Part shown: in pieces, positions 1 through 64,000 of the stretch
Numbering within the stretch: position 1 is the stretch's first letter
How the letters are laid out: every line of letters begins with the position of its first letter
From: Polyangiaceae bacterium
GTDB taxonomy: Bacteria > Myxococcota_A > Polyangia > Polyangiales > Polyangiaceae
Reading direction: 5' to 3'
Assembly: GCA_016712345.1 (NCBI GenBank)
Contig: JADJRH010000002.1
Coordinates: forward strand, 8,466-72,465
DNA length: 64,000 nt
Notes under the pieces: model-generated
Seen by the model: the letters and a program-made list of their open reading frames with translations, nothing else
What the model was told of the DNA's origin: nothing
Databases searched by the model: none
Made by a program: the position numbers and the translations under genes

Positions 1-274
1 CGAAGCGACGAAACCAATGAACCAATGGAGCTCCATTCAATGGATCTCCACTCAACTTCACCGCACCACCTGACATACTATTCAGAGCAGTAGAAAAATC
101 CGCCTCACAAACATGCTTCTTGCCAAGTTCAGGATCCCAACCGAAGCGTAAGATTCCGGCAGCAAATTCGCCGGATGTGGCGCAAAAACAGGCACAACAA
201 CGCTTTCTCACTCCCAAGATTGACGGCGCCTTCTGAGAAAAAACATGAGCGCCTCTACCCAGAAAATTCTGTGG
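1..274 (-). repeat. 3' part of an ORF-less cassette, family N4 (truncated by window edge)
   Basis: Matches the last about 270 nt of cassettes 57150..58311, 58413..59591 and 60894..62061. Confidence 0.6.
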
Positions 275-375
275 GCCCAACGTGGTATTCTGCTGCGGGC
301 AGGCGGCGCAAGCAGAGCGGACGAAGGACGCTCTGCGCAGCAAGCCTGACCGACAGCAGCAATACCTGGTTGGAC
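275..375 (-). other. attC site 1 (family B)
   Basis: GCCCAAC...GTTGGAC boxes. Arms GGTATTCTGCTGCGGGCAGG / CCTGACCGACAGCAGCAATACC. Extra unpaired bases in the 3' arm. Confidence 0.7.
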
Positions 376-857
376 ATCCCAAGCTCCGAGCCCCACCGTT
401 TAGGATGAGGCTGAGACATGGTAGCTGACCGACGCGTCGTATACAACACGGAATCACGGAGGACACGGAGGAGCACGGAGGATTTGGGTAAAAAGACGAA
501 TCGAAACGCTAAGCCATGTCGTTGAGCACGTGCCGACAAGAAAGTCGATGAGGGTGCCGCGAGCCGAGGAGCAGCGCATCGTAGGGAGCGTCCAACCCAT
601 GCGCTGGTCGATGGCGCAGGGCAGGGCGTCGAGCCCGAGCGAGGTGGTGAAGGGGCAGGTGAAGGGGCAGACCAAAGCGGACGAAGCCAAGGGAGCGGCT
701 GCGCTCCACGGCCGTCCCGCCGCCTCTGACGCACGGGTGAAAAGAGCAAAGAGGAATCGCTGTTTTCTGGGTGAAATTGGGAGGCATCGGGGGGAGCACG
801 AAACCGACGGTCGAATGGACGCAACTCGAAGAGGGCCAAAACCGATAGATCTTCAGG

Positions 858-953
858 GGTGTCCGCAAGGGCCGGCCGGGGAGTCGCCCAGAAAGAGGAC
901 TCGAAGAGAGCAGGGCGGAGAGGGCGACTCCCCGGCCGGCCCTTGCGGACACC
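858..953. repeat. Perfect 32-bp inverted repeat (hairpin with 32-nt loop) upstream of GxxExxY gene
   Basis: GGTGTCCGCAAGGGCCGGCCGGGGAGTCGCCC ... GGGCGACTCCCCGGCCGGCCCTTGCGGACACC. Copies lie near 26425..26520 and 37160..37255. Confidence 0.85.
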
Positions 954-1056
954 CTGCGAGCCAATCGAGCGCGCCGCGTCGAAAAGTTGCGCCCAATGGG
1001 TAGGAATGGTCCTCCCCCGAAGCCCTGAAACCACCCGAGAACAAGAGCGTCTCCCC

Positions 1057-1431
1057 ATGCTGTTATACAAGGAGTTGAGTCAAGAGGTGGTGGGAGCGGC
1101 GTTGGAAGTGCACCGTCACCTGGGGCCAGGTTTGCTGGAGTCGGCCTATGACCATGCGCTATGTCATGAGCTTGGGCTTCGACGGCTGCACTACCGTCGA
1201 CAAGTGGAAGTGCCAGTCCACTACAAGGGCGTGGTACTCGGCTCGTGGCTGCGCATGGACCTTTTGGTCGAAGAGCGAATCGTCGTGGAAGTCAAAGCGG
1301 TCGAACAGTCTCTACCCATCCACGGTGCTCAACTGCTGACTTACCTTCGACTCAGTGGTTATCGCGTCGGTCTGCTGATAAACTTCAACTCGTTACATCT
1401 GAAAAGTGGCATCGTGCGTCGGGTGATCTGA
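1057..1431 (+). CDS. GxxExxY protein (PD-(D/E)XK nuclease-like, TIGR04256-type), copy 1
   Basis: 124 aa beginning MLLYKELSQEVVGAALEVHRHLGPGLLESAYDHAL...LLINFN, the canonical GxxExxY family pattern. Identical copies lie at 26624 and 37358. Confidence 0.8.
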   Translation: MLLYKELSQEVVGAALEVHRHLGPGLLESAYDHALCHELGLRRLHYRRQVEVPVHYKGVVLGSWLRMDLLVEERIVVEVKAVEQSLPIHGAQLLTYLRLSGYRVGLLINFNSLHLKSGIVRRVI

Positions 1432-1470
1432 ACGATCTGACTGTCAAGTTGCCTTACTCACATAGGGTAT

Positions 1471-1637
1471 GTCCAACGTGGCATTCAGCCGCAAAGGCCG
1501 CGTGCCGCAACGTGTCAGGTGGGAAGAGGGAAGCCGCCGAGCCACATCCGTAAAACTCAAAAAAAGTGCTCGGCGGCGACCCGCGCGAGACGTGACCGGA
1601 TGCGACGGCCTTTGTCGGCTGCAATGCCGAGTTAGGG
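1471..1637 (-). other. attC site 2 (long family L, 167 bp)
   Basis: GTCCAAC...GTTAGGG boxes. Long imperfect palindrome GGCATTCAGCCGCAAAGGCCGC ... GCGACGGCCTTTGTCGGCTGCAATGCC. Confidence 0.65.
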
Positions 1638-1690
1638 GGCTCGACCATCTTTTGTTGACCGTTCGAACGCGTACACATTTGATTCAGTGA

Positions 1691-1918
1691 CTAAGCCGCG
1701 GTTTTTGTATCAGTCCACTGAACTTTTAACTGTTTTCGAGTTTGCGCACAATCGCGAAGGTACAAGTTGATCAAAGTTTGATAGGGCATAGAGAGACTTT
1801 CCGCGAGGTTCTTGAAGTAGGAAATGGTTTCTTCGTCAAGTCGGATAGTGACCTGTTTTTTGAGTCGTTTCGCGTAGGGGTTTGGGCGTGCGTTGGAGAA
1901 GTCGTAGTTTTTTCTCAT
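1691..1918 (-). CDS. brnA: BrnA-family antitoxin (type II TA)
   Basis: About 75 aa: RKNYDFSNARPNPYAKRLKKQVTIRLDEETISYFKNLAESLSMPYQTLINLYLRDCA. ATG at 1918 (the ORF track starts at an alternative GTG at 1927). Overlaps the brnT stop codon. Confidence 0.7.
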   Translation of the reverse strand: MRKNYDFSNARPNPYAKRLKKQVTIRLDEETISYFKNLAESLSMPYQTLINLYLRDCAQTRKQLKVQWTDTKTAA

Positions 1919-1923
1919 GATGG

Positions 1924-2211
1924 TCACCGTGAATTGTATTGTTCTTGTTCGTTGGAGGTGGCGCGCCGAGCGGAAATAATGCGGATGACGTCATCTTGGC
2001 CGCGATAACAATGGCAGACGACAAGCATGTTGGCTTCCGAGCTGAGACCGAGCAAGATGAAGCGGTCCTCGTCGTCCGAATGGTCTGGGTCGTCGATCAG
2101 CAAGGCGTTGTCATCGGCGAACACCGACCGCGCTTCTTCGAAGGAGACTCCGTGCTTGCGCCGGTTTGACGCAGCCTTTTTGGGATCCCACTCAAAACGC
2201 AAACTCGACAT
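1924..2211 (-). CDS. brnT: BrnT-family toxin (DUF497 / RelE-like ribonuclease)
   Basis: 95 aa: MSSLRFEWDPKKAASNRRKHGVSFEEARSVFADDNALLIDDPDHSDDEDRFILLGLSSEANMLVVCHCYRGQDDVIRIISARRATSNEQEQY, which matches DUF497. ATG at 2211. Confidence 0.8.
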   Translation of the reverse strand: MSSLRFEWDPKKAASNRRKHGVSFEEARSVFADDNALLIDDPDHSDDEDRFILLGLSSEANMLVVCHCYRGQDDVIRIISARRATSNEQEQYNSR

Positions 2212-2795
2212 ACCGTCGAGGATACCTACATCGTATTTACACGCAAGAAAAAAATCCGTTAAACGCACCACAATGCGAATCGGATGCAGCGACTTACAAA
2301 CATTGCGGTGGTCACTTCACTATACCATTCAGAAAGAACGCAAGAGGGGTGAATCGCTGCGTTATTACCGCTCGCGAGCTTTCCTGCCGTGTGCCGCTCG
2401 CTGCATCAATCTCACGACTGCTCGGCTTGTCCGTGTTCCTCGTCAAAGGGCGGGTGCGAGTCGAGTCGTCAAGTAGAGTCGAAACGGCTCACCGAGATGT
2501 ATAGAAAACGTGAACGGACCACGCGAACGCGCAATATTGAGATCTGATATCAAGTCGGCAAGGTCATCAATGTGCGGCGTAGTTTCCGTCAAAACGACGA
2601 TGGTATCCGCCCCAAAGCGTAAGCACCGTTGTCTGGTCACGGTTCCTTCGTTGCCCTCGTATACGCCAAACTTGACATGGTTGGGTTTCGCCCTGCACTG
2701 TTCGGCACGCTCGACGAGTCAGGTTTCTGCTCCACTTGCTTGGTCAACAGGTTACCTCAACAAAAATGCCATCATAACGCATTGGGTTCCTGCCC

Positions 2796-2896
2796 CCTTA
2801 ACGTGGCAATCTGCTGCAAGCCCCAAAAGCAAGCAGAGCGGCCGAAGGACGCTCTGCGCAGCGTTGGGGATTGCCAGCAGCATTGCCGAGTTAGGT
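2796..2896 (-). other. attC site 3 (family A)
   Basis: CCTTAAC...GTTAGGT boxes. Arms GGCAATCTGCTGCAAGCCCC / GGGGATTGCCAGCAGCATTGCC. Central CAGAGCGGCCGAAGGACGCTCTG hairpin. Confidence 0.75.
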
Positions 2897-3980
2897 ACCT
2901 GACTCCCAACAAAGTGTTTTCGAATTTGTAACGCCGCACGCCGCGTTTTGAAGGGAGGAGCCGATTCCCAATTGTGTACACGAGGCAAACTCACGAACGC
3001 CGATTCGGTGTGTACACAAATCAGATTTCGAGACGCCAAGCCCACCGAAAACCTCCGCGCGAAACGAATACTACCTGTCTCAACCGGCCTGTCAACGCTT
3101 TCGAGCATGTCACCAGCGCCACCAAAATTGACGCCCACTTCACGCAACGTGGCACACGACGGGAAAGCCAAACCGCGACCACGCGGTTTGGTCCTTGAGA
3201 CAAATCTGAACGCGCCGAAATGTTGGCGAGATGGAAAACCTGCCTCTCCGAAACACAAGCTGGCTTTCGCCGAAGGCGTATAGGAAACGCTGACAATCAG
3301 GCCGTTTCGTCGATCTACCCACGCGCTCCCAACTGCGCGGTCTTCGCTCCGAATGTGTACACGGAGTGTCGACGGACACGAGGCCTCTCAGGGGCGAACC
3401 CGAAGTACAAGTAAGCTCATCCGAAGGCGCAAATGAAGCGTTTTGAGCAACGCTCCGATTCAAAAAAGAACAATGCCGCACCGAATATCAAGCGAAGCGC
3501 GATATTTGTGTACACGCACTGCGGCCACGCGTGCCGGCGTGTTTGCGTTGTTACACGAACGCCCTGAAAAGAAGCGAAGCGCGACAAATGTACCCATAAA
3601 AACCTACCCATGGCCGATTGCGCACATGTGGGTACACACAAACTTTTCGGACGAAATGAGCGCCTATCAAAGCAAAGTGATTTTCAAATGAGTCATACTG
3701 CCCACGATGTGTCGCATCGAACCCAAATCCGTCAACTCCAAATCTACCCACGGTCGGACATGGTTAGATCATGAATTGATAATGGATTAGAAGATACCCC
3801 ACCGGATGAACTACCGGTTGTCGCGGGAGTATAATTTTTGAACTTACCCACCCTCAACCCGAGCGCCGGTGAAGAACGATCAGGACATGCAAAATCCCTC
3901 GCAAAAGAGCCTCCGCGCACCAACTACCCACGTGCGCTTTCCGACAAAATTCAAGCGATTCTACCCACAAAATTCTGTGT
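2897..3980 (-). repeat. ORF-less cassette payload, family N1
   Basis: No ORF is conserved across copies. Shares TTTTCGAATTTGYAACGCCGCAC, TGTGTACAC palindromes, AAGCGAAGCGCGA and CTACCCA motifs with at least 9 other cassettes. Confidence 0.6.
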
Positions 3981-4080
3981 ACCTAACGTTGCGGTGTGCT
4001 GCGGCCGGGCGGCGCAAGCAGGGCGGACGAAGGACGCCCTGCGCAGCAAGCCCGGCCGTCAGTACCAGCGCATGGTTGGG
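3981..4080 (-). other. attC site 4 (family C)
   Basis: ACCTAAC...GTTGGGC boxes. Arms TTGCGGTGTGCTGCGGCCGGGCGG / CCCGGCCGTCAGTACCAGCGCATGG. Confidence 0.7.
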
Positions 4081-5183
4081 CACCTTGTGCTGGATGGGTT
4101 GTTTTCGAATTTGCAACGCCGCACCCCGCGTTTTGAAGGGAGAACGCCACCGCGACAAATGTACACAAGGCCATCTCACTGGCGATGATTGAATGTGTAC
4201 ACTTTTCAGCCTTGCCGCTATCAACCCCACCGTGTCCTCCGCACAATCCGTAGACTATCTGTATCAAAATGGCGGTCAAGCGCAATCTGCCCTACGAGGG
4301 TGATGCACTCGGGGTGCGCGGCCCGAACGCCGACGTCTCAAAATGTCGTGCGTACACTCGACCCACTCCGACACCGAAAATAAATTCATGAGGCCGAGCC
4401 GCGGCCTACGCGCGGCTTGGCCCTTCGAGTGCGCACGAGGGGTATCGAAGGGAGTGAGTTCTCGACGCGAGGGACCGAAATACAAGTTGGCTGACCCGAA
4501 GGCGCAAAATGAAGCGTTTCGCAAACCCGTGCGGCTAGAAAAAATACACCACGGGATCTGACATCCAGCGAAGCGCGATATTGCGTACACGCTCCGCGGC
4601 TGCGCACGCCAGCGTGTTTCCGTTGTGTCGCGGCGCTGCGAAAACAAGCGAAGCGCGACAAGTGTACCCATCAAGACCTGGCCAATGCCATTTCGTACAC
4701 GTGGGTACGCATGAACCTCTCGGGGAGAAATGGACCGCTGACCGATGAAACGAAGCTGATAGTTGAACAACCGCGCCCCCAAACAGAGGCACAGAAATCA
4801 GTCGAATCTCCACCTTCGAATCTACCCACTTCACCAACCAACTTGAACGCAAATTGAAGGTGAAGTGATGCAGCAGCTCCGACACAATTCTGGGTCGCTT
4901 CTTTTGTACAATATGACCGCGGATCTACCCATTCAATTGATCGACGTTGCACCAGTTGAGAAGAGGTAGATGCGAGAGAAAGTCCTTCAAAATGCGCCTC
5001 TACCCACCCGCAGGGCGTCAGTCTCTCTGTAAAAACAAACCTACCCATCGCGCCACTTCATCGAGCCGTTGGTGAGGAACAGTCAAGGTGCGCGCCGACC
5101 TTAAGAAAAGCGTCTCGATCGGTCCACTACCCATACCGCTTTCAGAAAAAAACGAAAACGACTCTACCCACAAAATTCTGTGT
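4081..5183 (-). repeat. ORF-less cassette payload, family N2
   Basis: Homologous to 20081..21179 and 59693..60791. Confidence 0.6.
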
Positions 5184-5287
5184 GCCCAACGCGCGCTTGT
5201 GCTGCAAGCCCCGAGAGCAAGCAGAGCGGCCCGACAGGGACGCTGTGCGCAGCGTCGGGGCTTGTCAGAACCAAGCGCTGGTTGGGC
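5184..5287 (-). other. attC site 5 (family G variant)
   Basis: GCCCAAC...GTTGGGC boxes. Arms TTGTGCTGCAAGCCCC / GGGGCTTGTCAGAACCAAG. Confidence 0.65.
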
Positions 5288-5312
5288 AGCATTCTCTCCC
5301 TATCGATATTCA

Positions 5313-6437
5313 CTACCAATCCTCCTCGCGTATAACTTCTCGCTCAATAAGGAGCGCCAAAGCATCCGCCATGTCGGTGAGTATCAATCGATCTTCTTTG
5401 GGTATGAGAGCGATCCTGCCCCGCTCACTCTGAGATGTCGTGGCCTGGTTATCAATTCGAATGGTAAGGGAACGAAACTCATAGCTCCACGTGCCAACCA
5501 TCCTGGCTTCCGACCCATGAAAATGCGCGTGGAGCTTGTGAGGCGTCGACGTGTACAGCGTTTTACCCGGCAGAAAGCGGAACGCGCATCCTCCTACGCC
5601 GCCCTTGCGAACGGTTCGAAGAATAGACTCCAATACTGCAAGTGACATGTCCGCCAGTCGCGGATCAGCACGAAACTCCAGCTTGCTTTCTTCGACGTAC
5701 ATACGAGCGCCGTAGAAGTAGATGCTTGACTCACCCACGTCGTGTTGGGGGCGACCAATAAAATTCCATTGTACATCGCCTGATTGTTGTTGCATTCCGC
5801 CTTGCAGATACTGGTGCTCGACTCCCAGCTTCTGGAGCGCCTCCGCGGTTATCTCGATGATTCGCGACGGCGGCTCGGTCGCACCGCTCTCGCGAGTGAG
5901 CGTCACACGGATGTCGTCAATGAACGCCGAGTGGCGAGCCAATGCTCCAGTTCTCGCGCCCGACTCGGTGCGAAAGAACTCGTTGTATTCATCTAGTGAA
6001 AATACCTGCGCGTGCTGATGTCCGAACTCCTCATTGGACACCGCGATCAAATTATCTAGGCCGTCGGGCGACGTTATGTTGAATCCTTGAAGGAGGCTGA
6101 TCGGTGGTGGAAGCTGCGTCAGGTCGACCCCGAAGATGCCGACCGGGATGACCCGAACTCCTTTCGCGTAAACGAAGCCAGCTTCGAAGTACACCCACCT
6201 TGAATCGAGTGACGCTGGCGATAAGAAGACGATCATAAGGGTAGCTCGTTCAAGAGCTTCCTGGACCTTGTGTACCCAATTTCGCCCGAGTGGAATGCTC
6301 TGACCGTCACTGGATAGAAACACGTCAATGGTTCCACCGGTCTTCGCCACGAACATCTGCTTTAGACGAGTAAGTCTGTCTTTGTCCCGCGGTGAGTGGC
6401 TGAAGAAAACCGTGGGTTTGCTCTTGCTCTTGCTCAT
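5313..6437 (-). CDS. TIR-domain protein with uncharacterised about 230-aa C-terminal domain
   Basis: 374 aa. N-terminus VFFSHSPRDKDRLTRLKQMFVAKTGGTIDVFLSSDGQSIPLGRNWVHKVQEALERATLMIVFLSPASLDSRWVYFEAG is a bacterial TIR pattern, including the conserved Glu. First gene of a three-gene minus-strand operon inside a single cassette. Confidence 0.75.
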   Translation of the reverse strand: MSKSKSKPTVFFSHSPRDKDRLTRLKQMFVAKTGGTIDVFLSSDGQSIPLGRNWVHKVQEALERATLMIVFLSPASLDSRWVYFEAGFVYAKGVRVIPVGIFGVDLTQLPPPISLLQGFNITSPDGLDNLIAVSNEEFGHQHAQVFSLDEYNEFFRTESGARTGALARHSAFIDDIRVTLTRESGATEPPSRIIEITAEALQKLGVEHQYLQGGMQQQSGDVQWNFIGRPQHDVGESSIYFYGARMYVEESKLEFRADPRLADMSLAVLESILRTVRKGGVGGCAFRFLPGKTLYTSTPHKLHAHFHGSEARMVGTWSYEFRSLTIRIDNQATTSQSERGRIALIPKEDRLILTDMADALALLIEREVIREEDW

Positions 6438-6579
6438 CTTCTAACCGTGTGATGTAGCAGCTTCTGCCGTGTTCCCCAATGTCTTGCCTGCCCAACGTTG
6501 TTTTCTGCTGTGGACGGGTGAGCAACGCGAGCCCGGCCATCAGCAGCAAAACAGTGTTCGGCGGCTCTCCCGTTCTCGC

Positions 6580-7080
6580 TCATGTTCCACGGTGAGTATT
6601 CTTGTGTTCCGACGTGGTGTAGATTCGTGCTCGGCACTCTTGTTCCAGAATGCGCCGGATCTCATCCTTCGAGCGGGTACCGAGCAATTTGTCAGTGAGC
6701 TCGCGCCGCGACACGACATGGTGATGAGCCAGACCAGCGACGCGCTTCTTTGAATGGCGAACTGCTGCTACTTGTCGTGCAGTGGCACTGGTTTCGTGGT
6801 GGGATGGGTCATACTTGCAGTGGTCGAGCTTTACTACGCCGTCCACTTCGCCATCCGCCGTCCATCTCCAAAGCGCCCAATCTGAGATAATGTGGCGTGC
6901 AATCTCTCTGCAGGGGTGGCGACTGTCCTGTGCCGTGCACACGGCTCGGAAAATTATTTCGATTAGCCATTCCCGGGCGCCGGGACTCAGTCGGGCCGCG
7001 ACCTCGGGAGGCACGTCCGTGTGCACGGACTCCGTGCCTGCCGTCCTTCTGCGCCTCTTAACCGGTGACCGATGGGGCAT
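6580..7080 (-). CDS. Hypothetical Arg-rich protein (middle gene of TIR operon)
   Basis: 166-aa ORF lying between the two flanking genes, starting 27 bp after the upstream gene's stop. No family recognised; start and reading frame are uncertain. Confidence 0.4.
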   Translation of the reverse strand: MPHRSPVKRRRRTAGTESVHTDVPPEVAARLSPGAREWLIEIIFRAVCTAQDSRHPCREIARHIISDWALWRWTADGEVDGVVKLDHCKYDPSHHETSATARQVAAVRHSKKRVAGLAHHHVVSRRELTDKLLGTRSKDEIRRILEQECRARIYTTSEHKNTHRGT

Positions 7081-7106
7081 ATGTCAAGTTTCCAGGTTTT
7101 AAAAAA

Positions 7107-7871
7107 CTACCGGGCGGCCTTGCGCTTACTCATGAAGTCAATCAGATCTTTGACGGCAGCGTCGGCAAGAGCGTCTGTTGCCACGTCCGCAGCGCGCACT
7201 CGACGGACCTCTACTCCTTCGTGCGTGAGCGGAATAAGACGCTTGTCCGCATCCGCTGGCGTCTCGTGATGGAAGGTGTCGCCATCGACTTCTACGACGA
7301 AGGTAAGCCCCTTAAAGATCACGACAAAGTCTGGCTCAAGGCGATGGTAGCTCTTCCCGACTCGTACAAACACGGGCAAAGGTGCAACCGCCAGCCGCGC
7401 ACGCTGCATTGCCTCAAACAGCGTAATTTCGGCACGCGAGCGAAACAATAAGCCACGGTGTTGCTGAGATGCGATATTGTCACTACGCACTCGGCCCTGG
7501 TTAGTGACCCCCTCCCCGCGGACGAATTTGAGCGCGTCCTCGCGCCAACCCTCGGGCGCTGGTACAACCGTTGGGCTCACGCTGACCCATCCGAGACAGT
7601 CACCAGGCGACGCGGAGAAGAAGGACTGGCCTACCTCGAGCACTGCGCTCTCTACCTGCTTCACCTCGGCCTCGGTGAGGGCGTGGAAGATGTGGATAGG
7701 GAGTCCAATGCGTAGGCCCCAGTTGTCCACGCCCCAGTCCGTATCGAGATGCTCGAACCTGCTGCCAATGCCCTCCAGGACGACCGCGATAGACCTGGTG
7801 TCGCCACGGATCTTGAGCGCTGCGGTGACAGATGCGAGAAAGTCCTCAATTGGAAAGGGACGATTGCTCAT
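7107..7871 (-). CDS. Protein with C-terminal DUF559/Vsr-like (PD-(D/E)XK) endonuclease domain
   Basis: 254 aa. C-terminal half LFRSRAEITLFEAMQRARL...PDFVVIFKGLTFVVEVDGDTFHH...DADKRLIPLTHEGVEVRRV matches the DUF559 endonuclease pattern (EVDG...H...D..R). N-terminal domain is unknown. Confidence 0.6.
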   Translation of the reverse strand: MSNRPFPIEDFLASVTAALKIRGDTRSIAVVLEGIGSRFEHLDTDWGVDNWGLRIGLPIHIFHALTEAEVKQVESAVLEVGQSFFSASPGDCLGWVSVSPTVVPAPEGWREDALKFVRGEGVTNQGRVRSDNIASQQHRGLLFRSRAEITLFEAMQRARLAVAPLPVFVRVGKSYHRLEPDFVVIFKGLTFVVEVDGDTFHHETPADADKRLIPLTHEGVEVRRVRAADVATDALADAAVKDLIDFMSKRKAAR

Positions 7872-7939
7872 CTTGCTTCCTCCCTACTTCTCTCTTCTCT
7901 TCAACGAATTGACCAATTGAACTGGGCGCAGCCCTGCCC

Positions 7940-8030
7940 GCTGAACGTGGCAATCTGCTGCAAGCCCCAAAAGCAAGCAGAGCGGCCGAAGGACGCTCTG
8001 CGCAGCGTTGGGGTTTGCCAGCAGCATTGC
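7940..8030 (-). other. attC site 6 (family A)
   Basis: Degenerate CTGAAC box at the 5' end, GTTAGGT box at the 3' end. Family A arms. Confidence 0.65.
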
Positions 8031-9068
8031 CGAGTTAGGTACCTGACTCCCAACAGAGTGTTTTCGAATTTGTAACGCCGCACGCCGCGTTTTGAAGGGA
8101 GTAGCCGATGCCCAATTGTGTACACGAGGCAAACCGACGAGCGCCGACTCGGTGTATACACAATTTTGACTTCGCGCTGCCAGACCCACCGAGAACCTCC
8201 GCGCGAAACGAATACTACCCGTCTCAACCGGGCTGTCAACGCTTTCGAGCATGTCACCAGCGCCACCAAAATTGACGCCCACCTCAAGCAACGTTGTCCA
8301 AGATCGGGCAGACCAAACCGCGACGGCCCGCTCTGTCCACGAAAAACGCACGAAGGTGCCGAAATGTTGGCGAGATGAAAACCAACCTGCGCGAAACAGG
8401 AAACGCCTACAAGCGGGCAGTTTCGTTGATCTACCCATGCGCTCCCAACACGGAGTGTCGACGGACACGAGGCCTCTCAGGGGCGAACCCGAAGTACGAG
8501 GAAGCTCATCCGAAGGGGCAAATGAAGCGTTTTGAGCAACGCTCCGATTCAAAAAGAACAATGCCGCACCGAATATCAAGCGAAGCGCGACACTTGCGTA
8601 CACGCACCGCGGCCACGCATGACAGCGTGGTTATGTTGTTGCGCGAACGCCGCAAAAAGAAGCGAAGCGCGACAAATGTACCCATAAAAACCTACCCATG
8701 GCCGACTGCGCACATGTGGGTACACACAAACTTTTCGGACGAAATGAGCGCCTATCAAAGCAAAGTGATTTTCAAATGAGTCATACCGCCCACGGATGTG
8801 TCGCATCGAACCCAAATCCGCCAACTCCAAATCTACCCACGGTCGGACATGGTTAGATCATGAATTGATAATGGATTATGAAGATACCCCACCGGATGAA
8901 CTACCGGTCGTTGTGGGAGTATAATTTTTGAACTTACCCACGCTCAACCCGACCGCCGGTGAAGAACATCAGGATATGCAAAATGCCTCGCAAAAGAGCC
9001 TCCGCGCACCAACTACCCACGTGCGCTTTCCGACAAATTCAAGCGATTCTACCCACAAAATTCTGTGT
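8031..9068 (-). repeat. ORF-less cassette payload, family N1
   Basis: Collinear with 2897..3980. Confidence 0.6.
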
Positions 9069-9235
9069 ACCTAACGTGGCATTCAGCCGCAAAGGCCGCA
9101 TCCCGCAACGTGTCAGGTGGGAAGAGGGAAGCCGCCGAGCCACATCCGTAAAACTTAAAAAAAGTGCTCGGCGGCGCCCCGTGCGAGACGTGACCGGATG
9201 CGACGGCCTTTGTCGGCTGCAATGCCGAGTTAGAC
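9069..9235 (-). other. attC site 7 (family L)
   Basis: ACCTAAC...GTTAGAC boxes. Long palindrome as in site 2. Confidence 0.65.
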
Positions 9236-9565
9236 CTCTGGGGGCTCATATTTCCCACGACCGGGCCAGTGTATTCCGAATCTGAATCTGTAGTCAACGG
9301 TGAAAAAAAGTTACGTTCCATTCCGCACAGTTGAGTCGCCTTGCAGTCTAATTTTTCGAATCGCGTCCATTTTGCGCAACACCCCCAATGGCCTTGATGG
9401 ATACTGACTTTCTGACTTTTCCACTCGACTGTCAGGTTAGAAAGGCGGTGTACACAACCACGGTGTTGTGTCAATCAGTTTATACAAAATAAAACGGAGC
9501 CGCCCGGTGCTTGCAACACCGAACGGCCCCTTGACCTGCCCCCCGCAGCAACGGAGAGCAAGCCC
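9236..9565 (+). promoter_or_regulatory. Conserved about 330-bp leader/promoter region of sigma-factor cassette (paralog 1)
   Basis: Conserved in all six sigma cassettes. Contains GTCAAC-N15-CGTTCC, an ECF -35/-10-like element, and an ACACAAC-N4-6-GTTGTGT hairpin before the RBS. Confidence 0.4.
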
Positions 9566-10324
9566 ATGGAAAAGAATAGTCGTGATTTGTCCGCAGCTCG
9601 AATTTTCGGAGCCGCGAATGCTGTTGAGCCTGAAAATACCGATGAAATCAAGTGGCCGCCAAACGCACCAGACAAGTGGGTCAGGAGCGTGCCGGGTCGC
9701 CGCGGTAACCACCACCCATCGCTCTACTTACCCGAACCACAAGCGCGCGACCTGAATTCACTTCGCCCGGTTATCGAAAGGATCTTGCGCCGACACCGTG
9801 TAACTGCCCGCCACATTCCTGACCTGATTCAAGAGATCTTGGCGGAGTTAATTCGCGTCGCGAGAAGCCGCGGACACAGCAGTCAACCTCCCATCAACTC
9901 AACCGCGTATGGATTTGTTGCGGTGGTAGCCCGTCGCGTGGCGCGAAACCGGTCGGTGCTCAAAGCCCTCGGCGAACGGGAAGATCTCGGTGAATTGTGG
10001 GATCTGCTCGATTGTGAGGAGTCTCCCCATTCAACTTCCACGGGCGCGACTCCACTGGACTTGATAATCGAAAAGGAAGAAGAACAGAAGTTGACCGATC
10101 GACTCGACTGGTTGAGTCAGGCCACGAAGTCGAGATATTGGCGCGCTTTTTACGCCTTCACGATATTGGCCACGCCGATTGAAGACATCGCCGAAAGTGA
10201 AAATGTCAGTCCAGCCTCCATTTACGACCGTGTTCGACGAGCACGCGAAGACATCAAAGCCGCGCTCCAACGCGACAGAGCGAGCCGCGCTCCAAAGATG
10301 GACCTGAAACCATCCCAAACCTGA
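9566..10324 (+). CDS. ECF-type RNA polymerase sigma-70 factor (cassette paralog 1)
   Basis: 252 aa. Region-2-like segment HIPDLIQEILAELIRVARS...YGFVAVVARRVARNRS. Region-4 HTH segment RYWRAFYAFTILATPIEDIAESENVSPASIYDRVRRAREDIKAAL. Six paralogs are present in the window. Confidence 0.7.
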   Translation: MEKNSRDLSAARIFGAANAVEPENTDEIKWPPNAPDKWVRSVPGRRGNHHPSLYLPEPQARDLNSLRPVIERILRRHRVTARHIPDLIQEILAELIRVARSRGHSSQPPINSTAYGFVAVVARRVARNRSVLKALGEREDLGELWDLLDCEESPHSTSTGATPLDLIIEKEEEQKLTDRLDWLSQATKSRYWRAFYAFTILATPIEDIAESENVSPASIYDRVRRAREDIKAALQRDRASRAPKMDLKPSQT

Positions 10325-10492
10325 CCTGCCCAATTCTGGCCCGCCGCCCGCGCGTTTATAAATCCCCAGAAATCCGCCATTGTTATCCAATCCGACAGTC
10401 AAGTCAGATTGTCAGGCCTCCCTGATTGTGTGATTGGGTATGCCGCAAAATCTGAATGGGCTATACCATTTTGGAAAGTGGCTACGTTGCAG

Positions 10493-10593
10493 GTCTAACG
10501 TGGCAATCTGCTGCAAGCCCCAAAAGCAAGCAGAGCGGCCGAAGGACGCTCTGCGCAGCGCTGGGGATTGCCAGCAGCATTGCCGAGTTAGGT
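10493..10593 (-). other. attC site 8 (family A)
   Basis: GTCTAAC...GTTAGGT boxes. Family A arms. Confidence 0.75.
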
Positions 10594-11629
10594 ACCTGAC
10601 GCCCATTAGAGTGTTTTCGAATTTGGAACGACGCACGCCGCGTTTTGAAGGGAGTAGCCGATTCCCAGTTGTGTACACGAGGCAAACGGACAAACGCCGG
10701 TTGAGTGTGTACGCAAATCAGATTTCGCGACGCCAAACCCACCGAAAACCTCCGCGCGAGACGAATACTACCTGTCTCAACCGTCTTGTCAACGCTTTCG
10801 AGCGCGTCGCCAGCGCAACCAAAATTGACGCCCACCTCAAGCAACCTGGTCCAAGATCGGACGTACCAAACCGCGACGCCGACCGGCAGCTCTGGCCACG
10901 AAAAAATGCACGAAGGTGCCGAAATGTTGGCGAGATGAAAACCAACCTGCGCGAAACAGGAAACGCCTACAAGCGAGCAGTTTCGGTGATCTACCCACGC
11001 GCTTCCAACACGGAGTGTCGACGGACACGAGGCCTCTCAGGGGCGAACCCGAAGTACAAGTAAGCTCATCCGAAGGCGCAAATGAAGCGTCTTGAGCAAC
11101 GCTCCGATTCAAAAAGAACAATGCCGCACCGAATATCAAGCGAAGCGCGATATTTGTGTACACGCACTGCGGCCACGCGTGCCGGCGTGTTTGCGTTGTT
11201 ACACGAACGTCCTGAAAAGAAGCGAAGCGCGACAAATGTACCCATAAAAACCTACCCATGGCCGATTGCGCACATGTGGGTACACACAAACTTTTCGGAC
11301 GAAATGAGCGCCTATCAAAGCAAAGTGATTTTCAAATGAGTCATACTGCCCACGGATGTGTCGCATCGAACCCAAATCCGTCAACTCCAAATCTACCCAC
11401 GGTCGGACATGGTTAGATCATGAATTGATAATGGATTAGAAGATACCCCACCGGATGAACTACCGGTCGTCGCGGGAGTATAATTTTTGAACTTACCCAC
11501 CCTCAACCCGACCGCCGGTGAAGAACGATCAGGACATGCAAAATCCCTCGCAAAAGAGCCTCCGCGCACCAACTACCCACGTGCGCTTTCCGACAAAATT
11601 CAAGCGATTCTACCCACAAAATTCTGTGT
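10594..11629 (-). repeat. ORF-less cassette payload, family N1
   Basis: Collinear with 2897..3980. Confidence 0.6.
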
Positions 11630-11796
11630 ACCTAACGTGGCATTCAGCCGCAAAGGCCGCATCCCGCAACGTGTCAGGTGGGAAGAGGGAAGCCGCCGAG
11701 CCACATCCGTAAAACTCAAAAAAAGTGCTCGGCGGCGACCCGTGCGAGACGTGACCGGACGCGACGGCCTTTGTCGGCTGCAATGCCGAGTTAGAC
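11630..11796 (-). other. attC site 9 (family L)
   Basis: ACCTAAC...GTTAGAC boxes. Long palindrome. Confidence 0.65.
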
Positions 11797-12125
11797 CTCT
11801 GGGGGCTCATATTTCCCACGACCGGGCCAGTGTATTCCGAATCTGAATCTGTAGTCAACTGTGAAAAAAAGTTACGTTCCATTCCGCACAGTTGAGTCGC
11901 CTTGCAGTCTAATTTTTCGAATCGCGTCCATTTTGCGCAACACCCCCAATGGCCTTGATGGATACTGACTTTCTGACTTTTCCACTCGACTGTCAGGTCA
12001 GAAAGGCGGTGTACACAACCGCGGAGTTGTGTCAATCAGTTTATACAAAATAAAACGGAGCCGCCCGGTGCGTCAACACCGAACGGCCCCTTGACCTGCC
12101 CCCCGCAGCAACGGAGAGCAAGCCC
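11797..12125 (+). promoter_or_regulatory. Conserved sigma-cassette leader (paralog 2)
   Basis: Same conserved block as 9236..9565. Confidence 0.4.
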
Positions 12126-12884
12126 ATGGAAAAGAATAGTCGTGATTTGTCCGCAGCTCGAATTTTCGGAGCCGCGAATGCTGTTGAGCCTGAAAATACC
12201 GATGAAATCAAGTGGCCGCCAAACGCACCAGACAAGTGGGTCAGGAGCGTGCCGGGGCGCCGCGGTAACCACCACCCATCGCTCTACTTACCCGAACCAC
12301 AAGCGCGCGACCTGAATTCACTTCGCCCGGTGATCGAAAGGATCTTGCGCCGACACCGTGTAACTCCTCGCCACATTCCCGACCTGATTCAAGAGATCTT
12401 GGCGGAGTTAATTCGCGTGGCGAGAAGCCGCGGGCACAGCAGTCAACCTCCCATCAACTCAACTGCGTACGGATTTGTTGCGGTGGTAGCCCGTCGCGTG
12501 GCGCGAAACCGGTCGGTGCTCAAAGCCCTTGGTGAACGGGAAGATCTCGGTGAATTGTGGGATCTGCTCGATTGTGAGGAGTCTCCCCATTCAACTACAA
12601 CGAGCACCACTCCACTGGACTTGATAATCGAAAAGGAAGAAGAACAGAAGTTGACCGATCGACTCGACTGGTTGAGTCAGGCCACAAAGTCGAGATATTG
12701 GCGCGCTTTTTATGCGTTTACCATTTTGGCCGTGCCAATCGAAGACATCGCCGAAAGTGAAAATGTCAGTCCAGCCTCCATTTACGACCGTGTTCGACGA
12801 GCCCGCGAAGACATCAAAGCCGCGCTCCAACGCGACAGAGCGAGCCGCGCGCCAAAGATGGACCTGAAACCATCCCAAACCTGA
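12126..12884 (+). CDS. ECF-type sigma-70 factor (paralog 2)
   Basis: Same architecture as paralog 1, with a few substitutions. Confidence 0.7.
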   Translation: MEKNSRDLSAARIFGAANAVEPENTDEIKWPPNAPDKWVRSVPGRRGNHHPSLYLPEPQARDLNSLRPVIERILRRHRVTPRHIPDLIQEILAELIRVARSRGHSSQPPINSTAYGFVAVVARRVARNRSVLKALGEREDLGELWDLLDCEESPHSTTTSTTPLDLIIEKEEEQKLTDRLDWLSQATKSRYWRAFYAFTILAVPIEDIAESENVSPASIYDRVRRAREDIKAALQRDRASRAPKMDLKPSQT

Positions 12885-13050
12885 CCTTACCCAATTCGAG
12901 CCCGCCGCCCTGCCTTTGCCGGGGCCGACAAAAATAGCCATTTCATTCAATCTGATAGTCAAGTCGGATTGTCAATTTTCCCGATTGGGTGATTGGGAAT
13001 GCCGCAAATCTGAATGGGCTATACCATTTTGGAAAGTGGCTGCGTTGCAG

Positions 13051-13144
13051 GTCTAACGTGGGGCTGTGCTGTGGCCGCGCCGCAGCGCGCGCGGCACCGC
13101 CGCGCGCGCTGCGGCGCGGCCATCTGCACCAGCCCGGAGTTGGG
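13051..13144 (-). other. attC site 10 (family P, GC-rich palindrome)
   Basis: GTCTAAC...GTTGGGG boxes. GCCGCAGCGCGCGCGGCACCGCCGCGCGCGCTGCGGC palindrome. Confidence 0.6.
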
Positions 13145-13228
13145 GGGCATCTTGCGGTGACGCTCTGAGTCCATGTCGTACCCGTTCCATAAATGAGATT
13201 CTCATCAGAAGGCGGTAACTTGCCAAGG

Positions 13229-14260
13229 CTATTCCAGCATCACCTCACTGCTGCAATGGGCACAGCGAGTTCCGCCCCAGTACCATATTCCGCCGAATCG
13301 CGCACAGAGCTTGTCACCGACGCGGACCAATGCCCCATACAGCAATGCGCCGAAGATCCACCAGTATGAGCGCCACATCCAGCCAGCCAATAGCGCGAGC
13401 AGCAAGAATGGCAGGCCAGCAGCATCGAGTCCGTCTGCACGAGGATACACGCGGAGGCTCCGCTGGCCGCAGCTCGGACACTCCTTCGGTGCTGTTCGCC
13501 ATGCGATGGTCAGAGTCAGCACGGCGGCAACGAGCGTTCCTGACGCGTATAGCAGCATGCACAGACCCAGCATACGCCAGGTGATGGGATGGAGTCCCTT
13601 GGCGGAGACGAAGCCCGGCTCCATCTCGAGAAACCCGTGCAGGTTGATGGTTTCCCACGTTCCTTCCAACCCCTTCGATGGGAACCCCCAATGGTATACT
13701 TCCAACGACAGCGTGTCGAGCGAACCCATGGCAAACGCCGCGAACGCGAACATGACGCCACCATGGACGCCAAGAGAGAGGAGGGCACTCTGGACCGCTC
13801 GGCAGTGCATGGTGTAGTCTATGGCCCCACCTTGGGTTACGAGACGGTTCGCCCTGAGGGACATGGTCGTGCCGAGTGTAGCGAAGCAAAGCACTGTCAA
13901 GACCAGGAGCCAATTGGCTTCGCGAGCTGCATCGATAGCTACGAGGATGCATCCTAGATGTCCGGCGTAAAGAGCGCCGCTTGTAAATGCCGTTGCGGGC
14001 ACCCAAAGTGGCATAGGCAGATGCTTTATCGTGCTCGGCGAAGCGCGATGCACAGCCGGAGCATCAGTGACGGGGTGCGCGATGGAATGGGTCCAGGCTG
14101 CGCGTGCCTTCACTGAACCGAGACGCCACATGATTGCGCCAAGGAGGATGCCAGCCGTGAGCGCCACGAGCAGCACGCGAAGTGGGGAATTGAGCACGCG
14201 AAGGTACAGGGGATTGAGCATCACCAATCCCCGTCGATGAGTGCGGTCAGGGTGCGCCAC
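13229..14260 (-). CDS. Polytopic membrane protein (about 7 predicted TM segments, Cys-x2-Cys pairs), copy 1
   Basis: 343 aa with several long hydrophobic stretches plus CPSCG and CAHC motifs. An identical copy lies at 37950..38981. Confidence 0.6.
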   Translation of the reverse strand: MAHPDRTHRRGLVMLNPLYLRVLNSPLRVLLVALTAGILLGAIMWRLGSVKARAAWTHSIAHPVTDAPAVHRASPSTIKHLPMPLWVPATAFTSGALYAGHLGCILVAIDAAREANWLLVLTVLCFATLGTTMSLRANRLVTQGGAIDYTMHCRAVQSALLSLGVHGGVMFAFAAFAMGSLDTLSLEVYHWGFPSKGLEGTWETINLHGFLEMEPGFVSAKGLHPITWRMLGLCMLLYASGTLVAAVLTLTIAWRTAPKECPSCGQRSLRVYPRADGLDAAGLPFLLLALLAGWMWRSYWWIFGALLYGALVRVGDKLCARFGGIWYWGGTRCAHCSSEVMLE

Positions 14261-14276
14261 ACTCGGCGTTGCCTAG

Positions 14277-14383
14277 CCCCCCCAACGTGGGGTTGTGCTG
14301 CAAGCCCCGAGAGCAAGCAGAGGGGCGCGTCAGCGACGCTCTGCGCAGCGTCGGGGCTTGTCAGAACCAACCCCTGGTTGGAC
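14277..14383 (-). other. attC site 11 (family G)
   Basis: CCCCAAC...GTTGGAC boxes. Arms GGGGTTGTGCTGCAAGCCCC / GGGGCTTGTCAGAACCAACCCC. Confidence 0.7.
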
Positions 14384-14714
14384 CTCTGGGGATTGCTACG
14401 ACCCATGTTTTGGAGCATCGTATTCCGAATCTGAATCTGTAGTCAACTGAGAAAAAAAGTTACGTTCCATTCCGCACAGTTGAGTCGCGTTGCAGTCTAA
14501 TTTTTCGATTCGCGTCCATTTTGCGCGCCGCCCCGAATGGCCCCGATGGATACTGACGCTCTGACATTCCACTCGACTGTCAGGTCAGAAAGGCGGTGTA
14601 CACAACCGCGGCGTTGTGTCAACGAGTTTGTACAAAATAAAACGGAGCCGGCCGGTGCTTGGAACCACCGAACGGCCCCTTGACCTGCGCCCCGCACCAA
14701 CGGAGAGCAAGCCC
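14384..14714 (+). promoter_or_regulatory. Conserved sigma-cassette leader (paralog 3)
   Basis: Same conserved block. Confidence 0.4.
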
Positions 14715-15473
14715 ATGGAAAAGAATAGTCGTGATTTGTCCGCAGCTCGAATTTTCGGAGCCGCGAATGCTGTTGAGCCTGAAAAAACCGATGAAATCAA
14801 GTGGCCGCCAAATGCACCGGACAAGTGGGTGAAGAGCGCGCCGGGCCGCCGCGGCAACCACCACCCATCGCTCTACTTACCCGAACCACAAGCCCGCGAC
14901 CTGAATTCACTTCGCCCGGTGATCGAAAGGATTTTGCGCCGCCACCGTGTAACTCCCCGTCACATTCCTGACCTGATTCAAGAGATCTTGGCGGAGTTAA
15001 TTCGCGTTGCGAGAAGCCGCGGACACAGCAGTCAACCTCCCATCAACTCAACCGCGTACGGATTTGTCGCGGTAGTGGCGCGCCGAGTGGCGCGAAACCG
15101 GTCGGTGCTCAAAGCCCTTGGCGAGCAAGAAACACTCGGTGAATTGTGGGATCTGCTCGATTGTCAGGAATCTCCCCATTCGACTGCGAGGAGTACAACT
15201 CCACTCGATTTGATGATTGAGAAAGAAGAAGAACAGAAGTTGACCGATCGACTCGACTGGTTGAGTCAGGCCACGAAGCCGAGATATTGGCGCGCTTTTT
15301 ATGCATTCACCATTTTGGCCGTACCGATCGAAGACATTGCCGAGAGTGAAAATATCAGTCCGGCCTCGACTTACGATCGGATTCGACGAGCACGCGACGA
15401 CATCAAAGCCGCGCTCCAACGCGACCGGGCGAGCCGTGCACCAAAGATGGACCTGAAGCCATCCCAAACCTGA
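14715..15473 (+). CDS. ECF-type sigma-70 factor (paralog 3)
   Basis: Starts at the conserved MEKNSRDL methionine inside track ORF 14616..15473. Confidence 0.7.
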   Translation: MEKNSRDLSAARIFGAANAVEPEKTDEIKWPPNAPDKWVKSAPGRRGNHHPSLYLPEPQARDLNSLRPVIERILRRHRVTPRHIPDLIQEILAELIRVARSRGHSSQPPINSTAYGFVAVVARRVARNRSVLKALGEQETLGELWDLLDCQESPHSTARSTTPLDLMIEKEEEQKLTDRLDWLSQATKPRYWRAFYAFTILAVPIEDIAESENISPASTYDRIRRARDDIKAALQRDRASRAPKMDLKPSQT

Positions 15474-15637
15474 CCTTCCATTTTCGCCCCGCCTGCGCTC
15501 GCTTTTCTCAACCCGCAAAATGCACTGTACAAAGGGACTTGATGGTCAAGTCGAGTGTACATTTGTGTGCCATTGAGTTGCTGGGTCTGCACCAAATGTC
15601 ACTGGGGTATACCATTTAGAAAGGCGCTATTTTGTAG

Positions 15638-15741
15638 GTCCAACGTGCTGTTCAGCTGCAAGCGCCGAAAGCAAGCAGAGGGGCGCGTCAGCGACGCTCT
15701 GCGCAGCGTCGGCGTTTGCCAGCTGCAACAGCTGGTTGGGC
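15638..15741 (-). other. attC site 12 (family D)
   Basis: GTCCAAC...GTTGGGC boxes. Arms GCTGTTCAGCTGCAAGCGCC / GGCGTTTGCCAGCTGCAACAGC. Confidence 0.7.
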
Positions 15742-16281
15742 GTGCGAGTAGGCAAGTGGCCTCGAAAGGACGACACGCCCGGCCTCAACTTGCCCGAGCC
15801 ATTTGACTCAAGAGAACACGGCCACACGCTTCGTTTCTCAGGACGCGCCGCACCGCCGGGTCGGCAATCAAAAGGCAACGGCGCAAATCTACCCATGCTC
15901 AAGTGCCCGCCACGGTGAGAGCCACGAAGCGAATGCTATCTGTGGCCCAGCGGGTGTCAATTGCCAAAATGGTCCACCATCCGAAAAAAAGCTCGACCGC
16001 TGGGCCAATGTTCTTGCGTAATTGATAACGCGCGACTCTGTTCGACGGTCAACCGCCGCCGTCAAACTTCACTACTGCCCTCGCCGTGCGCTACTACTTG
16101 CTTTGTGCCCAGGGAGGCGTGCAAGATTTCGCAGAAAAACATCGACCCGCTGACTTGAAAACGTCCGCTCCCTCCTGCCGCCAATGTGTGCGCCCCGAGG
16201 GGGCCGGTTCTCAGTTCGATACAAATTGGGTTCAGTGTGGGAATCCTGTTTGTAATAGACAGACAGACGGTCGCTCGCTCG

Positions 16282-17103
16282 CTACCTACCATCATGATCG
16301 TCCTCGTCAGATGACGATGCAGTCGGGAGCCCAGCATGTTCAAAGCAGAAAGCCAGATCTGGGCCGTACGCATGGTCGCCACAGAATGCTGCTCCGCACC
16401 ACTTCGGGTTGAGGTCACCTTCTTCGAGCGGATAATCGCAGTAGAAGTCAGCGAATGCGGAACAATTACCGTTTTCGCAAGTGAGTGATCGCTCGTTGGT
16501 CGCCGTTGGAAGTGGGTAGTATAAAGGGATGTGCTTTATTGAGAACGTGACACTTGGAATATTCGTTAGCGGCGCATCAATACGGCCCTGCGCCAGCGTG
16601 TCAGCGATCGCGAGTTTCAGATACCGTCGTACCAAGAGCAACGGAGGGAAAGCGTTCCTCAATGCGTACCACTCCAGTACGTCGCGAGCGGACTTACTGC
16701 TATTACATGAGCGACACGCCCAAACGAGATTGTCACCGGATTCAGCACCGCCGCGGTGTCTTGGAATCAGGTGATCGCCGTGAAGCTTCGGTGGCGGGGT
16801 TGCACCGCAATAAACGCAACGATCCCTGGGCATCTCGAGGACGTCGGCGAAAAGCGTTCCAAGCTTCATCGTGCCTTGGCAGAGGCCTTTGAAGAGCTTT
16901 GCTCGAACCATCCAACACCCAGCGTCGTATCTGGTGAGGCCGCGCTTTTCGGCGACACCTGCTGCCGCGAGATTTGCGTACGACCAATACAGGAGTTCGC
17001 CGACGGTTTCGATCCGCTTCGATCTATTTCCGGTCGTTCTATACCGACGAATAGGTGCGCCGCCGCTCTCGATTCCGCCCGGGATCTGATTCTGGTTTGA
17101 CAT
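16282..17103 (-). CDS. HNH endonuclease-domain protein with C-terminal Cys-rich region, copy a
   Basis: HNH motif CVYCGATPPPKLHGDHLIPRHRGGAESGDNLVWACRSCNSSK. ATG at 17103 (MSNQNQ); the track's upstream start falls inside an attC. Confidence 0.7.
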   Translation of the reverse strand: MSNQNQIPGGIESGGAPIRRYRTTGNRSKRIETVGELLYWSYANLAAAGVAEKRGLTRYDAGCWMVRAKLFKGLCQGTMKLGTLFADVLEMPRDRCVYCGATPPPKLHGDHLIPRHRGGAESGDNLVWACRSCNSSKSARDVLEWYALRNAFPPLLLVRRYLKLAIADTLAQGRIDAPLTNIPSVTFSIKHIPLYYPLPTATNERSLTCENGNCSAFADFYCDYPLEEGDLNPKWCGAAFCGDHAYGPDLAFCFEHAGLPTASSSDEDDHDGR

Positions 17104-17130
17104 CACACGTATGCGTTCACTTCTTCGTCC

Positions 17131-17233
17131 GCCCAACGTGCTGTTCAGCTGCAAGCGCCGAAAGCAAGCAGAGGGGCGCGTCAGCGACGCTCTGCGCAGC
17201 GTCGGCGTTTGCCAGCTGCAACAGCTGGTTGGG
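17131..17233 (-). other. attC site 13 (family D)
   Basis: GCCCAAC...GTTGGGC boxes. Same arms as site 12. Confidence 0.7.
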
Positions 17234-17776
17234 CGTGCGAGTAGGCAAGTGGCCTCGAAAGGACGACACGCCCGGCCTCAACTTGCCCGGAGCCATTTGA
17301 CTCAAGAGAACACGGCCACACGCTTCGTTTCTCAGGACGCGCCGCACCGCCGGGTCGGCAATCAAAAGGCAACGGCGCAAATCTACCCATGCTCAAGTGC
17401 CCGCCACGGTGAGAGCCACGAAGCGAATGCTATCTGTGGCCCAACGGGTGTCAATTGCCAAAATGGTCCACCATCCGAAAAAAAGCTCGACCGCTGGGCC
17501 AATGTTCTTGCGTAATTGATAACGCGCGACTCTGTTCGACGGTCAACCGCCGCCGTCAAACTTCACTACTGCCCTCGCCATGCGCTACTACTTGCTTCGT
17601 GCCCAGGGAGGCGTGCAAGATTTCGCAGAAAAACATCGACCCGGTGACTTGAAAACGTCCGCCCGCACCTGCCGCCAATGTGTGCGCCCCGAGCGGGGCC
17701 GGTTCTCAGTTCGATACAAATTGGGTTCAGTGTGGGAATCCTGTTTGTAATAGACAGACAGACGGTCGCTCGCTCG

Positions 17777-18598
17777 CTACCTACCATCATGATCGTCCTC
17801 GTCAGATGACGATGCAGTTGGGAGCCCACCATGTTCAAAGCAGAAAGCCAGATCTGGGCCGTACGCATGGTCGCCACAGAATGCTGCTCCGCACCACTTC
17901 GGGTTGAGGTCGCCTTCTTCGAGCGGATAATCGCAGTAGAAGTCAGCGAATGCGGAACAATTACCGTTTTCGCAAGTGAGTGATCGCTCGTTGGTCGCCG
18001 TTGGAAGTGGGTAGTATAAAGGGATGTGCTTTATTGAGAACGTGACACTTGGAATATTCGTTAGCGGCGCATCAATACAGCCCTGCGCCAGCGCGTCAGC
18101 GATCGCGAGTTTCAGATACCGTCGTACCAAGAGCAACGGAGGGAAAGCGTTCCTCAATGCGTACCACTCCAGTACGTCGCGAGCGGACTTACTGCTATTA
18201 CATGAGCGACACGCCCAAACGAGATTGTCACCGGATTCAGCACCGCCGCGGTGTCTTGGAATCAGGTGATCGCCGTGAAGCTTCGGTGGCGGGGTTGCAC
18301 CGCAATAAACGCAACGACCCCTGGGCATCTCGAGGACGTCGGCGAAAAGCGTTCCAAGCTTCATCGTGCCTTGGCAGAGGCCTTTGAAGAGCTTTGCTCG
18401 AACCATCCAACACCCAGCGTCGTAACTCGTGAGGCCGCGCTTATCGGCGACACCTGCTGCCGCGAGATTTGCGTACGACCAATACAGGAGTTCGCCGACG
18501 GTTTCGATCCGCTTCGATCTATTTCCGGTCGTTCTATACCGACGAATAGGTGCGCCGCCGCTCTCGATTCCGCCCGGGATCTGATTCTGGTTTGACAT
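17777..18598 (-). CDS. HNH endonuclease-domain protein, copy b
   Basis: Near-identical tandem cassette duplicate of copy a. ATG at 18598. Confidence 0.7.
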   Translation of the reverse strand: MSNQNQIPGGIESGGAPIRRYRTTGNRSKRIETVGELLYWSYANLAAAGVADKRGLTSYDAGCWMVRAKLFKGLCQGTMKLGTLFADVLEMPRGRCVYCGATPPPKLHGDHLIPRHRGGAESGDNLVWACRSCNSSKSARDVLEWYALRNAFPPLLLVRRYLKLAIADALAQGCIDAPLTNIPSVTFSIKHIPLYYPLPTATNERSLTCENGNCSAFADFYCDYPLEEGDLNPKWCGAAFCGDHAYGPDLAFCFEHGGLPTASSSDEDDHDGR

Positions 18599-18625
18599 CA
18601 CACGTATGCGTTCACTTCTTCGTCC

Positions 18626-18729
18626 GCCCAACGTGGGGTTGTGCTGCAAGCCCCGAAAGCAAGCAGAGGGGCGCGTCAGCGACGCTCTGCGCAGCGTCGG
18701 GGCTTGTCAGAACCAACCCCTGGTTGGAC
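18626..18729 (-). other. attC site 14 (family G)
   Basis: GCCCAAC...GTTGGAC boxes. Family G arms. Confidence 0.7.
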
Positions 18730-19056
18730 CTCTGGGGATTGCTACGACCCATGTTTTGGAGCATCGTATTCCGAATCTGAATCTGTAGTCAACTGTGAAA
18801 AAAGTTACGTTCCATTCCGCACAGTTGAGTCGCCTTGCAGTCTAATTTTTCGAATCGCGTCCATTTTGCGCACCACCCCGAATGGCTCCGATGGATACTG
18901 ACTTTCGACCGTGCACTCGACTGTCAGGTCAGAAAGGCGGTGTACGCAACCACGGAGTTGTGTCAACGAGTTTGTACAAAATAAAACGGAGCCGCCCGGT
19001 GCTGGAACACCGAACGGCCCCTTGACCTGCCCCCCGCCGAAACGGAGAGCAAGCCC
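18730..19056 (+). promoter_or_regulatory. Conserved sigma-cassette leader (paralog 4)
   Basis: Same conserved block. Confidence 0.4.
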
Positions 19057-19815
19057 ATGGAAAAGAATAGTCGCGATTTGTCCGCAGCTCGAATTTTCGG
19101 AGCCGCGAATGCTGTTGAGCCTGAAAAAACCGATGAAATCAAGTGGCCGCCAAATGCACCGGACAAGTGGGTGAAGAGCGCGCCGGGCGGCCGCGGCAAC
19201 CACCACCCATCGCTCTACTTACCCGAACCGCAAGCCCGCGACCTGAATTCACTTCGCCCGGTGATCGAAAGGATCTTGCGCCGCCACCGTGTAACTCCCC
19301 GTCACATTCCTGACCTGATTCAAGAGATCTTGGCGGAGTTAATTCGCGTTGCGAGAAGCCGCGGACACAGCAGTCAACCTCCCATCAACTCAACCGCGTA
19401 CGGATTTGTAGCGGTCGTGGCCCGTCGAGTGGCGCGAAACCGGTCGGTGCTCAAAGCCCTTGGCGAGCAAGAAACACTCGGTGAATTGTGGGATTTGCTT
19501 GATTGTCAGGAATCTCCCCATTCGACTGCGACGAGTACAACTCCACTTGACTTGATGATCGAAAAAGAAGAAGAACAGAAGTTGACCGATCGACTCGACT
19601 GGTTGAGTCAGGCCACGAAGCCGAGATATTGGCGCGCTTTTTATGCATTCACCATTTTGGCCGTGCCGATCGAAGACATTGCCGAGAGTGAGAATATCAG
19701 TCCGGCCTCGACTTACGATCGCATTCGACGAGCACGAGACGACATCAAGGCCGCGCTCCACCGCGATCGGGCGAGCCGCGCACCAAAGATGGACCTGAAA
19801 CCATCCCAAACCTGA
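19057..19815 (+). CDS. ECF-type sigma-70 factor (paralog 4)
   Basis: Paralog with the same start (MEKNSRDL) and the same region-2 and region-4 motifs. Confidence 0.7.
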   Translation: MEKNSRDLSAARIFGAANAVEPEKTDEIKWPPNAPDKWVKSAPGGRGNHHPSLYLPEPQARDLNSLRPVIERILRRHRVTPRHIPDLIQEILAELIRVARSRGHSSQPPINSTAYGFVAVVARRVARNRSVLKALGEQETLGELWDLLDCQESPHSTATSTTPLDLMIEKEEEQKLTDRLDWLSQATKPRYWRAFYAFTILAVPIEDIAESENISPASTYDRIRRARDDIKAALHRDRASRAPKMDLKPSQT

Positions 19816-19979
19816 CGTTCCATTTTCGTCCCGCCTGCGCTCGCTTTTTTCAATCCCCAAAACGCATTGTACAAACGGACTTGATAGTCAAGTCAAGTGT
19901 ACATTTGTGTGCAATTGAGTTGCTGGGTCTGCACCAAATGTCACTGGGGTATACCATTTAGAAAGGCGCTATTTTGTAG

Positions 19980-20080
19980 GTCCAACGTTGCGGTGTGCTG
20001 CGGCCGGGCGGCGCAAGCAGGGCGGACGAAGGACGCCCTGCGCAGCAAGCCTGGCCGTCAGTACCAGCGCATGGTTGGGC
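19980..20080 (-). other. attC site 15 (family C)
   Basis: GTCCAAC...GTTGGGC boxes. Family C arms. Confidence 0.7.
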
Positions 20081-21179
20081 ACCTTGTGCTGGATGGGTTG
20101 TTTTCGAATTTGCAACGCCGTATCCCACGTTTTGAAGGGATGACGCGATCGCGACAAATGTACACAAGGCCATCTCGATGGCGACGATTGAATGTGTACA
20201 CTTTTGAGCATTGCCGCTATCAACCCCACCGTGTCCTCCGCACAATCCGTAGACTATCTGTATCAAAATGGCAGTCAAGCACAATTTGCCCTGCGAGAGT
20301 GATGCACTCGGGGTGCGCATCCACAACGCCGACGTCTCAAAATGTCGTGCGTACACTCGACCCACTCCGACACCGAAAATAAATTCATCAGGCCGAGCCG
20401 CGGCCTACGCGCGGCTTGGCCCTTCGAGTGCGCACGAGGAGTATCGAAGGGAGTGAGTTCTCGACGCGCGGGAGCAAAATACAAGTTTGCTCACCCGAAG
20501 GCGCAAAATAAAGCGTTTCGTGAACCCGTGCGGCAAGAAAAAATACACCACCGGATCTGACATCCAGCGAAGCGCGATATTGCGTACACGCTCCGCGGCT
20601 GCGCACGCCAGCGTGTTTCCGTTGTGTCGCGACGCTGCAAAAACAAGCGAAGCGCGACAAGTGTACCCATAAAGACCTGGCCAATGCCATTTCGTACACG
20701 TGGGTACACATGAACCTCTCGGGGAGAAATGGACCGCTGACCGATGAAACAAAGCTGATAGTTGAACAACCGCGCCCCCCGAACAGAGGCACAGAAATCA
20801 GTCGAATCTCCACCTTCGAATCTACCCACTTCACCAACCAACTTGAACGCAAATTGAAGGTGAAGTGATGCAGCAGCTCCGACACAATTCTGGGTCGCTT
20901 CTTTTGTACAATATGACCGCGGATCTACCCATTCAATCGATCGACGTTACACCAGTTGAGAAGAGGTAGATGCGAGGGAAAGTCCAAAAAAGCGCCTTTA
21001 CCCAAGCGCAATCCGCGTCAGTCTCTTTGTAAAAACGAACCTACTCACTTTGCCACTCGACCAAGCCGCGGGTGAGGAACAGTAAGGTGCGCACCACCTT
21101 GGAAAAGCGCCTCGAACGGTCAACTACCCATACCGCTTTCTGAAAAAACTAAAACGACTCTACCCACAAAATTCTGTGT
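20081..21179 (-). repeat. ORF-less cassette payload, family N2
   Basis: Collinear with 4081..5183. Confidence 0.6.
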
Positions 21180-21283
21180 GCCCAACGTGGGGTTGTGCTG
21201 CAAGCCCCGAGAGCAAGCAGAGGGGCGCGTCAGCGACGCTCTGCGCAGCGTCGGGGCTTGTCAGAACCAACCCCTGGTTGGGC
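21180..21283 (-). other. attC site 16 (family G)
   Basis: GCCCAAC...GTTGGGC boxes. Family G arms. Confidence 0.7.
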
Positions 21284-22299
21284 ACCGTGCGCTGGGTAGA
21301 GTGTTCTCGAATTTGCAACGCCGCACGGCTTGTTTTGAAGGTGAAATGCGCGTCCGATAAATGTACACAAGGCCGTCCGAATGAGGATCGCCGAATGTGT
21401 ACACTGGTCAAGTTTCGCGCCATAAACCCACCAACCGCTGCGTACGCGTCGTAGACTACGCGTATCAAAATGACCGTCAAGTACAATCTGTGGCCGCGCG
21501 GGTGATGGCGCTTGGCGCGTGCAAGCATAACGCCAACCACACGAAATACCCGGCGTACATGCGACCGCCGACGAGTGGAAAAGAAAGCCGGAAGCCCGAG
21601 CCGCGGCCTACGCGCGAACGCGAAGTATCGAAAGCAAAGACGCCTCGCCGTGAGGAACCGAAATACAAGGTGGTTTATCCGAAGGTGCGAATCAAGCGCT
21701 TCGAAAAACCGCACGGCTTGCGGAAAAAACATCACCGCATCTGACACTCCGCGAAGCGCGATATGTACACGCACCGAAGTTACCCATGCCGACGTGTTGG
21801 CGACCGCACGCGGATGCCGACAAAAACAAGCGAAGCGCGACAAGTGTACCCATGTGAAGGCCGTCCGAATTATTGTGTACACGTGGGTACATTCTACCTT
21901 TTCGAAAAGAAGCGAAGCGCGTCTCGTGGGGCAACCGTTTCGACTCAACAATACCGCTGCTGGAGCGAAGCGACCAAACCCCGTGACGGACTGCGCCTCC
22001 ATTGAAATTGGACCCCTCCACTCAACAGTCAACCAGTCAACCAGTCAACCAGTCAACCAGTCAACCAGTCAACCAGTCAACCTTACCGCCCCACGCGATA
22101 TGTTATTTCCGAGGGTAGAAACATCTCTCTCGCAGACACGCTCATTGTCAAATTCAGAATCGCAACTGAAGGGTAAGATAGCAGGTAAAGCTTGATCAAA
22201 TGTGCCTTCAAAATAGACTCAACAACGCTTCCTCAAGCCAAGGCCTGACACTGCCTTTCTGGGAAAAAAGATGAGCGCCTCTACCCAGAAATTCTGTGT
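21284..22299 (-). repeat. ORF-less cassette payload, family N3 (with GTCAACCA array)
   Basis: Shares the N core and the 3' boundary. Contains an internal tandem octamer array. Confidence 0.6.
22027..22082. repeat. Tandem octamer array (GTCAACCA)x7
   Basis: Perfect head-to-tail repeats inside an N3 cassette. Confidence 0.85.
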
Positions 22300-22400
22300 G
22301 CCCAACGTGGCAATCAGCTGCAAGCATTCTGAGCGAGCAGGGCAGACGGAGGATGCCCTGCGCTGCGAGAGTGCTTGTCAGATGCATTGCCGAGTTGGAC
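22300..22400 (-). other. attC site 17 (singleton family E)
   Basis: GCCCAAC...GTTGGAC boxes. Arms GGCAATCAGCTGCAAGCATTCTGA / TCAGATGCATTGCC. Confidence 0.6.
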
Positions 22401-22428
22401 GGCTCTTCCGTGTGACAAATCCGCACTT

Positions 22429-22911
22429 TTATTGACCCCCCGGCTGGGTTGCTTGCTGCGACCCAATCGGCGATGCCGGCGACGACACCATGTGCGGCTG
22501 TCGCAGCTCGGTGCAATACTGGAACGCTGGAGGAGGCAGGCGCACCGCTGAAGAAGCGGATCTCGCTGGCAGTGGGGCCGGCGGTGCCCGCGGGTCCACC
22601 TCGCAGAAGCGTGTACACTGGGCGCCACTCCAGTCAAAACCAAACGGGGTGGGTGGTCTTGGGCCAATAATCGGCGGATGATTGTAAGAGACATCGGGCG
22701 AACCGCCTGCGCATGCGTACAATGCTCCTCGCCCACATCCTGTGACCCGATGCATGCCGTAACCAACGTCCTCGATGGTAAGCTGGTCCTTTGGGCACGC
22801 CAGATTAGCAGAGGCAATATTTGCTGGTGAACTGCCGCATGCAACAAGCAGATCGAGAAAGGCACACAGGCCGACAAGTGGAACGATAGGCGTGTTCAAT
22901 TGCTGCAACAT
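22429..22911 (-). CDS. Putative lipoprotein
   Basis: Starts MLQQLNTPIVPLVGLCAFLDLLVACGSS, which looks like a lipobox signal peptide. About 160 aa. Product unknown. Confidence 0.4.
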   Translation of the reverse strand: MLQQLNTPIVPLVGLCAFLDLLVACGSSPANIASANLACPKDQLTIEDVGYGMHRVTGCGRGALYACAGGSPDVSYNHPPIIGPRPPTPFGFDWSGAQCTRFCEVDPRAPPAPLPARSASSAVRLPPPAFQYCTELRQPHMVSSPASPIGSQQATQPGGQ

Positions 22912-22924
22912 GCGGTCCTGCTTG

Positions 22925-23554
22925 CTAGAAGCGAAAGCCGAGCGTGCCTGATGACGTTCTCGCGAATGTGTATTTCGTGGAGCACGTGTTGGCGACAATG
23001 ACGCCGACTACTACCATTGCTAGATTGGTTCCGATCGCGATGCCGCCGACCAGTGTTGTGGCGTCTGATTGGCCTGCCAAGAGCAGTGCACCTCCAGAAA
23101 GCGCTCCCGCTCCAGAGAATGCTGCCATGAGCAGTCCGCCGATTCGCTGCGCGCGATAACCGGCGTCGACGTGAATAGAGACGTTGGGTGGGCGATCCAT
23201 CAGAGTAAAGGTCTTGGAACGATTCACCCCAATGCCACCAAAGAAGAACTGCCCACCGGTGCGACCATCGATGAGTCGATCGCACGGCGCGACGCAAATC
23301 GGGTCGTCGCCACCCTTGCGGAACAGCGCTACGGCCGGTTCCACCGTGTCGATGTGGAGAAGTGCGATCCCCTGCCCGGCAGGCACGGCAAGTCCGGGGA
23401 TCGATCCAGGAGGCAGAGTGTACGGGTACGCTGGGGGAGCTGGCGGAGAGACTTCGGCTCCAGCGGGAGGTGCGACAGGCGCTTGTGCATAGGCAATCGA
23501 TGGGATGCTCACCAGTACCGCCACGCTGCTCTGGATGAAACGAAAGATCTGCAT
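22925..23554 (-). CDS. Secreted hypothetical protein (signal peptide)
   Basis: Starts MQIFRFIQSSVAVLVSIPSIAYA|QAP. About 209 aa. Has a hydrophobic C-terminal region. Confidence 0.45.
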   Translation of the reverse strand: MQIFRFIQSSVAVLVSIPSIAYAQAPVAPPAGAEVSPPAPPAYPYTLPPGSIPGLAVPAGQGIALLHIDTVEPAVALFRKGGDDPICVAPCDRLIDGRTGGQFFFGGIGVNRSKTFTLMDRPPNVSIHVDAGYRAQRIGGLLMAAFSGAGALSGGALLLAGQSDATTLVGGIAIGTNLAMVVVGVIVANTCSTKYTFARTSSGTLGFRF

Positions 23555-23588
23555 CGAATGTTCCTCATGTGTGGGGCACGCTTGCCCG

Positions 23589-23688
23589 TCCAACGTGGCA
23601 ATCTGCTGCAAGCCCCGGAAGCAAGCAGAGCGGCCGAAGGACGCTCTGCGCAGCGTCGGGGTTTGTCAGCAGCATTGGCGAGTTAGAG
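23589..23688 (-). other. attC site 18 (family A variant)
   Basis: GTCCAAC...GTTAGAG boxes. Arms GGCAATCTGCTGCAAGCCCC / GGGGTTTGTCAGCAGCATTGGC. Confidence 0.65.
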
Positions 23689-23750
23689 CGCTTTCTGGTT
23701 CCGTGGACCGTGAAGTTCTGACCGGTTCTGACCATCCGATTCATGGCGCC

Positions 23751-24176
23751 TCACTCTTTGACAGCCCCGAGCGCCCGGAGGGCGGTTTCCACTTCGCGAG
23801 CCACCCGGATGACCGCCTCGACCAAAGCCGCATCAATATCGAAAACACCATCGTATTCTGACTGGTTCCGCTTTCTATGGGCTTGGTCGAGAACTCGCCA
23901 CTTTTCGTTCGCGATACTGAGCGTGTGAGGTAGAACCTGGAATACGATGTATCTGTTGTCCGAGCGGTAGCCGCGCCAGCGTAAACCGCCAAGAGCGAGG
24001 GCGTGGGCTGCGTTGTATGCGAGGTCGAAGCGGCTCTCAAGGGAAAGACTGGTGTTCTCGGCGTCCTGGAGGCGACGCGCACCGGATCTCAACAGGCCAT
24101 CGATCTCCTCCTGGGCCGGATCTTCGCGCCGGAGTTGACCTGACCTCGCGAGATTTTCAAGTGCCGTGATGGTCAT
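23751..24176 (-). CDS. HEPN-domain toxin (HepT-like) of HEPN/MNT TA pair
   Basis: 141 aa with an R-x4-HxxxY type motif (AHRKRNQSEYDG). Overlaps the upstream nucleotidyltransferase gene by 20 nt. Confidence 0.7.
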   Translation of the reverse strand: MTITALENLARSGQLRREDPAQEEIDGLLRSGARRLQDAENTSLSLESRFDLAYNAAHALALGGLRWRGYRSDNRYIVFQVLPHTLSIANEKWRVLDQAHRKRNQSEYDGVFDIDAALVEAVIRVAREVETALRALGAVKE

Positions 24177-24813
24177 TCAACTCTCCCAAGAGAACGTGAT
24201 GCTTGCCGGTCAGTACTTTCGTTAGGAAAGGATTCCTGCTTTTTCTCCGCGCGTCGAACTCCACAGCGGTGTACAGAGTCGGATTAATGCGCCGCCCGAG
24301 GCGTTCTTCCACCGGGCCGAGTGTACGAAAAAGATCCTCCAGCATCAACACATTGGAGACGACGAGAAGGTCAACGTCGCTGTCGGCCTTGTCTGTTTCT
24401 TTGGCCACCGACCCGAAAAGGACCGCCACATCAATATCTTTGGCGAGCGGTGCCAATGCGCGGCGCAGCACCTCCGCGACGCCGCTGGTCTTCTCGATAA
24501 TCGAGCAGAGTTCGCCAAAGATTGGGGAGTGCTCGTTCGCCTTATAACTCTTGCGCCCATCACGGTTGAACGTCGACACGAGCCCGCCGCTAACCAGGCG
24601 AGCAACTTCCCGCTGGACCGCCCCTGTGCCTGAGCCCGCCAGAGTGATCAACTCAGAGAGAAAAAAAGCGCGCTCAGGTTGGCCGAAGAATAACCCCAAA
24701 ACTCGTTGTTGCGTCTTGGTAAACAGCTCCGAGCCCAAACCGCTTGTCCGCGCATCTTGCAAAGATGACGAAGCAGGAGCGGTCATACCCAATTTGGGTT
24801 TTCTTTTACCCAT
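24157..24813 (-). CDS. Minimal nucleotidyltransferase (MntA-like) antitoxin with N-terminal wHTH
   Basis: Nucleotidyltransferase motif VAVLFGSVAKETDKADSDVDLLVVS. ATG at 24813 (the track starts at an alternative codon at 24849). Confidence 0.7.
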   Translation of the reverse strand: MGKRKPKLGMTAPASSSLQDARTSGLGSELFTKTQQRVLGLFFGQPERAFFLSELITLAGSGTGAVQREVARLVSGGLVSTFNRDGRKSYKANEHSPIFGELCSIIEKTSGVAEVLRRALAPLAKDIDVAVLFGSVAKETDKADSDVDLLVVSNVLMLEDLFRTLGPVEERLGRRINPTLYTAVEFDARRKSRNPFLTKVLTGKHHVLLGELNDHHGT

Positions 24814-24960
24814 TTTGGGTATATTACTGTTCAACGCTAACGGGCGCAAGTGATAGTTCCGCTCGCCTTGCGGGAGTCATCCACGATGCCGCATTCAATT
24901 CAGCCTTGGTAGTCAGATCGTTGAGCAAGGTGGTTGAATACATTGCCTCCTCTTCTGCCG

Positions 24961-25062
24961 CTCTAACGTGGCAATCTGCTGCAAGCCCCAAAAGCAAGCA
25001 GAGCGGCCGAAGGACGCTCTGCGCAGCGCTGGGGATTGCCAGCAGCATTGCCGAGTTAGCGG
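24961..25062 (-). other. attC site 19 (family A)
   Basis: CTCTAAC...GTTAGCG boxes. Family A arms. Confidence 0.7.
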
Positions 25063-25105
25063 GCCTCTTTCGTAATTTCGTACCTGATACTGCCATGTGG
25101 AATAC

Positions 25106-25561
25106 TCAGGCGATCTTTTTGAAAGTAACGAAAAGATTCATGTTGAAAGCCTCTGCCACCTTCATGATTGTTTCGATCGTTGGATTCGCATCGGGATCTT
25201 CGAGTTTCGCAATTTGTTGTTGGGATACGCCAACGCGCTTCGCCAACTCGGTCTGACTCCACCCGCTCTCGTGTCGCATTGATCGGAGTTGCAATGCGAG
25301 CGCCAGTTTGGGTGAAATCGTGATGGGTACACTTCGCGCATCAGAAGTGGAACGTCGACGCACCCGTGGCAGTTCCAATCCCTCCACGAGATGGGCCTCC
25401 AACCAGCCTTCGATCGCTTCTTTAGCCATCGGATACACATCCTTCGCACTCTCTGCGAAGGTTTGACAACCCGGGGCGTCTGGAAACTCGATTAAGTAAT
25501 GCCGACCGTCTTTGCGAACGTGGGCAGTATACTGTAGCGTATCCGTGTGACGGTTGCTCAT
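25106..25561 (-). CDS. hicB: HicB-family antitoxin (RNase-H-like HicB N-domain + XRE HTH)
   Basis: MSNRHTDTLQYTAHVRKDGRHYLIEFPDAPGCQTF...GWSQTELAKRVGVSQQQIAKLE. Start derived from track ORF 25106..25882; overlaps the hicA stop codon. Confidence 0.75.
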   Translation of the reverse strand: MSNRHTDTLQYTAHVRKDGRHYLIEFPDAPGCQTFAESAKDVYPMAKEAIEGWLEAHLVEGLELPRVRRRSTSDARSVPITISPKLALALQLRSMRHESGWSQTELAKRVGVSQQQIAKLEDPDANPTIETIMKVAEAFNMNLFVTFKKIA

Positions 25562-25761
25562 GTGAGGGCTACTCCAGCCTGACGCTCGATGCTTTTTAGT
25601 GTTCCGAGCGGTAGGTCTTTCCGTGGGTGAGGCACGGTGACAATTCCTGGCTTCGTCGGATGTTTGAAGTGGTGATGCGAGCCTCGGGCACGCACCAGCG
25701 TCCACCCGTCCAGTCGAAGAACGCGTATCACCTGTGTCGAGGTCACCGGGCGATGATACAA
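25558..25761 (-). CDS. hicA: HicA-family toxin
   Basis: TSTQVIRVLRLDGWTLVRARGSHHHFKHPTKPGIVTVPHPRKDLPLGTLKSIERQAG matches HicA. Non-ATG start. Confidence 0.8.
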   Translation of the reverse strand: MYHRPVTSTQVIRVLRLDGWTLVRARGSHHHFKHPTKPGIVTVPHPRKDLPLGTLKSIERQAGVALT

Positions 25762-26424
25762 CCTTCGGGTTGTGGGTCAAGGAGTTTCGTGGTCGTATCC
25801 CGGCCGTGCCGACAAATTTATTTTCGCGTGTCGAGCTTGTCGAGATCTGTGACGTTATCACGCTAATCGACTGAGTGTACACACGGTGTCGATAAACTTG
25901 ATGTTGAAGATCTTGTTCGTTACAGCCGTCTTCCGACTCGACCGTGAATGTTCAAGGTTGGCTCGGCATAATTTGATAATTGAGGTAGGTCACGAAATCG
26001 ATCTGACCGTCAAACGAAGTTGTCCAAAAAGATCGCGCCCGGTTACAGAAATTAAAAAGACGAATCGAAACGCTAAGCCATGTCGTTGAGCACGTGCCGA
26101 CAAGAAAGTCGATGAGGGTGCCGCGAGCCGAGGAGCAGCGCATCGTAGGGAGCGTCCAACCCATGCGCTGGTCGATGGCGCAGGGCAGGGCGTCGAGCCC
26201 GAGCGAGGTGGTGAAGGGGCAGGTGAAGGGGCAGACCAAAGCGGACGAAGCCAAGGGAGCGGCTGCGCTCCACGGCCGTCCCGCCGCCTCTGACGCACGG
26301 GTGAAAAGAGCAAAGAGGAATCGCTGTTTTTCTGGGTGAAATTGGGAGGCATCGGGGGGGGAGCACGAAACCGACGGTCGAATGGACGCAACTCGAAGAG
26401 GGCCAAAACCGATAGATCTTCAGG

Positions 26425-26520
26425 GGTGTCCGCAAGGGCCGGCCGGGGAGTCGCCCAGAAAGAGGACTCGAAGAGAGCAGGGCGGAGAGGGCGACTCCCC
26501 GGCCGGCCCTTGCGGACACC
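26425..26520. repeat. Perfect 32-bp inverted repeat upstream of GxxExxY copy 2
   Basis: Same sequence as 858..953. Confidence 0.8.
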
Positions 26521-26623
26521 CTGCGAGCCAATCGAGCGCGCCGCGTCGAAAAGTTGCGCCCAATGGGTAGGAATGGTCCTCCCCCGAAGCCCTGAAACCA
26601 CCCGAGAACAAGAGCGTCTCCCC

Positions 26624-26998
26624 ATGCTGTTATACAAGGAGTTGAGTCAAGAGGTGGTGGGAGCGGCGTTGGAAGTGCACCGTCACCTGGGGCCAGGTTT
26701 GCTGGAGTCGGCCTATGACCATGCGCTATGTCATGAGCTTGGGCTTCGACGGCTGCACTACCGTCGACAAGTGGAAGTGCCAGTCCACTACAAGGGCGTG
26801 GTACTCGGCTCGTGGCTGCGCATGGACCTTTTGGTCGAAGAGCGAATCGTCGTGGAAGTCAAAGCGGTCGAACAGTCTCTACCCATCCACGGTGCTCAAC
26901 TGCTGACTTACCTTCGACTCAGTGGTTATCGCGTCGGTCTGCTGATAAACTTCAACTCGTTACATCTGAAAAGTGGCATCGTGCGTCGGGTGATCTGA
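26624..26998 (+). CDS. GxxExxY protein, copy 2
   Basis: Identical to copy 1. Same upstream 32-bp palindrome. Confidence 0.8.
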   Translation: MLLYKELSQEVVGAALEVHRHLGPGLLESAYDHALCHELGLRRLHYRRQVEVPVHYKGVVLGSWLRMDLLVEERIVVEVKAVEQSLPIHGAQLLTYLRLSGYRVGLLINFNSLHLKSGIVRRVI

Positions 26999-27038
26999 AC
27001 GATCTGACTGTCAAGTTGCCTTACTCACATAGGGTATG

Positions 27039-27141
27039 TCCAACGTGGGGTTGTGCTGCAAGCCCCGAAAGCAAGCAGAGGGGCGCGTCAGCGACGCTCT
27101 GCGCAGCGTCGGGGTTTGTCAGAACCAACCCCTGGTTGGGC
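27039..27141 (-). other. attC site 20 (family G)
   Basis: GTCCAAC...GTTGGGC boxes. Family G arms. Confidence 0.7.
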
Positions 27142-28159
27142 ACCGCACGCTGGGTAGCTTTCTCTCGCATTTGCACCACCGCGCGGCTTGTTTTGAAGGG
27201 GGAATGCGCGTTCGATAAATGTACACAAGGCCGTCCGAATGAGGATCGCCGAATGTGTACACTGGTCAAGTTTCGCGCCATAAACCCACCAACCGCTGCG
27301 TACGCGCCGTAGACTACGCGTATCAACATGACCGTCAAGTACAATCTGTAGCCGCGAGGGTGATGCGCTCGGGGGGATAACGCTACGCTCACGAAAACGC
27401 TGGCGTACATGCAACCGCCGACGAGTCGAAAAGAAAGTCGGAAGGCCGAGCCGCGGCCTACGGGCGAACGCGAAGTATCGAAAGCAAAGACGCCTCGCCG
27501 TGAGGAACCGAAATACAAGGTGGTTTATCCGAAGGTGCGAATCAAGCGCTTCGAAAAACCGCACAGCTTGCGGAAAAAACATCACCGCACCTGACACTCA
27601 GCGAAGCGCGATATGTGTACACGCACCGAAGTTACCCATGCCGACGTGTTGGCGACCGCACGCCGATGCCGACAAAAACAAGCGAAGCGCGACAAGTGTA
27701 CCCATGTGAAGGCCGTCCGAATTATTGTGTACACGTGGGTACATTCTACCTTTTCGAAAAGAAGCGAAGCGCGACTCGTGGGGCAACCGTTTCGACTCAA
27801 CAATACCGCCGCTGGAGCGAAGCGACCAAACCCCGTGACGGACTGCGCCTCGATTGGAATTGGACCCCTCCACTCAACAGTCAACCAGTCAACCAGTCAA
27901 CCAGTCAACCAGTCAACCAGTCAACCAGTCAACCAGTCAACCTTACCGCCCCACGCGATATGTTATTTCCGAGGGTAGAAACATCTCTCTCGCAGACACG
28001 CTCATTGTCAAATTCAGAATCGCAACTGAAGGGTAAGATAGCAGGTAAAGCTTGATCAAATGTGCCTTCAAAATAGACTCAACAACGCTTCCTCAAGCCA
28101 AGGCCTGACACTGCCTTTCTGGGAAAAAAGATGAGCGCCTCTACCCAGAAATTCTGTGT
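27142..28159 (-). repeat. ORF-less cassette payload, family N3
   Basis: Collinear with 21284..22299. Confidence 0.6.
27890..27943. repeat. Tandem octamer array (GTCAACCA)x6-7
   Basis: Same array in an N3 cassette. Confidence 0.8.
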
Positions 28160-28263
28160 GCCCAACGTGGGGTTGTGCTGCAAGCCCCGAGAGCAAGCAG
28201 AGGGGCGCGTCAGCGACGCTCTGCGCAGCGTCGGGGTTTGTCAGAACCAACCCCTGGTTGGGC
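28160..28263 (-). other. attC site 21 (family G)
   Basis: GCCCAAC...GTTGGGC boxes. Family G arms. Confidence 0.7.
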
Positions 28264-29280
28264 ACCGTACGCTGGGTAGACTTCTCTCGCATTTGCACCA
28301 CCGCACGGCTTGTTTTGAAGGGGAAATGCGCGTCCGACAAATGTACACAAGGGCGTCCAAATGAGGATCGCCGAATGTGTACACTGGTCAAGTTTCGCGC
28401 CATAAACCCACCAACCGCTGCGTACGCGCCGTAGACTACGCGTATCAAAATGACCGTCAAGTACAATCTGTGGCCGCGCGGGTGATGGCGCTTGGCGCGT
28501 GCAAGCATAACGCCAACCTCACGAAATACCCGGCGTACATGCGACCGCCGACGAGTGGAAAGAAAGCCGGAAGGCCGAGCCGCGGCCTACGCGCGAACGC
28601 GAAGTATCGAAAGCAAAGACGCCTCGCCGTGAGGAACCGAAATACAAGGTGGTTTATCCGAAGGTGCGAATCAAGCGCTTCGAAAAACCGCACAGCTTGC
28701 GGAAAAAACATCACCGCACCTGACACTCAGCGAAGCGCGATATGTGTACACGCACCGAAGCTACCCATGCCGACGTGTTGGCGACTGCACGCCGATGCCG
28801 ACAAAAACAAGCGAAGCGCGACAAGTGTACCCATGTGAAGGCTACGCAAATTATTGTGTACACGTGGGTACATTCTACCTTTTCGAAAAGAAGCGAAGCG
28901 CGACTCGTGGGGCAACCGTCTCGACTCAACAATACCGCTGCCGGAGCGAAGCGACCAAACCCGGTGACGGACTGCGCCTCCATTGAAATTAGGCCCTCCA
29001 CTCGACCAGTCAACCAGTCAACCGGTCAACCAGTCAACCAGTCAACCAGTCAACCAGTCAACCTTACCGCCCCACGCGAGATGTTATTTCCGAGGGTAGA
29101 AACATCTCTCTCGCAGACACGCTCATTGTCAAATTCAGAATCGCAACTGAAGGGTAAGATAGCAGGTAAAGCTTGATCAAATGTGCCTTCAAAATAGACT
29201 CAACAACGCTTCCTCAAGCCAAGGCCTGACACTGCCTTTCTGGGAAAAAAGATGAGCGCCTCTACCCAGAAATTCTGTGT
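28264..29280 (-). repeat. ORF-less cassette payload, family N3
   Basis: Collinear with 21284..22299. Confidence 0.6.
29008..29064. repeat. Tandem octamer array (GTCAACCA/GTCAACCG)x7
   Basis: Same array; one unit has a substitution. Confidence 0.8.
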
Positions 29281-29376
29281 GCCCAACGCTCGCTTCAGCT
29301 GCGGCGAGCCGAGGGGCGCCCGGAGGGCGCCACGAGGCCGCCGCCAGCTGCAAGCGGGTGTTCGGCAGCACTACCC
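29281..29376 (-). other. attC site 22 (singleton family F, GC-rich)
   Basis: GCCCAAC box at the 5' end, degenerate GTTCGGC box at the 3' end. Arms GCTCGCTTCAGCTGCGGCG / CGCCGCCAGCTGCAAGCGGG. Confidence 0.5.
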
Positions 29377-29409
29377 GCCGATAGACGTCTGACGCGATGA
29401 ACACACGGC

Positions 29410-30051
29410 TCATTGCGCGGCGCACGCTTTCTGAAAGAAGTTCCATGCTTCCGCCGCGGAGGGGATGATGAACTTTCGGAATCGGCGGTTCTCGACCAAG
29501 TAGAACTCCGATTCGATTAGGCCGGTAGTATCGAGCCAGCGCTTGTACTCGCGCATGAGCGTTTCGCGGTCCAAGGTGGAGGGCCCGAGGGCTGGTTTCC
29601 CGAAAATGTCGTGAGCAATTCCTCGGACATGGTTGTGAACGTAGAGCACTCTCGTTCTTTCCCCCTCCTTGAGTCGCACTGCGAGCTGCCGAGCCGCGCC
29701 TTCAGGAATGGCAACGTGCGTCGCCGTGCCCTTTGAAGCGAAAACAGACATGAATGGTGTGACTTCGCGAGGTGCCGACAGTGCGACCACCAAATACTCC
29801 TCATCGGCATGCTTGACGAGTCGGCGGAAAGCCTTGAGAATATCGAGGTTCTGGCAATTGTCGGCTCGAGACAATTGCGCCTGGCCCCCGGTCTGAAGAG
29901 CGTACTGGAAATGCTCGTCGAGCTTCTGCTGAAGGACAGGGTCGCAGTTCTTGATCCGAAATGGAGGCTCGAACCGCTCAACGAGGTCGTTCCACGCGAA
30001 GTCTGTTATATCGCCGATAATAGCTTCGATGCCCGAGTTGCGTGAGTTCAT
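29410..30051 (-). CDS. Hypothetical protein (213 aa), downstream partner of GIY-YIG gene
   Basis: Clean ORF with ATG start lying 60 nt downstream of the GIY-YIG gene on the same strand in the same cassette. No family recognised. Confidence 0.5.
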   Translation of the reverse strand: MNSRNSGIEAIIGDITDFAWNDLVERFEPPFRIKNCDPVLQQKLDEHFQYALQTGGQAQLSRADNCQNLDILKAFRRLVKHADEEYLVVALSAPREVTPFMSVFASKGTATHVAIPEGAARQLAVRLKEGERTRVLYVHNHVRGIAHDIFGKPALGPSTLDRETLMREYKRWLDTTGLIESEFYLVENRRFRKFIIPSAAEAWNFFQKACAAQ

Positions 30052-30111
30052 GATGCTCCAAGTTGCTTACGTCGAAAAATGACTGGGTTAGAGGGTTGTG
30101 CCCTCTTGCGA

Positions 30112-30663
30112 TCACGTCGGCCGTCGAACATCTCTGTATCGACGCGTGCTCACTTCCGGCAGAAGCGGCGCGTACTTGCCTGTGTTGAAGATGCGCAGGT
30201 GCACACCATCCAACGGATCTGGGGCGGTGGCGAGGCTCTGCGAGTTATAGGCCGGCTGATGAGCGTAAATCAGCAGGATCTCTATGGCGGCTACCAAACG
30301 GACATCAATTCGCTGGTCGTATCGAGGTCGCTTGTCAGCCACCCATTGCTCCCAGGTCGAGAACACTCCAACCGTAGCAGCTCGTACGTGGACAACGTCG
30401 GATTCTCCCGCTGCCCACGACTTGGAATGCGACTCGAGGCGGTGCTGAATTTCTTCGCTGCGACCAATATACAGCAGTTGACTGGGGCCATACAACGAGT
30501 GGTGACCACAGAGTTGATACAGCACATGTTGCTCCGTCACGGAGAAGCTCTTCAGGTCGCCGAGGTTCCCGACGATCTCCCAATGGACGTCGTAGAGCCG
30601 TTCAAGGTCTGCCATGACCCACCTCCGGAAACTCTTGATCTTGAAGGCGCGGCTCACGATCAT
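30112..30663 (-). CDS. GIY-YIG nuclease-domain protein
   Basis: HVLYQLCGHHSLYGPSQLLYIGRSEEIQHRLESH resembles a GIY-x10-YIG...R...H/E motif. Start could be ATG 30663 or ATG 30615; the track start lies inside an attC. Confidence 0.5.
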   Translation of the reverse strand: MIVSRAFKIKSFRRWVMADLERLYDVHWEIVGNLGDLKSFSVTEQHVLYQLCGHHSLYGPSQLLYIGRSEEIQHRLESHSKSWAAGESDVVHVRAATVGVFSTWEQWVADKRPRYDQRIDVRLVAAIEILLIYAHQPAYNSQSLATAPDPLDGVHLRIFNTGKYAPLLPEVSTRRYRDVRRPT

Positions 30664-30681
30664 CTGTGAGTGGCCATGCCT

Positions 30682-30770
30682 GCCGAACGTGGCAATCTGC
30701 TGCGGGCACTTGAGCAAGTGCGCTTGCGCACGCCGCGATGGTGCCCGTCAGCAGCATTGCCGAGTTAGGT
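30682..30770 (-). other. attC site 23 (family H)
   Basis: GCCGAAC...GTTAGGT boxes. Arms GGCAATCTGCTGCGGGCAC / GTGCCCGTCAGCAGCATTGCC. Confidence 0.65.
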
Positions 30771-31931
30771 ACCTGACCCCCAGTAGAGCGCTTTCGAAAT
30801 TGGAATTGCGCCGCTCGCGTTTGGTTGGGAACAAGCGTTTCCCAATTGTGTACACGACGCAGGCCCAAGAGCGCTGGTCCGATGTGTACACACAATCGAT
30901 TTCGCGCTGCCAAACCCACGAAAACCTCCGCGCAGAACGCATACTACCTGTATCAACCGCCATGTCAACGCTTTCGCGTGCGCCGCGAGGACAGCGAAGG
31001 TTGATGCCCAACGCAGGCAATGTGGCGTACGACAGCGAAGGCCAAACCGCGACCACGCGGTCTGGCCCATAACACACTACGAGCGCTCGGAGTGACAGCG
31101 AGACGGTGAGGGCGTGGTCCGAATTTCAGGGAGCTTTTCGCCGAAGGCGGAGGGGAAACGCTTACACCTGAGAGTTTCGGCGATCTACCCATGCGGCACA
31201 AAAAGCGCCTGACCTGTCGCTTTGAGTGTGTACACGGAGTGCCGACTGACGCGATGCCTCCCGGGGACGACCTGAAATACAAGTTTGCTCATCCGAAGGT
31301 GCAACTGAAGGCGTTTCGAGGCCCGCTTAGCTTGAAAAGAAACATACCAGCGCACCTGACCTCAAGCGAAGCGCGACAAAGTGTACACGCACTATGGCTA
31401 CCGATACCGTCGTGTTGGCGATATTCATGACCGCCCCGAAAAATAAGCGAAGCGCGACAAGTGTACCCATTAAAACCTACCCAATCTCGACTGCGTACAC
31501 GTGGGTACACATGAACTTTTCGAAACGAAATGAAGCGCCATCCAACACCAGGCGGTTTTCAATTGAGTCATGCCGCCCCGAATGTGTCGCATCGAAACCG
31601 AATGGGTCAACTCCAAATCAACCGACTCCCACATGGTCCGATCACAAATAGATGACGGCTTATGAATATACCCCACCGGATGAACCAGATGCGTGTTGCG
31701 GGGGAGAGCGTTTTGGACCGATCCGTTTCGCCTTTCAACCCAGCCGCCGGTGAGAAAGGTCAAGTTTGCACGACCCTTAGAAAAGCGCCTTTACCTGCGA
31801 AATACCCTACGTCACCCACCGAGAAAATTCAGGCGAGCTTACCCACACAATTGCTGCGTACCTTTATCTGCGAAATACCCTACGTCACCCACCGAAAAAA
31901 TCCAGGCGATTCTACCCACGAAATTCTGTGT
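30771..31931 (-). repeat. ORF-less cassette payload, N1-like
   Basis: Diverged N1 relative with the same motif order. Confidence 0.5.
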
Positions 31932-32033
31932 ACCTAACGTGCCGTTGAGCTGCAGACATCCTGAGCCAGCAGCGCGGCCGAAGGACGCGCTGCGCCGCGA
32001 TGGTGGCTGGCAGATCCAACGGCGAGTTAGATA
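31932..32033 (-). other. attC site 24 (singleton family I)
   Basis: ACCTAAC...GTTAGAT boxes. Arms GCCGTTGAGCTGCAGACATC / GATCCAACGGC-like inverted arms. Confidence 0.55.
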
Positions 32034-32093
32034 TTTCGTACAGGTAGGATCCGATTTCCGTCCTCCGGCGCGGCGGGCAGCGTGGTAGTCCGA

Positions 32094-33458
32094 TCATGGG
32101 TGTTTCTTCGGCGCCGCAGCGCCACTAGCCGTCGGCGGCTTCGGGATTGCAGGGCCGGCCGCGCCCGCAGGCGCATTCGCGGCGGGCAGCGACTCCGACT
32201 GCTCCGGCGGAAGGTACTTCTTGTCGACCGCCATGCCCCACGCCTTGAGGATGTCGTTGTCGGTGGCACCCACAGCATGTTTCACGAACTTGATGTGAGT
32301 CCCAAACATCAGCCACGTGGTGGAAGTGCCGCTCAGGAGCGGATGGTACTCTACGTGTCGGGGATCCTTCGATATCGGGTTCGCCGTACACAGCCCTGCC
32401 GCGTGCGCCACCGCCTCAAACGCGCGCTGCTCGTGATCGAAAAGGGAAGGGGCCTTGTCTGTTTTGTACTGTCCCTGATACGTCCCCTCAGCAGCCTTGT
32501 CGCCATAGTGGTTGACGTCGAGCGCGAGCCCCACGAGATGCCAACTACCGCCAGCCTGATGGGTCTTCCGGAACGCATCGGGATCCGGCGAACCCTTCCA
32601 CGGACCGTAGAGCTCGATGTCCCACTTATCTGCCTGGGCGACGAGATCGGTTTTCAGCTTGGTGACGAACTCTGGACACAGCTTCTTGTCGGCAAGCTGG
32701 GATTCCAGGGTCTTCTCTGGATCGAAGGGCCGGAGGACGCGGCGATACTTCTTCTCCAGCCAAAGTTTGATCTCTTTCTTCGTTTCGTCGTCCACGATCC
32801 CGTTCACGGTGCCCTTGAACGTGGGTGTGACCTCGACGACCTTTCCGTCAACCTCACGGTGCTTGAGACTCGCGTGGATCTGGAACCGTCTCACGATGAA
32901 CGCGGTGCGTGCGCCGAAGCTGCCGTCCGCCTTGCATTCCTGCGGAATCGCACCGGTGCTGGTCATGAAGAGGGCGCGGTAACCGAACCTCAAAAGGTGC
33001 TCCTGCAGATCGCTCACCCAGCGAAATGGGACCGTGGCGTCCGTGCTCCCCTGCTTCAGCTCGATCTCCGCGTCGGTCAGCGCGCTGATGGGCTTCTTGA
33101 GGTCCTTGTCGACCGCGTATGTGTACTTCGCCTTGTTGGTGCTCAGTACCTCGTAGTATGGGACAGCCTCGTCAGCCACCACCTTCACGTATGCGCCGCC
33201 GCCAGTCGCGGCTCCAGGAGAGGATGGTTGTGTTTCCGAACTGGAAGGCTGTGTTTCCGCGCCGGAAGGCTGTGTCCCCGTGCTCGACGGCTTCGTTTCC
33301 GAACTGGAAGGCTGTGTTTCCGCGCCCGACGGCTTCTTCTCTGTACCGTTTGATTCAGACGCGGCGGCCCCGCTGCCACTGCCCGTTCGAGCCTGCGCAT
33401 AGGCGACAGCGTCTCGGCCGGGTGGCTTGGGAGGATGTGGCTTGGTCTTATCGCCCAT
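32094..33458 (-). CDS. Large hypothetical protein (454 aa) with low-complexity Ser/Thr/Pro/Glu linker; possible PAAR-associated effector
   Basis: Coherent ORF (the plus-strand 423-aa ORF is its shadow). Lies 4 nt downstream of the PAAR gene. No domain recognised. Confidence 0.55.
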   Translation of the reverse strand: MGDKTKPHPPKPPGRDAVAYAQARTGSGSGAAASESNGTEKKPSGAETQPSSSETKPSSTGTQPSGAETQPSSSETQPSSPGAATGGGAYVKVVADEAVPYYEVLSTNKAKYTYAVDKDLKKPISALTDAEIELKQGSTDATVPFRWVSDLQEHLLRFGYRALFMTSTGAIPQECKADGSFGARTAFIVRRFQIHASLKHREVDGKVVEVTPTFKGTVNGIVDDETKKEIKLWLEKKYRRVLRPFDPEKTLESQLADKKLCPEFVTKLKTDLVAQADKWDIELYGPWKGSPDPDAFRKTHQAGGSWHLVGLALDVNHYGDKAAEGTYQGQYKTDKAPSLFDHEQRAFEAVAHAAGLCTANPISKDPRHVEYHPLLSGTSTTWLMFGTHIKFVKHAVGATDNDILKAWGMAVDKKYLPPEQSESLPAANAPAGAAGPAIPKPPTASGAAAPKKHP

Positions 33459-33462
33459 GAAC

Positions 33463-34008
33463 TTACACCTCCACGAGCTTGGTCACCCGAAACCTCGCTC
33501 CGAACTGCAGTCGGACCGTTCCACCAGCCGCCTCCGGCAATTCGTAGAAGCCTTCACTGTCGGTGCTTCCGCGGATCTCGGTTCCATCTGGTAGATCGGC
33601 CGAAAACGGCATGTCCGGTATCGGGACGTCAGCCGTCGTCACGAGTCGGAACCGGAGCTTGGCCGCTGACCGTTGGGGCGCGCGCGTATACTCTCCAATC
33701 AGGACATTAGGACTGCCGTCCACCAGCCGCCCACTACCGCCGCAGTGGGCGTCCTGGTCGCCGAGCCGGTGAGCCTTGCGTTCGTTAATGAGCACGCGCG
33801 GCGCTCCGCGGACGGCTGTCCACGACTGCTCGCCACAGCAGTCCGCGTGCTTCCCCTCGTCGTCCACACGGAGGGCTGGGCGGCCGTTGATGAGGACGTT
33901 GCCCGAGCCCGTCACGGCCGGCCCGATCGCTTGATGCGGACACCGTGGGCACGAATGGCCATCCGCCGCAACGTGCGAACGATCTCCTTTTCTTCCTGCC
34001 GGCTTCAT
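33463..34008 (-). CDS. PAAR-domain protein with about 70-aa C-terminal extension
   Basis: MKPAGRKGDRSHVAADGHSCPRCPHQAIGPAVTGSGNVLINGRPALRVDDEGKHADCCG...GSPNVLIG shows the classic PAAR repeats. ATG at 34008. Confidence 0.8.
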   Translation of the reverse strand: MKPAGRKGDRSHVAADGHSCPRCPHQAIGPAVTGSGNVLINGRPALRVDDEGKHADCCGEQSWTAVRGAPRVLINERKAHRLGDQDAHCGGSGRLVDGSPNVLIGEYTRAPQRSAAKLRFRLVTTADVPIPDMPFSADLPDGTEIRGSTDSEGFYELPEAAGGTVRLQFGARFRVTKLVEV

Positions 34009-34170
34009 TCGCTCTCTCCTTCGTGACGTCTCGCCGCTATCCATGAGGAATCGAGGTGCAACGTGTTCGAACCCAGGAACCTCGCAGACGGGTGGATCTC
34101 AGAGCTGGATCTAGGGCCTGGAGGGTGACGGCTCAGCGCCGCCGCTCTGCTCTCGCTGTTGTCGATACAT

Positions 34171-34274
34171 ATCTAACGTGGGGTTGTGCTGCAAGCCCCG
34201 AAAGCAAGCAGAGGGGCGCGTCAGCGACGCTCTGCGCAGCGTCGGGGTTTGTCAGAACCAACCCCTGGTTGGGC
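34171..34274 (-). other. attC site 25 (family G)
   Basis: ATCTAAC...GTTGGGC boxes. Family G arms. Confidence 0.7.
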
Positions 34275-35291
34275 ACCGTACGCTGGGTAGATTTCTCTCG
34301 AATTTGCACCACCGCACGGCTTGTTTTGAAGGGGAAATGTGCGTCCGATAAATGTACACAAGAGCGTCCAAGTGAGGATCGCCGAATGTGTACACTGGTC
34401 AAGTTTCGCGCCATAAACCCACCAACCGCTGCGTACGCGCCGTAGACTACGCGTATCAACATGACCGTCAAGTACAATCTGTAGCCGCGAGGGTGATGCG
34501 CTCGGGGGGATAACGCTACGCTCACGAAAACGCTGGCGTACATGCAACCGCCGACGAGTCGAAAAGAAAGTCGGAAGGCCGAGCCGCGGCCTACGGGCGA
34601 ACGCGAAGTATCGAAAGCAAAGACGCCTCGCCGTGAGGAACCGAAATACAAGGTGGTTTATCCGAAGGTGCGAATCAAGCGCTTCGAAAAACCGCACAGC
34701 TTGCGGAAAAACATCACCGCACCTGACACTCAGCGAAGCGCGATATGTGTACACGCACCGAAGTTACCCATGCCGACGTGTTGGCGACCGCACGCCGATG
34801 CCGACAAAAACAAGCGAAGCGCGACAAGTGTACCCATGTGAAGGCCGTCCGAATTATTGTGTACACGTGGGTACATTCTACCTTTTCGAAAAGAAGCGAA
34901 GCGCGACTCGTGGGGCAACCGTTTCGACTCAACAATACCGCTGCTGGAGCGAAGCGACCAAACCCCCGTGACGGACTGCGCCTCCATTGAAATGGACCCC
35001 TCCACTCAACAGTCAACCAGTCAACCAGTCAACCAGTCAACCAGTCAACCAGTCAACCAGTCAACCAGTCAACCTTACCGCCCCACGCGATATGTTATTT
35101 CCGAGGGTAGAAACATCTCTCTCGCAGACACGCTCATTGTCAAATTCAGAATCGCAACTGAAGGGTAAGATAGCAGGTAAAGCTTGATCAAATGTGCCTT
35201 CAAAATAGACTCAACAACGCTTCCTCAAGCCAAGGCCTGACACTGCCTTTCTGGGAAAAAAGATGAGCGCCTCTACCCAGAAATTCTGTGT
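34275..35291 (-). repeat. ORF-less cassette payload, family N3
   Basis: Collinear with 21284..22299. Octamer array present. Confidence 0.6.
35012..35076. repeat. Tandem octamer array (GTCAACCA)x8
   Basis: Same array in an N3 cassette. Confidence 0.8.
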
Positions 35292-35390
35292 GCCCAACGT
35301 GGCAATCTGCTGCGGGCACTTGAGCAAGTGCGCTTGCGCACGCCGCGATGGTGCCCGTCAGCAGCATTGCCGAGTTAGGTACCTGACCCC
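35292..35390 (-). other. attC site 26 (family H)
   Basis: GCCCAAC...GTTAGGT boxes. Family H arms. Confidence 0.65.
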
Positions 35391-36437
35391 CAGTAGAGCG
35401 CTTTCGAAATTGGAATTGCGCCGCTCGCGTTTGGTTGGGAATAAGCGATTCCCAATTGTGTACACGACGCAGGCCCAAGAGCGCTGGTCCGATGTGTACG
35501 CACAATCGATTTCGCGCTGTCAAACCCACGAAAACCTCCGCGCAAAACGCATACTACCTGTATCAACCGGCATGTCAACGCTTTCGCGTGCGCCACGAGG
35601 ACAGCCAAGGTCGATGCCCAACGCAGGCAATGCGGCAAACGATTGCGAAGGCCAAACCGCGACCACGCGGTTTGGCCCATGACACAATACGAGCGCTCCG
35701 AGTGACAGCGAGACGGTGAGGGGTGAGGGCGTGGTGCGAATTTCATGGAGCCTTTCGCCGAAGGCGGACGGGAAACGCGTACGCCTGAAAGTTTTGGCGA
35801 TCTACCCATACGCTACAAAAACGCGTGACCTGTCGCTTCGAATGTGTACACGGAGTGCCGACTGACGCGATGCCTCCCAGGGAGGAACCGAAATACAAGT
35901 TTGCTCATCCGAAGGTGCAACTGAAGGCGTTTCGAGGCCCACTTAGCTTGAAAAGAAACATACAGCGCACCTGACCTCAAGCGAAGCGCGAAAAAATGTA
36001 CACGCACTGCGGCTAACCGATGCCGTCGTGTTAGCGATATTCATGATCGCCCCGAAAATAGGCGAAGCGCGACAAGTGTACCCATGAAAACCTACCCAAT
36101 CTCGACTGCGCACACGTGGGTACACATGAACTTTTCGGAACGAAATAAAGCGCCGTCCAATGCGAGGTGGCTTTCAACTGAGTCATGCCGCGGTGGATGT
36201 GTCGCATCGAAAACCGAACGGGTCGACTCAAAATCTACCCACTCCCACATGGTCCGATCACAAATAGATGACGGCTTATGAATATCCCCCACCGGATGAA
36301 CCAGATGCGTGCTGCGGTTGGAGAACGTTTTGGACCGACCCGTTTCGCCCTCAACCGGCCGGCAGTGTAGAAAGGTCAAGTGTACACGACCTTGAAAAAA
36401 CGCCTCCATCCACCGACCTACCCACGAAATTCTGTGT
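35391..36437 (-). repeat. ORF-less cassette payload, N1-like
   Basis: Diverged N1 relative. Followed by the degenerate attC remnant. Confidence 0.5.
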
Positions 36438-36500
36438 ACCCAACGCGCCAATCTGCTGCGAGGATGAACGACACACTTGTCGCGGGAGTAGAATTTTGGG
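36438..36500 (-). other. Degenerate attC remnant (5' half only)
   Basis: ACCCAAC box followed by GCGCCAATCTGCTGCGAGG, with no matching 3' arm or GTTRRRY box. Followed by a short, roughly 140-bp cassette-boundary-only remnant. Confidence 0.4.
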
Positions 36501-36640
36501 GCCGACCGTCTTGCCCTCAGCCCAGCGGCCAGTGAAGAAAGGCCAGTGTGCTCGACCCTTAGAAAAGCGCCTCGATCCTCGAAGTGCCCGCGTCACCCAC
36601 CGAAAAAAATCCAGGCGATTCTACCCACGAAATTCTGTGT

Positions 36641-36741
36641 ACCTAACGTGGTATTCTGCTGCGGGCAGGCGGCGCAAGCAGAGCGGACGAAGGACGCTCT
36701 GCGCAGCAAGCCTGACCGACAGCAGCAATACCTGGTTGGAC
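36641..36741 (-). other. attC site 27 (family B)
   Basis: ACCTAAC...GTTGGAC boxes. Family B arms. Confidence 0.7.
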
Positions 36742-37159
36742 ATCCCAAGCTCCGAGCCCCACCGTTTAGGATGAGGCTGAGACATGGTAAAAAGACGAAT
36801 CGAAACGCTAAGCCATGTCGTTGAGCACGTGCCGACAAGAAAGTCGATGAGGGTGCCGCGAGCCGAGGAGCAGCGCATCGTAGGGAGCGTCCAACCCATG
36901 CGCTGGTCGATGGCGCAGGGCAGGGCGTCGAGCCCGAGCGAGGTGGTGAAGGGGCAGGTGAAGGGGCAGACCAAAGCGGACGAAGCCAAAGGAGCGGCTG
37001 CGCTCCACGGCCGTCCCGCCGCCTCTGACGCACGGGTGAAAAGAGCAAAGAGGAATCGCTGTTTTTCTGGGTGAAATTGGGAGGCATCGGGGGGGGAGCA
37101 CGAAACCGACGGTCGAATGGACGCAACTCGAAGAGGGCCAAAACCGATAGATCTTCAGG

Positions 37160-37255
37160 GGTGTCCGCAAGGGCCGGCCGGGGAGTCGCCCAGAAAGAGG
37201 ACTCGAAGAGAGCAGGGCGGAGAGGGCGACTCCCCGGCCGGCCCTTGCGGACACC
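37160..37255. repeat. Perfect 32-bp inverted repeat upstream of GxxExxY copy 3
   Basis: Same sequence as 858..953. Confidence 0.8.
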
Positions 37256-37357
37256 CTGCGAGCCAATCGAGCGCGCCGCGTCGAAAAGTTGCGCCCAATG
37301 GGTAGGAATGGTCCTCCCCGAAGCCCTGAAACCACCCGAGAACAAGAGCGTCTCCCC

Positions 37358-37732
37358 ATGCTGTTATACAAGGAGTTGAGTCAAGAGGTGGTGGGAGCGG
37401 CGTTGGAAGTGCACCGTCACCTGGGGCCAGGTTTGCTGGAGTCGGCCTATGACCATGCGCTATGTCATGAGCTTGGGCTTCGACGGCTGCACTACCGTCG
37501 ACAAGTGGAAGTGCCAGTCCACTACAAGGGCGTGGTACTCGGCTCGTGGCTGCGCATGGACCTTTTGGTCGAAGAGCGAATCGTCGTGGAAGTCAAAGCG
37601 GTCGAACAGTCTCTACCCATCCACGGTGCTCAACTGCTGACTTACCTTCGACTCAGTGGTTATCGCGTCGGTCTGCTGATAAACTTCAACTCGTTACATC
37701 TGAAAAGTGGCATCGTGCGTCGGGTGATCTGA
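37358..37732 (+). CDS. GxxExxY protein, copy 3
   Basis: Identical to copy 1. Confidence 0.8.
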   Translation: MLLYKELSQEVVGAALEVHRHLGPGLLESAYDHALCHELGLRRLHYRRQVEVPVHYKGVVLGSWLRMDLLVEERIVVEVKAVEQSLPIHGAQLLTYLRLSGYRVGLLINFNSLHLKSGIVRRVI

Positions 37733-37771
37733 ACGATCTGACTGTCAAGTTGCCTTACTCACATAGGGTAT

Positions 37772-37866
37772 GTCCAACGTGGGGCTGTGCTGTGGCCGCG
37801 CCGCAGCGCGCGCGGCACCGCCGCGCGCGCTGCGGCGCGGCCATCTGCACCAGCCCGGAGTTGGGG
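37772..37866 (-). other. attC site 28 (family P)
   Basis: GTCCAAC...GTTGGGG boxes. GC-rich palindrome identical to site 10. Confidence 0.6.
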
Positions 37867-37949
37867 GGCATCTTGCGGTGACGCTCTGAGTCCATGTCGT
37901 ACCCGTTCCATAAATGAGATTCTCATCAGAAGGCGGTAACTTGCCAAGG

Positions 37950-38981
37950 CTATTCCAGCATCACCTCACTGCTGCAATGGGCACAGCGAGTTCCGCCCCA
38001 GTACCATATTCCGCCGAATCGCGCACAGAGCTTGTCACCGACGCGGACCAATGCCCCATACAGCAATGCGCCGAAGATCCACCAGTATGAGCGCCACATC
38101 CAGCCAGCCAATAGCGCGAGCAGCAAGAATGGCAGGCCAGCAGCATCGAGTCCGTCTGCACGAGGATACACGCGGAGGCTCCGCTGGCCGCAGCTCGGAC
38201 ACTCCTTCGGTGCTGTTCGCCATGCGATGGTCAGAGTCAGCACGGCGGCAACGAGCGTTCCTGACGCGTATAGCAGCATGCACAGACCCAGCATACGCCA
38301 GGTGATGGGATGGAGTCCCTTGGCGGAGACGAAGCCCGGCTCCATCTCGAGAAACCCGTGCAGGTTGATGGTTTCCCACGTTCCTTCCAACCCCTTCGAT
38401 GGGAACCCCCAATGGTATACTTCCAACGACAGCGTGTCGAGCGAACCCATGGCAAACGCCGCGAACGCGAACATGACGCCACCATGGACGCCAAGAGAGA
38501 GGAGGGCACTCTGGACCGCTCGGCAGTGCATGGTGTAGTCTATGGCCCCACCTTGGGTTACGAGACGGTTCGCCCTGAGGGACATGGTCGTGCCGAGTGT
38601 AGCGAAGCAAAGCACTGTCAAGACCAGGAGCCAATTGGCTTCGCGAGCTGCATCGATAGCTACGAGGATGCATCCTAGATGTCCGGCGTAAAGAGCGCCG
38701 CTTGTAAATGCCGTTGCGGGCACCCAAAGTGGCATAGGCAGATGCTTTATCGTGCTCGGCGAAGCGCGATGCACAGCCGGAGCATCAGTGACGGGGTGCG
38801 CGATGGAATGGGTCCAGGCTGCGCGTGCCTTCACTGAACCGAGACGCCACATGATTGCGCCAAGGAGGATGCCAGCCGTGAGCGCCACGAGCAGCACGCG
38901 AAGTGGGGAATTGAGCACGCGAAGGTACAGGGGATTGAGCATCACCAATCCCCGTCGATGAGTGCGGTCAGGGTGCGCCAC
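37950..38981 (-). CDS. Polytopic membrane protein, copy 2
   Basis: Identical to 13229..14260. Cassette duplication that includes the palindromic family-P attC. Confidence 0.6.
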   Translation of the reverse strand: MAHPDRTHRRGLVMLNPLYLRVLNSPLRVLLVALTAGILLGAIMWRLGSVKARAAWTHSIAHPVTDAPAVHRASPSTIKHLPMPLWVPATAFTSGALYAGHLGCILVAIDAAREANWLLVLTVLCFATLGTTMSLRANRLVTQGGAIDYTMHCRAVQSALLSLGVHGGVMFAFAAFAMGSLDTLSLEVYHWGFPSKGLEGTWETINLHGFLEMEPGFVSAKGLHPITWRMLGLCMLLYASGTLVAAVLTLTIAWRTAPKECPSCGQRSLRVYPRADGLDAAGLPFLLLALLAGWMWRSYWWIFGALLYGALVRVGDKLCARFGGIWYWGGTRCAHCSSEVMLE

Positions 38982-39000
38982 ACTCGGCGTTGCCTAGCCC

Positions 39001-39101
39001 CCCCAACGTGGCAATCTGCTGCAAGCCCCAAAAGCAAGCAGAGCGGCCGAAGGACGCTCTGCGCAGCGTTGGGGTTTGCCAGCAGCATTGCCGAGTTAGG
39101 T
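39001..39101 (-). other. attC site 29 (family A)
   Basis: CCCCAAC...GTTAGGT boxes. Family A arms. Confidence 0.7.
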
Positions 39102-40182
39102 ACCTGACTCCCAGCAGGGTGTTTTCGAAATTGGAATTGCGCCGCTCGCGTTTGGTTGGGAATAAGCGTTTCCCAATTGTGTACACGACGCAGGCCCAAG
39201 AGCGCTGGTGCGATGTGTACGCAAAATCGATTTCGCGCTGTCAAACCCACGAAAACCTCCGCGCAAAACGAATACTACCCGTCTCAATCGGCCTGTCAAC
39301 GCTTTGTCGCGCGTCGCGAAGACAGGCGAAGTCGACGCTCATCGCCGGCAACGCGGCACACGATCGTGAAGGCCAAACCGCGATGACGCCTTGGGACAAA
39401 TCGGAGCGCGCCGAAATGTTGGCGAGATGGCACCAGCCTCCGCGAAATACAATCTGGCATTTCGCCGAAGGCGTATAGGAAACGCCGGAAAACCAGGGCC
39501 ATTTCGTCGATCTACCCATTCCCATCCAATTGCGCTGCCTTCTCTCCGAATGTGTACACTAAGTGTCGTTTGACATGAGGCATCTCAGGGACGAATCCGA
39601 AATACAAGTTGGCTTATCCGAAGGTGCAAATGAAGCGTTTTGAGAAACGCGCTGATTCAAAAAGAACAACGCCGCACCGAACCTCATGCGAAGCGCGATA
39701 TTTGTGTACACGCACCGCGGCTACGCGTGCCGGCGTGTTTGCGTTGTTACACGAACGCCCTGAGAAGAAGCGAAGCGCGACAAGTGTACCCATGAAAACC
39801 TACCCATGGTCGATTGCGCACGCGTGGGTACACACAAGCTTTTCGGACGAAATGAGCGCCGATCAAAGCAAAGTGGTTTTCAACTGAGTCACACCGCCCA
39901 CGGATGTGTCGCATCGAAACCGAACCGCCAAGTCCAAATCTACCCATGCTTGGACATGGTCAGATCATGAATTGATAATGGATTACGAAGAGAAGCCCAC
40001 CGCATGAGCGACCGGTCGTCGCGGGAGTAGAATTTCGCACGTACCCACCTCGCATCTCAACGCGACTGCCGGTGGTGAATAGTCAGAATATGCAGGGTAC
40101 CCCCAAAAAAGCCTCTACTCACCAATTGCTCAGGCCCACCTTATGACGAAATTCAAACAACTCTACCCACAAAATTCTGTGT
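39102..40182 (-). repeat. ORF-less cassette payload, family N1
   Basis: Collinear with 2897..3980. Confidence 0.6.
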
Positions 40183-40280
40183 ACCTAACGTGGGGTTGAG
40201 CTGCAGCCGTCCGCGCAGCAAGTGGCCGGCGCCGCCGGCCACGCCGCAAGCAGGCTGTCAGATCCAACCCCGTGTTGGGC
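40183..40280 (-). other. attC site 30 (singleton family J)
   Basis: ACCTAAC...GTTGGGC boxes. Arms GGGGTTGAGCTGCAGCCGTCC / GGCTGTCAGATCCAACCCC. Confidence 0.55.
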
Positions 40281-40313
40281 TGCTCTTTCTTGTGTGCGGT
40301 GTCGAAGGGCATT

Positions 40314-41798
40314 CTACTGTATCCATGATAGAGCCGCGAATGATGACAAGAATTGTTTGGGAATGTCGGCGTCCGCTCTGGGGAGATCGAAGAGAGTGAA
40401 CGCAACTTCGAGGGAGCGCTGTACTTCTCGCGCACTCTGGCCCATTCTATAAACGGACCAGATCTGCGGTCGAAACAAGCGGACAGCCGTCTCTCTCAGC
40501 CAACCGGCACCGAGCTCTGATCCGGCCTTGAGCGCCGCATGGGCAGTTTCAGCCGGAAATACTGGCACAGCGGTCTTCATCGCCACCTCGGCAATCTTCA
40601 CCACCGCACCCGTCGTCGTGGTGGCGCGGGACGTGAACTGGCCTATGTCGCCAGCTAAGGCGCGAGTGAGTTCTTCCATTTGACTCGCGTTGCCGCGGGC
40701 GAGCATCGTCTCCATTTCACCCCTTCGGCTGCGAAGCGCATGAGCATCGTCGCGCAAGGATCTTACTGCTTCTGGGATGTCCAAGGGTCCCTTGGTCCTC
40801 GCGAGGATGGCGTCAAACCAGAACGGCATGCGGACCGGGAAGTCCCTCTTTTGATAGAGCGCATGCCACTGACTTTTCAGCCAGTCTTCCGTCCGGATTC
40901 GAGAGTCAAGCATTTTCTCGGCGATGTGCGCGCGAATCATCTTCATGGGAGTGCGCAAACACCCACCGATGTAGTGAACGGGTGGTCCCTCGTGATCCGT
41001 CCGAAGAATGACCGAAAGCACGTGCGCGAGTTTCTCGTAGAACAGCGCCCGCACGTCGTTGTCAAGAATTGTCGTTCGCAGTGACTCGGCATCTCTTGGG
41101 AGGAACCGTATGTGATCGTGGCAAAAGATCATCCGGCTGCCGCTGTGACGTCGCGGTGAGGCCGAGTAACTAAGGTGGGTATCGAATCCCCGATAATTCA
41201 AGGGACGAGCCGCAGGAACAAGCGCGTGCCACAGAGCGGCGAGTTCATCAAGCCAGTTGGGGGCGTCATACTGGAAATTGATCATATCGCGAAGAGCTGA
41301 AGCGAATATGGAGTCGAGCATGACAGACCAGCGGTCCCCGACAATCGCGGATGTGGAGGCCCTGTTGATGGGGCGTATCACCTCATCAAGCATCAACAAC
41401 TTGTTTGCCTTGGCCGCCGTGTCGCCCGTGATGTCGAGAACAAGGAGACGATCGTAGAAAAGGATCGCGCCGAGAATCGTCGCGAAATCGAGAAGGGCGA
41501 CAAACGGGTCGTCGATGTCGTCACCGGCCAAGAGCCGGCAGGTATTATCCAGTGATGTCCAGTCGATGAGCGCAATAGTCGATGCTGGGTTTGCGGCGAC
41601 GTCTGCCTGATGTCGAATCGACCGCCGCAGGGCTGGCAGCTTTGGCAGCTCTTGGGCCAGGGCTTCCGGTTTATACCGGGCGCCAAGATCCCAGTTGATC
41701 GTGCCGACGAGTTCGATAGCCCACTGCGCCTCGGCCTCGGGCGTTGTGGGTTCCAAGAACCGATCGGACGAGACGTCGTGCTCGGAGTCTTCGCTCAT
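40314..41798 (-). CDS. Hypothetical protein (494 aa)
   Basis: Long clean ORF that fills one cassette. ATG at 41798 (MSEDSEHD); the track start lies inside the attC. No family recognised. Confidence 0.55.
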   Translation of the reverse strand: MSEDSEHDVSSDRFLEPTTPEAEAQWAIELVGTINWDLGARYKPEALAQELPKLPALRRSIRHQADVAANPASTIALIDWTSLDNTCRLLAGDDIDDPFVALLDFATILGAILFYDRLLVLDITGDTAAKANKLLMLDEVIRPINRASTSAIVGDRWSVMLDSIFASALRDMINFQYDAPNWLDELAALWHALVPAARPLNYRGFDTHLSYSASPRRHSGSRMIFCHDHIRFLPRDAESLRTTILDNDVRALFYEKLAHVLSVILRTDHEGPPVHYIGGCLRTPMKMIRAHIAEKMLDSRIRTEDWLKSQWHALYQKRDFPVRMPFWFDAILARTKGPLDIPEAVRSLRDDAHALRSRRGEMETMLARGNASQMEELTRALAGDIGQFTSRATTTTGAVVKIAEVAMKTAVPVFPAETAHAALKAGSELGAGWLRETAVRLFRPQIWSVYRMGQSAREVQRSLEVAFTLFDLPRADADIPKQFLSSFAALSWIQ

Positions 41799-41853
41799 GA
41801 GAAATCCCTCACTGCGGTGCCATCCGTTCCAGGTGGTGCGTGGCTGCGCGCCA

Positions 41854-41954
41854 GCCCAACGTGCCAATCTGCTGCGGCCATCCTGAGCAAGCGCGGCGGG
41901 CGAAGCACGCTGCACGCCGCGATGGTGGCCGGCAGTAGCATTGGCGAGTTCAAC
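41854..41954 (-). other. attC site 31 (singleton family K)
   Basis: GCCCAAC box at the 5' end, degenerate GTTCAAC box at the 3' end. Arms GCCAATCTGCTGCGGCCATC / GGTGGCCGGCAGTAGCATTGGC. Confidence 0.55.
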
Positions 41955-42295
41955 GGCTCTTCCATGGTCAGCGTGTCCTCATACGAGGCGATACAGTCCG
42001 CAGACCCCATAGCCTGCGGCAACGATGCGGTGGTCGATTTGGAACGAGAGAAACCGAGAATCCAGATATGACTTCTCGACGCCGGGCACTCGTTCTGCAG
42101 CATCGGACACCAGGCTCGCAGCACTGTAGTGCACTCCGGCTCCAACGCCTGGGAGCCCCCGCTGCTGGATGAGCGTATCCCGTAGTTGTGCTGGGAGAGC
42201 AGCCAAGATCTGATAAGCTGTCAAGTAGTGGTGTTCCGTGCCCTTGCCCTTTCTGGCGTGCTCGAGCACAGAGCGAACCTCGTTTGAGAATGTCG

Positions 42296-43087
42296 TCAGG
42301 CATCAAGTTCGACATACGTTGCTCTCCCGTGTCGTACGATGTCCCCGAGTCGCTCAAAATAGCAGGATTGGTTGCTGTACGCGGGGTGAATGGCAACGAT
42401 ATACACGTTCCCATCCTTCGGTACAATTCGAGCCCGTAGGCTGCGTCCCTTGCTGTTGTGAGCAATCGTTACCGCCTGCGCCTGCGACAGGTTGATTCCG
42501 GCAAGTTCGGACCAGTGCCTGACGTACCCGCTACCATAGAAGAACACGACTTTCTGACCGTTTTCTCGCAGAAGTGCAGCGAGAGATGCGAGTCTGCGGG
42601 GCAGAATGTGTTTACGATACGCGTCCCGGCGCTTGAGGTACTCGACGTCAGTCCATCTTGAGTACCGCCAGTCAGCAATGCTCGGAGAAGGAAGCGGAAG
42701 AAGCTCCACAAGACAAGTGTTGGAGTGTGCGCGGCCCCATTCCGTTTGCTGGAATCTTTTTATATCGGCCGTGGCAACGCTGGCGTCTTGAGTGGCTCGA
42801 AGAAAAAAGCGGATGAGCGGGCCCCAAGTGGATTGAATGCTGGCAGACTCTCCAAACAGCTCTGCGGCGAGTGAGACCGAGGGTTGCCGCTCGACTCTCG
42901 CGTGGAACTCGACGGCGTCAACGAGCTTGCCACACTTCAGGTCGCGCCAGGCAGAAAGCCGCTGTTGCACCTCAAGCTCGTGGACGCCGCCCCCCTCCTC
43001 CATGCCGACGAACCAGAACTCTGCGGTTGGGTTCCCGTAGCCGAAGAAGCCAGAGATGAATTCCGTCACTTCCTGATGGTTCAACAT
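42296..43087 (-). CDS. Hypothetical protein (263 aa)
   Basis: Clean ORF with an ATG start near the cassette 5' end on the top strand. No motif recognised. Confidence 0.45.
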   Translation of the reverse strand: MLNHQEVTEFISGFFGYGNPTAEFWFVGMEEGGGVHELEVQQRLSAWRDLKCGKLVDAVEFHARVERQPSVSLAAELFGESASIQSTWGPLIRFFLRATQDASVATADIKRFQQTEWGRAHSNTCLVELLPLPSPSIADWRYSRWTDVEYLKRRDAYRKHILPRRLASLAALLRENGQKVVFFYGSGYVRHWSELAGINLSQAQAVTIAHNSKGRSLRARIVPKDGNVYIVAIHPAYSNQSCYFERLGDIVRHGRATYVELDA

Positions 43088-43125
43088 GGTTGCTCATCTC
43101 CCGGCGCTGTCGTCCGTTGAACGTG

Positions 43126-43204
43126 GCAATCTGCTGCGGGCACTTGAGCAAGTGCGCTTGCGCACGCCGCGATGGTGCCCGTCAGCAGCATTGCCGAGTT
43201 AGGC
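43126..43204 (-). other. attC site 32 (family H)
   Basis: GTTGAAC...GTTAGGC boxes. Family H arms. Confidence 0.6.
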
Positions 43205-44293
43205 ACCTGACCCCAAGTAGAGCGCTTTCGAAATTGGAAATGCGCCGCTCGCGTTTGGCTGGGAATAGGCGTTTCCCAATTGTGTACACGACGCAGACCC
43301 AAGAGCGTTGGTCCGATGTGTACGCACAATCGATTCCGCGCTGTCAAACCCACGAAAACCTCCGCGCAAAACGAATACTACCTGTATCAACCGGCATGTC
43401 AACGCTTTCGCGTGCGCCACGAGGACAGGCAAGGTCGATGCCCAACGCAGGCAATGCGGCAAACGATGGCGAAGGCCAAACCGCGACCACGCGGTTTGGC
43501 CCATGACACAATACGAGCGCTCGGAGTTGACAGCGAGAGGGTGAGGGCGTGGTGCGAATTTCATGGAGCCTTTCGCCGAAGGCGGATGGGAAACGCGTAC
43601 ACCTGAAAGTTTCGACGATCTACCCATGCGCCACACAAAGCGCCTGACCTGTCGCTTCGAATGTGTACACGGAGAGCCGACTGACACGACGCGTTCTCGG
43701 GGACGAAACCGAAATACGAGTTTGCTTATCCGAAGGTGCAACTGAATGCGTTTCGAGGCCCATTCGGTTTATAAAAACATACCAGCGCATCTGACCTCAA
43801 GCGAAGCGCGACAAAGTGTACACGCACCGCGGCTGCCAGTGCTAGGTGTCTGCGTTGTTACGAAAACGCTCCAAAAATAAGCGAAGCGCGACAAGTGTAC
43901 CCATGAAAACCTACCCAATCTCAACTGCGCACACGTCGGTACACAAGAACTTTTCGGAACGAAATGAAGCGCGGTCTAATGCGAGATGGTTTTCAATTGA
44001 GTCATGCCGGCCCGAATGTGTCGCATCGAATACCCCGAATGTGTCGACTCCAAATCAACCCACTCCCACATCGTCCGATCACAAATAGATAACGGCTTAT
44101 GAATATACCCAGCGGATGAACCACATGCGTGTTGCGGGGGAGATTTTTGGACGGACCCATTTCGCTTATCAACTCGGCCGCCGGTGTAGAAAGGTCAAGT
44201 GTGCCCGACCCTTCGAAAAGCGCCTCGATCCACGAAATACCCACGTCACCCACCGACAAAAATCCAGGCGATTCTACCCACGAAATTCCGTGT
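43205..44293 (-). repeat. ORF-less cassette payload, N1-like
   Basis: Diverged N1 relative. Confidence 0.5.
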
Positions 44294-44394
44294 GCCTAAC
44301 GTGGCAATCTGCTGCAAGCCCCAAAAGCAAGCAGAGCGGCCGAAGGACGCTCTGCGCAGCGTTGGGGTTTGCCAGCAGCATTGCCGAGTTAGGT
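44294..44394 (-). other. attC site 33 (family A)
   Basis: GCCTAAC...GTTAGGT boxes. Family A arms. Confidence 0.7.
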
Positions 44395-45450
44395 ACCTGA
44401 CTCCCAACAGAGTGTTTTCGAATTTGTAACGCCGCACGCCGCGTTTTGAAGGGAGTAGCCGATGCCCAATTGTGTACACGAGGCAAACCGACGAGCGCCG
44501 ACTCGGTGTATACACAATTTTGACTTCGCGCTGCCAGACCCACCGAGAACCTCCGCGCGAAACGAATACTACCCGTCTCAACCGGGCTGTCAACGCTTTC
44601 GAGCATGTCACCAGCGCCACCAAAATTGACGCCCACCTCAAGCAACGTTGTCCAAGATCGGGCAGACCAAACCGCGACGGCCCGCTCTGTCCACGAAAAC
44701 GCACGAAGGTGCCGAAATGTTGGCGAGATGAAAACCAACCTGCGCGAAACAGGAAACGCCTACAAGCGGGCAGTTTCGTTGATCTACCCATGCGCTCCCA
44801 ACTGCGCGGCCTTCGCTCCGAATGTGTACACGGAGTGTCGACGGACACGAGGCCTCTCAGGGGCGAACCCGAAGTACGAGGAAGCTCATCCGAAGGGGCA
44901 AATGAAGCGTTTTGAGCAACGCTCCGATTCAAAAAGAACAATGCCGCACCGAATATCAAGCGAAGCGCGACACTTGCGTACACGCACCGCGGCCACGCAT
45001 GACAGCGTGGTTATGTTGTTGCGCGAACGCCGCAAAAAGAAGCGAAGCGCGACAAATGTACCCATGAAAACCTACCCATGACCGACCGCGCGCGCGTGGG
45101 TACACACAAACTTTTCGGACGGAATGAGCGCCCATCAAAGCAAATTGGTTTTCAAATGAGTCATACCGCCCACGGACATGTCGCATCGAACCCAAATCCG
45201 TCAACTCCAAATCTACCCACGGTCGGACATGGTTAGATCATGAATTGATAATGGATTATGAAGATACCCCACCGGATGAACGACCGGTCGCCGCGGGCGT
45301 ATAATTTTTGAACTTACCCGCCCTCAACCCGACTGCCGGTGAAGAACGATTAGGATATGCAGAATCCCTCGCAAAAGAGCCTCCGCGCACCAACTGCCCA
45401 AGTGCGCTTTCCGAGAAAATTCAAGCGATTCTAGCCACGAAATTCTGTGT
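44395..45450 (-). repeat. ORF-less cassette payload, family N1
   Basis: Near-copy of 8031..9068. Confidence 0.6.
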
Positions 45451-45554
45451 ACCTAACGTGGGGTTGTGCTGCAAGCCCCGAGAGCAAGCAGAGGGGCGCG
45501 TCAGCGACGCTCTGCGCAGCGTCGGGGCTTGTCAGAACCAACCCCTGGTTGGAC
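45451..45554 (-). other. attC site 34 (family G)
   Basis: ACCTAAC...GTTGGAC boxes. Family G arms. Confidence 0.7.
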
Positions 45555-45884
45555 CTCTGGGGATTGCTACGACCCAGGTTTTGGAGCATCGTATTCTGAA
45601 TCCGAATCTGTAGTCAACTGTGAAAAAAAGTTACGTTCCATTCCGCACAGTTGAGTCGCCTTGCAGTCTAATTTTTCGATTCGCGTCCATTTTGCGCACC
45701 ACCGCAAATGGCTCCGATGGATACTGACGTTCTGACTTTTCCATTCGACTGTCAGGTCAGAAAGGCGGTGTACACAACCACGGAGTTGTGTCAACGAGTT
45801 TGTACAAAATAAAACGGAGCCGCCCGGTGCTGGAACACCGAACGGCCCCTTGACCTGCCCCCCGCTAGAACGGAGAGCAAGCCC
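45555..45884 (+). promoter_or_regulatory. Conserved sigma-cassette leader (paralog 5)
   Basis: Same conserved block. Confidence 0.4.
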
Positions 45885-46643
45885 ATGGAAAAGAATAGTC
45901 GTGATTTGTCCGCAGCTCGAATTTTCGGAGCCGCGAATGCTGTTGAGCCTGAAAATACCGATGAAATCAAGTGGCCGCCAAACGCACCAGACAAGTGGGT
46001 GAAGAGCGCGCCGGGTCGCCGCGGCAACCACCACCCATCGCTCTACTTACCCGAACCACAAGCCCGCGACCTGAATTCACTTCGCCCACTGATCGAAAGG
46101 ATCTTGCGCCGACACCGTGTAACGGCCCGTCACATTCCAGACCTGATTCAAGAGATCTTGGCGGAGTTAATTCGCGTCGCGAGAAGTCGCGGACACAGCA
46201 GTCAACCTCCCATCAACTCAACCGCGTACGGATTTGTCGCGGTGGTGGCCCGCCGAGTGGCACGAGACCGGTCGGTGCTCAAAGCCCTTGGTGAACAAGA
46301 AACACTCGGTGAATTGTGGGATCTGCTCGATTGTCAGGAATCTCCCCATTCGACTGCGACGAGTACAACTCCACTTGACTTGATGATCGAAAAAGAAGAA
46401 GAACAGAAGTTGACCGATCGACTCGACTGGTTGAGTCAGGCCACGAAGCCGAGATATTGGCGCGCTTTTTATGCATTCACCATTTTGGCCGTCCCGATCG
46501 AAGACATTGCCGAGAGTGAAAATATCAGTCCGGCCTCGACTTACGATCGCATTCGACGAGCACGCGACGACATCAAAGCCGCGCTCCAACGCGACCGGGC
46601 GAGCCGTGCACCAAAGATGGACCTGAAACCATCCCAAACCTGA
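45885..46643 (+). CDS. ECF-type sigma-70 factor (paralog 5)
   Basis: Paralog with the same region-2 and region-4 motifs. Confidence 0.7.
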   Translation: MEKNSRDLSAARIFGAANAVEPENTDEIKWPPNAPDKWVKSAPGRRGNHHPSLYLPEPQARDLNSLRPLIERILRRHRVTARHIPDLIQEILAELIRVARSRGHSSQPPINSTAYGFVAVVARRVARDRSVLKALGEQETLGELWDLLDCQESPHSTATSTTPLDLMIEKEEEQKLTDRLDWLSQATKPRYWRAFYAFTILAVPIEDIAESENISPASTYDRIRRARDDIKAALQRDRASRAPKMDLKPSQT

Positions 46644-46806
46644 CCTTCCATTTTCGTCCCGCCCGCGCTCGCTTTTCTCAACCCGCAAACGCATTGCACA
46701 AACCGATTTGATAGTCAAGTCGAGTGTACATTTGTGTGCGATTGACTTGCTGGGTCCGCACCAAATGTCAATGGGTTATACCATTTGGAAAGGCGCTATT
46801 TTGTAG

Positions 46807-46907
46807 GTCCAACGTGGTATTCTGCTGCGGGCAGGCGGCGCAAGCAGAGCGGACGAAGGACGCTCTGCGCAGCAAGCCTGACCGACAGCAGCAATACCTG
46901 GTTGGGT
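46807..46907 (-). other. attC site 35 (family B)
   Basis: GTCCAAC...GTTGGGT boxes. Family B arms. Confidence 0.7.
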
Positions 46908-46938
46908 GGGTTCTTCGAATGCATGTCCGTCGTCTATG

Positions 46939-48576
46939 TCACCAATCTGAGGGAAGCAAGCGCCGCAGTGTTTCGAAGTTCGCTTCTGCTATCAGGTCTC
47001 GACGATATTGTCCGTCTGGATCGATTCTTCGGAGGGCGGCAAGCCACGCGCGCACATCGTTTTCTTCCGCAGCGGTGAGGGGGGCGCGGTGCTTGTCTCT
47101 GAGACCGGACGCGACAGACGCATTGTAGTACGCAACGTGTCGTATCCGTGCCGTGATTAGAGGGTCCGAGTTCGCAGACTCGATCTGGATGGCCTGATTC
47201 GCGAAATCTATGGTGCTTGCTATATGGCGATCGGTCTCCGCCTCAGCGCCAAGCAGAAAAGATGTTTCCGCAAGAGTGACGGCGTTCCCCGTCCCTCGAT
47301 TGTACGCACGGAGGCGGAACTCATCTGATTGAGTGAGAAACTTGTCGGACATGACAATTCGCTCCAAGAGCAGACGGGCTTCCTCGGCCTTCTGGAGCGA
47401 CAGTGTGGGATTGCTTTGAACAAGGTGCGTAGCTTCCGCCCACTCGTTCTCGCAAGCCACGAGCGTGAGTTCGAGGTCCTCCTGCGGAAGGGCCGCGGCG
47501 CGTATGAACGCATTTTGGTGTGTGACCGTCGCCGGGTGTGGAACGGCATCTCCATAGTGCCGCGCCGAGTCGAGAAAGCGCTTGAGGAGGTTCTTCTTGT
47601 GAGGATCAATGAATGCGGGGGGAAGACCGCACTCGCACTTTAGGAACATTTCGCGCATCAGACCATCGAAGTTCTTGATAGTATAGAGGAATACCTTTTC
47701 CGGGTGTTCGCGCGCGAGATGGAGTACGGAGTCGGCGATATATGGAGCACCATCGGACTTGGACGCCGTCACACACCAGTGCAAGCCGAGACGAAGATAA
47801 TGGTCGCTGCGGAGCATCTCCCGGATCGGTCCGAGTATTGATGTGTCGCCGCCGGAATACCCCACAACGATGAGGCCCGCATCCGCGCATGCGCGAAAGA
47901 GGCGATCCTCCATCTCTCGATCGAGCCGTTTCAACTCGTCACGCAGATTGCGCAGGTTATCGTAGAGAAAATCTCCGTGCAATTTTAGGATCTTCGGACG
48001 GTCGCTGTCGAATCGAACGCTTGCGATCGCTGCGTCAAAGGACAGTTCGATTGCCTTGATGTCGTAAAAGCGAAACAGCGCCTCAGCGACGAGATCGTCG
48101 AAGTTGGTAGTCAGAATACGATTAAACCGCCCCGCCGCGATGAGGCCAGAAAGGTAGAGAAAGCCCCAGGAGGGGAACCCCTTTTTCATGAGGGACTCGA
48201 TGTGAATCTGGCGCGCCGATCGGTCCTGATGAAAATGCGAGAACAGCGTGGAGTACTCGGTCTCACCGAGTCGCCGGGCCTCGTTCAACCATGAGAGATA
48301 GCCGCTATCTGAGCGGCCTAGCCAAGCTTGGTACGCTTGCTCGTTTCGATCCGCGGACGTTTCCGAATGATGCTGTTCAAAGAGTTGATGTCTCCAATCG
48401 GCGATCATCTTGCCGGCGGTTGGGATTCCGGACGACGCCGACGCGCCGGCGCCCAGGAGAAGAGCATATGGGCGATCGTGGGCAGGAGGCTCGGCGACTT
48501 TTAGAGCGAGATTATATTCGTTATAGCGTGGCTTCAGGCATGCGGCCATAATTCGCTGACGCTCGTCTTTATCCAT
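46939..48576 (-). CDS. SIR2-like (DHS-like NAD-binding, SIR2_2-type) protein with C-terminal helical repeat region
   Basis: YALLLGAGASASSGIPTA...ILTTNFDDLVAEAL...KILKLHGD...VVGYSGGD, the pattern of SIR2_2 domains found in anti-phage proteins. About 545 aa. ATG at 48576. Confidence 0.7.
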   Translation of the reverse strand: MDKDERQRIMAACLKPRYNEYNLALKVAEPPAHDRPYALLLGAGASASSGIPTAGKMIADWRHQLFEQHHSETSADRNEQAYQAWLGRSDSGYLSWLNEARRLGETEYSTLFSHFHQDRSARQIHIESLMKKGFPSWGFLYLSGLIAAGRFNRILTTNFDDLVAEALFRFYDIKAIELSFDAAIASVRFDSDRPKILKLHGDFLYDNLRNLRDELKRLDREMEDRLFRACADAGLIVVGYSGGDTSILGPIREMLRSDHYLRLGLHWCVTASKSDGAPYIADSVLHLAREHPEKVFLYTIKNFDGLMREMFLKCECGLPPAFIDPHKKNLLKRFLDSARHYGDAVPHPATVTHQNAFIRAAALPQEDLELTLVACENEWAEATHLVQSNPTLSLQKAEEARLLLERIVMSDKFLTQSDEFRLRAYNRGTGNAVTLAETSFLLGAEAETDRHIASTIDFANQAIQIESANSDPLITARIRHVAYYNASVASGLRDKHRAPLTAAEENDVRAWLAALRRIDPDGQYRRDLIAEANFETLRRLLPSDW

Positions 48577-48620
48577 CGCCAAGTTCCTTCACCTTAGAGT
48601 TCCTTCCACGGGAAACGCGC

Positions 48621-48734
48621 TTCTCGCCCCACCCAACGTGGGGTTGTGCTGCAAGCCCCGAAAGCAAGCAGAGGGGCGCGTCAGCGACGCTCTGCGCAGC
48701 GTCGGGGCTTGTCAGAACCAACCCCTGGTTGGGC
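48621..48734 (-). other. attC site 36 (family G)
   Basis: ACCCAAC...GTTGGGC boxes. Family G arms. Confidence 0.7.
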
Positions 48735-49729
48735 ACCGTACGCTGGGTAGATTTCTCTCGAATTTGCACCATCGCACGGCTTGTTTTGAAGGGGAAATGC
48801 GCCCGCGATAAATGTACACAAGGCCGTCCAAATGAAGAACGCCGGGTGTGTACACTGGTCAAGTTTCGCGCCATAACCCACCAACCGCTGCGTACGCCTC
48901 GTAGACTACGCGGATCAAATTGACCGTCAAGCACAATCTGTGACCGCAAGAGTGATGCGCTCGGGGCTTGCACGCATGACGTCGACCTCACGAGAGGCCC
49001 GGTGTACACGACCGCCCGCGAATCGAAAAGAAAGCCGGAAGGCCGAGCCGCGGCCTACGCGCGGCTTGGCCCTTCGAGCGCGAACGCGAAGTATCGAAAG
49101 CAAAGGCGCCTCACCGTGAGGAACCGAAGTACAAGGCGGCTTATCCGAAGGTGCGAATGAAACGTTTCGAAAAACCGTGCTGCCGGCAGAAAAAAACATC
49201 ACCGCATCTGACACTCCGCGAAGCGCGATGTGTGTACACGCACCGCAGCTACCCATGCCGACGTGTTAGCGACTGAACGCGGATGCCGACAAAAACAAGC
49301 GAAGCGCGACAAGTGTACCCATGTGAAGGCCGTCCGAATTATTGTGTACACGTGGGTACATTCTACCTTTTCGAAAAGAAGCGAAGCGCGACTCGTGGGG
49401 AAACCGCTTCGACTTAGCAAAACCGCCACCGGAGCGAAGCGACCAAACCCCGTGAAAGATTAGGCCTCCATTCGATGGAAACCTCCACTCAACGGACTTC
49501 CACTCAACTTCACCGGCCCACCTGACATGTCATTCCGAACGGTGGAAAAAATCTCGCTCTCACACACGCTGCTTTCCAAATTCAGGGTAGCAACTGAAGG
49601 GTAAGATCCGATGAAGAGTGGTCGCATGTGCCTCAAAAAAAATAGACTCAACAACGCTCCATCACCCCAAGGACTGACACTGCCTTTCTGGGAAAAAAGA
49701 TGAGCGCCTCTACCCAGAAAATTCTGTGT
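48735..49729 (-). repeat. ORF-less cassette payload, N3/N4 hybrid
   Basis: 5' two-thirds resembles N3; 3' end resembles N4. No octamer array. Confidence 0.5.
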
Positions 49730-49818
49730 GCCCAACGTGGCAATCTGCTGCGGGCACTTGAGCAAGTGCGCTTGCGCACGCCGCGATGGTGCCCGTCAGC
49801 AGCATTGCCGAGTTAGGT
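49730..49818 (-). other. attC site 37 (family H)
   Basis: GCCCAAC...GTTAGGT boxes. Family H arms. Confidence 0.65.
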
Positions 49819-50907
49819 ACCTGACCCCCAGTAGAGCGCTTTCGAAATTGGAATTGCGCCGCTCGCGTTTGGTTGGGAATAAGCGTTTCCCAATTGTGTA
49901 CACGACGCAGGCCCAAGAGCGCTGGTGCGATGTGTACGCAAAATCGATTTCGCGCTGTCAAACCCACGAAAACCTCCGCGCAAAACGAATACTACCTGTA
50001 TCAACCGGCATGTCAACGCATTCGCGTGCGCCACGAGGACAGCCAAGGTCGATGCCCAACGCAGGCAATGCTGCCCCACGACGGCGAAGGCCAAACCGCG
50101 ACCACGCGGTCTGGCCCGTGACACAATAGGAGCGCTCCGAGTGACAGCGAGACGGTGAGGGCGTGGTGCGAATTTCAGGGAGCTGTTCGCCGAAGGCGGA
50201 CGGGAAACGCTTACACCTGAAAGGTCCGGCGATCTACCCATGCGCCACAAAAACGCGTGATCTGTCGCTTCGAATGTGTACACGGAGAGCCGACTGACGC
50301 GATGCCTCCCGGCGAAGAACCGAAATACAAGTTTGCTCATCCGAAGGTGCAACTGAAGGCGTTTCGAGGCCCACTTAGCTTGAAAAGAAACATACCAGCG
50401 CACCTGACCTCAAGCGAAGCGCCACAAAGTGTACACGCACCGCGGCTGCCAGTGTTAGGTGTCTGCGTTGTTACGAAAACGCTCCAAAAATAAGCGAAGC
50501 GCGACAAGTGTACCCATGAAAACCTACCCAATCTCGACTGCGCACACGTGGGTACACATGAACTTTTCGGAACGAAATGAAGCGCCATCCAACACAAGGC
50601 GGTTTTCAATTGAGTCATGCCGCCCCGAATGTGTCGCATCGAAACCAAATGGGGGTCGACTCCAAATCAACCCACTCTCACATGGTCCGATCACAAATAG
50701 ATGACGCCTTATGAACATACCCCACCGGATGAACCAGATGCGTGTTGCGGGGGAGAACGTTTTGGACGGAGGCATTTCGTCCCTCAACCCAGCCGCCGGT
50801 GAAGAAAGGTCAAGTGCGCACGATCCTTAGAAAAGCGCCTTTACCTGGGAAATACCTACGTCACCCACCGAGAAAATCCAGGCGAGTCTATCCACGAAAT
50901 TCCGTGT
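49819..50907 (-). repeat. ORF-less cassette payload, N1-like
   Basis: Diverged N1 relative. Confidence 0.5.
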
Positions 50908-51011
50908 ACCTAACGTGGCAATCTGCTGCAAGCCCCAAAAGCAAGCAGAGGGGCGCGCCAGCGACCCTCTGCGCAGCGCTGGGGTTTGCCAGCAGCATTG
51001 CCGAGTTAGAC
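50908..51011 (-). other. attC site 38 (family A variant)
   Basis: ACCTAAC...GTTAGAC boxes. Family A arms around the central GAGGGGCGCGCCAGCGACCCTCTG. Confidence 0.65.
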
Positions 51012-51339
51012 CTCTGGGGATTGCACCGACCCATGTTTGGAGCATCGTATTCCGAATCTGAATCTGTAGTCAACTGTGAAAAAAAGTTACGTTCCATTCC
51101 GCGCAGTTGAGTCGCCTTGCAGTCTAATTTTTCGATTCGCGTCCATTTTGCGCGCCACCGCGAATGGCCTTGATGGACACTGACTTTCGATCTTGCACTC
51201 GACTGTCAGGTCAGAAAGGCGGTGTACACAACCGCGGCGTTGTGTCAATCACTTTGTACAAAATAAAACGGAGCCGCCCGGTGTTGGTCGCACCGAACGG
51301 CCCCTTGACCTGCCCCCCGCGTTAACGGAGAGCAAGCCC
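51012..51339 (+). promoter_or_regulatory. Conserved sigma-cassette leader (paralog 6)
   Basis: Same conserved block. Confidence 0.4.
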
Positions 51340-52098
51340 ATGGAAAAGAATAGTCGTGATTTGTCCGCAGCTCGAATTTTCGGAGCTGCGAATGCTGTTG
51401 AGCCTGAAAGTACCGATGAAATCAAGTGGCCGCCAAACGCGCCGGACAAGTGGGTGAAGACCGCGCCCGGTCGCCGCGGTACGCACTACCCATCGCTCTA
51501 CTTACCCGAACCACAAGCGCGCGACTTGAATTCACTTCGCCCGGTTATCGAAAGGATCTTGCGCCGACACCGTGTAACTCCCCGCCACATTCCTGACCTG
51601 ATTCAAGAGATCTTGGCAGAGTTAATTCGGGTTGCGAGAAGCCGCGGACACAACAGTCAACCTCCCATCAACTCAACTGCGTACGGATTTGTTGCGGTGG
51701 TAGCCCGTCGGGTAGCGCGAAACCGGTCGGTGCTTAAAGCCCTCGGCGAACGGGAAGACCTCGGTGAATTGTGGGATCTACTCGATTGTGAGGAGTCTCC
51801 CCATTCAACTACAACGAGCACCACTCCACTCGACTTGATAATCGAAAAGGAAGAAGAACAGAACTTGACCGATCGACTCGACTGGTTGAGTCAGGCCACG
51901 AAGTCGAGATATTGGCGCGCTTTTTACGCCTTCACGATATTAGCCACGCCGATTGAAGACATTGCCGAGAGTGAGAATATCAGTCCGGCCTCTACTTACG
52001 ATCGCATTCGACGAGCCCGCGAAGACATCAAAGCCGCGCTCCAACGCGATCGGGCGAGCCGCGTACCAAAGATGGACCTGAAACCATCCCAAACCTGA
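51340..52098 (+). CDS. ECF-type sigma-70 factor (paralog 6)
   Basis: Starts at the conserved MEKNS methionine (ATG at 51340) inside track ORF 51193..52098. Confidence 0.7.
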   Translation: MEKNSRDLSAARIFGAANAVEPESTDEIKWPPNAPDKWVKTAPGRRGTHYPSLYLPEPQARDLNSLRPVIERILRRHRVTPRHIPDLIQEILAELIRVARSRGHNSQPPINSTAYGFVAVVARRVARNRSVLKALGEREDLGELWDLLDCEESPHSTTTSTTPLDLIIEKEEEQNLTDRLDWLSQATKSRYWRAFYAFTILATPIEDIAESENISPASTYDRIRRAREDIKAALQRDRASRVPKMDLKPSQT

Positions 52099-52263
52099 CC
52101 TACCCAATTCTGGCCCGCCGCCCTGCCTTTCCCGGGGCCGATAAAAATAGCCATTTCATTCAATCTGATAGTCAAGTCGGATTGTCAATTTTCCCGATTG
52201 GGTGATTGGGAATGCCGCAAATCCGAATGGGCTATACCATTTTTGAAAGTGGCTGCGTTGCAG

Positions 52264-52367
52264 GTCTAACGTGCTGATGTGCTGCAAGCCCCGAAAGCAA
52301 GCAGAGGGGCGCGTCAGCGACGCTCTGCGCAGCGCCGGGGTTTGCCAGCACCATTAGCGTGTTGGGT
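52264..52367 (-). other. attC site 39 (family G variant)
   Basis: GTCTAAC...GTTGGGT boxes. Arms GCTGATGTGCTGCAAGCCCC / GGGGTTTGCCAGCACCATTAGC. Confidence 0.6.
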
Positions 52368-52482
52368 GGTGCGTTTTTCCGTGCACTCAATTGTGCGGCG
52401 AACGAAATTCCAACTCGCGATCGAGTAGTCAAGACGGGAGACTTTTGATACATGACTCCTGAGCGCCGCTCATCAAGTTGAA

Positions 52483-53238
52483 TCATTCGTCCCCCTCAGT
52501 AAGCGACTGATGCTTCCCTTTTTTGACTCGTTTAGTGCGGATCTCCCCGCCCCCTTCAAGAACTTCCCGTAGGGTAGGTCGTGAACGTTCGAGGCTTAAC
52601 GCGTATTTTGGCGTGCCACGAATCCTTTCGAAACCGAGGCGACTCCAAAGTGTACGCAACTTTTGGAGCGCGAGTTTCTGATCGGCCACGAAATCGCCGG
52701 CTCGCATCAAGGAGCACCAATTCGAGTGGTCAGCGCCTGTGTCCTTGAATTGCATCGGAAACGGCTCACAAACAGCAAGTCCACAGCCGCCGCTGAATTG
52801 TTCCAAGAAGTGCCAGACAGTGGCCAGACCAACATTCTGACCTCGGTGCGATGGTAAAATTTCTACTGTATCGGCAACGAGGACGTTGAGCGAAAACGGA
52901 GTATCAAATTGTCGTTCAAGGGACTTCTTGAGTGCCTGCTGGCGAAAGTCAAATAAGACGTTGGCATAATCGTACAAGGTTTGACTGTGTTCATCGCAGA
53001 CGTCGAGGAGATCCATGTTGTCCTCCCATGCGCGATCGACCCGTATGATGTGACCGATGAGCGTGCCGACTCGTTCGAGAGTGTCGCTGCCGTCATCCTC
53101 GGTGCACGTGATCTCCCCAAAGATATCTGAAATGTATTGTTGGCCAACCTCCGAAAAAAGGTCGGAACCAAGTCGAAAATCAACTCGATAGCTCCGGTCT
53201 GACTCCAACCCTGCATCATCGCTTTCCACGCGGCTCAT
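52483..53238 (-). CDS. Hypothetical protein (251 aa), weak GNAT-like motif
   Basis: Clean ORF with an ATG start. HRGQNVGLATVWHF resembles GNAT motif A; otherwise unassigned. Confidence 0.4.
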   Translation of the reverse strand: MSRVESDDAGLESDRSYRVDFRLGSDLFSEVGQQYISDIFGEITCTEDDGSDTLERVGTLIGHIIRVDRAWEDNMDLLDVCDEHSQTLYDYANVLFDFRQQALKKSLERQFDTPFSLNVLVADTVEILPSHRGQNVGLATVWHFLEQFSGGCGLAVCEPFPMQFKDTGADHSNWCSLMRAGDFVADQKLALQKLRTLWSRLGFERIRGTPKYALSLERSRPTLREVLEGGGEIRTKRVKKGKHQSLTEGDE

Positions 53239-53411
53239 GGCTCTCCATCACAACGTGCACGACGACATTCGAGGTGTACTGCCCAGCAGAGTACCCCACA
53301 TTCTGAATCAGACCGACGCTTCTGGTTACTCCCTTTTTGACCACACCCGCCATCTCCTATTCCAACCTTAGACGGTCAGTCGACAACCCCCGGAAAGAAC
53401 GTGCTTTGCCC

Positions 53412-53515
53412 ACCCAACGTGGGGTTGTGCTGCAAGCCCCGTGAGCAAGCAGAGGGGCGCGTCAGCGACGCTCTGCGCAGCGCCGGGGCTTGTCAGAACC
53501 AACCCCTGGTTGGGC
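53412..53515 (-). other. attC site 40 (family G)
   Basis: ACCCAAC...GTTGGGC boxes. Family G arms. Confidence 0.7.
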
Positions 53516-54558
53516 ACCATGCTCTGGGTAGACTGCTCACGCATTTTCACCACCTCCCGCCTTGTTTTGACGGGGAAATGCGCCTGCGATAAATGTACAC
53601 AAGGCCGTCCAAATGAAGAACGCCGGGTGTGTACACTGGTCAAGTTTCGCGCCATAACCCACCAACCGCTGCGTACGCCTCGTAGACTACGCGGATCAAA
53701 TTGACCGTCAAGCACAATCTGTGACCGCAAGAGTGATGTGCTCGGGGCTTCCACGCATGACGTCGACCTCAGGAGAGCCCCGGTGTACACACGACCGCGC
53801 GCGAATCGAAAAGAAAGCAGGAAGGCCGAGCCGCGGCCTACGCGCGGCTTGGCCCTTCGAGCGCGAACGCGAAGTATCGAATGCAAAGACGCCTCGCCGT
53901 GAGGAACCGAAATACAAGGTGGTTTATCCGAAGGTGCGAATCAAGCGCTTCGAAAAACCGCACGGCTTGCGGAAAAAACATCACCGCATCTGACACTCCG
54001 CGAAGCGCGATATGTGTACACGCACCGAAGTTACCCATGCCGACGTGTTGGCGACCGCACGCGGATGCCGACAAAAACAAGCGAAGCGCGACAAGTGTAC
54101 CCATGTGAAGGCCGTCCGAATTATTGTGTACACGTGGGTACATTCTACCTTTTCGAAAAGAAGCGAAGCGCGACTCGTGGGGCAACCGTTTCGACTCAAC
54201 AATACCGCTGCTGGAGCGAAGCGACCAAACCCCGTGACGGACTGCGCCTCCATTGAAATTGGACCCCTCCACTCAACAGTCAACCAGTCAACCAGTCAAC
54301 CAGTCAACCAGTCAACCAGTCAACCAGTCAACCAGTCAACCTTACCGCCCCACGCGATATGTTATTTCCGAGGGTAGAAACATCTCTCTCGCAGACACGC
54401 TCATTGTCAAATTCAGAATCGCAACTGAAGGGTAAGATAGCAGGTAAAGCTTGATCAAATGTGCCTTCAAAATAGACTCAACAACGCTTCCTCAAGCCAA
54501 GGCCTGACACTGCCTTTCTGGGAAAAAAGATGAGCGCCTCTACCCAGAAATTCTGTGT
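53516..54558 (-). repeat. ORF-less cassette payload, family N3
   Basis: Collinear with 21284..22299. Octamer array present. Confidence 0.6.
54279..54341. repeat. Tandem octamer array (GTCAACCA)x8
   Basis: Same array in an N3 cassette. Confidence 0.8.
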
Positions 54559-54659
54559 GCCCAACGTGGTATTCTGCTGCGGGCAGGCGGCGCAAGCAGG
54601 GCCGACGAAGGAGGCCCTGCGCAGCAAGCCTGCCCGTCAGCAGCAATACCGAGTTATAC
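54559..54659 (-). other. attC site 41 (family B variant)
   Basis: GCCCAAC box at the 5' end, degenerate GTTATAC box at the 3' end. Arms GGTATTCTGCTGCGGGCAGG / CCTGCCCGTCAGCAGCAATACC. Confidence 0.6.
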
Positions 54660-54706
54660 GCCGACATCTTGAAATTCCCATTGCCACAGCGAAAGCCGAG
54701 GGACAC

Positions 54707-55096
54707 TCACCAGATGGTAGCAAGCCCAGGACAATCCAAGATTAGATGATCCGAAGTTACGACCGGAATGCCTTCGAGAATCGCTGTTGCCACGATGATG
54801 CGATCAGCGGGATCATTGTGAGTGAGAGGCACCTCACAAGAGTACACCGCGATCGTTGAAGAAACCGGAATTTCGAGCAAACTAAAGGCGCTAACAGCGT
54901 GCATGAACCAGTCGCGGACCGGCCGCGTCAGCGCGAGTTTTCCTTTTCTGACCTTCACGGCAATTTCGAACGCGCTGATTGCAGAGACAAGAAGCTGCGT
55001 ATCCTTCTTGGACAGTGCATCGAGAGCCGCATCGGAGAGCTGTTCTCGATCATCCGCGAGCCAAAGAAGGGCACAAGTGTCGAGTAATAGCCTCAC
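54707..55096 (-). CDS. vapC: PIN-domain toxin VapC
   Basis: RLLLDTCALLW...SAFEIAVK...IPVVTSD gives the PIN acidic residue pattern. GTG start. Overlaps the upstream antitoxin by 4 nt. Confidence 0.8.
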   Translation of the reverse strand: MRLLLDTCALLWLADDREQLSDAALDALSKKDTQLLVSAISAFEIAVKVRKGKLALTRPVRDWFMHAVSAFSLLEIPVSSTIAVYSCEVPLTHNDPADRIIVATAILEGIPVVTSDHLILDCPGLATIW

Positions 55097-55383
55097 GGCC
55101 GAAACTCCGCTGGCCAGTCATTCTCGTCCAATGGAGCATTAGGATTTTCATGAAAAAGAACTGGCCCGAGAGTCAAATCTCTTGGAAATCGCTGGGCGAG
55201 AGCTTGCAAAAGGGCGCTTCGCTTGTGCGTGGGAGGTTCGCGCGTTTCGGACCTCGTTGGGATTGCAGCTGCCGCTTCGGATAGAATGATAACTTCAGCA
55301 TTACCCGCAGGAAAATCTGACGGCAATCGTACAACGACGTCGGCACTTGGCTCCGCCATGATCTTGATTTTGTGAGCGTACAT
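55093..55383 (-). CDS. vapB: Putative VapB-type antitoxin
   Basis: 96 aa, start overlapping vapC. Contains MAEPSADVVVRLPSDF, an antitoxin-like N-terminus. An alternative start lies at 55359. Confidence 0.5.
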   Translation of the reverse strand: MYAHKIKIMAEPSADVVVRLPSDFPAGNAEVIILSEAAAAIPTRSETREPPTHKRSALLQALAQRFPRDLTLGPVLFHENPNAPLDENDWPAEFRP

Positions 55384-55861
55384 TTGGGCGACCGCTCCTT
55401 AGCTGATAATAGTACGAGTTCAGTCTGCGGTATGTCAAGGAATGGTTGGTTGTCGGCGGGCTGCACAACGTGGCTCGCCACTCTGACCCCGCGGCTCGCT
55501 GTGGTGAGGCAATTTTTGGGGGCTGCGACGCGCGTTGGAGCAAAAGCAGCCGAATCATCGAGCTGCGCGCAGCTCGCGAGCCGTTCAACTACCCGCATGA
55601 TTTTTCTACCGTCTTGCGCGCTCCCTTTCGCTTACCCATGCGTGTAGTGCAGTGCAGCGAGGTGGGGACACGTACTGCTGGCGGCCTTGGCGACATGGAC
55701 TCGACGTTGGGAGGGTGTATAAATTCTTCGTGTCGTTTTCCGCGTTCATACCCTTGATGGGATCTCTGTGCCACGCGGAGCAAGAAAAAAGCAGTTTGTT
55801 GGGTTGATAATCCTTACCGCAACATTCGCCTTACCGCATTCTGGCGCGCTCTACTCAGTGC

Positions 55862-55962
55862 GTATAACGTGGCAATCTGCTGCAAGCCCCAAAAGCAAGC
55901 AGAGCGGCCGAAGGACGCTCTGCGCAGCGCTGGGGTTTGCCAGCAGCATTGCCGAGTTAGGT
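55862..55962 (-). other. attC site 42 (family A)
   Basis: GTATAAC...GTTAGGT boxes. Family A arms. Confidence 0.7.
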
Positions 55963-57048
55963 ACCTGACTCCCAGCAGAGTGTTTTCGAATTTGCAACGC
56001 CGCACGCCGCGTTTTGAAGGGAGGAGCCGATTCCCAATTGTGTACACGAGGCAAACCCACGAACGCCGATTCGGTGTGTACGCAAATCAGATTTCGCGTC
56101 GCCAAACCCACCGAAGACCTCCGCGCGAAACGAATACTACCTGTCTCAACCGGCCTGTCAACGCTTTCCCGCACGTCGCGAAAAGCCCAAGTCGACGCTC
56201 ATCGGAGGCAACATGGCACACGACGCGAAGGCCAGATCGTGACAACGCGGTTTGGCCCTTGAGACAAATCGGAGCGCGCCGAAATGTTGGCGAGATGGCA
56301 CCAGCCTCCGCGAAGTACAACTTGCATTTCGCCGAAGGCGTATTGGAAACGCCAGAAAACCAGGCCGTTTCGTTGATCTACCCATGCGCTCCCACCTGCG
56401 CGGCCTTCGCCCCGAATGTGTACACTAAGTGTCGTTTGACATGAGGCATCTCAGGGACGAATCCGAAATACAAGTTGGCTTATCCGAGGGCGCAAATGAG
56501 GCGTTTTGAGAAACGCTCCGATTCAAAAAGAACAACGCCGCACCGAGCCTCATGCGAAGCGCGATATTTGTGTACACGCACCGCGGCTGCGCGTGCCGGC
56601 GTGTTTGCGTTGTTACACGAACGCCTTGAGAAGAAGCGAAGCGCGACAAGTGTACCCATGAAAACCTACCCATGGTCGACTGCGCACGCGTGGGTACACA
56701 CAAGCTTTTCGAACGAAATGAGCGCCGGTCAAAGCAAAGCGGTTTTTCAAAGGAGTCACACCGCCCACGGATGTGTCGCATCGAAACCGAACGGCCAAGT
56801 CCAAATCTACCCACGCTTAGCCATGGTCAGATCGTGAATTGATAACGGATTGCGAAGATAACCCCACCAGATGAGCGATCGGTCGTCGCGGGAGTAGAAT
56901 TTCGCACGTACCCACCTCGCTCCTCAATGCGACTGCCGGGGTGAATAGTCAGAATATGCAAAGTACCCCCCAAAAAGCCTCTACTCACCAACTGCCCAAG
57001 TCCACATTCTGACAAAATTCAAGCGATTCTACTCACGAAATTCTGTGT
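55963..57048 (-). repeat. ORF-less cassette payload, family N1
   Basis: Collinear with 39102..40182. Confidence 0.6.
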
Positions 57049-57149
57049 ACCTAACGTGGTATTCTGCTGCGGGCAGGCGGCGCAAGCAGGGCGGACGAAG
57101 GACGCCCTGCGCAGCAAGCCTGGCCGACAGCAGCAATACCTGGTTGGGC
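57049..57149 (-). other. attC site 43 (family B)
   Basis: ACCTAAC...GTTGGGC boxes. Family B arms. Confidence 0.7.
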
Positions 57150-58311
57150 CCCGACTTTGATGTAACTTGGCATTCGAGTTGTAATGTCGCCGGCCGTTCT
57201 CCCTGAAAGATCGCCGACCTGACAGAACGACTTCGTGCGACAAAACTTGGCATACGTGCTGGGCTGCGTGTGTACACATTTGCGCTCGACAAATCCACAT
57301 CGCGCGCCGCGTTTCCCGCCGAGTTGCCTGTCACACCACGAATACTACCTGTACGCGAGGTGCCGTCAAGTGCGATTTTCGGGCGCTTATCACCCCACGA
57401 ACGCACCGCAACGGAGTGTACCTTTTCGCCCGAGGCTCCCAAGATGGGTAGAAGGCTGCGCTGCGTCCTCCGCGTGTACAAGGAGTATCGATTGTGGTTG
57501 TGCTCGCCGGGAGGAACCGAAACACAAGGCTGCTGATCCGAAGGCGCACATCAAGCGTTTCAAACCCCACGCGGTTTGTAAAAAACAGAAAATCGTAATC
57601 CAAAAGAAGCGAAGCGCGATATGTGTACAAGCATCGAAGCTACCCATGCCGACGTGTTGGCGACTGAACAGCGATGCCAAGAAAAACAAGCGAAGCGCGA
57701 CAAGTGTACCCATGTCAAGGCTACCGGAACTCGTGTGTACACATGGGTACATGCTACCTTTTGAAAAGATGCGAAGCGCGACTCGTGGAGAAACCGTCGC
57801 GGCTTTGCAACACCGCAGTTGGAGCGAAGCGACGAAGGGCTGATCACATAAGTCTGATTCGACTCAACTTCACTGGTCTACCTGACTTAATGTGACCTGA
57901 CCCTCTCCTTCACAACCGTAACAAATTGCTTTTCAATCTCGGGATTCCGGCAAAGGGTAGGGTGCCGTAACAAATTCACCGAATACGGAACGGAAAATAG
58001 ACTCAACAAGGTTTTCTACCCAACACCGCTGTTGGCGCGAGGTGACGAAACCAATGAACCAATGGATCTCCCTTCAATGGATCTCCACTCAACTTCACCG
58101 CGCCACCTGACATGCTATTCAGATCGGTAGAAAAACCCGCCTCAGAAACATGCTTCTTGCCAGATTCAAGTCCCAACCGAAGCGTAAGATTCCGGCAGCA
58201 AATGCACCAGATGTGGCGCGAAAATCAGGCTCAACAACGCTTCCTCACCCCAAGGACTGACGGCGCCTTCTGAGAAAAAACATGAGCGCCTCTACCCAGA
58301 AAATTCTGTGG
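57150..58311 (-). repeat. ORF-less cassette payload, family N4
   Basis: Three tandem N4 cassettes lie nearest attI. Shares the N core. Confidence 0.6.
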
Positions 58312-58412
58312 GCCCAACGTGGTATTCTGCTGCGGGCAGGCGGCGCAAGCAGGGCGGACGAAGGACGCCCTGCGCAGCAAGCCTGACCGACAGCAGCAAT
58401 ACCTGGTTGGGC
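58312..58412 (-). other. attC site 44 (family B)
   Basis: GCCCAAC...GTTGGGC boxes. Family B arms. Confidence 0.7.
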
Positions 58413-59591
58413 CCCGACTTTGATGTAACTTGGCATTCGAGTTGTAATGTCGCCGGCCGTTCTCCCTGAAAGATCGCCGACCTGACAGAACGACTTCGTG
58501 CGACAAAACGCGGCATACGCACTGGGCTGCGCGTGTACACATTTGCGCCCGACAAATCCACATCGCGCGCCGCGTTTCCCGCCGAGTTGCCTGTCACGCC
58601 ACGAATACTACCTGTACAAGAGGTGCCGTCAAGTGCGATTTTCGGACGCTCATCGCCCCACGAACGCACCGCGACGGAGTGCACCTTTTCGCCGGAAGCT
58701 CCTACGATGGGTAAAAGGCTGCGCCGTGGCCTCCGCATGTACAAGGAGTATCGATTGTGGTTGTGCTCGCCGCGAGGAACCGAAATACAAGGCTGCTCAT
58801 CCGAAGGCGCACATCAAGCGTTTCAAACCCGGCGCGCTTTGTAAAAAACAGAAAATCGTAATCCAAAAGAAGCGAAGCGCGATATGTGTACACGCACCGA
58901 AGCTACCCATGCCGACGTGTTGGCGACTGAACGGGGATGCCGAGAAAAACAAGCGAAGCGCGACAAGTGTACCCATGTCAAGGCTACCGAAACCCGTGCG
59001 TACACATGGGTACATTCTGCCTTTTGAAAAGATGCGAAGCGCGACTCGTGGAGAAACCGTCGCGGCTTTGCAACACCGCAGTTGGAGCGAAGCGACGAAA
59101 GGGCTGAGCAGATAAGTTTGATTCGACTCAACTCAACTCAACTCAAACTTCACTGCTCAACCTGACTTAATCTGACCTGACCCTCTCCTTCACAACGGCG
59201 ACAAATTGCTTTTCAATCTCAGGATTCCGGCAAAGGGTAGGGTGCCGTAACAAGTTCACCAAATACGGCCGGAAAAATAGGCTCAACAAGGCTCTCTACC
59301 CAACACCGCTGTTGGCGCGAAGCGACGAAACCAATGAACCAATGGATCTCCATTCAACGGATCTCCACTCAACTTCACCGCGCCACCTGACATGCCATTC
59401 AGATCGGTAGAAAAATCCGCCCCACAAACATGGTTCTTGCCAAATTCAAGATCACGATCGAAGCGTAAGATTTCGGCAGCAAATTCACCAGATGTGGCGC
59501 GAAAATCAGGCTCAACAACGCTTCCTCAGCCCAAAGACTGACGGGGCCTTCTGGGAAAAATATGAACGCCTCTACCCAGAAAATTCTGTGG
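58413..59591 (-). repeat. ORF-less cassette payload, family N4
   Basis: Collinear with 57150..58311. Confidence 0.6.
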
Positions 59592-59692
59592 GCCCAACGT
59601 TGCGGTGTGCTGCGGCCGGGCGGCGCAAGCAGGGCGGACGAAGGACGCCCTGCGCAGCAAGCCTGGCCGTCAGTACCAGCGCATGGTTGGGC
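59592..59692 (-). other. attC site 45 (family C)
   Basis: GCCCAAC...GTTGGGC boxes. Family C arms. Confidence 0.7.
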
Positions 59693-60791
59693 ACCTTGTG
59701 CTGGATGGGTTGTTTTCGAATTTGCAACGCCGTATCCCACGTTTTGAAGGGATGACGCGATCGCGACAAATGTACACAAGGCCATCTCGATGGCGACGAT
59801 TGAATGTGTACACTTTTGAGCATTGCCGCTATCAACCCCACCGTGTCCTCCGCACAATCCGTAGACTATCTGTATCAAAATGGCAGTCAAGCACAATTTG
59901 CCCTGCGAGAGTGATGCACTCGGGGTGCGCATCCACAACGCCGACGTCTCAAAATGTCGTGCGTACACTCGACCCACTCCGACACCGAAAATAAATTCAT
60001 CAGGCCGAGCCGCGGCCTACGCGCGGCTTGGCCCTTCGAGTGCGCACGAGGAGTATCGAAGGGAGTGAGTTCTCGACGCGCGGGAGCAAAATACAAGTTT
60101 GCTCACCCGAAGGCGCAAAATAAAGCGTTTCGTGAACCCGTGCGGCAAGAAAAAATACACCACCGGATCTGACATCCAGCGAAGCGCGATATTGCGTACA
60201 CGCTCCGCGGCTGCGCACGCCAGCGTGTTTCCGTTGTGTCGCGACGCTGCAAAAACAAGCGAAGCGCGACAAGTGTACCCATAAAGACCTGGCCAATGCC
60301 ATTTCGTACACGTGGGTACACATGAACCTCTCGGGGAGAAATGGACCGCTGACCGATGAAACAAAGCTGATAGTTGAACAACCGCGCCCCCGAACAGAGG
60401 CACAGAAATCAGTCGAATCTCCACCTTCGAATCTACCCACTTCACCAACCAACTTGAACGCAAATTGAAGGTGAAGTGATGCAGCAGCTCCGACACAATT
60501 CTGGGTCGCTTCTTTTGTACAATATGACCGCGGATCTACCCATTCAATCGATCGACGTTACACCAGTTGAGAAGAGGTAGATGCGAGGGAAAGTCCTTAA
60601 AAAAGCGCCTTTACCCAAGCGCAATCCGCGTCAGTCTCTTTGTAAAAACGAACCTACTCACTTTGCCACTCGACCAAGCCGCGGGTGAGGAACAGTAAGG
60701 TGCGCACCACCTTGGAAAAGCGCCTCGAACGGTCAACTACCCATACCGCTTTCTGAAAAAACTAAAACGACTCTACCCACAAAATTCTGTG
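59693..60791 (-). repeat. ORF-less cassette payload, family N2
   Basis: Collinear with 20081..21179. Confidence 0.6.
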
Positions 60792-60893
60792 TGCCCAACG
60801 TGGTATTCTGCTGCGGGCAGGCGGCGCAAGCAGGGCGGACGAAGGACGCCCTGCGCAGCAAGCCTGGCCGACAGCAGCAATACCTGGTTGGGC
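60792..60893 (-). other. attC site 46 (family B); belongs to first (attI-proximal) cassette
   Basis: GCCCAAC...GTTGGGC boxes. Family B arms. Confidence 0.7.
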
Positions 60894-62055
60894 CCCGACT
60901 TTGATGTAACTTGGCATTCGAGTTGTAATGTCGCCGGCCGTTCTCCCTGAAAGATCGCCGACCTGACAGAACGACTTCGTGCGACAAAACGCGGCATACG
61001 CACTGGGCTGCGCGTGTACACATTTGCGCCCGACAAATCCACATCGCGCGCCACGTTTCCCGCCGAGTTGCCTGTCACGCCACGAATACTACCTGTACAA
61101 GAGGTGCCGTCAAGTGCGATTCTCGGGCGCTCATCGCCCCACGAACGCACCGCAACGGAGTGTACCTTTTCGCCGGAAGCTCCCAAGATGGGTAGAAGGC
61201 TGCGCCGTAGCCTCCGCATGTACAAGGAGTATCGAGGGTGGTTGTGCTCGCCGGGAGGAACCGAAATACAAAGCTGCTCATCCGAAGGCGCACATCAAGC
61301 GTTTCAAACCCCGCGCGGTTTGTAAAAAACAGAAAATCGGAATCCAAAAGAAGCGAAGCGCGATATGTGTACACGCACCGAAGCTACTCATGCCGACGTG
61401 TTTGCGACTGAACGGCGATGCCGAGAAAAACAAGCGAAGCGCGACAAGTGTACCCATGTCAAGGCTACCGAAACTCGTGCGTACACATGGGTACATTCTG
61501 CCTTTTGAAAAGAAGCGAAGCGCGACTCGTGGAGAAACTGTCTCGACTTGGCAACGCCGCTGTTGGAGCGAAGCGACGAAAGGCCGAGCAGATAAGTTTG
61601 ATTCGACTCAACTTCACTGCTCTACCTGACTTAATCTGACCTGACCTCTCCTTCACAACGGTAACAAATTGCTTTTCAATCTCAGGATTCCGGCGAAGGG
61701 TAGGGTGCCGTGACAAATTCACCAAATACGGCACGAAAAAATAGACTCAACAAGGTTTTCTACCCAACACCGCTGTTGGCGCGAGGCGACGAAACCAATG
61801 AACCAATGGATCTCCATTCAACGGATCTCCACTCAACTTCACCGCGCCACCTGACATGCCATTCAGATCGGTAGAAAAAATCCGCCTCACAAACATGCTT
61901 CTTGCCAAATTCAGGATCCCAACCGAAGCGTAAGATTCCGGCAGCAAATTCACCAGATGTATCTGAAAATCAGGCTCAACAACGCTTCCCCACCCCAGAG
62001 ACTGAGGGCGCCTTCTGGGAAAAAACATGAGCGCCTCTACCCAGAAAATTCTGTG
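60894..62055 (-). repeat. ORF-less cassette payload, family N4 (first cassette next to attI)
   Basis: Collinear with 57150..58311. Ends at the GCCCAA|C boundary adjoining the putative attI. Confidence 0.6.
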
Positions 62056-62130
62056 GGCCCAACGTGTAATGGGCAGTTCCGCGGGGCGGGGCGAGACTGG
62101 AGGAACGCCAATGATGGACTGCGGAAAGTG
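62056..62130 (-). other. Candidate attI site (junction of first cassette with the intI-proximal region)
   Basis: The array ends at GCCCAA|C (about 62056-62062). Next comes GTGTAATGGGC; on the top strand this reads GCCCATTACAC-GTTGGGC, which resembles the attI1 simple site GCCCTAAAACAAAGTTAGGC. Base composition changes abruptly just beyond this point. Confidence 0.5.
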
Positions 62131-62627
62131 CCCATGAGGTACGGTGGCATACGATGGTGGGGAGGGCAAGGGAGTTGAGAAAGTCGCTGTAAGGATTGTT
62201 GGTTTTGGAGAGGCTCAAAGATTGCTACGTGGTGAAGAAATATGGAGATGGACTGTTTCTGTGGGGCAAGCTGTGATGCGCGGGAGTGACGCGCGTCGGC
62301 GGGGCGGGGCGACGATCGGGCTGAGTGCGAGCGCGCGCACCGATCAACAAGGGACGGGTTGCCTGCTGGGGTGGAAATGGACAGCGCTTTTGGGGGACAC
62401 CGAGCGGCGGGTGCGGGCATGGGTAGGGAAGTTGGGGCTTTGGGGCGGCGACTTGAGGCGTGGGGGATGCAGGTTGACCGCAGTGAACCTGACGGATGAG
62501 CGTGCGGGGGTGAAGTCAGGGGCAGGGTGGCGATGGGGTGGATAGATGGGGCTGGACAGGCACTCAACGCGGGGAAGTGGTGGAGGTATCGGGATGGTAG
62601 AGTTGACGGTTCGGGAGGGTTGGAAGG

Positions 62628-63641
62628 TCAGGGAAACGTGGTCAATTGCGGTATGGGGGTAGGGATATCGAGGGGGCTTTTGACGGCGAGGGGGCCGCTG
62701 TTGAGGACGTGGGTATAGATCATGGTGGTGGAGACGTCGCGGTGTCCGAGGAGTTCTTGGATGGTGCGGATGTCGTAGCCGGCTTCGAGGAGGTGGGTAG
62801 CAAAGGAGTGGCGGAGGGTATGGCAGCCGGTGCGTTTGTGAATGCCGGCGAGGTGTGCGGCATGGGAGACGGCGCGTTGGAGTACGGTTTCGTGGAGGTG
62901 GTGGCGGCGCCATTGTTGGGTAGGTTCGTGGTAGTAGTGGCGGGTTGCAGGGAAGACCCAATGCCAGGACCAGGAGTGTGGGGCGCTGGGTATTTTCGCG
63001 GCGATGTTGTTGGGGACTTCCACGCAGGCGTGGCCCTGTTCGCGGTCATATTCGAATTGGGCGTGGGTTTCTTTGAGGTGGTGGCGAAGGCGTTCGACGA
63101 GGCGGGCGGGGATCATGGTTTTACGGTCTTTGTTGCCTTTGCCGGAGTGAATGTGGAGTTCGCGTTTTTCAAGGTCGAGGTCTTTGACGCGGAGGGTGCA
63201 GCATTCCATGAGGCGGAGTCCGGCGCCGTAAATGAGGGCGGCCATGAGTTGAGTGGTGCCTGTCAGTTCTTGGAGGAGGGCGGCGACTTCGCGTTGTGTG
63301 AGGACGACGGGGAGTTTGAGGGGTCGTTTGGCGCGGGCGAAGGGGCCGAGTTTGTCGAGGGGTATGCGGAGGACGTGGAGGTAGAGGAAAAGGAGGGCGG
63401 AGAGGGCTTGGTTTTGGCTGGAAGCGCTGACGTTTTTGTCGCGGGCGAGGAAGGTTAGAAATTTTTCGATATGGGTAGATCCGAGTTGATGGATGGGTCT
63501 GTTGTGGTAGTGGAGGTAGCGAAGGGTCCACAAGACGTAGGATTCTTCGGTGCGGCGGCTGTAATGGAGTCTTCGCACGGCATCGCGAAGCGTGCCGAGG
63601 AGGTTTCCATAGACGGGCGGGGGTATGGGTTGAAGGTCCAT
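62628..63641 (-). CDS. intI: Integron integrase IntI (tyrosine recombinase with IntI-specific extra domain)
   Basis: 337 aa. Close collinear similarity to IntI1, including [71 protein letters not shown], and the IntI-specific insertion. ATG at 63641. Confidence 0.95.
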
Positions 63642-64000
63642 GTTTGGGGGGTTGCATTGGGTGGGCCGTGAGGATTTGGGGGAATTCAGGGCTGCTGGGT
63701 GGTCGGTGGGGTGTCGGCCGTCGGCAGTGGAGCGTCGGTCGACATTTACAAAAAGCTGCTTTCTAGCAAATTCACCTAGGCCCTGGAGTTGAGTTTCCTG
63801 TAGTCTTGCGGTTGGCCTGCGGTTGGCGGCCGCCGTCCGGGGTAAGATTCAGAGGGCCCATGATCCAGCAAAAAAGAAGCGTGGGTGTACACCGGTTGAG
63901 GGGGGCTTTCCCGGCCCGAAAGGTGGGGTGGAGCACGGCGTTTGCCGGTGCGACGTTTGTTCTAACTGCGCTGGAGAGCGGTGTGGCGTTGGGGGACGAC

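Follow-up and report, generated by a model that had tools for sequence, protein, structure and literature searches.

Part of the DNA of a Polyangiaceae (Myxococcota) MAG is a long run of imperfect palindromes, and the locus raises two questions. Are these palindromes the recombination sites of an integron, and what could be the role of the many units between them that have no gene? The window, meaning the whole 64,000-nucleotide stretch that was analyzed, lies on a 738-kb contig. An earlier note had described positions 1-62130 as a giant sedentary integron of about 46 cassettes, about 24 of them without an ORF. Our analysis points to a sedentary chromosomal integron, with regulated promoter cassettes as the proposed role of the gene-less units, at a probability of roughly 0.85.

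The integrase gene and the cassette array

The integrase gene, intI, is found at 62628-63641 on the minus strand, just beyond the part covered by the earlier note. It is intact and encodes a 337-aa protein that is an exact match to MBK8255056.1, named 'integron integrase' by NCBI. The protein matches TIGR02249 at 395.7 bits (cutoff 265) over profile positions 2-313 of 315. It also aligns end to end with VchIntIA (2a3v; E 1.4e-78), and the alignment takes in the HxxR and Y catalytic motifs as well as the segment specific to IntI. The attI junction lies ~565 nt downstream of the intI stop codon, with the crossover at 62062|62063, where the plus strand reads GCCCAA|C. The last attC site (60793-60893) has GTTGGGC as its right box. 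The GCCCAAC box at 62057-62063 is perfectly complementary to this, and no hairpin was found after the GCCCAAC box. The attI region is 62063..62130 on the minus strand as drawn here, its right-hand limit not being defined.

From attI the array runs leftwards past the left edge of the window and has at least 47 cassettes. There are 47 complete ones of 1099-2239 bp (median 1262), close to the 46 first counted, and a partial one at 1-280. The spacing had been given as 1.0-2.7 kb; it is irregular, and the upper figure is too high (the longest cassette is 2239 bp) because three long attC sites of 167 nt (1471-1637, 9069-9235 and 11630-11796) had been missed. The plus strand of the attC sites is the recombinogenic bottom strand, and therefore the sense strand of the cassettes is the minus strand. 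IntI is encoded on this same strand, a layout known as an 'inverted integrase'. The cassettes form 21 families, 8 of which are multi-copy. From established integron biology, IntI would recombine attC with attC on folded bottom strands, freeing cassettes that it would re-insert at attI, and the resulting duplication and shuffling would give rise to these families.

The attC sites

The imperfect palindromes with RYYYAAC and GTTRRRY boxes reported earlier are present as 47 attC sites of 73-168 nt, all on the plus strand, on which a box-plus-fold scan and a covariance model agree exactly. The covariance model was trained on the array's own sites and is not IntegronFinder's model; it scores the 47 sites at 51-112 bits and reaches only 14-44 bits on the minus strand. 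The DNA hairpin energies of 44 folded sites (73-104 nt) are -21 to -58 kcal/mol. The compensatory arm changes are real, and 21 of 30 consensus hairpin pairs have double changes that keep the pairing. On the plus strand, each site starts with R' (RYYYAA|C) and L'; the terminal structure that follows is variable, and L'', which carries two extrahelical bases, and R'' (GTTRRRY) complete the site. The bulged bases lie on the 3' arm (R''/L''), in columns 83 and 90 of the alignment. This agrees with the published bottom-strand geometry, where R' is 5'-RYYYAAC and the extrahelical bases are near L'' (PMC5027507). The extrahelical bases themselves are T/C/A and C in this array, whereas the canonical ones are G and T.

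More than 10 distinct attC families had been proposed. This count holds at 90% identity (16 clusters) and at 80% (11 clusters) and fails at 70% (5 clusters), and a single consensus aligns all sites with a mean column identity of 73%. The sites are sub-types of one consensus, not more than 10 unrelated families. Their median pairwise identity is 66%; the attC sites of Vibrio SCIs are more uniform.

The ends of self-BLAST matches cluster at the AAC of the left box, not at the GTT of the right box, so that homology between paralogues breaks at AA|C. At 42 of 47 junctions, the right box of one site complements the left box of the next (permutation p < 1e-4); right and left boxes inside a single site do so in only 7 of 47. 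Applied to other genomes, at loci that surround independent intI genes, the array-built model found 84 sites (E up to 0.01), mainly in arrays adjoining intI. The strand relation to intI is mostly the same as in the window, and a few have the classical divergent layout. Together with the integrase, the attI junction and the co-oriented attC sites, these observations support the palindromic repeats as real integron recombination sites. With irregular spacing and R boxes present, the integron reading stands.

Gene-less cassettes

Nearly half of the array, 22 complete cassettes and the partial one, is without coding signal, close to the count first given. They are not independent units, as all belong to one paralogous superfamily (families 1, 3, 4 and 5) of 1.1-1.35 kb. 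All are on the minus strand and are given here with their attC site, its score and a promoter motif discussed below. Family 5 includes K47, the first cassette after attI, at 60799..62062 (attC 60793-60893, 109.1 bits; promoter 61113-61083), K45 at 58318..59597 (attC 58312-58412, 110.0 bits; promoter 58632-58602) and K44 at 57055..58317 (attC 57049-57149, 107.2 bits; promoter 57369-57339). The partial cassette (1..280), cut by the window edge, is the 5' part of a family-5 member and has 91% identity to the matching part of K44 and K47. Family 4 has K46 at 59598..60798 (attC 59592-59692, 106.6 bits; promoter 59890-59860), K16 at 19986..21185 (attC 19980-20080, 106.7 bits; promoter 20278-20248) and K04 at 3987..5189 (attC 3981-4081, 107.2 bits; promoter 4279-4249).

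Family 3 is composed of K41 at 53418..54564, with (TTGACTGG)x9 (attC 53412-53515, 104.3 bits; promoter 53711-53681), K37 at 48637..49735 (attC 48631-48734, 105.7 bits; promoter 48930-48900), K26 at 34177..35297 (attC 34171-34274, 102.5 bits; promoter 34471-34441), K22 at 28166..29286 (attC 28160-28263, 104.7 bits; promoter 28460-28430), K21 at 27044..28165 (attC 27038-27141, 104.5 bits; promoter 27338-27308) and K17 at 21186..22305 (attC 21180-21283, 106.0 bits; promoter 21480-21450). Family 1 is composed of K43 at 55868..57054 (attC 55862-55962, 105.8 bits; promoter 56161-56131), K38 at 49736..50913 (attC 49730-49818, 79.9 bits; promoter 50016-49986), K34 at 44300..45456 (attC 44294-44394, 112.3 bits; promoter 44593-44563), K33 at 43122..44299 (attC 43116-43204, 77.0 bits; promoter 43402-43372), K30 at 39007..40188 (attC 39001-39101, 107.7 bits; promoter 39299-39269), K27 at 35298..36646 (attC 35292-35380, 79.9 bits; promoter 35578-35548), K24 at 30688..31937 (attC 30682-30770, 79.9 bits; promoter 30968-30938), K09 at 10499..11635 (attC 10493-10593, 109.9 bits; promoter 10792-10762), K07 at 7946..9074 (attC 7940-8040, 106.6 bits; promoter 8239-8209) and K03 at 2802..3986 (attC 2796-2896, 106.3 bits; promoter 3095-3065).

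In these cassettes, a GC-by-codon-position signature was not found, and no ORF is conserved across the families. Substitutions do not follow a 3-nt period (best windows p 0.04-0.37), and the same test on the sigma factor family, used as a control, gave 4:1:28 (p 2e-9). Indels among the paralogues are mostly not multiples of three, and a Pfam search with the longest ORFs returned no match. What the superfamily has in common is a conserved 5' block, a ~330-nt core and a promoter at a fixed distance from attC. The core is built of short motifs, namely GTACAC-N3-TCGCGCTTCGC units and GTGTACAC palindromes. Identity is 90-100% inside families, and families differ from each other by 20-30%.

The earlier note had called the arrays atypical. 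They are less unusual than that, given that sense promoters in gene-less cassettes are known from experiments (PMC11014356, PMC6557892) and that 6-49% of cassettes in Vibrio arrays are non-coding, with paralogous families of 34-45 copies among them (PMC1382264). In its large share of paralogous non-coding cassettes, the Polyangiaceae array resembles that of Vibrio vulnificus, and because of this precedent (49%; PMC1382264) the high share here is an already known pattern.

A conserved sigma-70-like sense promoter

Every gene-less cassette has a sigma-70-like sense promoter, TTGACn-16 nt-TAGTAT or TAGTCT, that faces attC and the cassette beyond it, with two GTGTACAC palindromes after the promoter. 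The promoter lies either 166-169 or 189-190 nt before attC. There are 24 copies of the pattern TTGAC-N12-AC-N3-TAGTnTnCG, always on the minus strand, compared to 0.01 expected, and GTGTACAC occurs 64 times compared to 0.6 expected. The -35 and -10 hexamers are invariant and the spacer sequence between them is variable. Families 3 and 4 have the weaker -10 element, TAGTCT. K13 and K14 have the same promoter module after their HNH gene. The promoter covers only ~30 nt of the 1.2-kb unit, and the spacing of promoter-bearing cassettes was not more even than chance (p 0.17 and 0.38).

The gene-less cassettes are most likely promoter or regulatory cassettes, their predicted activity being based on the consensus match and its conservation. 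Regulated promoter cassettes would renew transcription on the sense strand for downstream cassettes that lie far from any platform promoter, and the GTGTACAC palindromes would act as operators for a dimeric DNA-binding protein.

Alternative explanations

The gene-less cassettes could be selfish or decaying DNA, or gene remnants copied by IntI, with motifs that have no role in the expression of their neighbors. Boucher et al. raised the same option for the non-coding cassettes of Vibrio (PMC1382264). The high identity inside families fits recent duplication, variable tandem repeats are abundant in the 5' halves, array placement is indistinguishable from random, and a search of the metagenome collection for the core motif gave no homologue. 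This explanation is nonetheless unlikely, as discrete blocks are invariant despite the divergence between families, with fixed hexamers around a variable spacer, the promoter keeps its distance from attC, and the promoter module recurs behind the HNH gene. A version in which the remnants are recent pseudogenes is opposed by the loss of every trace of coding periodicity. It is quite unlikely that the cassettes encode a missed product, such as a long structured ncRNA, a small RNA, or small or unusual protein(s). The length of the units and of their core would suit such a product, and, judging from gaps in the NCBI accessions, PGAP annotated one or two hypothetical genes in gene-less cassettes. 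Two possible helices were also seen in the core, one from a conserved inverted repeat of 10 nt (TGTACCCAYG...CATGGGTACA) and one from the pair GCGCTTCG...CGAARCGC; the mismatches in both would be G-T wobbles on the plus strand. These candidate helices are invariant and therefore have no covariation support. Moreover, Rfam returned nothing with E values of up to 1, RNAalifold found little common structure on either strand, and the folding of the core is on a par with that of shuffled sequence (z -0.17 and -0.09); the coding tests described above argue against a protein.

It is very improbable that ORFs are missing because of an assembly artefact, in which long-read indel errors in multi-copy MAG repeats broke real genes. 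Contigs of 0.74 and 5.2 Mb suggest a long-read assembly, and the paralogues differ by many single-base gaps. Yet the equally repetitive sigma cassettes retain intact ORFs of exactly 252 aa in 6 of 6 cases, substitution columns, which are immune to sequencing indels, have no third-position excess in any family, and the frame-length ORFs tested have no family match. The repeats are also dispersed at ~1.1-2.2 kb intervals with one consensus, as another palindrome could be (REP/BIME, MITEs, a satellite or a CRISPR-like array). That reading is effectively refuted by the integrase, attI, the box complementarity across cassettes and the AA|C breaks; it also conflicts with the irregular spacing, the shuffled modules that make up the intervening DNA, and the arrays that the model finds adjoining other intI genes.

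Cassettes that carry genes

Six cassettes carry a divergent ECF sigma factor gene on the plus strand, antisense to the cassette. These are K39 at 50914..52269 (gene 51340-52098; attC 50908-51011, 100.2 bits), K35 at 45457..46812 (gene 45885-46643; attC 45451-45554, 103.3 bits), which has a terminator-like hairpin at 45849-45816 (top strand), K15 at 18632..19985 (gene 19057-19815; attC 18626-18729, 105.5 bits), K12 at 14286..15643 (gene 14715-15473; attC 14280-14383, 103.5 bits), and, with long attC sites, K10 at 11636..13056 (gene 12126-12884; attC 11630-11796, 55.6 bits) and K08 at 9075..10498 (gene 9566-10324; attC 9069-9235, 55.7 bits). The genes are under purifying selection. The protein matches TIGR02937 over its full length (E 3.9e-5), and the family profile matches solved ECF sigma structures (E 8.5e-8). 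A further copy, MBK8254982, is located before the window.

The other coding cassettes hold toxin-antitoxin genes, defence-type genes and orphans, in keeping with the content first described; genes are on the minus strand unless stated. K42 (54565..55867; attC 54559-54659, 101.2 bits) is toxin-antitoxin-like, with a PIN toxin at 54707-55096 (PF01850, E 1.7e-14) and an upstream 141-aa ORF at 55173-55598. K02 (1477..2801; long attC 1471-1637, 53.8 bits) has a BrnT toxin at 1924-2271 (PF04365, E 5.7e-30). K19 (23594..24966; attC 23588-23688, 102.5 bits) has a nucleotidyltransferase at 24157-24849 (PF18765, PF01909) and a 141-aa ORF at 23751-24176. A PD-(D/E)XK nuclease gene (PDDEXK_3) is found on the plus, antisense strand of K28 (36647..37777; gene 37289-37732; attC 36641-36741, 106.8 bits; PF13366, E 1.1e-40) and K01 (281..1476; gene within 859-1431; attC 275-375, 108.8 bits; PF13366, E 2.3e-40). 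K20 (24967..27043; attC 24961-25061) has both a HicB-HTH antitoxin gene (25106-25882) and a PDDEXK_3 gene (26336-26998, plus strand). It is apparently two cassettes fused, as suggested by a right half homologous to K01 and K28 and by junction boxes that are not complementary (3 mismatches).

HNH endonuclease genes are within 17777-18631 of K14 (17137..18631; attC 17131-17234, 101.5 bits) and 16282-17136 of K13 (15644..17136; attC 15638-15741, 101.0 bits; PF01844, E 1.4e-12), followed by the promoter motif at 17454-17424 and 15960-15930. K25 (31938..34176; attC 31932-32032, 98.9 bits) encodes a PAAR protein (33463-34044; PF05488, E 1.4e-11) and a 454-aa protein (32094-33458). K05 (5190..6495; attC 5184-5287, 97.1 bits) encodes a ThsB-like TIR-domain protein, MBK8254992.1, at 5313-6437 (PF13676, E 4.6e-13). 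The SIR2-domain protein of K36 (46813..48636; gene 46939-48582; attC 46807-46907, 108.7 bits; PF13289, E 2.1e-11; PADLOC Aga_SIR2-PNTD, E 1.6e-62) resembles the SIR2-APAZ partners of short Argonautes.

The coding status of K18 (22306..23593; attC 22300-22400, 104.1 bits) is uncertain, its ORFs having no family match. The 251-aa orphan of K40 (52270..53417; gene 52483-53238; attC 52264-52367, 96.9 bits) has a coding GC-by-codon-position pattern and no match in Pfam, NCBIfam or PADLOC. Other orphans are found in K32 (41860..43121; 263 aa at 42296-43087 and 96 aa at 41979-42269; attC 41854-41954, 88.2 bits), K31 (40189..41859; 494 aa at 40314-41798; attC 40183-40280, 70.6 bits), K23 (29287..30687; 29410-30051 and 30112-30663; attC 29281-29366, 51.5 bits) and K06 (6496..7945; 7107-7871 and 6580-7080; attC 6490-6562, 61.3 bits). 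The 343-aa orphan of K29 (37778..39006; gene 37950-38981; attC 37772-37866, 61.8 bits) is a paralogue of the 343-aa orphan of K11 (13057..14285; gene 13229-14260; attC 13051-13145, 62.0 bits).

Integrase, attI and extent of the array

The integron integrase gene, intI, occupies 62628-63641 (-), just beyond the stretch that the earlier note had assigned to the array. Its product matches TIGR02249 at 395.7 bits (curated cutoff 265) with the whole profile covered, and it aligns end to end with the structure of VchIntIA (2a3v; E 1.4e-78). This alignment spans the IntI-specific KxPxAxxxWxWxxxFP...RRHH segment and the HxxR and Tyr catalytic motifs. The NCBI record of the protein, MBK8255056.1, is annotated "integron integrase", and the locus tags of the metagenome-assembled genome (MAG) take the form IPK82_*. 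Among GTDB species representatives, its nearest relatives share only 52-57% identity with it and belong to many phyla, including Acidobacteriota, Gemmatimonadota and Eisenbacteria, mostly with the same layout as here.

The box GCCCAAC at 62057-62063 exactly complements the right box of the final attC site and has no hairpin after it. This box is the putative attI junction, with a predicted crossover at 62062|62063 (GCCCAA|C). Between the intI stop codon and attI is a 565-nt spacer (62063-62627) that is 45% C on the sense strand. The spacer has no similarity to any cassette, and a promoter scan found no consensus promoter between intI and attI. Across the platform as a whole (62063-64000), likeness to the cassettes is limited to short motifs. 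The first cassette after attI is itself a putative promoter cassette, with the promoter-like element described below.

The window holds 47 complete cassettes, numbered K01 to K47 from left to right, and the array goes on past the left edge, where the first 280 bases match the 5' part of family-5 cassettes at 91% identity. The source contig is 738,087 bp long, and from this size we infer that it is chromosomal. With more than 20 cassettes, the array belongs with the large, sedentary chromosomal integrons. In every feature that can be tested, the locus is an integron, and its recombination activity is predicted from sequence. The cassettes appear to have moved as units bounded at AA|C. By established integron biology, IntI would recombine folded bottom strands, with excision by attC x attC and insertion by attC x attI reactions, and such recombination would have multiplied some of the cassettes.

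The attC sites

A scan of the window for RYYYAAC...GTTRRRY pairs, followed by single-strand DNA folding, gave 43 strong hairpins. One extra attC site (24961-25061) came from a relaxed scan of the gaps, and alignment of the six copies of a repeated unit revealed three longer sites of 167 nt (1471-1637, 9069-9235 and 11630-11796). A covariance model trained on 37 of the array's own attC sites returned exactly 47 sites in the window, every one on the + strand and scoring 51-112 bits; scores on the reverse strand reached only 14-44 bits. In each site, the R'/R'' boxes RYYYAAC and GTTRRRY enclose an imperfect hairpin, which has a spacer left unpaired and a terminal structure that varies. The consensus fold has 30 pairs, 21 of which are kept via changes on both sides, so the compensatory arm changes claimed in the earlier note are real. 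Two bulged, or extrahelical, bases lie on the 3' arm of the + strand, at alignment columns 83 and 90. In the bottom strand of an attC site, R' reads 5'-RYYYAAC-3' and the extrahelical bases are near L'' (Nivina et al., PMC5027507). The consensus fold of the present sites has this geometry.

All sites share one consensus (mean column identity 73%), with a median pairwise identity of 66% and 11 clusters at 80%. The cassettes range from 1099 to 2239 bp (median 1262), and this uneven spacing rules out a satellite as the source of the repeated palindromes. Applied to loci around independent intI genes elsewhere, the same covariance model found 84 sites (E up to 0.01), mostly in arrays adjoining intI. 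It also finds attC beside a remote homologue of the sigma factor gene on a metagenome contig.

Polarity and cassette boundaries

Three independent lines of evidence (homology breaks, extrahelical bases and other integrons) agree that the + strand is the predicted recombinogenic bottom strand, and hence that the sense strand of the cassettes is the minus strand, as for intI. In self-BLAST comparisons of paralogous cassettes from differing neighbourhoods, matches typically stop at the AAC of the left box, and almost none stop at the GTT of the right box. In the comparison loci from other genomes, the covariance model matches the same strand as intI where the array is upstream of intI, the classical layout (L018, L044 and L059), and the opposite strand where the array is downstream (L010, L007, L011, L013, L020 and others). 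Most coding cassettes in the window are read on the minus strand, as expected for this polarity. The array is thus 3' of intI, and intI is co-oriented with the cassettes, which is the "inverted integrase" layout.

The right box of one site and the left box of the next are perfect complements at 42 of the 47 junctions, as expected if each circularised cassette rebuilds its own attC. Just 7 of the 47 sites have left and right boxes that complement each other perfectly (permutation p < 1e-4). Two of the five non-complementary junctions stem from an end coordinate set one base too far in long sites. Another, with three box mismatches, flanks K20 (24967-27043), a cassette of 2077 bp. K20 looks like a HicB-HTH antitoxin cassette joined to a nuclease cassette of the K01/K28 type, with no attC between them. 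Its right half is homologous to K01 and K28, so K20 is probably two cassettes fused after attC loss. Identical cassettes are also found in different neighbourhoods along the array.

Cassette content

The 47 cassettes form 21 families, eight of which are multi-copy. Toxin-antitoxin-like content consists of BrnT (K02), a PIN protein with its partner (K42), HicB-HTH (K20) and a nucleotidyltransferase with its partner (K19). Defence-type or effector genes encode TIR (K05), SIR2 (K36) and HNH (K13 and K14) proteins, as well as PAAR with a 454-aa protein (K25). PD-(D/E)XK nuclease genes lie on the antisense strand in K01, K20 and K28, and K06, K11/K29, K23, K31, K32 and K40 are orphans. The SIR2 protein of K36 (46939-48582, -) is strongly similar to the SIR2-APAZ proteins that partner short prokaryotic Argonautes (PADLOC E 1.6e-62). 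Neither K36 nor the cassettes next to it contain an Argonaute gene.

The longest hairpin of the window, a perfect inverted repeat of 33 nt around a 32-nt loop, is found at 857-954, 26424-26521 and 37159-37256. Each PDDEXK_3 ORF, as listed, has it at the 5' end, ahead of the part that encodes the nuclease domain. Its match to an Rfam miRNA model is sub-threshold and due to chance.

Gene-less cassettes

Four paralogous families are gene-less: family 1 has 10 copies, family 3 has 6, and families 4 and 5 have 3 each, in addition to the partial cassette at the left edge. These cassettes have no GC-by-codon-position pattern and no ORF conserved across the families, small ORFs included, and their substitutions lack a 3-nt period (p 0.04-0.37 in the best windows). 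Indels among the paralogues are mostly frame-breaking, and the longest ORFs have no match in Pfam. An exact look-up of these ORFs, with those start codons, found none of them in the protein collection. Gaps in the run of NCBI accessions from MBK8254992 to MBK8255056 leave room for one or two hypothetical proteins per gene-less cassette, which implies gene calls in the public annotation that are probably spurious. A published criterion defines a gene-less cassette as one with no ORF over 70 aa (PMC11014356). Taken literally, this fails here because DNA of 55% G+C yields chance ORFs of 100-230 aa. An assembly artefact that had broken genuine reading frames is unlikely, since the sigma cassettes, which are equally repetitive, keep perfect ORFs.

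All gene-less cassettes are mutually homologous, in units of 1.1-1.35 kb with three conserved parts on the sense strand. The 5' block runs from ACACAGAATTT to TGGGTAGA. The core, of about 330 nt, is made of GTACAC-N3-TCGCGCTTCGC units and GTGTACAC palindromes, and a 22-nt invariant core motif, GGGTACANTTGTCGCGCTTCGC, is present in 22 of the 22 complete cassettes. The third part is promoter-like: TTGACn is followed after 16 nt by TAGTAT in families 1 and 5, and by TAGTCT in families 3 and 4. The pattern TTGAC-N12-AC-N3-TAGTnTnCG occurs 24 times in the window (0.01 expected), always on the sense strand. Its hexamers are invariant and the sequence of its spacer is variable. Each of the 22 complete gene-less cassettes has it, and so do K13 and K14, in which it follows the HNH gene (15930-15960 and 17424-17454, -; 189-190 nt before attC), so the promoter module is not confined to cassettes without genes. 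Overall, the element lies 166-169 or 189-190 nt before attC and is followed by two GTGTACAC palindromes. The promoter-bearing cassettes are spread no more evenly along the array than by chance.

The GTGTACAC palindrome occurs 64 times in the window (0.6 expected), for example at 2974, 3010, 45768 and 63885, and is clustered in the gene-less cassettes. In five of the six sigma cassettes, a copy precedes the sigma gene by about 117 nt. Another is about 245 nt upstream of intI, beside a CGCTTC-T-run that resembles the core motif of the cassettes. GTGTACAC may be a shared operator.

A reading of the core as a structured RNA is not supported. RNAalifold gave a weak result, the core folds no better than shuffles, terminator-like folds in the core are inconsistent, and Rfam returned nothing relevant in the window, either at the gathering threshold or at E up to 1. 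The core has no detectable structure as RNA or as single-stranded DNA and is better read as a putative cluster of sites on double-stranded DNA. The core motif GGGTACANTTGTCGCGCTTCGC has 0 matches in the metagenome collection. The 5' block has 22 matches in metagenomes, all of which are without attC and were therefore judged to be chance.

As promoter cassettes, the gene-less cassettes would restart transcription of downstream cassettes on the sense strand, and the palindromes would be operators for a putative regulator. Sense promoters that drive downstream cassettes have been demonstrated for gene-less cassettes of sedentary chromosomal integrons in Vibrio (Blanco et al. 2024, PMC11014356) and of Treponema integrons (Tansirichaiya et al. 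2019, PMC6557892).

The family-3 cassettes also carry a tandem octamer, TTGACTGG on the sense strand, at 22018-22082, 27870-27942, 29005-29063, 35002-35074 and 54269-54341. Its copy number, 7.4 to 9.2, differs between paralogues, as in a slippage-prone microsatellite.

Putative sigma factor cassettes

Six cassettes (K08, K10, K12, K15, K35 and K39) carry an intact ORF of 252 aa for a putative, divergent ECF sigma factor on the + strand, antisense to the cassette, at 9566-10324, 12126-12884, 14715-15473, 19057-19815, 45885-46643 and 51340-52098. Over the three codon positions, substitutions among the copies are split 76:75:153 in total; the best window gives 4:1:28 (p 2e-9). This excess at third positions indicates that the gene is real and under purifying selection. 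The protein matches TIGR02937 over its full length at E 3.9e-5, below the cutoff (23.4 vs 42.9 bits). An exhaustive search returned 49 cluster representatives at E below 1e-3. At the profile level, the 252-aa protein and 22 remote homologues match the sigma-2 and sigma-4 regions. A profile of 23 of the representatives matches solved ECF sigmas in both domains (sigma-E 1or7, E 8.5e-8; SigH; others), and the Pfam models of regions r2 and r4 are matched by 8-10 of the 23.

A remote homologue (38% identity) at 404-1144 of a metagenome contig (L103) lies 330 nt after an attC site of the same type, in the same relative orientation as in the window. This position just after attC indicates that the sigma family is cassette-borne elsewhere too. 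Within the MAG, a further copy is found left of the window, at an accession about 14 genes before the first window copy, and four or five additional copies are on a 5.2-Mb contig. In all, at least 11 copies are spread over two contigs of this genome. A multi-copy ECF sigma gene is unusual cassette cargo and suggests that integrons can move transcription machinery besides effector genes.

A G+C-rich hairpin of 15 pairs followed by GTTTTATTTT is present at 45816-45849 (-) and recurs at the matching place in the other sigma cassettes. This element belongs to the sense strand, lies immediately beyond the antisense sigma gene's 5' end, and could stop read-through transcripts that run antisense across the gene.

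The integrase could belong, with the sigma factors and the gene-less cassettes, to one regulatory circuit internal to the integron, built on a mobile module of promoter and operator that now stands at 23 copies or more, and on the GTGTACAC copies before five of the six sigma genes and before intI. We consider this improbable, at roughly one chance in seven. The only motif common to the leaders of the sigma cassettes and the gene-less cassettes is GTGTACACA(A). The three contigs with a remote sigma homologue and readable DNA lack this motif, which leaves a link between the sigma factor and the motif unsupported. If such a circuit were real, one DNA-binding factor or cassette sigma could switch expression and recombination of the whole array together, and the 330-nt core would represent a novel type of protein-binding array that travels in cassette form.

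Comparison with known systems

Like the superintegron of V. cholerae (VchIntIA, VCR sites), the locus has an IntI-type integrase, a (here putative) attI site and a long one-directional array. In both, the attC sites share a consensus and form bottom-strand hairpins with extrahelical bases, and the cassettes include many paralogues, toxin-antitoxin and defence genes, and orphans. The locus differs in its host, a Polyangiaceae (Myxococcota) MAG, and in an intI that is co-oriented rather than divergent. Its cassettes are long and uniform in size (median 1262 bp), the unpaired central spacer of its attC sites is short (2 nt per arm), and the extrahelical bases depart from the canonical G and T. 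The median attC identity of 66% is probably lower than that of the Vibrio sites. The layout is that of the "inverted integrase" group of integrons named in PMC3575428, of which Treponema denticola is an example, with intI and cassettes in the same direction and the array 3' of intI. The host phylum is unlike those of the classical examples.

The earlier note called the array atypical, in part for its many ORF-less cassettes, a feature that has precedents. In Vibrio arrays, 6-49% of cassettes are non-coding (Boucher et al. 2006, PMC1382264), and V. vulnificus, where the share is up to 49% of an array, has a paralogous non-coding family of 34-45 copies (PMC1382264). The gene-less cassettes of Vibrio and Treponema resemble those described here in kind: they are without coding signal, often paralogous, and have a sense promoter (putative here). 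In contrast to these, the present cassettes have one conserved putative promoter at a fixed distance from attC in every member, are 1.1-1.35 kb long, and contain a motif-rich conserved core with clustered GTGTACAC. At the profile level, the sigma protein matches the sigma-2 and sigma-4 regions of ECF (group IV) sigmas such as E. coli sigma-E (1or7) and M. tuberculosis SigH. It differs in falling below curated family cutoffs, in an N-terminal extension of about 60 aa, in having no anti-sigma gene visible in the cassette, and in being a multi-copy antisense integron cassette.

What is distinctive, then, is the Myxococcota host, the co-oriented intI, the long uniform cassettes, the single promoter module in all gene-less cassettes and the multi-copy ECF sigma cargo. 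Nothing here overturns the present understanding of integrons. The locus carries the well-characterised large integrons into Myxococcota, with a co-oriented intI, and its 22 complete paralogous gene-less cassettes with one recognisable putative promoter are a clean natural case for studying expression of a long array. In a related integron of a Candidatus Eisenbacteria MAG (L010, 14955-15686), three attC matches with identical scores recur every 316 bp; these are very short repeated cassettes, probably gene-less as well.

Follow-up and report, generated by a model that had tools for sequence, protein, structure and literature searches.

A perfect 33-bp palindrome upstream of a triplicated GxxExxY gene in a large chromosomal integron of an uncultured Polyangiaceae bacterium

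What might a long and perfect DNA palindrome do in front of a gene for a small predicted nuclease? This question is raised by a 64-kb stretch of DNA from an uncultured Polyangiaceae bacterium (64,000 nucleotides; hereafter the window), in which one gene of the GxxExxY type occurs three times, each copy preceded by the same palindrome. GxxExxY/PDDEXK_3 proteins are small predicted nucleases whose family is very large; our protein search yielded at least 7998 family members at E <= 0.001 among the best 8000 candidates. We found no known function for this family in the literature, and a survey of PD-(D/E)XK proteins enters it as 'Unknown'. The cassette that carries the gene in the window, which combines a conserved, promoter-like island with an extreme hairpin and the gene itself, offers a compact unit of about 1 kb in which the family can be put to the test.

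The window is part of a very large, sedentary chromosomal integron. Its head is marked by an integrase gene that matches the 'integron integrase' profile TIGR02249 with 395.7 bits (cut-off 265) and contains the Pfam domains Phage_integrase and Phage_int_SAM_4.

62628..63641, minus strand: intI, encoding the integron integrase; heads the array and is transcribed toward the cassettes (TIGR02249 and Pfam)

At least 47 attC sites are present in the window. With 32 attCs of the same array as its training set, a covariance model recovered 45 sites on the plus strand with 36.6-112 bits, the minus strand scoring much lower; three attC sites of 167 nt were found by a fold-based scan, and all three were missed by the model, which very divergent sites can thus escape. 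The attC alignment shows clear covariation, and the boxes AACGTGG ... CCNGGTT are common to all real sites. The two bulged bases are both found in the 3' arm of the plus strand, opposite 5'-AAC, which is the geometry of the attC bottom strand (PMC5027507), and the plus strand folds more stably than the minus strand. The sense strand of the array is hence the minus strand, and the plus strand is the recombinogenic bottom strand. The minus strand also carries the array genes in which domains were recognized (TIR, SIR2, HNH, HicB/HTH) and intI, which is located upstream of the cassettes; this co-directional arrangement of integrase and cassettes is known from Treponema (PMC3607928). A large integron of the Myxococcota with many duplicated cassettes and a co-directional integrase is thereby documented. 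Many of the array cassettes look defense-related, and cassettes of the BrnT/BrnA and HicB types neighbor the GxxExxY cassettes.

Since the array is read from the minus strand, the GxxExxY gene on the plus strand is antisense to it, as the preliminary description of this DNA had proposed. The promoter of the array is therefore unusable for this gene, which needs expression signals of its own. As to membership of the GxxExxY cassettes in the integron, intI adjoins the array, the attC sites, with RYYYAAC/GTTRRRY cores, form a same-strand array, and the units are bounded by crossover points, with the exception of copy 2, which has lost its attC. Their occurrence in three copies is ordinary for this array, whose cassettes have been copied repeatedly: cassette clustering placed 34 of the 46 cassettes in multi-copy families (6, 6, 6, 4, 3, 3, 2, 2 and 2 copies). 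The three cassettes and the landmarks at their ends are as follows.

281..1476, minus strand: cassette copy 1, 1196 nt, bounded by the crossovers of the neighboring attC and of its own attC (attC scans and clustering)
275..375, minus strand: attC of copy 1; 109.1 bits on the plus strand, the recombinogenic bottom strand, and 42.6 bits on the minus strand (covariance model)
421..489, plus strand: 69-nt segment found in copy 1 only, with the tandem array CACGGAAT plus 3 x CACGGAGGA at 447-482, flanked by GGTA microhomology
489..1481, plus strand: shared core of copy 1, comprising leader, foldback, gene and 3' tail (blastn)
1471..1637, minus strand: attC of the neighboring BrnT/BrnA cassette, 167 nt; only its first 11 nt are common with the attCs after copies 2 and 3
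24967..27043, minus strand: cassette copy 2, 2077 nt; core 26053-27048, palindrome arms 26424-26456 and 26489-26521, gene 26624-26998 (plus)
36647..37777, minus strand: cassette copy 3, 1131 nt; attC 36641-36741, palindrome arms 37159-37191 and 37224-37256, gene 37358-37732 (plus); lacks the 69-nt CACGGAG segment

The cassettes had been described as three identical units. There are indeed three, and their gene is identical, but the units as a whole are not: copy 1 has 69 additional nucleotides, copy 2 is without an attC of its own, and the shared core of 993-998 nt (489-1481, 26053-27048 and 36786-37782) is 99.7% and 99.5% identical in blastn comparisons. The differences between the copies are restricted to indels in runs of T, G or C and a single G/A change at position 691, all of which could be sequencing errors. 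On the right, identity between the copies ends exactly between GTCCAAC and GTGG. The attC of copy 1 is nearly identical to the one to the left of copy 3 (36641-36741), so that the left attC was duplicated together with copies 1 and 3, while the right-hand attCs differ among all three copies; the copy 2 unit is fused, with no intervening attC, to a HicB/HTH-type gene (25106-25882, minus strand). An array homologous to the CACGGAG array of copy 1 is present in cassettes from other metagenomes (L002, L026, L028, L029, L031 and L034), and copies 2 and 3 are therefore deletion derivatives. Because the three copies represent one independent event, conservation among them within the window is uninformative. 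They are located about 24-60 kb from the integrase end, a distance at which transcripts reading through from the array promoter should hardly matter.

1057..1431, plus strand: GxxExxY (PD-(D/E)XK, PDDEXK_3) gene, copy 1, 375 nt, 124 aa

The 375-nt gene is base-for-base identical at 1057-1431, 26624-26998 and 37358-37732, and its product is 100% identical to the NCBI entries MBK8254986.1, MBK8255014.1 and MBK8255029.1 from a Polyangiaceae metagenome-assembled genome. Its assignment to the GxxExxY, PD-(D/E)XK-like proteins was borne out by matches to Pfam PDDEXK_3 (PF13366; E = 5.9e-41, 139.9 bits against a cut-off of 22) and TIGR04256 (E = 4.6e-42, 143.1 bits against a cut-off of 35), and by the GxxExxY motif and the catalytic residues: G25, E28, Y31, D68, E78 and K80 are invariant across 33 homologs. 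The gene product is thus a predicted small nuclease. A sequence search of the PDB with the protein returned no relative, PADLOC gave no match for it, and its AF2 model is poor (pLDDT 48).

The gene is preceded by a leader of about 570-640 nt, which contains the palindrome. Its parts in copy 1 are listed below.

790..846, plus strand: leader island GGGGGAGCACGAAACCGACGGTCGAATGGACGCAACT with the motif GCAACT-N16-CGAT (821-846), pointing toward the hairpin and the gene; the best-conserved non-coding block in the homologous cassettes
857..889, unstranded: left arm of the palindrome, GGGTGTCCGCAAGGGCCGGCCGGGGAGTCGCCC
890..921, unstranded: loop of the palindrome, 32 nt, purine-rich, in which ACTCGAAGAGGGC of the island region recurs as a direct copy (12/13 positions)
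922..954, unstranded: right arm of the palindrome, with 17 inner nucleotides, GCGACTCCCCGGCCGGC, that also occur in the homologous cassette L025
964..1018, minus strand: inverted, diverged second island (985-1018) with GCAACT-N17-CGAT at 990-964, pointing back into the hairpin

The palindrome had been reported as a perfect 32-bp inverted repeat with a separation of 32 nt. We confirmed its perfection and the 32-nt gap, but the arms (857-889 and 922-954) measure 33 nt rather than 32, with 100% complementarity. The 64 kb contain just five inverted repeats that reach 20 nt or more and have their arms within 200 nt of each other; three of these are this palindrome and the other two are inside attCs. 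When folded as RNA, the palindrome attains -90.8 kcal/mol (z = -10.9 relative to shuffled sequences), and the 33-bp hairpin is accordingly real and very stable. The palindrome is the perfectly paired center of a larger, symmetric foldback (about 230 bp), which consists, in this order, of the island, a 30-nt stretch, the first arm, the 32-nt loop, the second arm, another 30-nt stretch and the inverted island. The long open reading frames of the leader (255-1070 on the minus strand and 530-1003 on the plus strand) are broken by indels between the copies; these indels shift the frame, and the leader is therefore non-coding. The 157-aa plus-strand reading frame of the leader gave no match in Pfam. 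At gathering thresholds, Rfam returned zero matches for the whole window, rRNA included, and relaxing the search to permissive E-values brought up nothing but generic matches to long hairpins (DUF3800-IV, miRNA precursors), each far short of its threshold. A stem of 33 perfect pairs out of 33, with no G-U pair, is not the usual outcome of selection at the RNA level alone; it fits a young duplication, homogenization of the arms or a constraint at the DNA level equally well.

The second island is identical to the first at 26 of the 34 aligned positions (z = 3.7; a score reached by 4 of 500 shuffles), and the two copies of the motif are convergent, each ending 9-10 nt from the foot of the hairpin. 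In the window, the motif occurs six times, two per cassette around the palindrome and none elsewhere, with 1.14 occurrences expected by chance. The copy of ACTCGAAGAGGGC in the loop is of borderline significance (z = 2.9; score reached by 13 of 500 shuffles). A sigma-70 promoter scan of positions 200-1700 found none. GCAACT-N16-CGAT resembles what we take to be the layout of ECF-sigma type promoters, namely a -35 block that contains AAC and a -10 block with CGA or CGT. The leader island at 790-846 appears promoter- or operator-like.

Cassettes homologous to those of the window were found in other metagenomes (L001, L002, L025-L034 and L160; 65-72% amino-acid identity). They are bounded by attC sites wherever their flanks are visible, and in five of them (L001, L025, L027, L031 and L160) the neighboring called reading frame is on the opposite strand. 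The leader island is shared by these cassettes. Of 8 homolog leaders, 6 keep the spacing of GCAAC-N16-CGA exactly and the remaining two have spacers of 15 nt and 21 nt, the sequence of the spacer being unconserved. The palindrome is absent from all five homolog types that span its slot (L001, L002/L003, L026, L027-L031 and L034); L160 and L161 show only 66 nt upstream and are uninformative in this respect. At the same slot, the homologs contain GC-rich direct repeats (24-nt x2 or 33-nt x2-3), whose number varies: L028 possesses one 33-nt unit fewer than L027 and L029, while all three encode the same protein (P0008). These repeats fold no better than shuffled sequences (z between 0.8 and -1.4), so that conservation of structure without sequence cannot be claimed. 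L025 (71% amino-acid identity) matches the inner part of the right arm at 17 of 17 nt and retains the arm-to-ATG distance, and its contig ends inside the would-be loop; inspection by eye revealed no evident mirrored motif there. This retention suggests that the palindrome structure is older than the genome studied here and is still perfect. The preliminary description had named absence of the palindrome from GxxExxY loci elsewhere, together with the lack of a processing signal in RNA data, as what would refute its reading. For the first of these the outcome is mixed: the palindrome is indeed missing in five of the five spanning homolog types, but L025 keeps 17 nt of it, and long inverted repeats are common beside GxxExxY genes across phyla (see below). 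A metagenome scan with the 17-nt arm core, a pattern too short to be specific, returned chance matches with no GxxExxY gene nearby among the at least 120 matches listed, and a search of viral contigs with a 24-nt arm yielded zero matches.

Taken with some reserve and with slightly less than even confidence, the reading that we favor is that the cassette brings its own promoter, followed by an RNA stem-loop at the 5' end of the GxxExxY transcript. The upstream GCAACT-N16-CGAT would be the cassette's own, ECF-sigma-like promoter, and the adjacent, nearly palindromic CGACGGTCG a possible operator. Transcription would start at the foot of the hairpin, and the GxxExxY mRNA would consequently begin with a 5'-terminal stem-loop of -90 kcal/mol. 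This stem-loop may set the fate of the mRNA, either by protecting its 5' end or by offering a perfect duplex of the RNase III type. Since the palindrome is perfect at the DNA level, the same barrier would arise on array-sense transcripts, and the hairpin would also form on any RNA begun at the mirrored motif. Directly observed are the integron, the orientation and duplication of the cassette, the structure, and the conserved motif with its spacing, whereas we infer promoter activity, the start site and any effect at the RNA level. Points against this reading are the negative sigma-70 scan, the lack of the palindrome in the homologs, the perfection of the stem, which a young duplication, homogenization of the arms or a DNA-level constraint would fit equally well, and the mirrored motif that is not evident in L025. 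An RNase III-type processing site and a nuclease target had both been suggested for the palindrome, and each fits a perfect 33-bp duplex as a candidate role; for RNase III, which demands perfect double-stranded RNA of at least about two helical turns, the predicted RNA would provide 33 bp at -90.8 kcal/mol.

Several known systems resemble parts of this arrangement. Stem-loops at the 5' terminus stabilize bacterial mRNAs such as that of ompA, and long perfect duplexes are cut by RNase III. The long GC-rich stem at the 5' end of the predicted transcript is comparable, and its 33 bp exceed the need of RNase III; in contrast to the ompA-type stabilizers, however, it is far longer and more perfect, and the transcript start is a predicted one. 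Reverse-oriented cassettes with promoters of their own, typically encoding toxin-antitoxin systems, occur in sedentary chromosomal integrons such as the superintegron of Vibrio cholerae. The GxxExxY cassettes share with them the attC boundaries, the residence in a very large chromosomal array, the orientation against the array and the presence of BrnT/BrnA and HicB-type cassettes beside them, but they carry a single small nuclease gene with no partner reading frame and no sign of toxin activity, and they have a leader of about 600 nt, a symmetric foldback and convergent promoter-like motifs. In type III toxin-antitoxin systems (ToxIN), a promoter, tandem RNA repeats, a terminator and a nuclease gene follow each other. 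The homologous cassettes, with 2-3 tandem direct repeats of 24-33 nt between the island and the nuclease gene, recall this layout; in the window, by contrast, the repeat is inverted, no terminator was found, the fold of the protein is different, and there is no sign of toxicity. A type III toxin-antitoxin system was therefore rejected for this locus because its repeat is inverted, direct repeats being confined to the homologs.

The chief competitor of a promoter with a 5' stem-loop is a neutral origin, which strikes us as possible but unlikely. The foldback would then go back to an inverted duplication, or to an event in which two diverged GxxExxY cassettes of opposite orientation recombined, and a functionless hairpin would have been copied along; the palindrome would be perfect because this event, or gene conversion between the arms, was recent. 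Such an origin would be in keeping with the lack of the palindrome in every homologous cassette that spans the slot, with the nature of the slot as a hypervariable zone of GC-rich repeats (as seen from the unit numbers of L028 and L027/L029), with a highly recombinogenic array in which 34 of 46 cassettes are duplicated, and with the look of the right half of the foldback, which could be a homolog that has diverged from the left half (26/34 in the island, a near-random spacer and 33/33 in the arms). Against it count the findings that L025 keeps 17 of 17 inner-arm nucleotides and the distance to the ATG, that the motif and its spacing of 16 or 17 nt survived in both islands while the spacers diverged, and that long stems recur next to GxxExxY genes in general. 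If the hairpin were a by-product of recombination only, the locus would be an ordinary duplicated cassette. An insertion of a MITE- or REP-like unit of 98 nt (33-nt perfect terminal inverted repeats and a 32-nt spacer) into the leader is improbable. Correia and REP/BIME elements form hairpins in mRNAs that are cleaved by RNase III, and the palindrome matches such elements in its size of about 100 nt, its perfect terminal inverted repeats and its position in a 5' leader, within a slot that holds different repeats in the homologs. It differs from them in that no target-site duplication is visible by eye at its edges, no dispersed copy exists outside the three cassettes in the 64-kb window and none in viral contigs, and its flanks belong to a larger, mirror-symmetric duplication that an insertion does not explain.

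Still less probable are two readings that tie the palindrome to the array itself. In one of them, the cassette is a fusion of two, and an old attC, degenerate or secondary, would have left its variable central stem as the palindrome. The fold-based scan did flag 819-992 (ACGCAAC ... GTTGCGC, 174 nt) as attC-like, and attCs of the same array, which are imperfect palindromes, can hold perfect central palindromes of 24 bp. The palindrome nevertheless lacks the R and L box consensus (AACGTGG ... CCNGGTT), lies at no cassette boundary, coincides with no copy boundary or rearrangement, and attained only 20.6 bits (E about 0.01), with the bare hairpin at 860-951 aligned, as compared to 36.6-112 bits for real sites. 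We rejected it as an attC with the 32-attC covariance model, which very divergent sites can escape. The other reading, equally remote, takes up the array terminator of the preliminary description: an intrinsic terminator or insulator that would chiefly keep Pc-driven, array-sense transcription from entering the gene in antisense direction. The hairpin does have high stability and folds alike on the array-sense strand, but it failed the canonical test for an intrinsic terminator, as no T-run follows the stem on either strand (it is followed by TGCGAGCC on the plus strand, and the nearest T-run on the minus strand, TTTT, is 17 nt away) and a terminator scan of positions 200-1700 found none at the palindrome. 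Moreover, with the hairpin upstream of the 5' end of the gene, an array-sense transcript would arrive at it only after traversing the entire gene, and a distance of 24-60 kb separates the copies from the integrase end.

Long stems are a recurrent feature beside GxxExxY genes. A scan of a genome collection with the protein returned relatives of at most 59% identity, which served as the basis of a family-wide survey of repeats. GxxExxY genes of many phyla are bracketed by inverted arrays of CRCRGAG-like repeats. Highly significant inverted repeats surround the reading frame (z = 6-22) at 16 of 21 distant GxxExxY loci and at L035, and all 43 arrays of three CRCRGAG-like units in 126 kb lie no more than 400 nt from the reading frame. 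At loci from Acidobacteria, such arrays fold locally into hairpins whose arms measure 30 nt and whose loops measure about 13-18 nt, a size close to that of the palindrome of the window. Nothing in Rfam matched the repeat arrays of other GxxExxY loci. As they are common beside these genes in many phyla, long stems appear to be a trait of the family. In the cassette subfamily of the window, no inverted repeat was detected between the upstream and downstream flanks (z about 1.5 or below).

These observations bear on the proposal that the hairpin or cruciform is itself the target, as DNA or RNA, for recognition or cleavage by the neighboring PD-(D/E)XK nuclease or by a partner, for maintenance or mobility of the unit or for self-regulation, and that it is the counterpart of the inverted arrays elsewhere. 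We consider this proposal doubtful. It gains from the inverted repeats at the 16 of 21 distant loci and at L035, from the Acidobacteria hairpins of similar size and the proximity of all 43 arrays to the reading frame, from the intact catalytic residues (E, D, E and K), from the perfect two-strand symmetry, which suits a constraint at the DNA level, and from a common left breakpoint (489, 26053 and 36788) beside the CACGGAG array in three different contexts. On the other hand, the arms show no CRCRGAG periodicity and have no sequence in common with those arrays, the cassette subfamily is without the inverted repeat between its flanks, and the search for leads to a substrate of the protein gave no PDB relative by sequence, no PADLOC match and a poor AF2 model. 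A broader and similarly doubtful version would see GxxExxY genes as cargo of widespread, undescribed small hairpin or bracket elements, in which the reading frame is situated in or beside a stem of about 30 bp made of inverted CRCRGAG-like arrays, and the stem is the functional partner of the nuclease (in processing, self-regulation or maintenance); the cassette of the window, with its perfect 33-bp palindrome and two convergent promoter-like motifs, would be a captured and rearranged version. If the hairpin controls the nuclease or is its substrate, and if the brackets elsewhere reflect the same principle, the cassette would give a first handle on the function of the GxxExxY proteins.

A bracketed small gene is also the hallmark of the intervening sequences of 23S rRNA, in which a small reading frame (S23p) is flanked by inverted repeats and excised by RNase III. 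Both feature a small gene with no known function, many copies per genome and long stems, and the distant GxxExxY genes are bracketed as well; in contrast to S23p, which belongs to a different protein family, the gene of the window is preceded by a local hairpin and has no bracket around its reading frame. We ruled out an rRNA intervening-sequence element (PMC4990558), since Rfam found no rRNA in the window and the cassette bracket is absent (z = 1.5). Among the homologous proteins with N-terminal extensions, none translates arm-like sequence. Several of these extended proteins translate CACGGAG/CTCCGTG arrays, for example as 'HRDTE' or 'SPCLRVSVV'.

The window is almost wholly a sedentary chromosomal integron of the Polyangiaceae MAG (275-60893 and 62628-63641). 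Its integrase gene, intI, lies at 62628-63641 on the minus strand (TIGR02249, 395.7 bits against a cut-off of 265), in a region (62001-64000) whose GC skew reaches +0.42, unlike the rest of the window. Using a covariance model trained on 32 sites of the window, we identified 45 attC sites (36.6-112 bits), every one on the plus strand, and a fold-based scan detected three further attC sites of 167 nt; together they delimit 46 complete cassettes, each about 1.1-2.2 kb long, over some 61 kb. Five concordant lines of evidence establish the minus strand as the sense (top) strand of the array. The GxxExxY cassette has its own attC on the left, since copies 1 and 3 share their left attC and the right attCs of the three copies are of three unrelated types. 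The consensus attC carries two bulged bases, both on the 3' arm of the plus strand opposite 5'-AAC, an arrangement described for recombinogenic bottom strands (PMC5027507). In each attC the fold of the plus strand is more stable than that of the minus strand, in agreement with what is known of bottom strands (PMC5027507). The minus strand carries the ORFs with real domain matches (TIR, SIR2, HNH, HicB/HTH), whose stops adjoin attCs, as well as intI, which is upstream of the array; this atypical, co-directional layout of intI and cassettes has been described for Treponema (PMC3607928). The GxxExxY gene, located on the plus strand, therefore runs antisense to the array, in line with the preliminary description. 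This orientation extends to homologous cassettes from other samples: in L001, L025, L027, L031 and L160, the adjacent called ORF lies on the other strand.

The presence of three GxxExxY units, also noted before, was borne out by our analysis:

489-1481: core of copy 1
1057-1431, plus strand: 375-nt GxxExxY gene of copy 1
26053-27048: core of copy 2
26624-26998, plus strand: 375-nt GxxExxY gene of copy 2
36786-37782: core of copy 3
37358-37732, plus strand: 375-nt GxxExxY gene of copy 3

The gene sequence is the same in all three, and the cores (993-998 nt) share 99.7% and 99.5% identity; they differ solely by three homopolymer indels and one G/A change, which may be sequencing errors. Since the copies represent one evolutionary event, their identity is uninformative on selection. 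Contrary to the earlier claim, the cassettes as wholes are not identical. The most complete is copy 1 (281-1476); a deletion between GGTA microhomologies has removed 69 nt (421-489 of copy 1) from copy 3, and copy 2 lacks everything to the left of the position equivalent to 489, its own attC included, and is joined to a HicB/HTH-type gene in a cassette of 2077 nt. The left breakpoint (489/26053/36788), just inside a CACGGAG array, is common to three contexts (intact in copy 1, the 69-nt deletion in copy 3, the HicB-type fusion in copy 2), which suggests a recombination-prone spot. Triplication as such is ordinary for this array, in which GxxExxY is one duplicated integron cassette among others; clustering of the 46 cassettes yielded families of 6, 6, 6, 4, 3, 3, 2, 2 and 2 copies, and only 12 of the 46 are single-copy.

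The family assignment given in the preliminary description was correct, as the encoded protein matches both the Pfam family PDDEXK_3 (E = 5.9e-41) and TIGR04256 (GxxExxY; E = 4.6e-42). Residues G25, E28, Y31, D68, E78 and K80 are invariant across 33 homologs, and the nuclease core looks intact. The protein is 100% identical to MBK8254986.1, MBK8255014.1 and MBK8255029.1, all from one Polyangiaceae MAG contig of 738,087 bp. Sequence searches detected no solved structure, a PADLOC search gave no match, and the AlphaFold model is poor (pLDDT 48). The literature searched gives no function for the family, and PF13366 is entered as 'Unknown' in a survey of PD-(D/E)XK proteins.

The main weight of our finding lies in the structure upstream of the gene and in repeat brackets found throughout the family, rather than in the repetition of the cassette. 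The perfect palindrome reported previously has the 32-nt separation given for it and arms of 33 rather than 32 nt, with equivalents in copies 2 and 3. It is the perfectly matched middle of a foldback, a larger structure with mirror symmetry, which in copy 1 comprises:

790-826: island, conserved among homologs
827-856: left spacer, 30 nt
857-889: left arm, 33 nt
890-921: loop, 32 nt
922-954: right arm, 33 nt
955-984: right spacer, 30 nt
985-1018: inverted island, 26/34 identical (z = 3.7)
821-846, plus strand: two-block motif GCAACT-N16-CGAT
990-964, minus strand: two-block motif GCAACT-N17-CGAT

Between the two halves, the arms are identical at 33/33 positions, the islands at about 76%, and the spacers are near random by eye. 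Both two-block motifs point into the hairpin and end 9-10 nt from its foot; six such motifs occur in the window, all in GxxExxY cassettes, compared to 1.14 expected by chance. Folded as RNA, the hairpin reaches -90.8 kcal/mol (z = -10.9). Inverted repeats of 20 nt or more, with arms no further than 200 nt apart, occur just five times in the 64 kb, three of them being the palindrome copies and two lying inside attC sites. The GxxExxY leader is hence not the only place in this array with a perfect long stem. The two attC sites (13051-13145 and 37772-37866, 95 nt each) have as central stem a perfect 24-bp palindrome with a 3-nt loop (13072-13122 and 37793-37843). The symmetric anatomy of the hairpin is unusual; its role is putative.

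We compared the leader with that of homologous, likewise attC-bounded cassettes (L001-L003, L025-L034 and L160/161; 65-72% protein identity), which come from one 12.8-Mb contig and from metagenomes of soil, sediment and wastewater. Window and homologs share the upstream order attC, about 60 nt, a tandem array of 3-4 CACGGAG units (which in the window only copy 1 retains, 447-482), about 300 variable nt, the island (GAGCACGAtttCGACG..GAT.GGACGCAAC), a GC-rich repeat zone and the ATG. GCAAC and CGA stand exactly 16 nt apart in six of the eight leaders from homologs, with unrelated sequences in between, and this fixed distance between two short conserved blocks looks like a -35/-10 promoter. The putative promoter would combine a -35 block containing AAC with a -10 block of the CGA/CGT type, a combination reminiscent of ECF-sigma promoters. 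The GC-rich zone varies by lineage: it is the 33-nt inverted repeat in the window, a twofold 24-nt direct repeat in L001 and L002, and a 33-nt direct repeat of 2.7-3.2 units in L029; L028 has one 33-nt unit fewer than L027 and L029, and all three encode the same protein (P0008). These repeats of the homologs fold no better than shuffles. In L025 (71% amino acid identity), the inner right arm matches the window at 17/17 nt, with a similar arm-to-ATG distance (135-144 nt), and the contig starts inside the would-be hairpin loop. For close homologs, the metagenome contigs (L025:1, L160:1, L161:1) extend only 66-144 nt upstream of the gene before they end abruptly; short-read assembly may fail here at hairpins or repeats, and surveys may miss such structures.

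When the 150 nt before the start were compared with the 150 nt after the stop of the GxxExxY ORF in loci L004-L024 and L035, from phyla including Planctomycetota, Acidobacteriota, Bacteroidota, Verrucomicrobiota, Desulfobacterota and Myxococcota, a highly significant inverted repeat between the flanks was found in 16 of 21 loci of other phyla and in L035 (z = 6-22). In most, each arm is a three-unit array with units of 7-9 nt (CACGGAG, CACAGAG, CGCAGAG or CACGAAGG); none of the 43 three-unit arrays counted across 126 kb is more than 400 nt from a GxxExxY ORF. Example bracket arrays are:

L035:2974-3003 and 3374-3405
L018:2819-2896 and 3393-3465

In L035 the arms lie directly against the start and stop codons; in Acidobacteria loci, the gene is flanked on either side by local hairpins built from the arrays, with arms of 30 nt. 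N- or C-terminal extensions of some predicted homologs translate the flanking arrays. The arrays have no Rfam family, and we found no description of them in the literature searched. In the integron subfamily only the upstream array is kept, and no inverted repeat between the upstream and downstream flanks was found.

Tentatively, and at somewhat less than even confidence, we favour a reading in which the hairpin is the 5'-terminal stem-loop of a GxxExxY mRNA. The island would be the cassette's own promoter, transcription would start such that the hairpin caps the message, and the stem would influence mRNA stability or processing and block transcription on either strand; an antisense RNA starting convergently at the mirrored motif might also have the hairpin as its 5' end. 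The identity, orientation, duplication, structure, motif conservation and motif spacing on which this reading builds are all observed. The 33 perfect pairs without any G-U pair argue against selection at the RNA level alone. A neutral by-product of recombination between diverged cassettes is a rather unlikely alternative; the conserved inner arm of L025 and the preserved two-block motifs speak against pure neutrality.

That the palindrome is a nucleic-acid target of the GxxExxY nuclease strikes us as improbable. Since inverted arrays flank these loci across phyla, long stems look like a general trait of GxxExxY loci, which leaves room for a functional link between palindrome and nuclease. We likewise give little credence to a MITE, an attC site or a terminator, taken together. 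As an attC the palindrome scores 20.6 bits as a bare hairpin, lacks R/L boxes and is not at a cassette boundary. A terminator for array transcription, as proposed in the preliminary description, is contradicted by the missing T-run and by the position of the hairpin beyond the gene for array-sense transcripts. For a MITE, no target duplication was seen by eye, and the flanks belong to the foldback; dispersed copies were found neither in the window outside the cassettes nor in viral contigs. A type III toxin-antitoxin system was dismissed because the repeat is inverted rather than direct, and a protein-coding leader was also rejected.

Among the other cassettes, one six-copy family carries a 252-aa ORF antisense to the array with a weak, below-cut-off match to ECF sigma-70 factors (TIGR02937, E = 7e-6). 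Another, of about 1.15 kb, has only overlapping ORFs of at most 239 aa in the listed copies and could be a non-coding cassette. Several others look defence- or addiction-related, with a TIR-domain protein, a SIR2 protein, two HNH endonuclease copies, a BrnT/BrnA pair and a HicB/HTH antitoxin-like gene:

9566-10324, 12126-12884, 14616-15473, 19057-19815, 45885-46643 and 51193-52098, plus strand: 252-aa ORF family
2802-3986, 7946-9074, 10499-11635, 39007-40188, 44300-45456 and 55868-57054: six-copy family of about 1.15 kb
5313-6437, 46939-48582, 16282-17154 and 17777-18649, 1691-2271, 25106-25882: defence/addiction-like cassettes

The SIR2 protein matches the Argonaute-associated PADLOC family Aga_SIR2-PNTD (E = 1.6e-62).

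Follow-up and report, generated by a model that had tools for sequence, protein, structure and literature searches.

The element at positions 2796 to 2896 is an attC site, the type of sequence at which integron cassettes recombine, and belongs to a set of 47 in the sedentary chromosomal integron of a Polyangiaceae (Myxococcota) bacterium. We regard our preferred explanation as a whole, including the fold of the site and the role that we infer for its distal part, as likely. Within the window, i.e., the whole 64,000-nucleotide stretch that was analysed, a 47-cassette array fills positions 1 to 62060. A fold-based finder and a covariance model run over the whole window located 47 attC-type hairpin sites at intervals of approximately 1.0 to 2.2 kb, and nhmmer converged on the same 47; the earlier note had counted 46. 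A cruder, ungapped arm-complementarity finder that was used earlier missed most of the sites and was superseded. The window also contains one truncated half-site and, adjoining an integrase gene, an attI junction:

62628-63641, minus strand: intI, integron integrase of 337 aa (TIGR02249, 395.7 bits against a cutoff of 265)
62052-62070 (break at about 62058), minus strand: attI/first-cassette junction, GCCCAAC/GTGTAATGGG on the plus strand and ...ACACG/TTGGGC on the minus strand, the slash marking the break

The integrase is 100% identical to 'integron integrase [Polyangiaceae bacterium]' from a metagenome-assembled genome (MAG), and its gene is transcribed towards the array, co-directionally with the cassettes. 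On the minus strand, Pfam-supported cassette genes (TIR, SIR2 and PAAR) end just upstream of attC sites.

Every one of the 47 sites starts with xxxxAAC and ends with GTTxxxx, the commonest pairs being GCCCAAC/GTTGGGC and ACCTAAC/GTTAGGT. The GTTRRRY of one site is the reverse complement of the RYYYAAC of the next in 43 of the 46 neighbouring pairs, as against 6 of 46 when the two ends of the same site are compared. Of one core site, the outer 6 nt are part of the neighbouring cassette, and hence the R box shows complementarity inside a cassette and not inside an integrated site. Inverse core sites, this cassette-boundary signature, a hairpin with extrahelical bases, a bottom strand of greater stability and the attI/intI context together characterise attC sites; the integrase, the boundary pairs, attI and the fold all agree with the identification made in the earlier note. 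From these features, IntI is predicted to recombine the sites as folded single-stranded DNA. The integron has the marks of a sedentary one (many cassettes, mutually similar attC sites and the same site type in related genomes), and a chromosomal setting is suggested by the 738-kb length of the contig. Twenty-eight of the 47 cassettes fall into three cargo families, and many are duplicated at 90 to 100% identity.

The fold of the focal site runs, from the outside inwards, through an R box of 7 bp, a short unpaired spacer, an L-proximal stem of 6 bp, an extrahelical C, a second stem of 6 bp, a second extrahelical base, a 10-bp stem, an asymmetric junction (GCNAG/CGCNGC), an 8-bp terminal stem and a 9-nt apex. 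Its parts, with column numbers taken from the alignment described below, are as follows:

2796-2896, plus strand (the bottom strand of the site): focal attC, 101 nt, CCTTAAC ... GTTAGGT; covariance-model score 105.6 bits on the plus strand and 26.9 on the minus strand
2800-2892, plus strand: core AAC..GTT, alignment columns 1-93 (fold and alignment)
2796-2802, plus strand: bottom-strand R' box CCTTAAC, RYYYAAC-like (sequence and neighbour-pair test); crossover is expected between A2801 and C2802, by analogy with described sites (PMC5027507)
2890-2896, plus strand: bottom-strand R'' box GTTAGGT (GTTRRRY), complementing the RYYYAAC of the site at 3981 (neighbour-pair test)
2803-2810, plus strand: unpaired 5' spacer GT and L-proximal stem GGCAAT, which pairs with 2882-2887; the most variable and strongly covarying segment
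2882-2889, plus strand: 3' partner ATTGCC and the unpaired GA of the central spacer (fold and alignment)
2881, plus strand: first extrahelical base, column 82, 16 nt from the end of the site; C in 35 of 35 aligned sites and not the canonical G (PMC2727003)
2874, plus strand: second extrahelical base, column 75, of variable identity (fold and alignment)
2811-2816, plus strand: inner arm segment CTGCTG, pairing with CAGCAG at 2875-2880; as conserved as the centre
2817-2826, plus strand: 5' half of the long stem, CAAGCCCCAA, pairing with 2864-2873; variable and covarying
2864-2873, plus strand: 3' half of the long stem, TTGGGGATTG (fold and alignment)
2827-2833, plus strand: 5' half of the junction, AA-GCAAG, with G30, C31, A33 and G34 invariant (alignment)
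2857-2863, plus strand: 3' half of the junction, CGCAGC-G, with C58, G59, C60, G62 and C63 invariant; with the 5' half it makes an asymmetric AA/GCA internal loop
2834-2856, plus strand: the 'central hairpin', CAGAGCG (2834-2840), 9-nt apex GCCGAAGGA (2841-2849) and CGCTCTG (2850-2856); the apex core CCGAAGG is a C-GAA-G mini-hairpin

The 'central hairpin' is thus made up of two elements of this lineage-specific attC family, its distal stem and its variable terminal structure (VTS).

The plus strand of the window is the recombinogenic bottom strand of these sites. This assignment follows from several observations that point the same way: in duplicated cassettes each attC is linked with its right flank, the cassette genes lie on the minus strand, and the extrahelical bases of the folds (columns 82 and 75) are on the 3' arm. 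The plus-strand fold is the more stable in all 47 sites, by a mean of 4.8 kcal/mol; the literature average in favour of the bottom strand is 2.12 kcal/mol (PMC5027507). Purines occupy 73% of the unpaired positions on the plus strand and 33% on the minus strand, wobble pairs are asymmetric in the direction that favours folding of the plus strand (25 G.T against 9 A.C cells), and covariance-model scores are approximately 100 bits on the plus strand and at most 42 on the minus strand. GC skew is an unreliable guide to replication orientation inside a cassette array.

To assess covariation, 35 distinct 93-nt cores were aligned without gaps; the alignment is conditioned on this length class, and 11 of its 35 rows owe their ascertainment to the centre pattern itself. 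Across the whole fold, 24 of 37 pairs were changed on both sides, a number that none of 500 shuffles equalled; for the arms alone this was so for 16 of 27. Pairing was retained in 94.5% of cells, compared with 77.8% in shuffles, and the covariation score was 0.436 against 0.134 for the shuffles, of which none of 500 reached the observed value, and at most 0.10 for slid controls. The earlier note described arms that differ completely yet remain complementary, and the arm strings that it quoted are present in the sequence. The complementarity is borne out by these figures, but 'completely' goes too far: the inner arm CTGCTG/CAGCAG (columns 12-17/76-81) has a pairwise identity of 0.80 to 0.85, level with the centre, T11, C82 and A83 are invariant in the 35 aligned sites, and mean column identity in the 93-nt class is 80%.

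The other sites of the array differ in length, arms and centre:

275-375, plus: 101 nt, apex GACGAAGGA, arms GGTATT/AATACC
1471-1637, plus: 167 nt, another long centre, without the junction motif
3981-4081, plus: 101 nt, apex GACGAAGGA, stem CAGGGCG/CGCCCTG, arms TGCGGT/AGCGCA
5184-5287, plus: 104 nt, variant centre CAGAGCGGCCCGACAGGGACGCTGTG
6490-6562, plus: 73 nt, without the junction motif
7940-8040, plus: 101 nt, A-type (GCCGAAGGA)
9069-9235, plus: 167 nt, long centre
10493-10593, plus: 101 nt, A-type
11630-11796, plus: 167 nt, long centre
13051-13145, plus: 95 nt, perfect GC-rich rod, without the junction motif
14280-14383, plus: 104 nt, B-type apex, arms GGGGTT/AACCCC
15638-15741, plus: 104 nt, B-type, arms GCTGTT/AACAGC
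17131-17234, plus: 104 nt, B-type, arms GCTGTT/AACAGC
18626-18729, plus: 104 nt, B-type
19980-20080, plus: 101 nt, apex GACGAAGGA, arms TGCGGT/AGCGCA
21180-21283, plus: 104 nt, B-type
22300-22400, plus: 101 nt, apex GACGGAGGA, stem CAGGGCA/TGCCCTG
23588-23688, plus: 101 nt, A-type, unique cassette
24961-25061, plus: 101 nt, A-type
27038-27141, plus: 104 nt, B-type
28160-28263, plus: 104 nt, B-type
29281-29366, plus: 86 nt, other centre
30682-30770, plus: 89 nt, A-type arms GGCAAT/ATTGCC and A-type junction, but terminal hairpin TGCGCTTGCGCA
31932-32032, plus: 101 nt, apex GCCGAAGGA, stem CAGCGCG/CGCGCTG, arms GCCGTT/AACGGC
34171-34274, plus: 104 nt, B-type
35292-35380, plus: 89 nt, hairpin TGCGCTTGCGCA
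36641-36741, plus: 101 nt, apex GACGAAGGA, arms GGTATT/AATACC
37772-37866, plus: 95 nt, GC-rich rod
39001-39101, plus: 101 nt, A-type
40183-40280, plus: 98 nt, hairpin TGGCCGGCGCCGCCGGCCA inside the junction motif
41854-41954, plus: 101 nt, variant centre CGCGGCGGGCGAAGCACGCTGCA
43116-43204, plus: 89 nt, hairpin TGCGCTTGCGCA
44294-44394, plus: 101 nt, A-type
45451-45554, plus: 104 nt, B-type
46807-46907, plus: 101 nt, apex GACGAAGGA, after a SIR2-like cassette gene
48631-48734, plus: 104 nt, B-type
49730-49818, plus: 89 nt, hairpin TGCGCTTGCGCA
50908-51011, plus: 104 nt, chimera with a B-like apex (CAGAGGGGCGCGCCAGCGACCCTCTG) on A-type arms
52264-52367, plus: 104 nt, B-type apex, arms GCTGAT/ATTAGC
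53412-53515, plus: 104 nt, B-type
54559-54659, plus: 101 nt, apex GACGAAGGA, stem CAGGGCC/GGCCCTG
55862-55962, plus: 101 nt, A-type
57049-57149, plus: 101 nt, arms GGTATT/AATACC, stem CAGGGCG/CGCCCTG
58312-58412, plus: 101 nt, type as at 57049
59592-59692, plus: 101 nt, arms TGCGGT/AGCGCA
60793-60893, plus: 101 nt, first (integrase-proximal) cassette

The centre evolves more slowly than the arms. The pattern CAGAGCG-N9-CGCTCTG occurs 11 times, always on the plus strand (GCCGAAGGA as the N9 in 8 and GACGAAGGA in 3), against 0.00 expected from shuffles, and the variant GAGGGGCGCGTCAGCGACGCTCTG occurs 12 times, again only on the plus strand. In the set that was not ascertained by the centre, identity is 0.77 to 0.81 for the centre and 0.53 to 0.55 for the variable arm segments. 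Paralogues of one cassette family (F1) have cargo that is 64 to 78% identical and arms that are 65 to 70% identical, with a centre that matches at 37 of 37 positions, and over 177 cross-family pairs the identity of the centre is 0.85 and that of the arms 0.64. Such a centre is unusual against the general statement that the VTS or loop is the most variable part of an attC site (PMC2727003; PMC8352920), a contrast to which the earlier note had rightly drawn attention. Its description of the central hairpin as invariant does not hold, however: 8 of its 10 pairs covary, five stems occur in the window (CAGAGCG/CGCTCTG, CAGGGCG/CGCCCTG, CAGGGCC/GGCCCTG, CAGGGCA/TGCCCTG and CAGCGCG/CGCGCTG), and 6 of the 47 sites lack this centre, one further motif match being doubtful. 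The most widely kept part is the junction GCNAG...CGCNGC, which is present in 41 of the 47 sites and encloses 13 different terminal hairpins. Pairs G30-C63 and C31-G62 never covary and the unpaired A33, G59 and C60 do not vary, in contrast to the free variation of the pairs around them. In most sites the apex reads G-N-C-GNA-G-G-A, which makes a C-GNA-G mini-hairpin on the bottom strand only, with GAA, GGA or GCA loops closed by C-G and once by A-T. Conversely, three unrelated centres are found on identical GGCAAT/ATTGCC arms.

The 93-nt type is also present in three other Polyangiaceae-related assemblies (MAG ABC1.6, GCA_964268215.1 and GCA_964275065.1) and in several metagenome samples, including neighbouring sites outside the pattern ascertainment. 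In these relatives and metagenomes the stems have changed by compensation, with about ten compensatory variants across relatives, whereas the loop and the junction are unchanged; the junction motif is found in most of the non-ascertained external sites. The integrases of relatives with the same centre are only 57 to 62% identical. In the pattern scan, 5 of 8 genome loci and approximately 10 of 26 metagenome loci were chance matches inside genes and not attC sites, and the source MAG was not among the genome matches. Two Minicystis arrays (L036 and L040) bear other attC types of 66 to 82 nt, and hence the 93-nt type is not universal in the family; no usable array was found in four further relatives (L037, L039, L041 and L042). 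A scan of viral contigs gave no matches, nor did Rfam at the gathering threshold over the whole window.

These comparisons bear on whether the pattern reflects nothing more than a few cassettes having been duplicated very recently, or collapse or expansion of the array during assembly of the MAG. The high identity of many duplicated cassettes, the predominance of three cargo families and the metagenomic origin of the source would all be compatible with such an explanation. However, the A-type centre is found on 8 unrelated families of cassette content and on paralogues with well-diverged cargo, and it recurs in independent assemblies and samples; conservation of the centre is therefore not confined to recent duplicates, and recent duplication alone is contradicted by the cross-family and cross-genome conservation. 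We regard this explanation as hardly credible.

The earlier note proposed that the conserved centre has an added function, for example as a terminator or a host-factor site. It is very unlikely that the hairpin acts in RNA, either by terminating cassette transcripts intrinsically or by stabilising their 3' ends. There is a resemblance to Rho-independent terminators, in that a GC-rich hairpin is followed on the transcribed (minus) strand of one family by a T-rich stretch: the A-family hairpin is followed by CTTGCTTTTGG, 16 of 35 distinct sites have 5 T or more among the 8 nt that follow the stem, a C at column 43 would give the RNA a cUUCGg tetraloop at its apex, and some cassettes have sigma70-like promoters approximately 170 nt upstream of attC. 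Yet the GGTATT- and TGCGGT-arm families and others with the same hairpin lack a T-rich tail (2 to 3 T in 8 nt, 14 of 35), and the tetraloop disappears in sites with A at column 43 (18 of 35) or with a GGA loop; as both column 43 and the middle base of the loop vary, we reject the RNA tetraloop reading. This tail doubles as the 3' arm of the long attC rod. Unlike the terminators, the hairpin has a T tract that is interrupted and not conserved and a loop of 9 nt, it lies inside a 45-bp rod, and its conservation tracks the bottom strand of the DNA and not the RNA. The wobble asymmetry favours folding of the plus strand, which is not the sense transcript. A terminator scan flagged none of these hairpins and its total of 27 is close to the shuffled expectation of 26.2. 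The central hairpin is, therefore, probably not a terminator.

An added function is, moreover, not required, because high similarity from end to end is a known property of the attC sites within sedentary chromosomal integrons (PMC5371416), attC models are taxon-specific, with one for Deltaproteobacteria among them (PMC8352920), and most attC sites of mobile integrons share a conserved 5'-GAA-3' in their bottom-strand VTS (PMC5027507). Both the homogeneous, taxon-specific chromosomal attC and the bottom-strand GAA apex are thus already known. Our preferred explanation is that the integrase would read the arms as a shape and not as a sequence, such that the arms may drift by compensatory change, while a near-constant distal module may nucleate bottom-strand folding and stabilise it over that of the top strand. 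The stability would come from the GNA triloop, purine mismatches of the G.A type and the purine-rich junction, and one and the same module would be inherited by, or exchanged among, all cassettes of the lineage. Mini-hairpins of the GCGNAGC and CC..GG kinds have extraordinary stability (PMC13037366). In the Vibrio VCR, however, replacement of the VTS had little effect on recombination after single-stranded delivery (PMC2727003), so a strong selective role for the VTS is not established, and the six sites in the window without this centre presumably function all the same.

Gene conversion without selection could produce the same pattern. It is possible, although we think it rather less than probable, that short-tract gene conversion or template switching homogenises the middle of the sites and cassette exchange spreads it, with no function involved. 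Mosaic sites are consistent with such concerted evolution: the site at 50908 combines A-type arms with a B-like apex, and a metagenome site (L012) shares the GCTGAT/ATTAGC arms of the B-type site at 52264 but has an A-type apex. Two stems are found in the GGTATT-arm family, of which one is identical to the centre of the TGCGGT family, three attC types occur on one cargo family (F3), and the larger the array of a chromosomal integron, the higher the identity of its attC sites is reported to be (PMC5371416). However, the junction and apex are kept, with compensated stems, despite the divergence of the integrases and in independent metagenomes, and conversion would be expected to homogenise the arms too.

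Folding stability alone does not explain the invariance of the unpaired A33, G59 and C60 or of the non-covarying pairs G30-C63 and C31-G62. One unlikely interpretation is that the junction and apex form a sequence-specific protein site, bound by a host nucleoid or single-stranded DNA-binding factor, by an accessory protein or, as a second contact, by the IntI of this lineage; the protein would control folding, synapsis or protection. Those invariant positions, and a junction motif that persists around so many different hairpins here and in external sites, would fit such a site, but no candidate protein has been identified, bottom-strand stabilisation can explain purine-rich internal loops and the motif is missing from six sites. 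We are similarly doubtful of the broader proposition that the distal module of approximately 37 nt (the GCNAG/CGCNGC junction and the GNCGNAGGA apex) holds sequence-specific information under selection independent of the integrase-bound arms, whether as a putative factor site or as an exchanged folding nucleator.

Among known systems, the array most resembles the homogeneous attC families of chromosomal integrons, such as the VCRs and those captured by the taxon-specific models of Ghaly et al. (2021): it is large, most of its sites have length, structure and much of their sequence in common, the middle included, related genomes carry recognisably the same type and the bottom strand folds better. 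It differs from VCR-like families in its Polyangiaceae host, in sites of 101 or 104 nt and not about 120 to 129 nt, in a near-continuous rod in place of a branched VTS, in the mixture of several attC types in one array, in arms far more diverged than the centre and in an intI that is co-directional with the cassettes. The small mobile-integron sites attCaadA7, attCaadA1 and attCereA2 share the C-G-closed 5'-GAA-3' triloop of the bottom strand, purine-rich unpaired positions on that strand and the geometry of R box, spacer, L box and extrahelical bases; here, however, the GAA sits atop an additional 8-bp stem and a conserved asymmetric junction, approximately 30 bp from the crossover, and the first extrahelical base differs (C, not G). 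The apex cores CCGAAGG, ACGAAGG, ACGGAGG and ACGCAGG contain the C-GNA-G arrangement of the DNA mini-hairpins d(GCGNAGC) and d(CCGAAAGG), which combines a sheared G.A pair with unusual stability of single-stranded DNA, so that by analogy the apex may be similarly stable; unlike in the mini-hairpins, only about half of the sites have C-G as the second closing pair, the others having A.G.

In summary, nothing here, as it stands, departs from known integron logic. If the distal module does prove to be under independent selection, this would be the first attC whose 'variable terminal structure' is a constrained, functional part, and a junction that served as a protein site would add a new layer to integron regulation. 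The observed pattern agrees with a published proposal, by which unpaired features rich in purines lend stability to the bottom strand. Our analysis documents a large chromosomal integron (at least 47 cassettes) in Myxococcota with an attC family of its own; as a covariance model, this family is of use when environmental cassettes are to be assigned to Polyangiaceae-like hosts. The finding also provides a natural experiment in attC evolution, in which the arms drift by compensation at approximately the rate of the cargo while the distal junction and GNA apex stay fixed.

The locus is an integron cassette array, and the following genes are read from it.

62628-63641, minus strand: intI, with Phage_integrase and SAM_4 domains
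5313-6437, minus strand: TIR cassette gene (Pfam)
46939-48582, minus strand: SIR2-like cassette gene (Pfam)
33463-34044, minus strand: PAAR cassette gene (Pfam)
32094-33458, minus strand: 454-aa protein after the PAAR gene, weak peptidoglycan-binding match

The intI ORF scores 395.7 bits against the integron-integrase model TIGR02249 (cutoff 265). Its product is 100% identical to 'integron integrase [Polyangiaceae bacterium]' from a 738 kb MAG contig and 64% identical to the second-closest relative, with the caveat that the window itself comes from a MAG. An attI-like junction near 62058, which reads GCCCAAC and then GTGTAATGGG, closes the array. The site ends show the classical cassette signature: in 43 of 46 cases the GTTRRRY of one site exactly matches, as reverse complement, the RYYYAAC of its successor, while the two ends of one integrated site, as a control, match in only 6 of 46. 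The TIR, SIR2-like and PAAR genes stop a few tens of bases short of an attC; their products and the 454-aa protein resemble cargo of a defence or toxin type. Where cassettes are duplicated, the attC is linked to its right-hand sequence; this and the gene strands place the cassettes in minus orientation, co-directional with intI, so that the window's plus strand is the attC bottom strand. This layout is an 'inverted integrase', transcribed toward the cassettes and in their direction, as in the related loci L035 and L038. Across intI and the 560-nt spacer from its stop codon to attI (62060-64000), plus-strand GC skew is +0.42, as against about -0.03 in the array, and G-runs are many (GGGGCGGGGCG, GGGGAGGGCAAGGG), so this strand may be prone to G-quadruplex formation.

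Three independent detectors (nhmmer, a fold-based finder calibrated for zero false positives and a covariance model) agree on 47 attC sites between 275 and 60893 in a single orientation, all with covariance-model E <= 5e-11 on the plus strand. The cores, measured from AAC to GTT, are 93 nt long in 21 sites, 96 in 14, 81 in 4, 159 in 3, 87 in 2, and 65, 78 and 90 in one site each. A truncated half attC (CCCAACGCGCCAATCTGCTGCGAGG...; 36437-36465), a 5' arm without a 3' partner, lies within the cassette between 35292 and 36641. The window has 11 copies of the motif CAGAGCG-N9-CGCTCTG, all of them on the plus strand (0.00 expected from shuffles), and 12 of the 24-nt variant named in the earlier note, the B-type centre. 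The A-type site at 2796-2896 reads CCTTAAC-GT-GGCAAT-CTGCTG-CAAGCCCCAA-AA-GC-AA-GCAGAGCG and continues directly as GCCGAAGGA-CGCTCTGC-GCA-GC-G-TTGGGGATTG-C-CAGCAG-C-ATTGCC-GA-GTTAGGT. Its geometry is like that of canonical attC: a 7-bp R box, a 5-nt spacer with two bases unpaired, a 3-bp L box, and extrahelical bases 16 nt from the end and 7 nt further inward, the first being C here. The central hairpin singled out in the earlier note is the distal stem plus the variable terminal structure (VTS).

The bottom-strand hallmarks of known attC sites agree with the plus-strand assignment. Unpaired extra bases sit on the 3' arm of the folds, and in all 47 sites the plus strand gives the more stable fold, by a mean of 4.8 kcal/mol (published mean, 2.12 kcal/mol; PMC5027507). 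Purines make up 73% of unpaired positions on the plus strand and 33% on the minus; G.T and A.C cells in the alignment number 25 and 9; covariance-model scores are about 100 bits on plus and at most 42 on minus.

A gapless alignment was made of 35 distinct 93-nt cores, of which 14 came from the window, 11 were pattern hits and 10 were neighbours of external hits that the pattern had not selected; length class and, in part, the search pattern condition this set. A single rod places standard pairs in 94.5% of cells (77.8% when shuffled), with both-sided changes in 24 of 37 pairs. The covariation score of 0.436, against 0.134 in shuffles, was equalled by 0 of 500 shuffles, a statistic that overstates independence because the sequences are related; slid controls gave at most 0.10. 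The arms covary, as the earlier note had claimed. That they 'differ completely' was an overstatement: the inner segment CTGCTG/CAGCAG matches the centre in conservation, and columns T11, C82 and A83 change in no aligned site. Identical GGCAAT/ATTGCC arms occur with three unrelated centres. Nor is the centre 'invariant', since 8 of 10 central pairs covary and compensatory stem variants occur in the window (CAGAGCG/CGCTCTG, CAGGGCG/CGCCCTG, CAGGGCC/GGCCCTG, CAGGGCA/TGCCCTG, CAGCGCG/CGCGCTG) and in external sites (CAGGGGG/CCCCCTG, CAGAGTG/CACTCTG, GTGCGGCG/CGCGGCAC, GCGCAGTG/CACTGCGC).

Mean pairwise identity by segment, non-ascertained set
Spacer and L-proximal stem: 0.55
10-bp long stem: 0.53
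Inner arm segment: 0.80
Junction: 0.81
Central stem: 0.77
Apex: 0.79

The junction GCNAG...CGCNGC, which surrounds the hairpin, is more widespread than any other element, the hairpin included. It is central in 41 of the 47 window sites, encloses 13 kinds of terminal hairpin (12-30 nt) and is found in most external sites unselected by the search pattern. Its two G-C pairs show no covariation at all, and its unpaired bases A33, G59 and C60 never change. Most sites have the apex G-N-C-GNA-G-G-A, with GAA, GGA or GCA loops and C-G closure (one GGA has A-T closure).

Conservation of the centre is not confined to recently duplicated cassettes. Among 18 cargo families, the A-type centre occurs on 8 and the B-type on 4. 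Across 177 cross-family pairs, identity is 0.85 in the centre and 0.64 in the arms, and cassettes of cargo family F1 with TGCGGT or GGTATT arms are 64-78% identical in cargo, 65-70% in arms and 37/37 in the centre. The 93-nt type is also found on three contigs of a second Polyangiaceae MAG (ABC1.6), in GCA_964268215.1 and GCA_964275065.1 (IntI 62% and 57% identical) and on some 16 contigs of several metagenome samples, where neighbouring sites unselected by centre mostly carry the same junction and GNA apex; Minicystis arrays carry other attC types, of 66-82 nt. This sharing across families, paralogues and genomes contradicts recent duplication alone as the cause. The L035 array (GCA_964268215.1) also holds a group II intron reverse transcriptase (RVT_1 and GIIM; 16041-17273, minus strand) oriented opposite to the cassettes; the intron may be of group IIC-attC type.

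A terminator role for the central hairpin, as proposed earlier, is not supported. At least five T follow the hairpin within 8 nt on the transcribed strand in 16 of 35 distinct sites, but only some families are so tailed, 14 of 35 having just two or three, and the T-rich tail doubles as the 3' arm of a 45-bp rod. An RNA cUUCGg loop requires C at column 43, true of about half of the sites. A terminator scan of the window flagged none of these hairpins and found no terminator excess.

The integrase is known to read the R/L box region as structure (PMC2727003, PMC5027507), which would leave the arms free to drift compensatorily. The bottom-strand apex, CCGAAGG or ACGAAGG, is a C-GNA-G mini-hairpin, a form extraordinarily stable in single-stranded DNA (PMC13037366); its top-strand counterpart is a pyrimidine loop. 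Nivina et al. found 5'-GAA-3' conserved in the bottom-strand VTS of most mobile-integron attC sites, and argued that unpaired features rich in purines make the bottom strand more stable and thus play a part in strand selectivity (PMC5027507). We suggest that the distal module of this lineage nucleates and stabilises bottom-strand folding, that it would be retained through purifying selection, and that exchange between sites has probably helped to spread it. Exchange is supported by chimeras: the site at 50908 has a B-like apex on A-type arms, and that at 52264 and a metagenome site (L012) have common arms with differing apices. The strict invariance of the junction nucleotides is left unexplained by a folding nucleator, and for this reason we retain, as a possible minority explanation, a protein contact at the junction, for instance with a host factor.

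Families F1 (60894-62055 and 11 other members) and F2 (2897-3980 and 9 others) form 22 of 47 cassettes, each about 1.0-1.2 kb. They hold no convincing ORF, their translations looking random, and Rfam gave no match; they may be non-coding RNA or regulatory cassettes. The F1 example at 60894-62055 has AAAAGAAGCGAAGCGCGA three times (61346, 61427, 61508; 81-nt spacing), with GCGAAGC within each, modules duplicated about 215-230 nt apart, and GTGTACAC palindromes. Some cassettes contain sigma70-type promoters close to the consensus (TTGACA-16-TAGTAT or TAGCAT) and oriented with the array, those of F2 about 170 nt upstream of attC; promoter-like sites in window 1-20000 number 23, against 8.2 expected. 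Another cargo, in six copies 93-99% identical, has a 252-aa ORF on the plus strand, antisense to the array and without a Pfam match. Three of the copies also have a strong hairpin that resembles a terminator and bears a T tract. This cargo carries three attC types (167-nt, 104-nt B-type and an A/B chimera), which implies attC replacement on constant cargo.

3095-3068, 8239-8212, 10792-10765, 15960-15933, 17454-17427, minus strand: near-consensus sigma70-type promoters
9236-10492, 11797-13050, 14384-15637, 18730-19979, 45555-46806, 51012-52263: six-copy cargo
9530-9496, 12090-12057, 19021-18988, minus strand: terminator-like hairpins in three copies of this cargo

The literature names the VTS or loop as the part of attC that varies most (PMC2727003, PMC8352920), so the earlier premise of a least-conserved centre holds for mobile integrons. 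In sedentary chromosomal integrons the attC sites are known to be highly identical among themselves (PMC5371416). Taxon-specific sequence-and-structure attC models exist, including one for Deltaproteobacteria (PMC8352920). The locus therefore falls within a known kind, that of homogeneous, taxon-specific attC families, to which it adds details specific to its lineage: the site is rod-like and 101/104 nt long, its asymmetric junction is conserved and its first extrahelical base is C; intI is co-directional with the cassettes, and one array mixes several attC types.

Follow-up and report, generated by a model that had tools for sequence, protein, structure and literature searches.

Nearly half of the cassettes in a large chromosomal integron array of a Polyangiaceae (myxobacterial) MAG belong to four related families, here named N1–N4, which are genuine integron cassettes without a protein product. 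A sigma-70-like promoter site is present at one fixed place in all 22 complete copies, and upstream of it lies a conserved core that the four families have in common. From the sequence, the N elements are proposed to be a family of 'promoter cassettes' in which the core would be protein-bound DNA and the promoter regulated, a reading given about even confidence.

N Cassettes Are Non-coding Members of a Large Integron Array

The window, that is, the whole 64,000-nt stretch of DNA analyzed, was found to be one integron array of >62 kb with a single integrase-proximal end. Its ~48 cassettes are bounded by ~48 attC sites of 87–167 nt, spaced every 1.0–2.1 kb, each an imperfect hairpin that ends in RYYYAAC...GTTRRRY and carries unpaired, bulged bases in one of its arms. 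The array stops at 62058 and adjoins intI at its right end, and the intI product is 100% identical to the NCBI entry 'integron integrase [Polyangiaceae bacterium]'. The position of the attC bulges tells the bottom strand of an integron from the top strand; here the bulges are located on the 3′ arm of the + strand, so the + strand is the bottom strand. The integrase gene and the cassettes share one strand (-), on which the identified cargo genes (TIR, SIR2, HNH, PAAR, PIN, BrnT, and HicAB) are carried, and six cassettes encode a divergent ECF-type sigma factor. The complete contig of 738,087 bp has at least 10 sigma-factor cassettes, so more of the array lies beyond the window.

The original prediction counted about 24 N cassettes in families N1–N4. 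The four families (N1 with subgroups N1a, N1b, and N1c; N2; N3; N4) were borne out by end-to-end alignment at 50–100% identity, while the count was corrected to 23, namely 22 complete copies and one truncated by the window start. When 2897–3980 was searched against the window by BLAST, 10 full-length relatives and 12 further copies sharing the core (E=1e-19 to 1e-40) were retrieved. The N bodies are ~1.0–1.26 kb long, each followed by its own attC on the - strand, and the resulting cassettes of 1.1–1.36 kb (52–55% G+C) account for ~39% of the array. Mosaicism between subfamilies is seen among the copies, whose base composition is strand-skewed, with A exceeding T by ~0.2.

Every N body sits exactly between two attC sites, and the focal body is exactly one cassette, from attC to attC (Table 1). 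The N family of a copy predicts the type of its left attC but not that of its right attC. Regardless of attC type, N1 copies with a listed right-hand attC are followed by ACCTAA|C, and the listed N2–N4 copies by GCCCAA|C. Thus, the left attC and the hexamer past the right end both track the family, as in a mobility unit with a G|TT crossover and a travelling attC. In the identical N2 pair (20081–21179 and 59693–60792), the match begins directly after RYYYAA of the left attC.

The coding potential of the N copies was then evaluated. Single nucleotides accounted for 73% of the indels between copies and multiples of three for 10%. No substitution periodicity was detected in any 120-nt window of the N copies (lowest p 0.13), compared with p=1e-13 for a coding control cassette family. 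Stop-to-stop frames of 112–253 aa occur in the N bodies; they differ among copies and lack a coding signal, and no Pfam domain was found in the longest ORFs. The N4 ORF of 202–216 aa had 21/21/15 substitutions by codon position, that is, no third-position excess. On these four lines of evidence protein coding was rejected, and the conclusion that N cassettes are non-coding is well supported. It agrees with the earlier claim that no ORF is conserved between copies and no protein is made, and the search for a reading frame under purifying selection across copies found none. An operational rule for gene-less cassettes, no ORF >210 bp, was set for AT-rich Vibrio DNA (Blanco et al., PMC11014356); the N cassettes, with their higher G+C, fail this rule, but they are gene-less in the sense of encoding no protein.

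Table 1. Positions in the window of the focal N cassette and its elements, the other N copies, and the integrase gene.
Feature	Position	Strand	Remarks
Focal N1a cassette body, non-coding	2897–3980	- (top/sense)	attC on both sides; alignable over its full length with 21 other copies; no coding signal
Focal cassette's own attC, 3′ end on top strand	2797–2896	-	101-nt imperfect hairpin RYYYAAC...GTTRRRY
attC of upstream cassette (N2 copy 4082–5183)	3981–4081	-	First six bases ACCTAA belong to focal cassette
Sigma-70-like promoter TTGACA-16 nt-TAGTAT	3068–3095	-	10/12 consensus positions; points to 2897 and next cassette
Two TGTGTACAC(A) palindromes, 27 nt apart	2973–3018		Inside predicted transcribed leader
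attC-proximal motif TTTTCGAATTTGTAACGCCGCAC	2917–2939	+	Partly conserved; diverged in N1c, N3, N4
Core common to four families	3359–3702		67% between-family identity; 107 of 338 well-occupied columns invariant
Core block CCGAAGTACAAG...ATCCGAAGGCGC	3400–3430	+	Alignment
Tandem unit 1 head AAGCGAAGCGCGATA	3490–3504	+	Then TGTGTACAC at 3507–3515
Tandem unit 2 head, longest invariant block AAGCGAAGCGCGACAARTGTACCCAT	3572–3597	+	Invariant in all copies
Inverted repeat TGTACCCAT-N31-TGGGTACA, variable centre	3589–3636		96.5% of cells paired
Conserved right end ...TCTACCCACAAAATTCTGTGT, cassette 5′ start on top strand	3935–3980		72% between-family identity
Partial N4-type copy, cut by window edge	1–274	-	nhmmer E=2.4e-47 to right-hand profile
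N2 copy	4082–5183	-	Promoter-like site 4252–4279
N1a copy	8041–9068	-	Promoter-like site 8212–8239
N1a copy	10594–11629	-	Promoter-like site 10765–10792
N2 copy, identical to 59693–60792	20081–21179	-	Promoter-like site 20251–20278
N3 copy	21284–22299	-	Promoter-like site 21453–21480
N3 copy	27142–28159	-	Promoter-like site 27311–27338
N3 copy	28264–29280	-	Promoter-like site 28433–28460
N1c copy	30771–31931	-	Promoter-like site 30941–30968
N3 copy	34275–35291	-	Promoter-like site 34444–34471
N1c copy with internal remnant of second copy	35381–36640	-	Promoter-like site 35551–35578
N1b copy	39102–40182	-	Promoter-like site 39272–39299
N1c copy	43205–44293	-	Promoter-like site 43375–43402
N1a copy	44395–45450	-	Promoter-like site 44566–44593
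N3 copy	48735–49729	-	Promoter-like site 48903–48930
N1c copy	49819–50907	-	Promoter-like site 49989–50016
N3 copy	53516–54558	-	Promoter-like site 53684–53711
N1b copy	55963–57048	-	Promoter-like site 56134–56161
N4 copy	57150–58311	-	Promoter-like site 57342–57369
N4 copy	58413–59591	-	Promoter-like site 58605–58632
N2 copy	59693–60792	-	Promoter-like site 59863–59890
N4 copy, first cassette beside attI	60894–62058	-	Promoter-like site 61086–61113
intI	62628–63641	-	Pfam Phage_integrase 1e-37, Phage_int_SAM_4 4e-22

Conservation Lies in Discrete Sequence Blocks

Conservation among the N copies is one of primary sequence and falls in discrete blocks. In the 21-copy alignment, which leaves out the identical N2 duplicate, invariant blocks of 24–30 nt adjoin stretches of 44–47% identity in all aligned copies, the latter being the variable stretches of the middle and right-hand regions. 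The common core predicted earlier is present, but extends over ~340 bp instead of ~250 bp. This block, upstream of the promoter-like site, is made of GCGAAGCGCGA units and GTAC-type palindromes, and it holds 2–4 tandem units of ~81 bp, each opening with AAGCGAAGCGCGA and recurring every 80–82 nt (two per copy in N1 and N2, three to four in N3 and N4). The core motifs also include the GTGTACAC and TGTACCCA/TGGGTACA palindromic motifs and one-way CTACCCA repeats.

The motif set said to be shared by the families proved genuine and far above chance. In the window, TGTGTACAC occurs 61 times vs. 0.26 expected, AAGCGAAGCGCGAYA at ≤1 mismatch 47 times vs. 0.03 expected, on the + strand only, and TTTTCGAATTTGYAACGCCGCAC at ≤3 mismatches 9 times vs. 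0 expected. The exact form of TTTTCGAATTTGYAACGCCGCAC is restricted to N1a, one N1b copy, N2, and one N3 copy (21304), and the others have diverged. The strand-biased hexamers TACCCA (35 vs. 1.1 expected) and GTACAC (31 vs. 1.1 expected) are likewise frequent, and each N copy has four palindromes and about five CTACCCA. These motifs lie on the bottom (+) strand of the integron, and the N cassettes are read on the - strand. Among 22 occurrences of AATTCTGTG, 21 abut attC or attI, and the remaining one (36428) is found within the fused N1c copy, at what is left of a truncated attC. In the leader, the second palindrome of the 2973–3018 pair is nearly invariant across families, and a hairpin between the two is predicted for N1–N3, not for N4.

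The GTGTACAC palindrome was also found outside the N cassettes, in each case upstream: of the gene of the sigma-factor cassettes, of the hicAB promoter (by ~110 nt), and of intI (by 245 nt). A link of N to the six sigma-factor cassettes was considered and not established, with only GTGTACAC and TTTTCGAAT in common; comparison of the N copies with the region upstream of the sigma-factor gene gave no significant alignment and no shared two-block motif. A DnaA-box cluster was rejected as well (4 matches vs. 7.8 expected).

A Sigma-70-Like Promoter Site Is Fixed in All Complete N Copies

The pattern TTGACN-16 nt-TAGTNT occurs once in each of the 22 complete N copies and at the same alignment column, 196–220 nt from the cassette's own attC and on the - strand that also carries the array genes; by our own estimate, chance alone would give ~0.1 matches in the window. 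No copy departs from TTGAC or TAGT.T; the spacer between them keeps a length of 16 nt throughout, with 38–95% conservation in sequence. When the whole window was searched with the stricter form TTGAC[AG]-16-TAGT[AC]T, matches were found inside N copies only, and on either strand this site was the only conserved TTG-N19-21-TAnnnT. Two HNH cassettes carry TTGACA-16-TAGCAT at an equal distance from their own attC. No other promoter type (extended -10; sigma-54-like TGG-N9-TGC; ECF-like GAAC...CGT) was conserved at a fixed position, and a sigma-54 reading of the invariant block, made by eye, was dropped as unconvincing. No intrinsic terminator conserved across the N families was found.

Because the shared site is aimed down the array, the N cassettes most likely switch on neighboring cassettes. 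In the proposed mechanism, the sigma-70-type promoter on the sense (-) strand, ~200 nt ahead of each cassette's attC, would start transcription near the cassette 3′ end (in the focal copy near 3061, about 7 nt past TAGTAT), and the transcript, after a conserved leader of ~165 nt and the attC, would continue into the next cassette. In this way the 23 scattered copies may serve as promoters within the array, so that distal cassettes (TIR, SIR2, HNH, toxin-antitoxin, and similar) stay expressed. The ~340-bp core is most likely bound as double-stranded DNA by one or more putative regulators, and with such a core upstream of the promoter the N elements would be regulated promoter cassettes. In the focal copy the core sits 260–640 nt upstream of the promoter-like site; the core-to-promoter distance varies by ~110 nt between families, so any coupling is not phase-locked.

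Several observations speak against the promoter reading. A simple promoter needs neither 1 kb nor a 340-bp conserved core; many N copies precede another N copy and not a gene, as in the run of five beside attI; and the -10 element of N2 and N3, TAGTCT, is weaker. Symmetric-dimer binding also does not account for the strand bias of the motifs and of the base composition.

Alternative Explanations for the N Cassettes

The original prediction left open structured RNA or protein-binding DNA, and the evidence fits the latter better. The Rfam check proposed at the time turned up no matching family, with nothing at gathering scores and nothing even at E≤5, so known RNA families were rejected. RNAalifold gave 37–43 pairs, of which 1–3 showed a compensatory change, with covariation terms of -0.3 and -1.05 kcal/mol, and no helix with ≥2 covarying pairs was found on the + strand. 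On either strand, the folding (MFE) z-scores averaged -0.8 to +0.3 and matched those of coding controls. Covarying RNA structure, global or local, was not found on either strand, with negligible covariation and no thermodynamic signal, in an alignment whose power is limited by ~10 independent lineages. That each N cassette specifies a large structured non-coding RNA, with the core as its folded catalytic or binding centre, is quite unlikely, although the cassettes are conserved while non-coding, their motifs are strongly strand-biased, and a second hairpin is predicted in the N1–N3 leader. The 11-bp inverted repeat with its variable centre also fits such an RNA, as its U-G→U-A and G-C→A-U changes keep + strand pairing; however, 6 of its 11 pairs never vary, and this only good hairpin was no better than shuffles (192/500). 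The blocks consist of invariant sequence, not of paired columns, and together with the sigma-70-like site in 22 of 22 copies this blockwise conservation is better fitted by protein-binding or promoter DNA.

Protein binding might also be unrelated to transcription of the neighbors, with the N copies either titrating a regulator or acting as its decoys, or else helping to organize the array. The dense, repeated, and conserved short motifs in each copy and the presence of GTGTACAC upstream of the sigma-factor gene, the hicAB promoter, and intI would suit this explanation, but no candidate binding protein was identified, neither sequence similarity nor a two-block motif ties N to the sigma-factor upstream region, DnaA boxes are not enriched, and the conserved promoter-like site is left unexplained; we consider it unlikely. 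The same site, with its invariant hexamers on the opposite strand, is unexplained if the N elements are selfish cassettes whose blocks work in cis on the bottom strand, the one recombined by the integrase, in its single-stranded form and aid their own excision, re-insertion, or second-strand synthesis. Such cis action would account for the spread to 23 copies, and it is in line with the bias of all motifs to the bottom (+) strand, the conservation of both cassette ends beside attC, the wobble positions of the inverted repeat that suit + strand pairing, and the single-cassette duplicates with exact attC boundaries. GCGAAGC, an unusually stable DNA mini-hairpin, is present 2–4 times per N copy. 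Yet simple sequence conservation could account for these observations as well, the motifs lack the AAC/GTT triplets required by the integrase, and a high copy number, here 39% of the array, is equally expected of useful promoter cassettes, which makes selfish cis action distinctly improbable. A very unlikely variant has the core and both ends acting single-stranded, with the GCGAAGC mini-hairpins and the 11-bp hairpin promoting excision, capture, or second-strand synthesis; the N families would then be selfish and self-amplifying, and the promoter would keep the host tolerant. Decay of a former coding cassette, with conservation left by recent ancestry or gene conversion, is barely credible. 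Some gene-less Vibrio cassettes are degenerate genes (PMC11014356), and the N copies are mosaic, but their strongly uneven conservation is unlike long gene-conversion tracts, no frame retains periodicity, the longest ORFs contain no Pfam domain, and a search of plasmids and phages gave no similar DNA.

Comparison With Known Gene-less Elements

When one genome per species was searched, the invariant 22-mer of N gave a single chance hit, within a gene, and JGI metagenome contigs and viral contigs likewise contained no true match; a second N pattern gave only two chance hits, in AT-rich genes. Nothing N-like was found in the arrays beside the nearest integrase relatives (≤64% identical). The N cassettes most likely have a known role, that of gene-less promoter cassettes, and relatives of their sequence families turned up in none of the collections searched.

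To our knowledge, Vibrio and Treponema (three cassettes in the latter) are so far the only hosts in which promoter cassettes have been shown, and we know of no sequence that N and the Treponema ORF-less cassettes have in common. Gene-less cassettes of Vibrio chromosomal integrons have active sense-strand promoters that switch on the cassettes downstream, and their share of the arrays is 6–49%, with 49% in V. vulnificus CMCP6 (PMC11014356). The N cassettes resemble these Vibrionaceae promoter cassettes (Blanco et al., 2024, PMC11014356) in being attC-bounded, without a gene, and interspersed in a very long array of which they reach about half, and in a sense-strand promoter that lies away from the cassette 5′ end and is able to drive downstream cassettes, as measured in Vibrio and inferred for N. 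In contrast, the Vibrio cassettes are shorter (491–666 bp vs. 1.1–1.36 kb), AT-rich, and heterogeneous, many with scattered start sites and some of them decayed genes (PMC11014356), whereas N comprises four homologous families with one near-consensus promoter-like site at a fixed place and a 340-bp core of tandem units. In the accessible part of the report on oral Treponema integrons, three ORF-less cassettes had sense-strand promoter activity, turning on the cassettes behind them (Tansirichaiya et al., 2019, PMC6557892). Both they and N are gene-less, but these three were assayed in E. coli and come from Spirochaetes, unlike the Myxococcota host of N (PMC6557892).

The N cassettes bear on how very long chromosomal integrons express cassettes distant from the integrase-proximal promoter. 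If the promoter reading is true, it would extend the promoter-cassette idea to Myxococcota and to an integron with its integrase on the cassette strand, in an unusually clean case, as 22 homologous copies have one near-consensus promoter-like site in the same position. The extensive conserved block upstream suggests that cassette expression could be regulated, not constitutive; a dedicated regulator of integron-borne promoters would, if true, be new.

Group IIC-attC introns were considered as a further known element. They too are ORF-poor or non-protein-coding DNA at attC that lies opposite to the transcribed cassette strand and can supply outward promoters, as far as the available portion of the source goes (PMC3001079). 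The identification was rejected, as no group II model in Rfam matched and the flanking attC sites are complete: the N cassettes lie between two complete attC sites and not inside one, as these introns do, and have family-specific attC sites of their own.

Integron array and cassette orientation

The window was found to be almost entirely a single integron array, in which a hairpin search combined with an attC profile located about 48 attC sites, spanning 275 to 62058 at 1.0–2.1 kb spacing and mostly 101–104 nt long (some 87–95 or 167 nt). The intI product at the right end of the array matched Phage_integrase (1e-37) and Phage_int_SAM_4 (4e-22) of Pfam, and was 100% identical to a protein from a Polyangiaceae bacterium MAG (738,087-bp contig) that carries the NCBI name integron integrase. 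In the attC hairpins, the + strand has its bulged bases on the 3′ arm. Known attC structure makes such a strand the bottom one, so the cassettes are read in the − direction.

This orientation is backed by three further, independent observations. The − strand carries the cargo genes for TIR, SIR2, HNH, nucleotidyltransferase, HicA/HicB, PAAR, PIN and BrnT proteins, and the TIR gene, which was checked, has its start within a few tens of bases of the right boundary and its end close to the left attC. In repeated cassettes, the left attC type tracks the cassette family and the right one does not. In the copies of the ~1-kb non-coding families N1–N4 with a right-hand attC listed, the six bases past the right end track the family (ACCTAA in N1, GCCCAA in N2–N4), the pattern that a G|TT crossover on the − strand should leave. 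An intI on the same strand as its cassettes is an atypical layout, known from Treponema (PMC11014356).

The ~560 bp between the intI stop codon and attI are extremely G-rich on the + strand (GC skew +0.42 for 62001–64000), and a sigma-70-like cassette promoter was not found there. The coding-cassette cargo is typical defence and toxin-antitoxin material.

Features of the array and conservation of the N cassettes
Feature	Position	Strand	Remarks
intI, tyrosine recombinase gene	62628–63641	−	337 aa; right end of array
Defence/toxin-antitoxin cargo	5313–6437, 46939–48582, 33463–34044, 25106–25761, 54707–55096, 1924–2271, 24157–24849	−	TIR, SIR2-like, PAAR, HicA/HicB-HTH, PIN, BrnT, nucleotidyltransferase
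HNH-endonuclease cassettes	15742–17130, 17235–18625		~540 nt non-coding DNA after gene
Sigma-factor cassette, six copies	9236–10492, 11797–13050, 14384–15637, 18730–19979, 45555–46806, 51012–52263		1.25 kb
167-nt attC sites, three	1471–1637, 9069–9235, 11630–11796		central loop holds second GC-rich hairpin and A-run
Promoter-like site, focal copy	3068–3095	−
N attC-proximal left part			between-family identity 55%; invariant columns 43/200
N middle			47%; 3/119
N core	3359–3702 (focal copy)		67%; 107/338
N right part			44%; 17/221
N last 45 columns			72%; 18/45

Four families of N cassettes

The original prediction of related ORF-less cassette families with a shared core was confirmed. The focal N1 copy, 2897–3980, coincides exactly with a single cassette body. 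A BLAST search of the window with it returned 10 full-length relatives and a further 12 copies sharing its central part (E=1e-19 to 1e-40), and a profile of the right-hand part added a truncated copy at 1–274. The 22 complete copies and one partial copy occupy 23.9 kb together, or 39% of the array, and align end to end as N1 (three subgroups), N2, N3 and N4, with 50–68% identity between families, unevenly distributed along the cassette, and up to 100% within them. The core contains two (N1, N2) to four (N3, N4) tandem units 80–82 nt apart. Each unit opens with an A-run and AAGCGAAGCGCGA, after which comes a GTAC-type motif; AAGCGAAGCGCGACAARTGTACCCAT is the longest stretch of the core without variation.

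The two members of one N2 pair are identical, with the match beginning exactly at the attC crossover; this suggests that single cassettes have recently moved or been duplicated. Inside the N1c copy at 35381–36640, around 36428–36470, an N right end is followed by the truncated start of an attC (…AAATTCTGTGTACCCAACGCGCCAATCTGCTGCGAGG…) and then by another right-hand part; the copy looks like two cassettes fused via loss of most of an attC. The right end of the copy at 30771–31931 is duplicated (31852–31931). Short tandem repeats differing in copy number lie within the variable right part of N3, (CAGTCAAC)n with 0 to ~8 units by copy (e.g., ~27900–27970), and of one N4 copy, (CAACT)n at ~59130–59150.

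A promoter-like site at a fixed place

In a scan of the conserved blocks for regulatory signals, the sole sigma-70-type architecture that many copies share at one alignment position was TTGACA/G-16 nt-TAGTAT on the − strand. The relaxed pattern TTGACN-16-TAGTNT occurs exactly once in each complete copy (22/22), 196–220 nt from the left end; the stricter form has zero occurrences in the window outside N copies. With 10 bases fixed in the pattern, an estimated 0.1 or so matches would arise by chance. All copies keep TTGAC as well as the T, A and last T of the −10 element, and the spacer is 38–95% conserved in sequence and always 16 nt long. Fixed bases on either side of a variable, fixed-length spacer are the usual conservation mode of promoters, not of other elements. 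This site alone matched TTG-N19-21-TAnnnT in at least 15 copies, and extended −10, sigma-54-like or ECF-like patterns were conserved nowhere in the N copies. The site faces the sense direction, outward through the cassette's own attC. In the focal copy, the predicted transcript would begin near 3061, with a leader of ~165 nt containing two TGTGTACAC palindromes and a TTTTCGAATTTG motif; a conserved terminator was not found in the N copies.

Gene-less cassettes are a recognised class, making up 6–49% of cassettes in Vibrio arrays, and most of those tested in Vibrio act as sense-strand promoters that turn on the cassettes downstream (PMC11014356); three from Treponema are reported to act likewise (PMC11014356; PMC6557892). 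The N families match this class in where they lie, which way they face and in having no gene, but are about twice as long, form four homologous families, and combine one near-consensus promoter-like site at a fixed place with a large conserved upstream block.

Alternative explanations

The claim that the cassettes specify no protein product held. Among pairwise comparisons at 70–99.5% identity, 73% of indels were 1 nt and only 10% were multiples of three. Three-base substitution periodicity was absent in N1, N3+N4, N2–N4 and all copies, overall and in every 120-nt window (lowest p 0.13), whereas the coding control, the sigma-factor cassettes, gave p=1e-13 with windows such as 1:1:19. The ten longest N ORFs contained no Pfam domain (two listings far below cut-off, E ~0.04), and a + strand ORF of 202–216 aa kept in all three complete N4 copies had substitutions of 21/21/15 by codon position. 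These results exclude protein-coding cassettes, and decayed genes are very unlikely.

The original prediction left structured RNA or protein-binding DNA as options, and the former was not supported. Rfam gave no match at gathering score in the whole window, and at E≤5 in two stretches with six N copies only an attC hairpin against a microRNA model. RNAalifold on the core yielded covariation terms of −1.05 kcal/mol with three compensatory pairs on the − strand and −0.34 kcal/mol with one on the + strand, both negligible. A scan for stacked, conserved, covarying column pairs found only 4-bp helices with at least two covarying pairs on the − strand, inside GTAC/ACAC repeats, and zero on the + strand. 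Folding-energy z-scores in 150-nt windows (means −0.8 to +0.3, both strands) were like those of two coding controls, TIR and SIR2. Only the inverted repeat TGTACCCAT-N31-TGGGTACA is a solid element: 96.5% of its cells are paired. However, 6 of the 11 pairs are constant, and 192 of 500 shuffles reach the observed values. Its conservation is one of sequence, which speaks neither for nor against folding. Overall, with only ~10 independent lineages limiting the power of these tests, a structured RNA is improbable on this evidence.

Protein-binding DNA is favoured over it. The motifs listed in the prediction are real and far above chance; TACCCA, GTACAC and TGTACA are the most over-represented hexamers, and seven representative copies contain TACCCA 35 times against an expected 1.1, with a strand split of 35:9. 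DnaA boxes were not enriched. Judged from sequence, there is about an even chance that the N copies would act as regulated promoter cassettes, a sharper form of the protein-binding option. Among the rivals, protein-binding DNA with another role is unlikely, and a selfish bottom-strand element is improbable.

Distribution and related cassettes

Group IIC-attC introns were ruled out, since both flanking attC sites are complete and no match to an intron model was found. The invariant 22-mer had no true match in GTDB (one genome per species), JGI metagenome contigs or viral contigs, and a second N pattern gave chance hits only; nothing N-like was found in arrays beside the closest integrase relatives or in plasmid and phage collections. 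So far, the N family is known only from this MAG.

In the DNA after the gene, the two HNH cassettes carry TTGACA-16-TAGCAT with a similar extended −10 region, 197–198 nt from the attC as in N. This DNA shows weak similarity to the left part of N, and the cassettes may represent fusions of a gene with an N-type 3′ module.

The sigma-factor cassettes encode a 252-aa divergent ECF-type sigma-70 factor (NCBI name, sigma-70 family factor), whose match to TIGR02937 spans the full length (E=7e-6) but falls short of the curated cut-off. The gene lies on the + strand, antisense to the array, under strong purifying selection. On the 738-kb contig its protein cluster counts 10 members, and a search for homologues elsewhere, among 5.8 billion proteins, found none.

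Copies of the palindrome GTGTACAC lie outside the N cassettes too: at 63886–63893, 245 nt upstream of the intI start; at 25875–25882, ~110 nt upstream of the hicAB promoter (TTGACC-16-TATCAT); at 22611–22618 in one further cassette; and at position 213 in five of the six sigma-factor cassettes, upstream of the gene. These sites may indicate a shared regulator.
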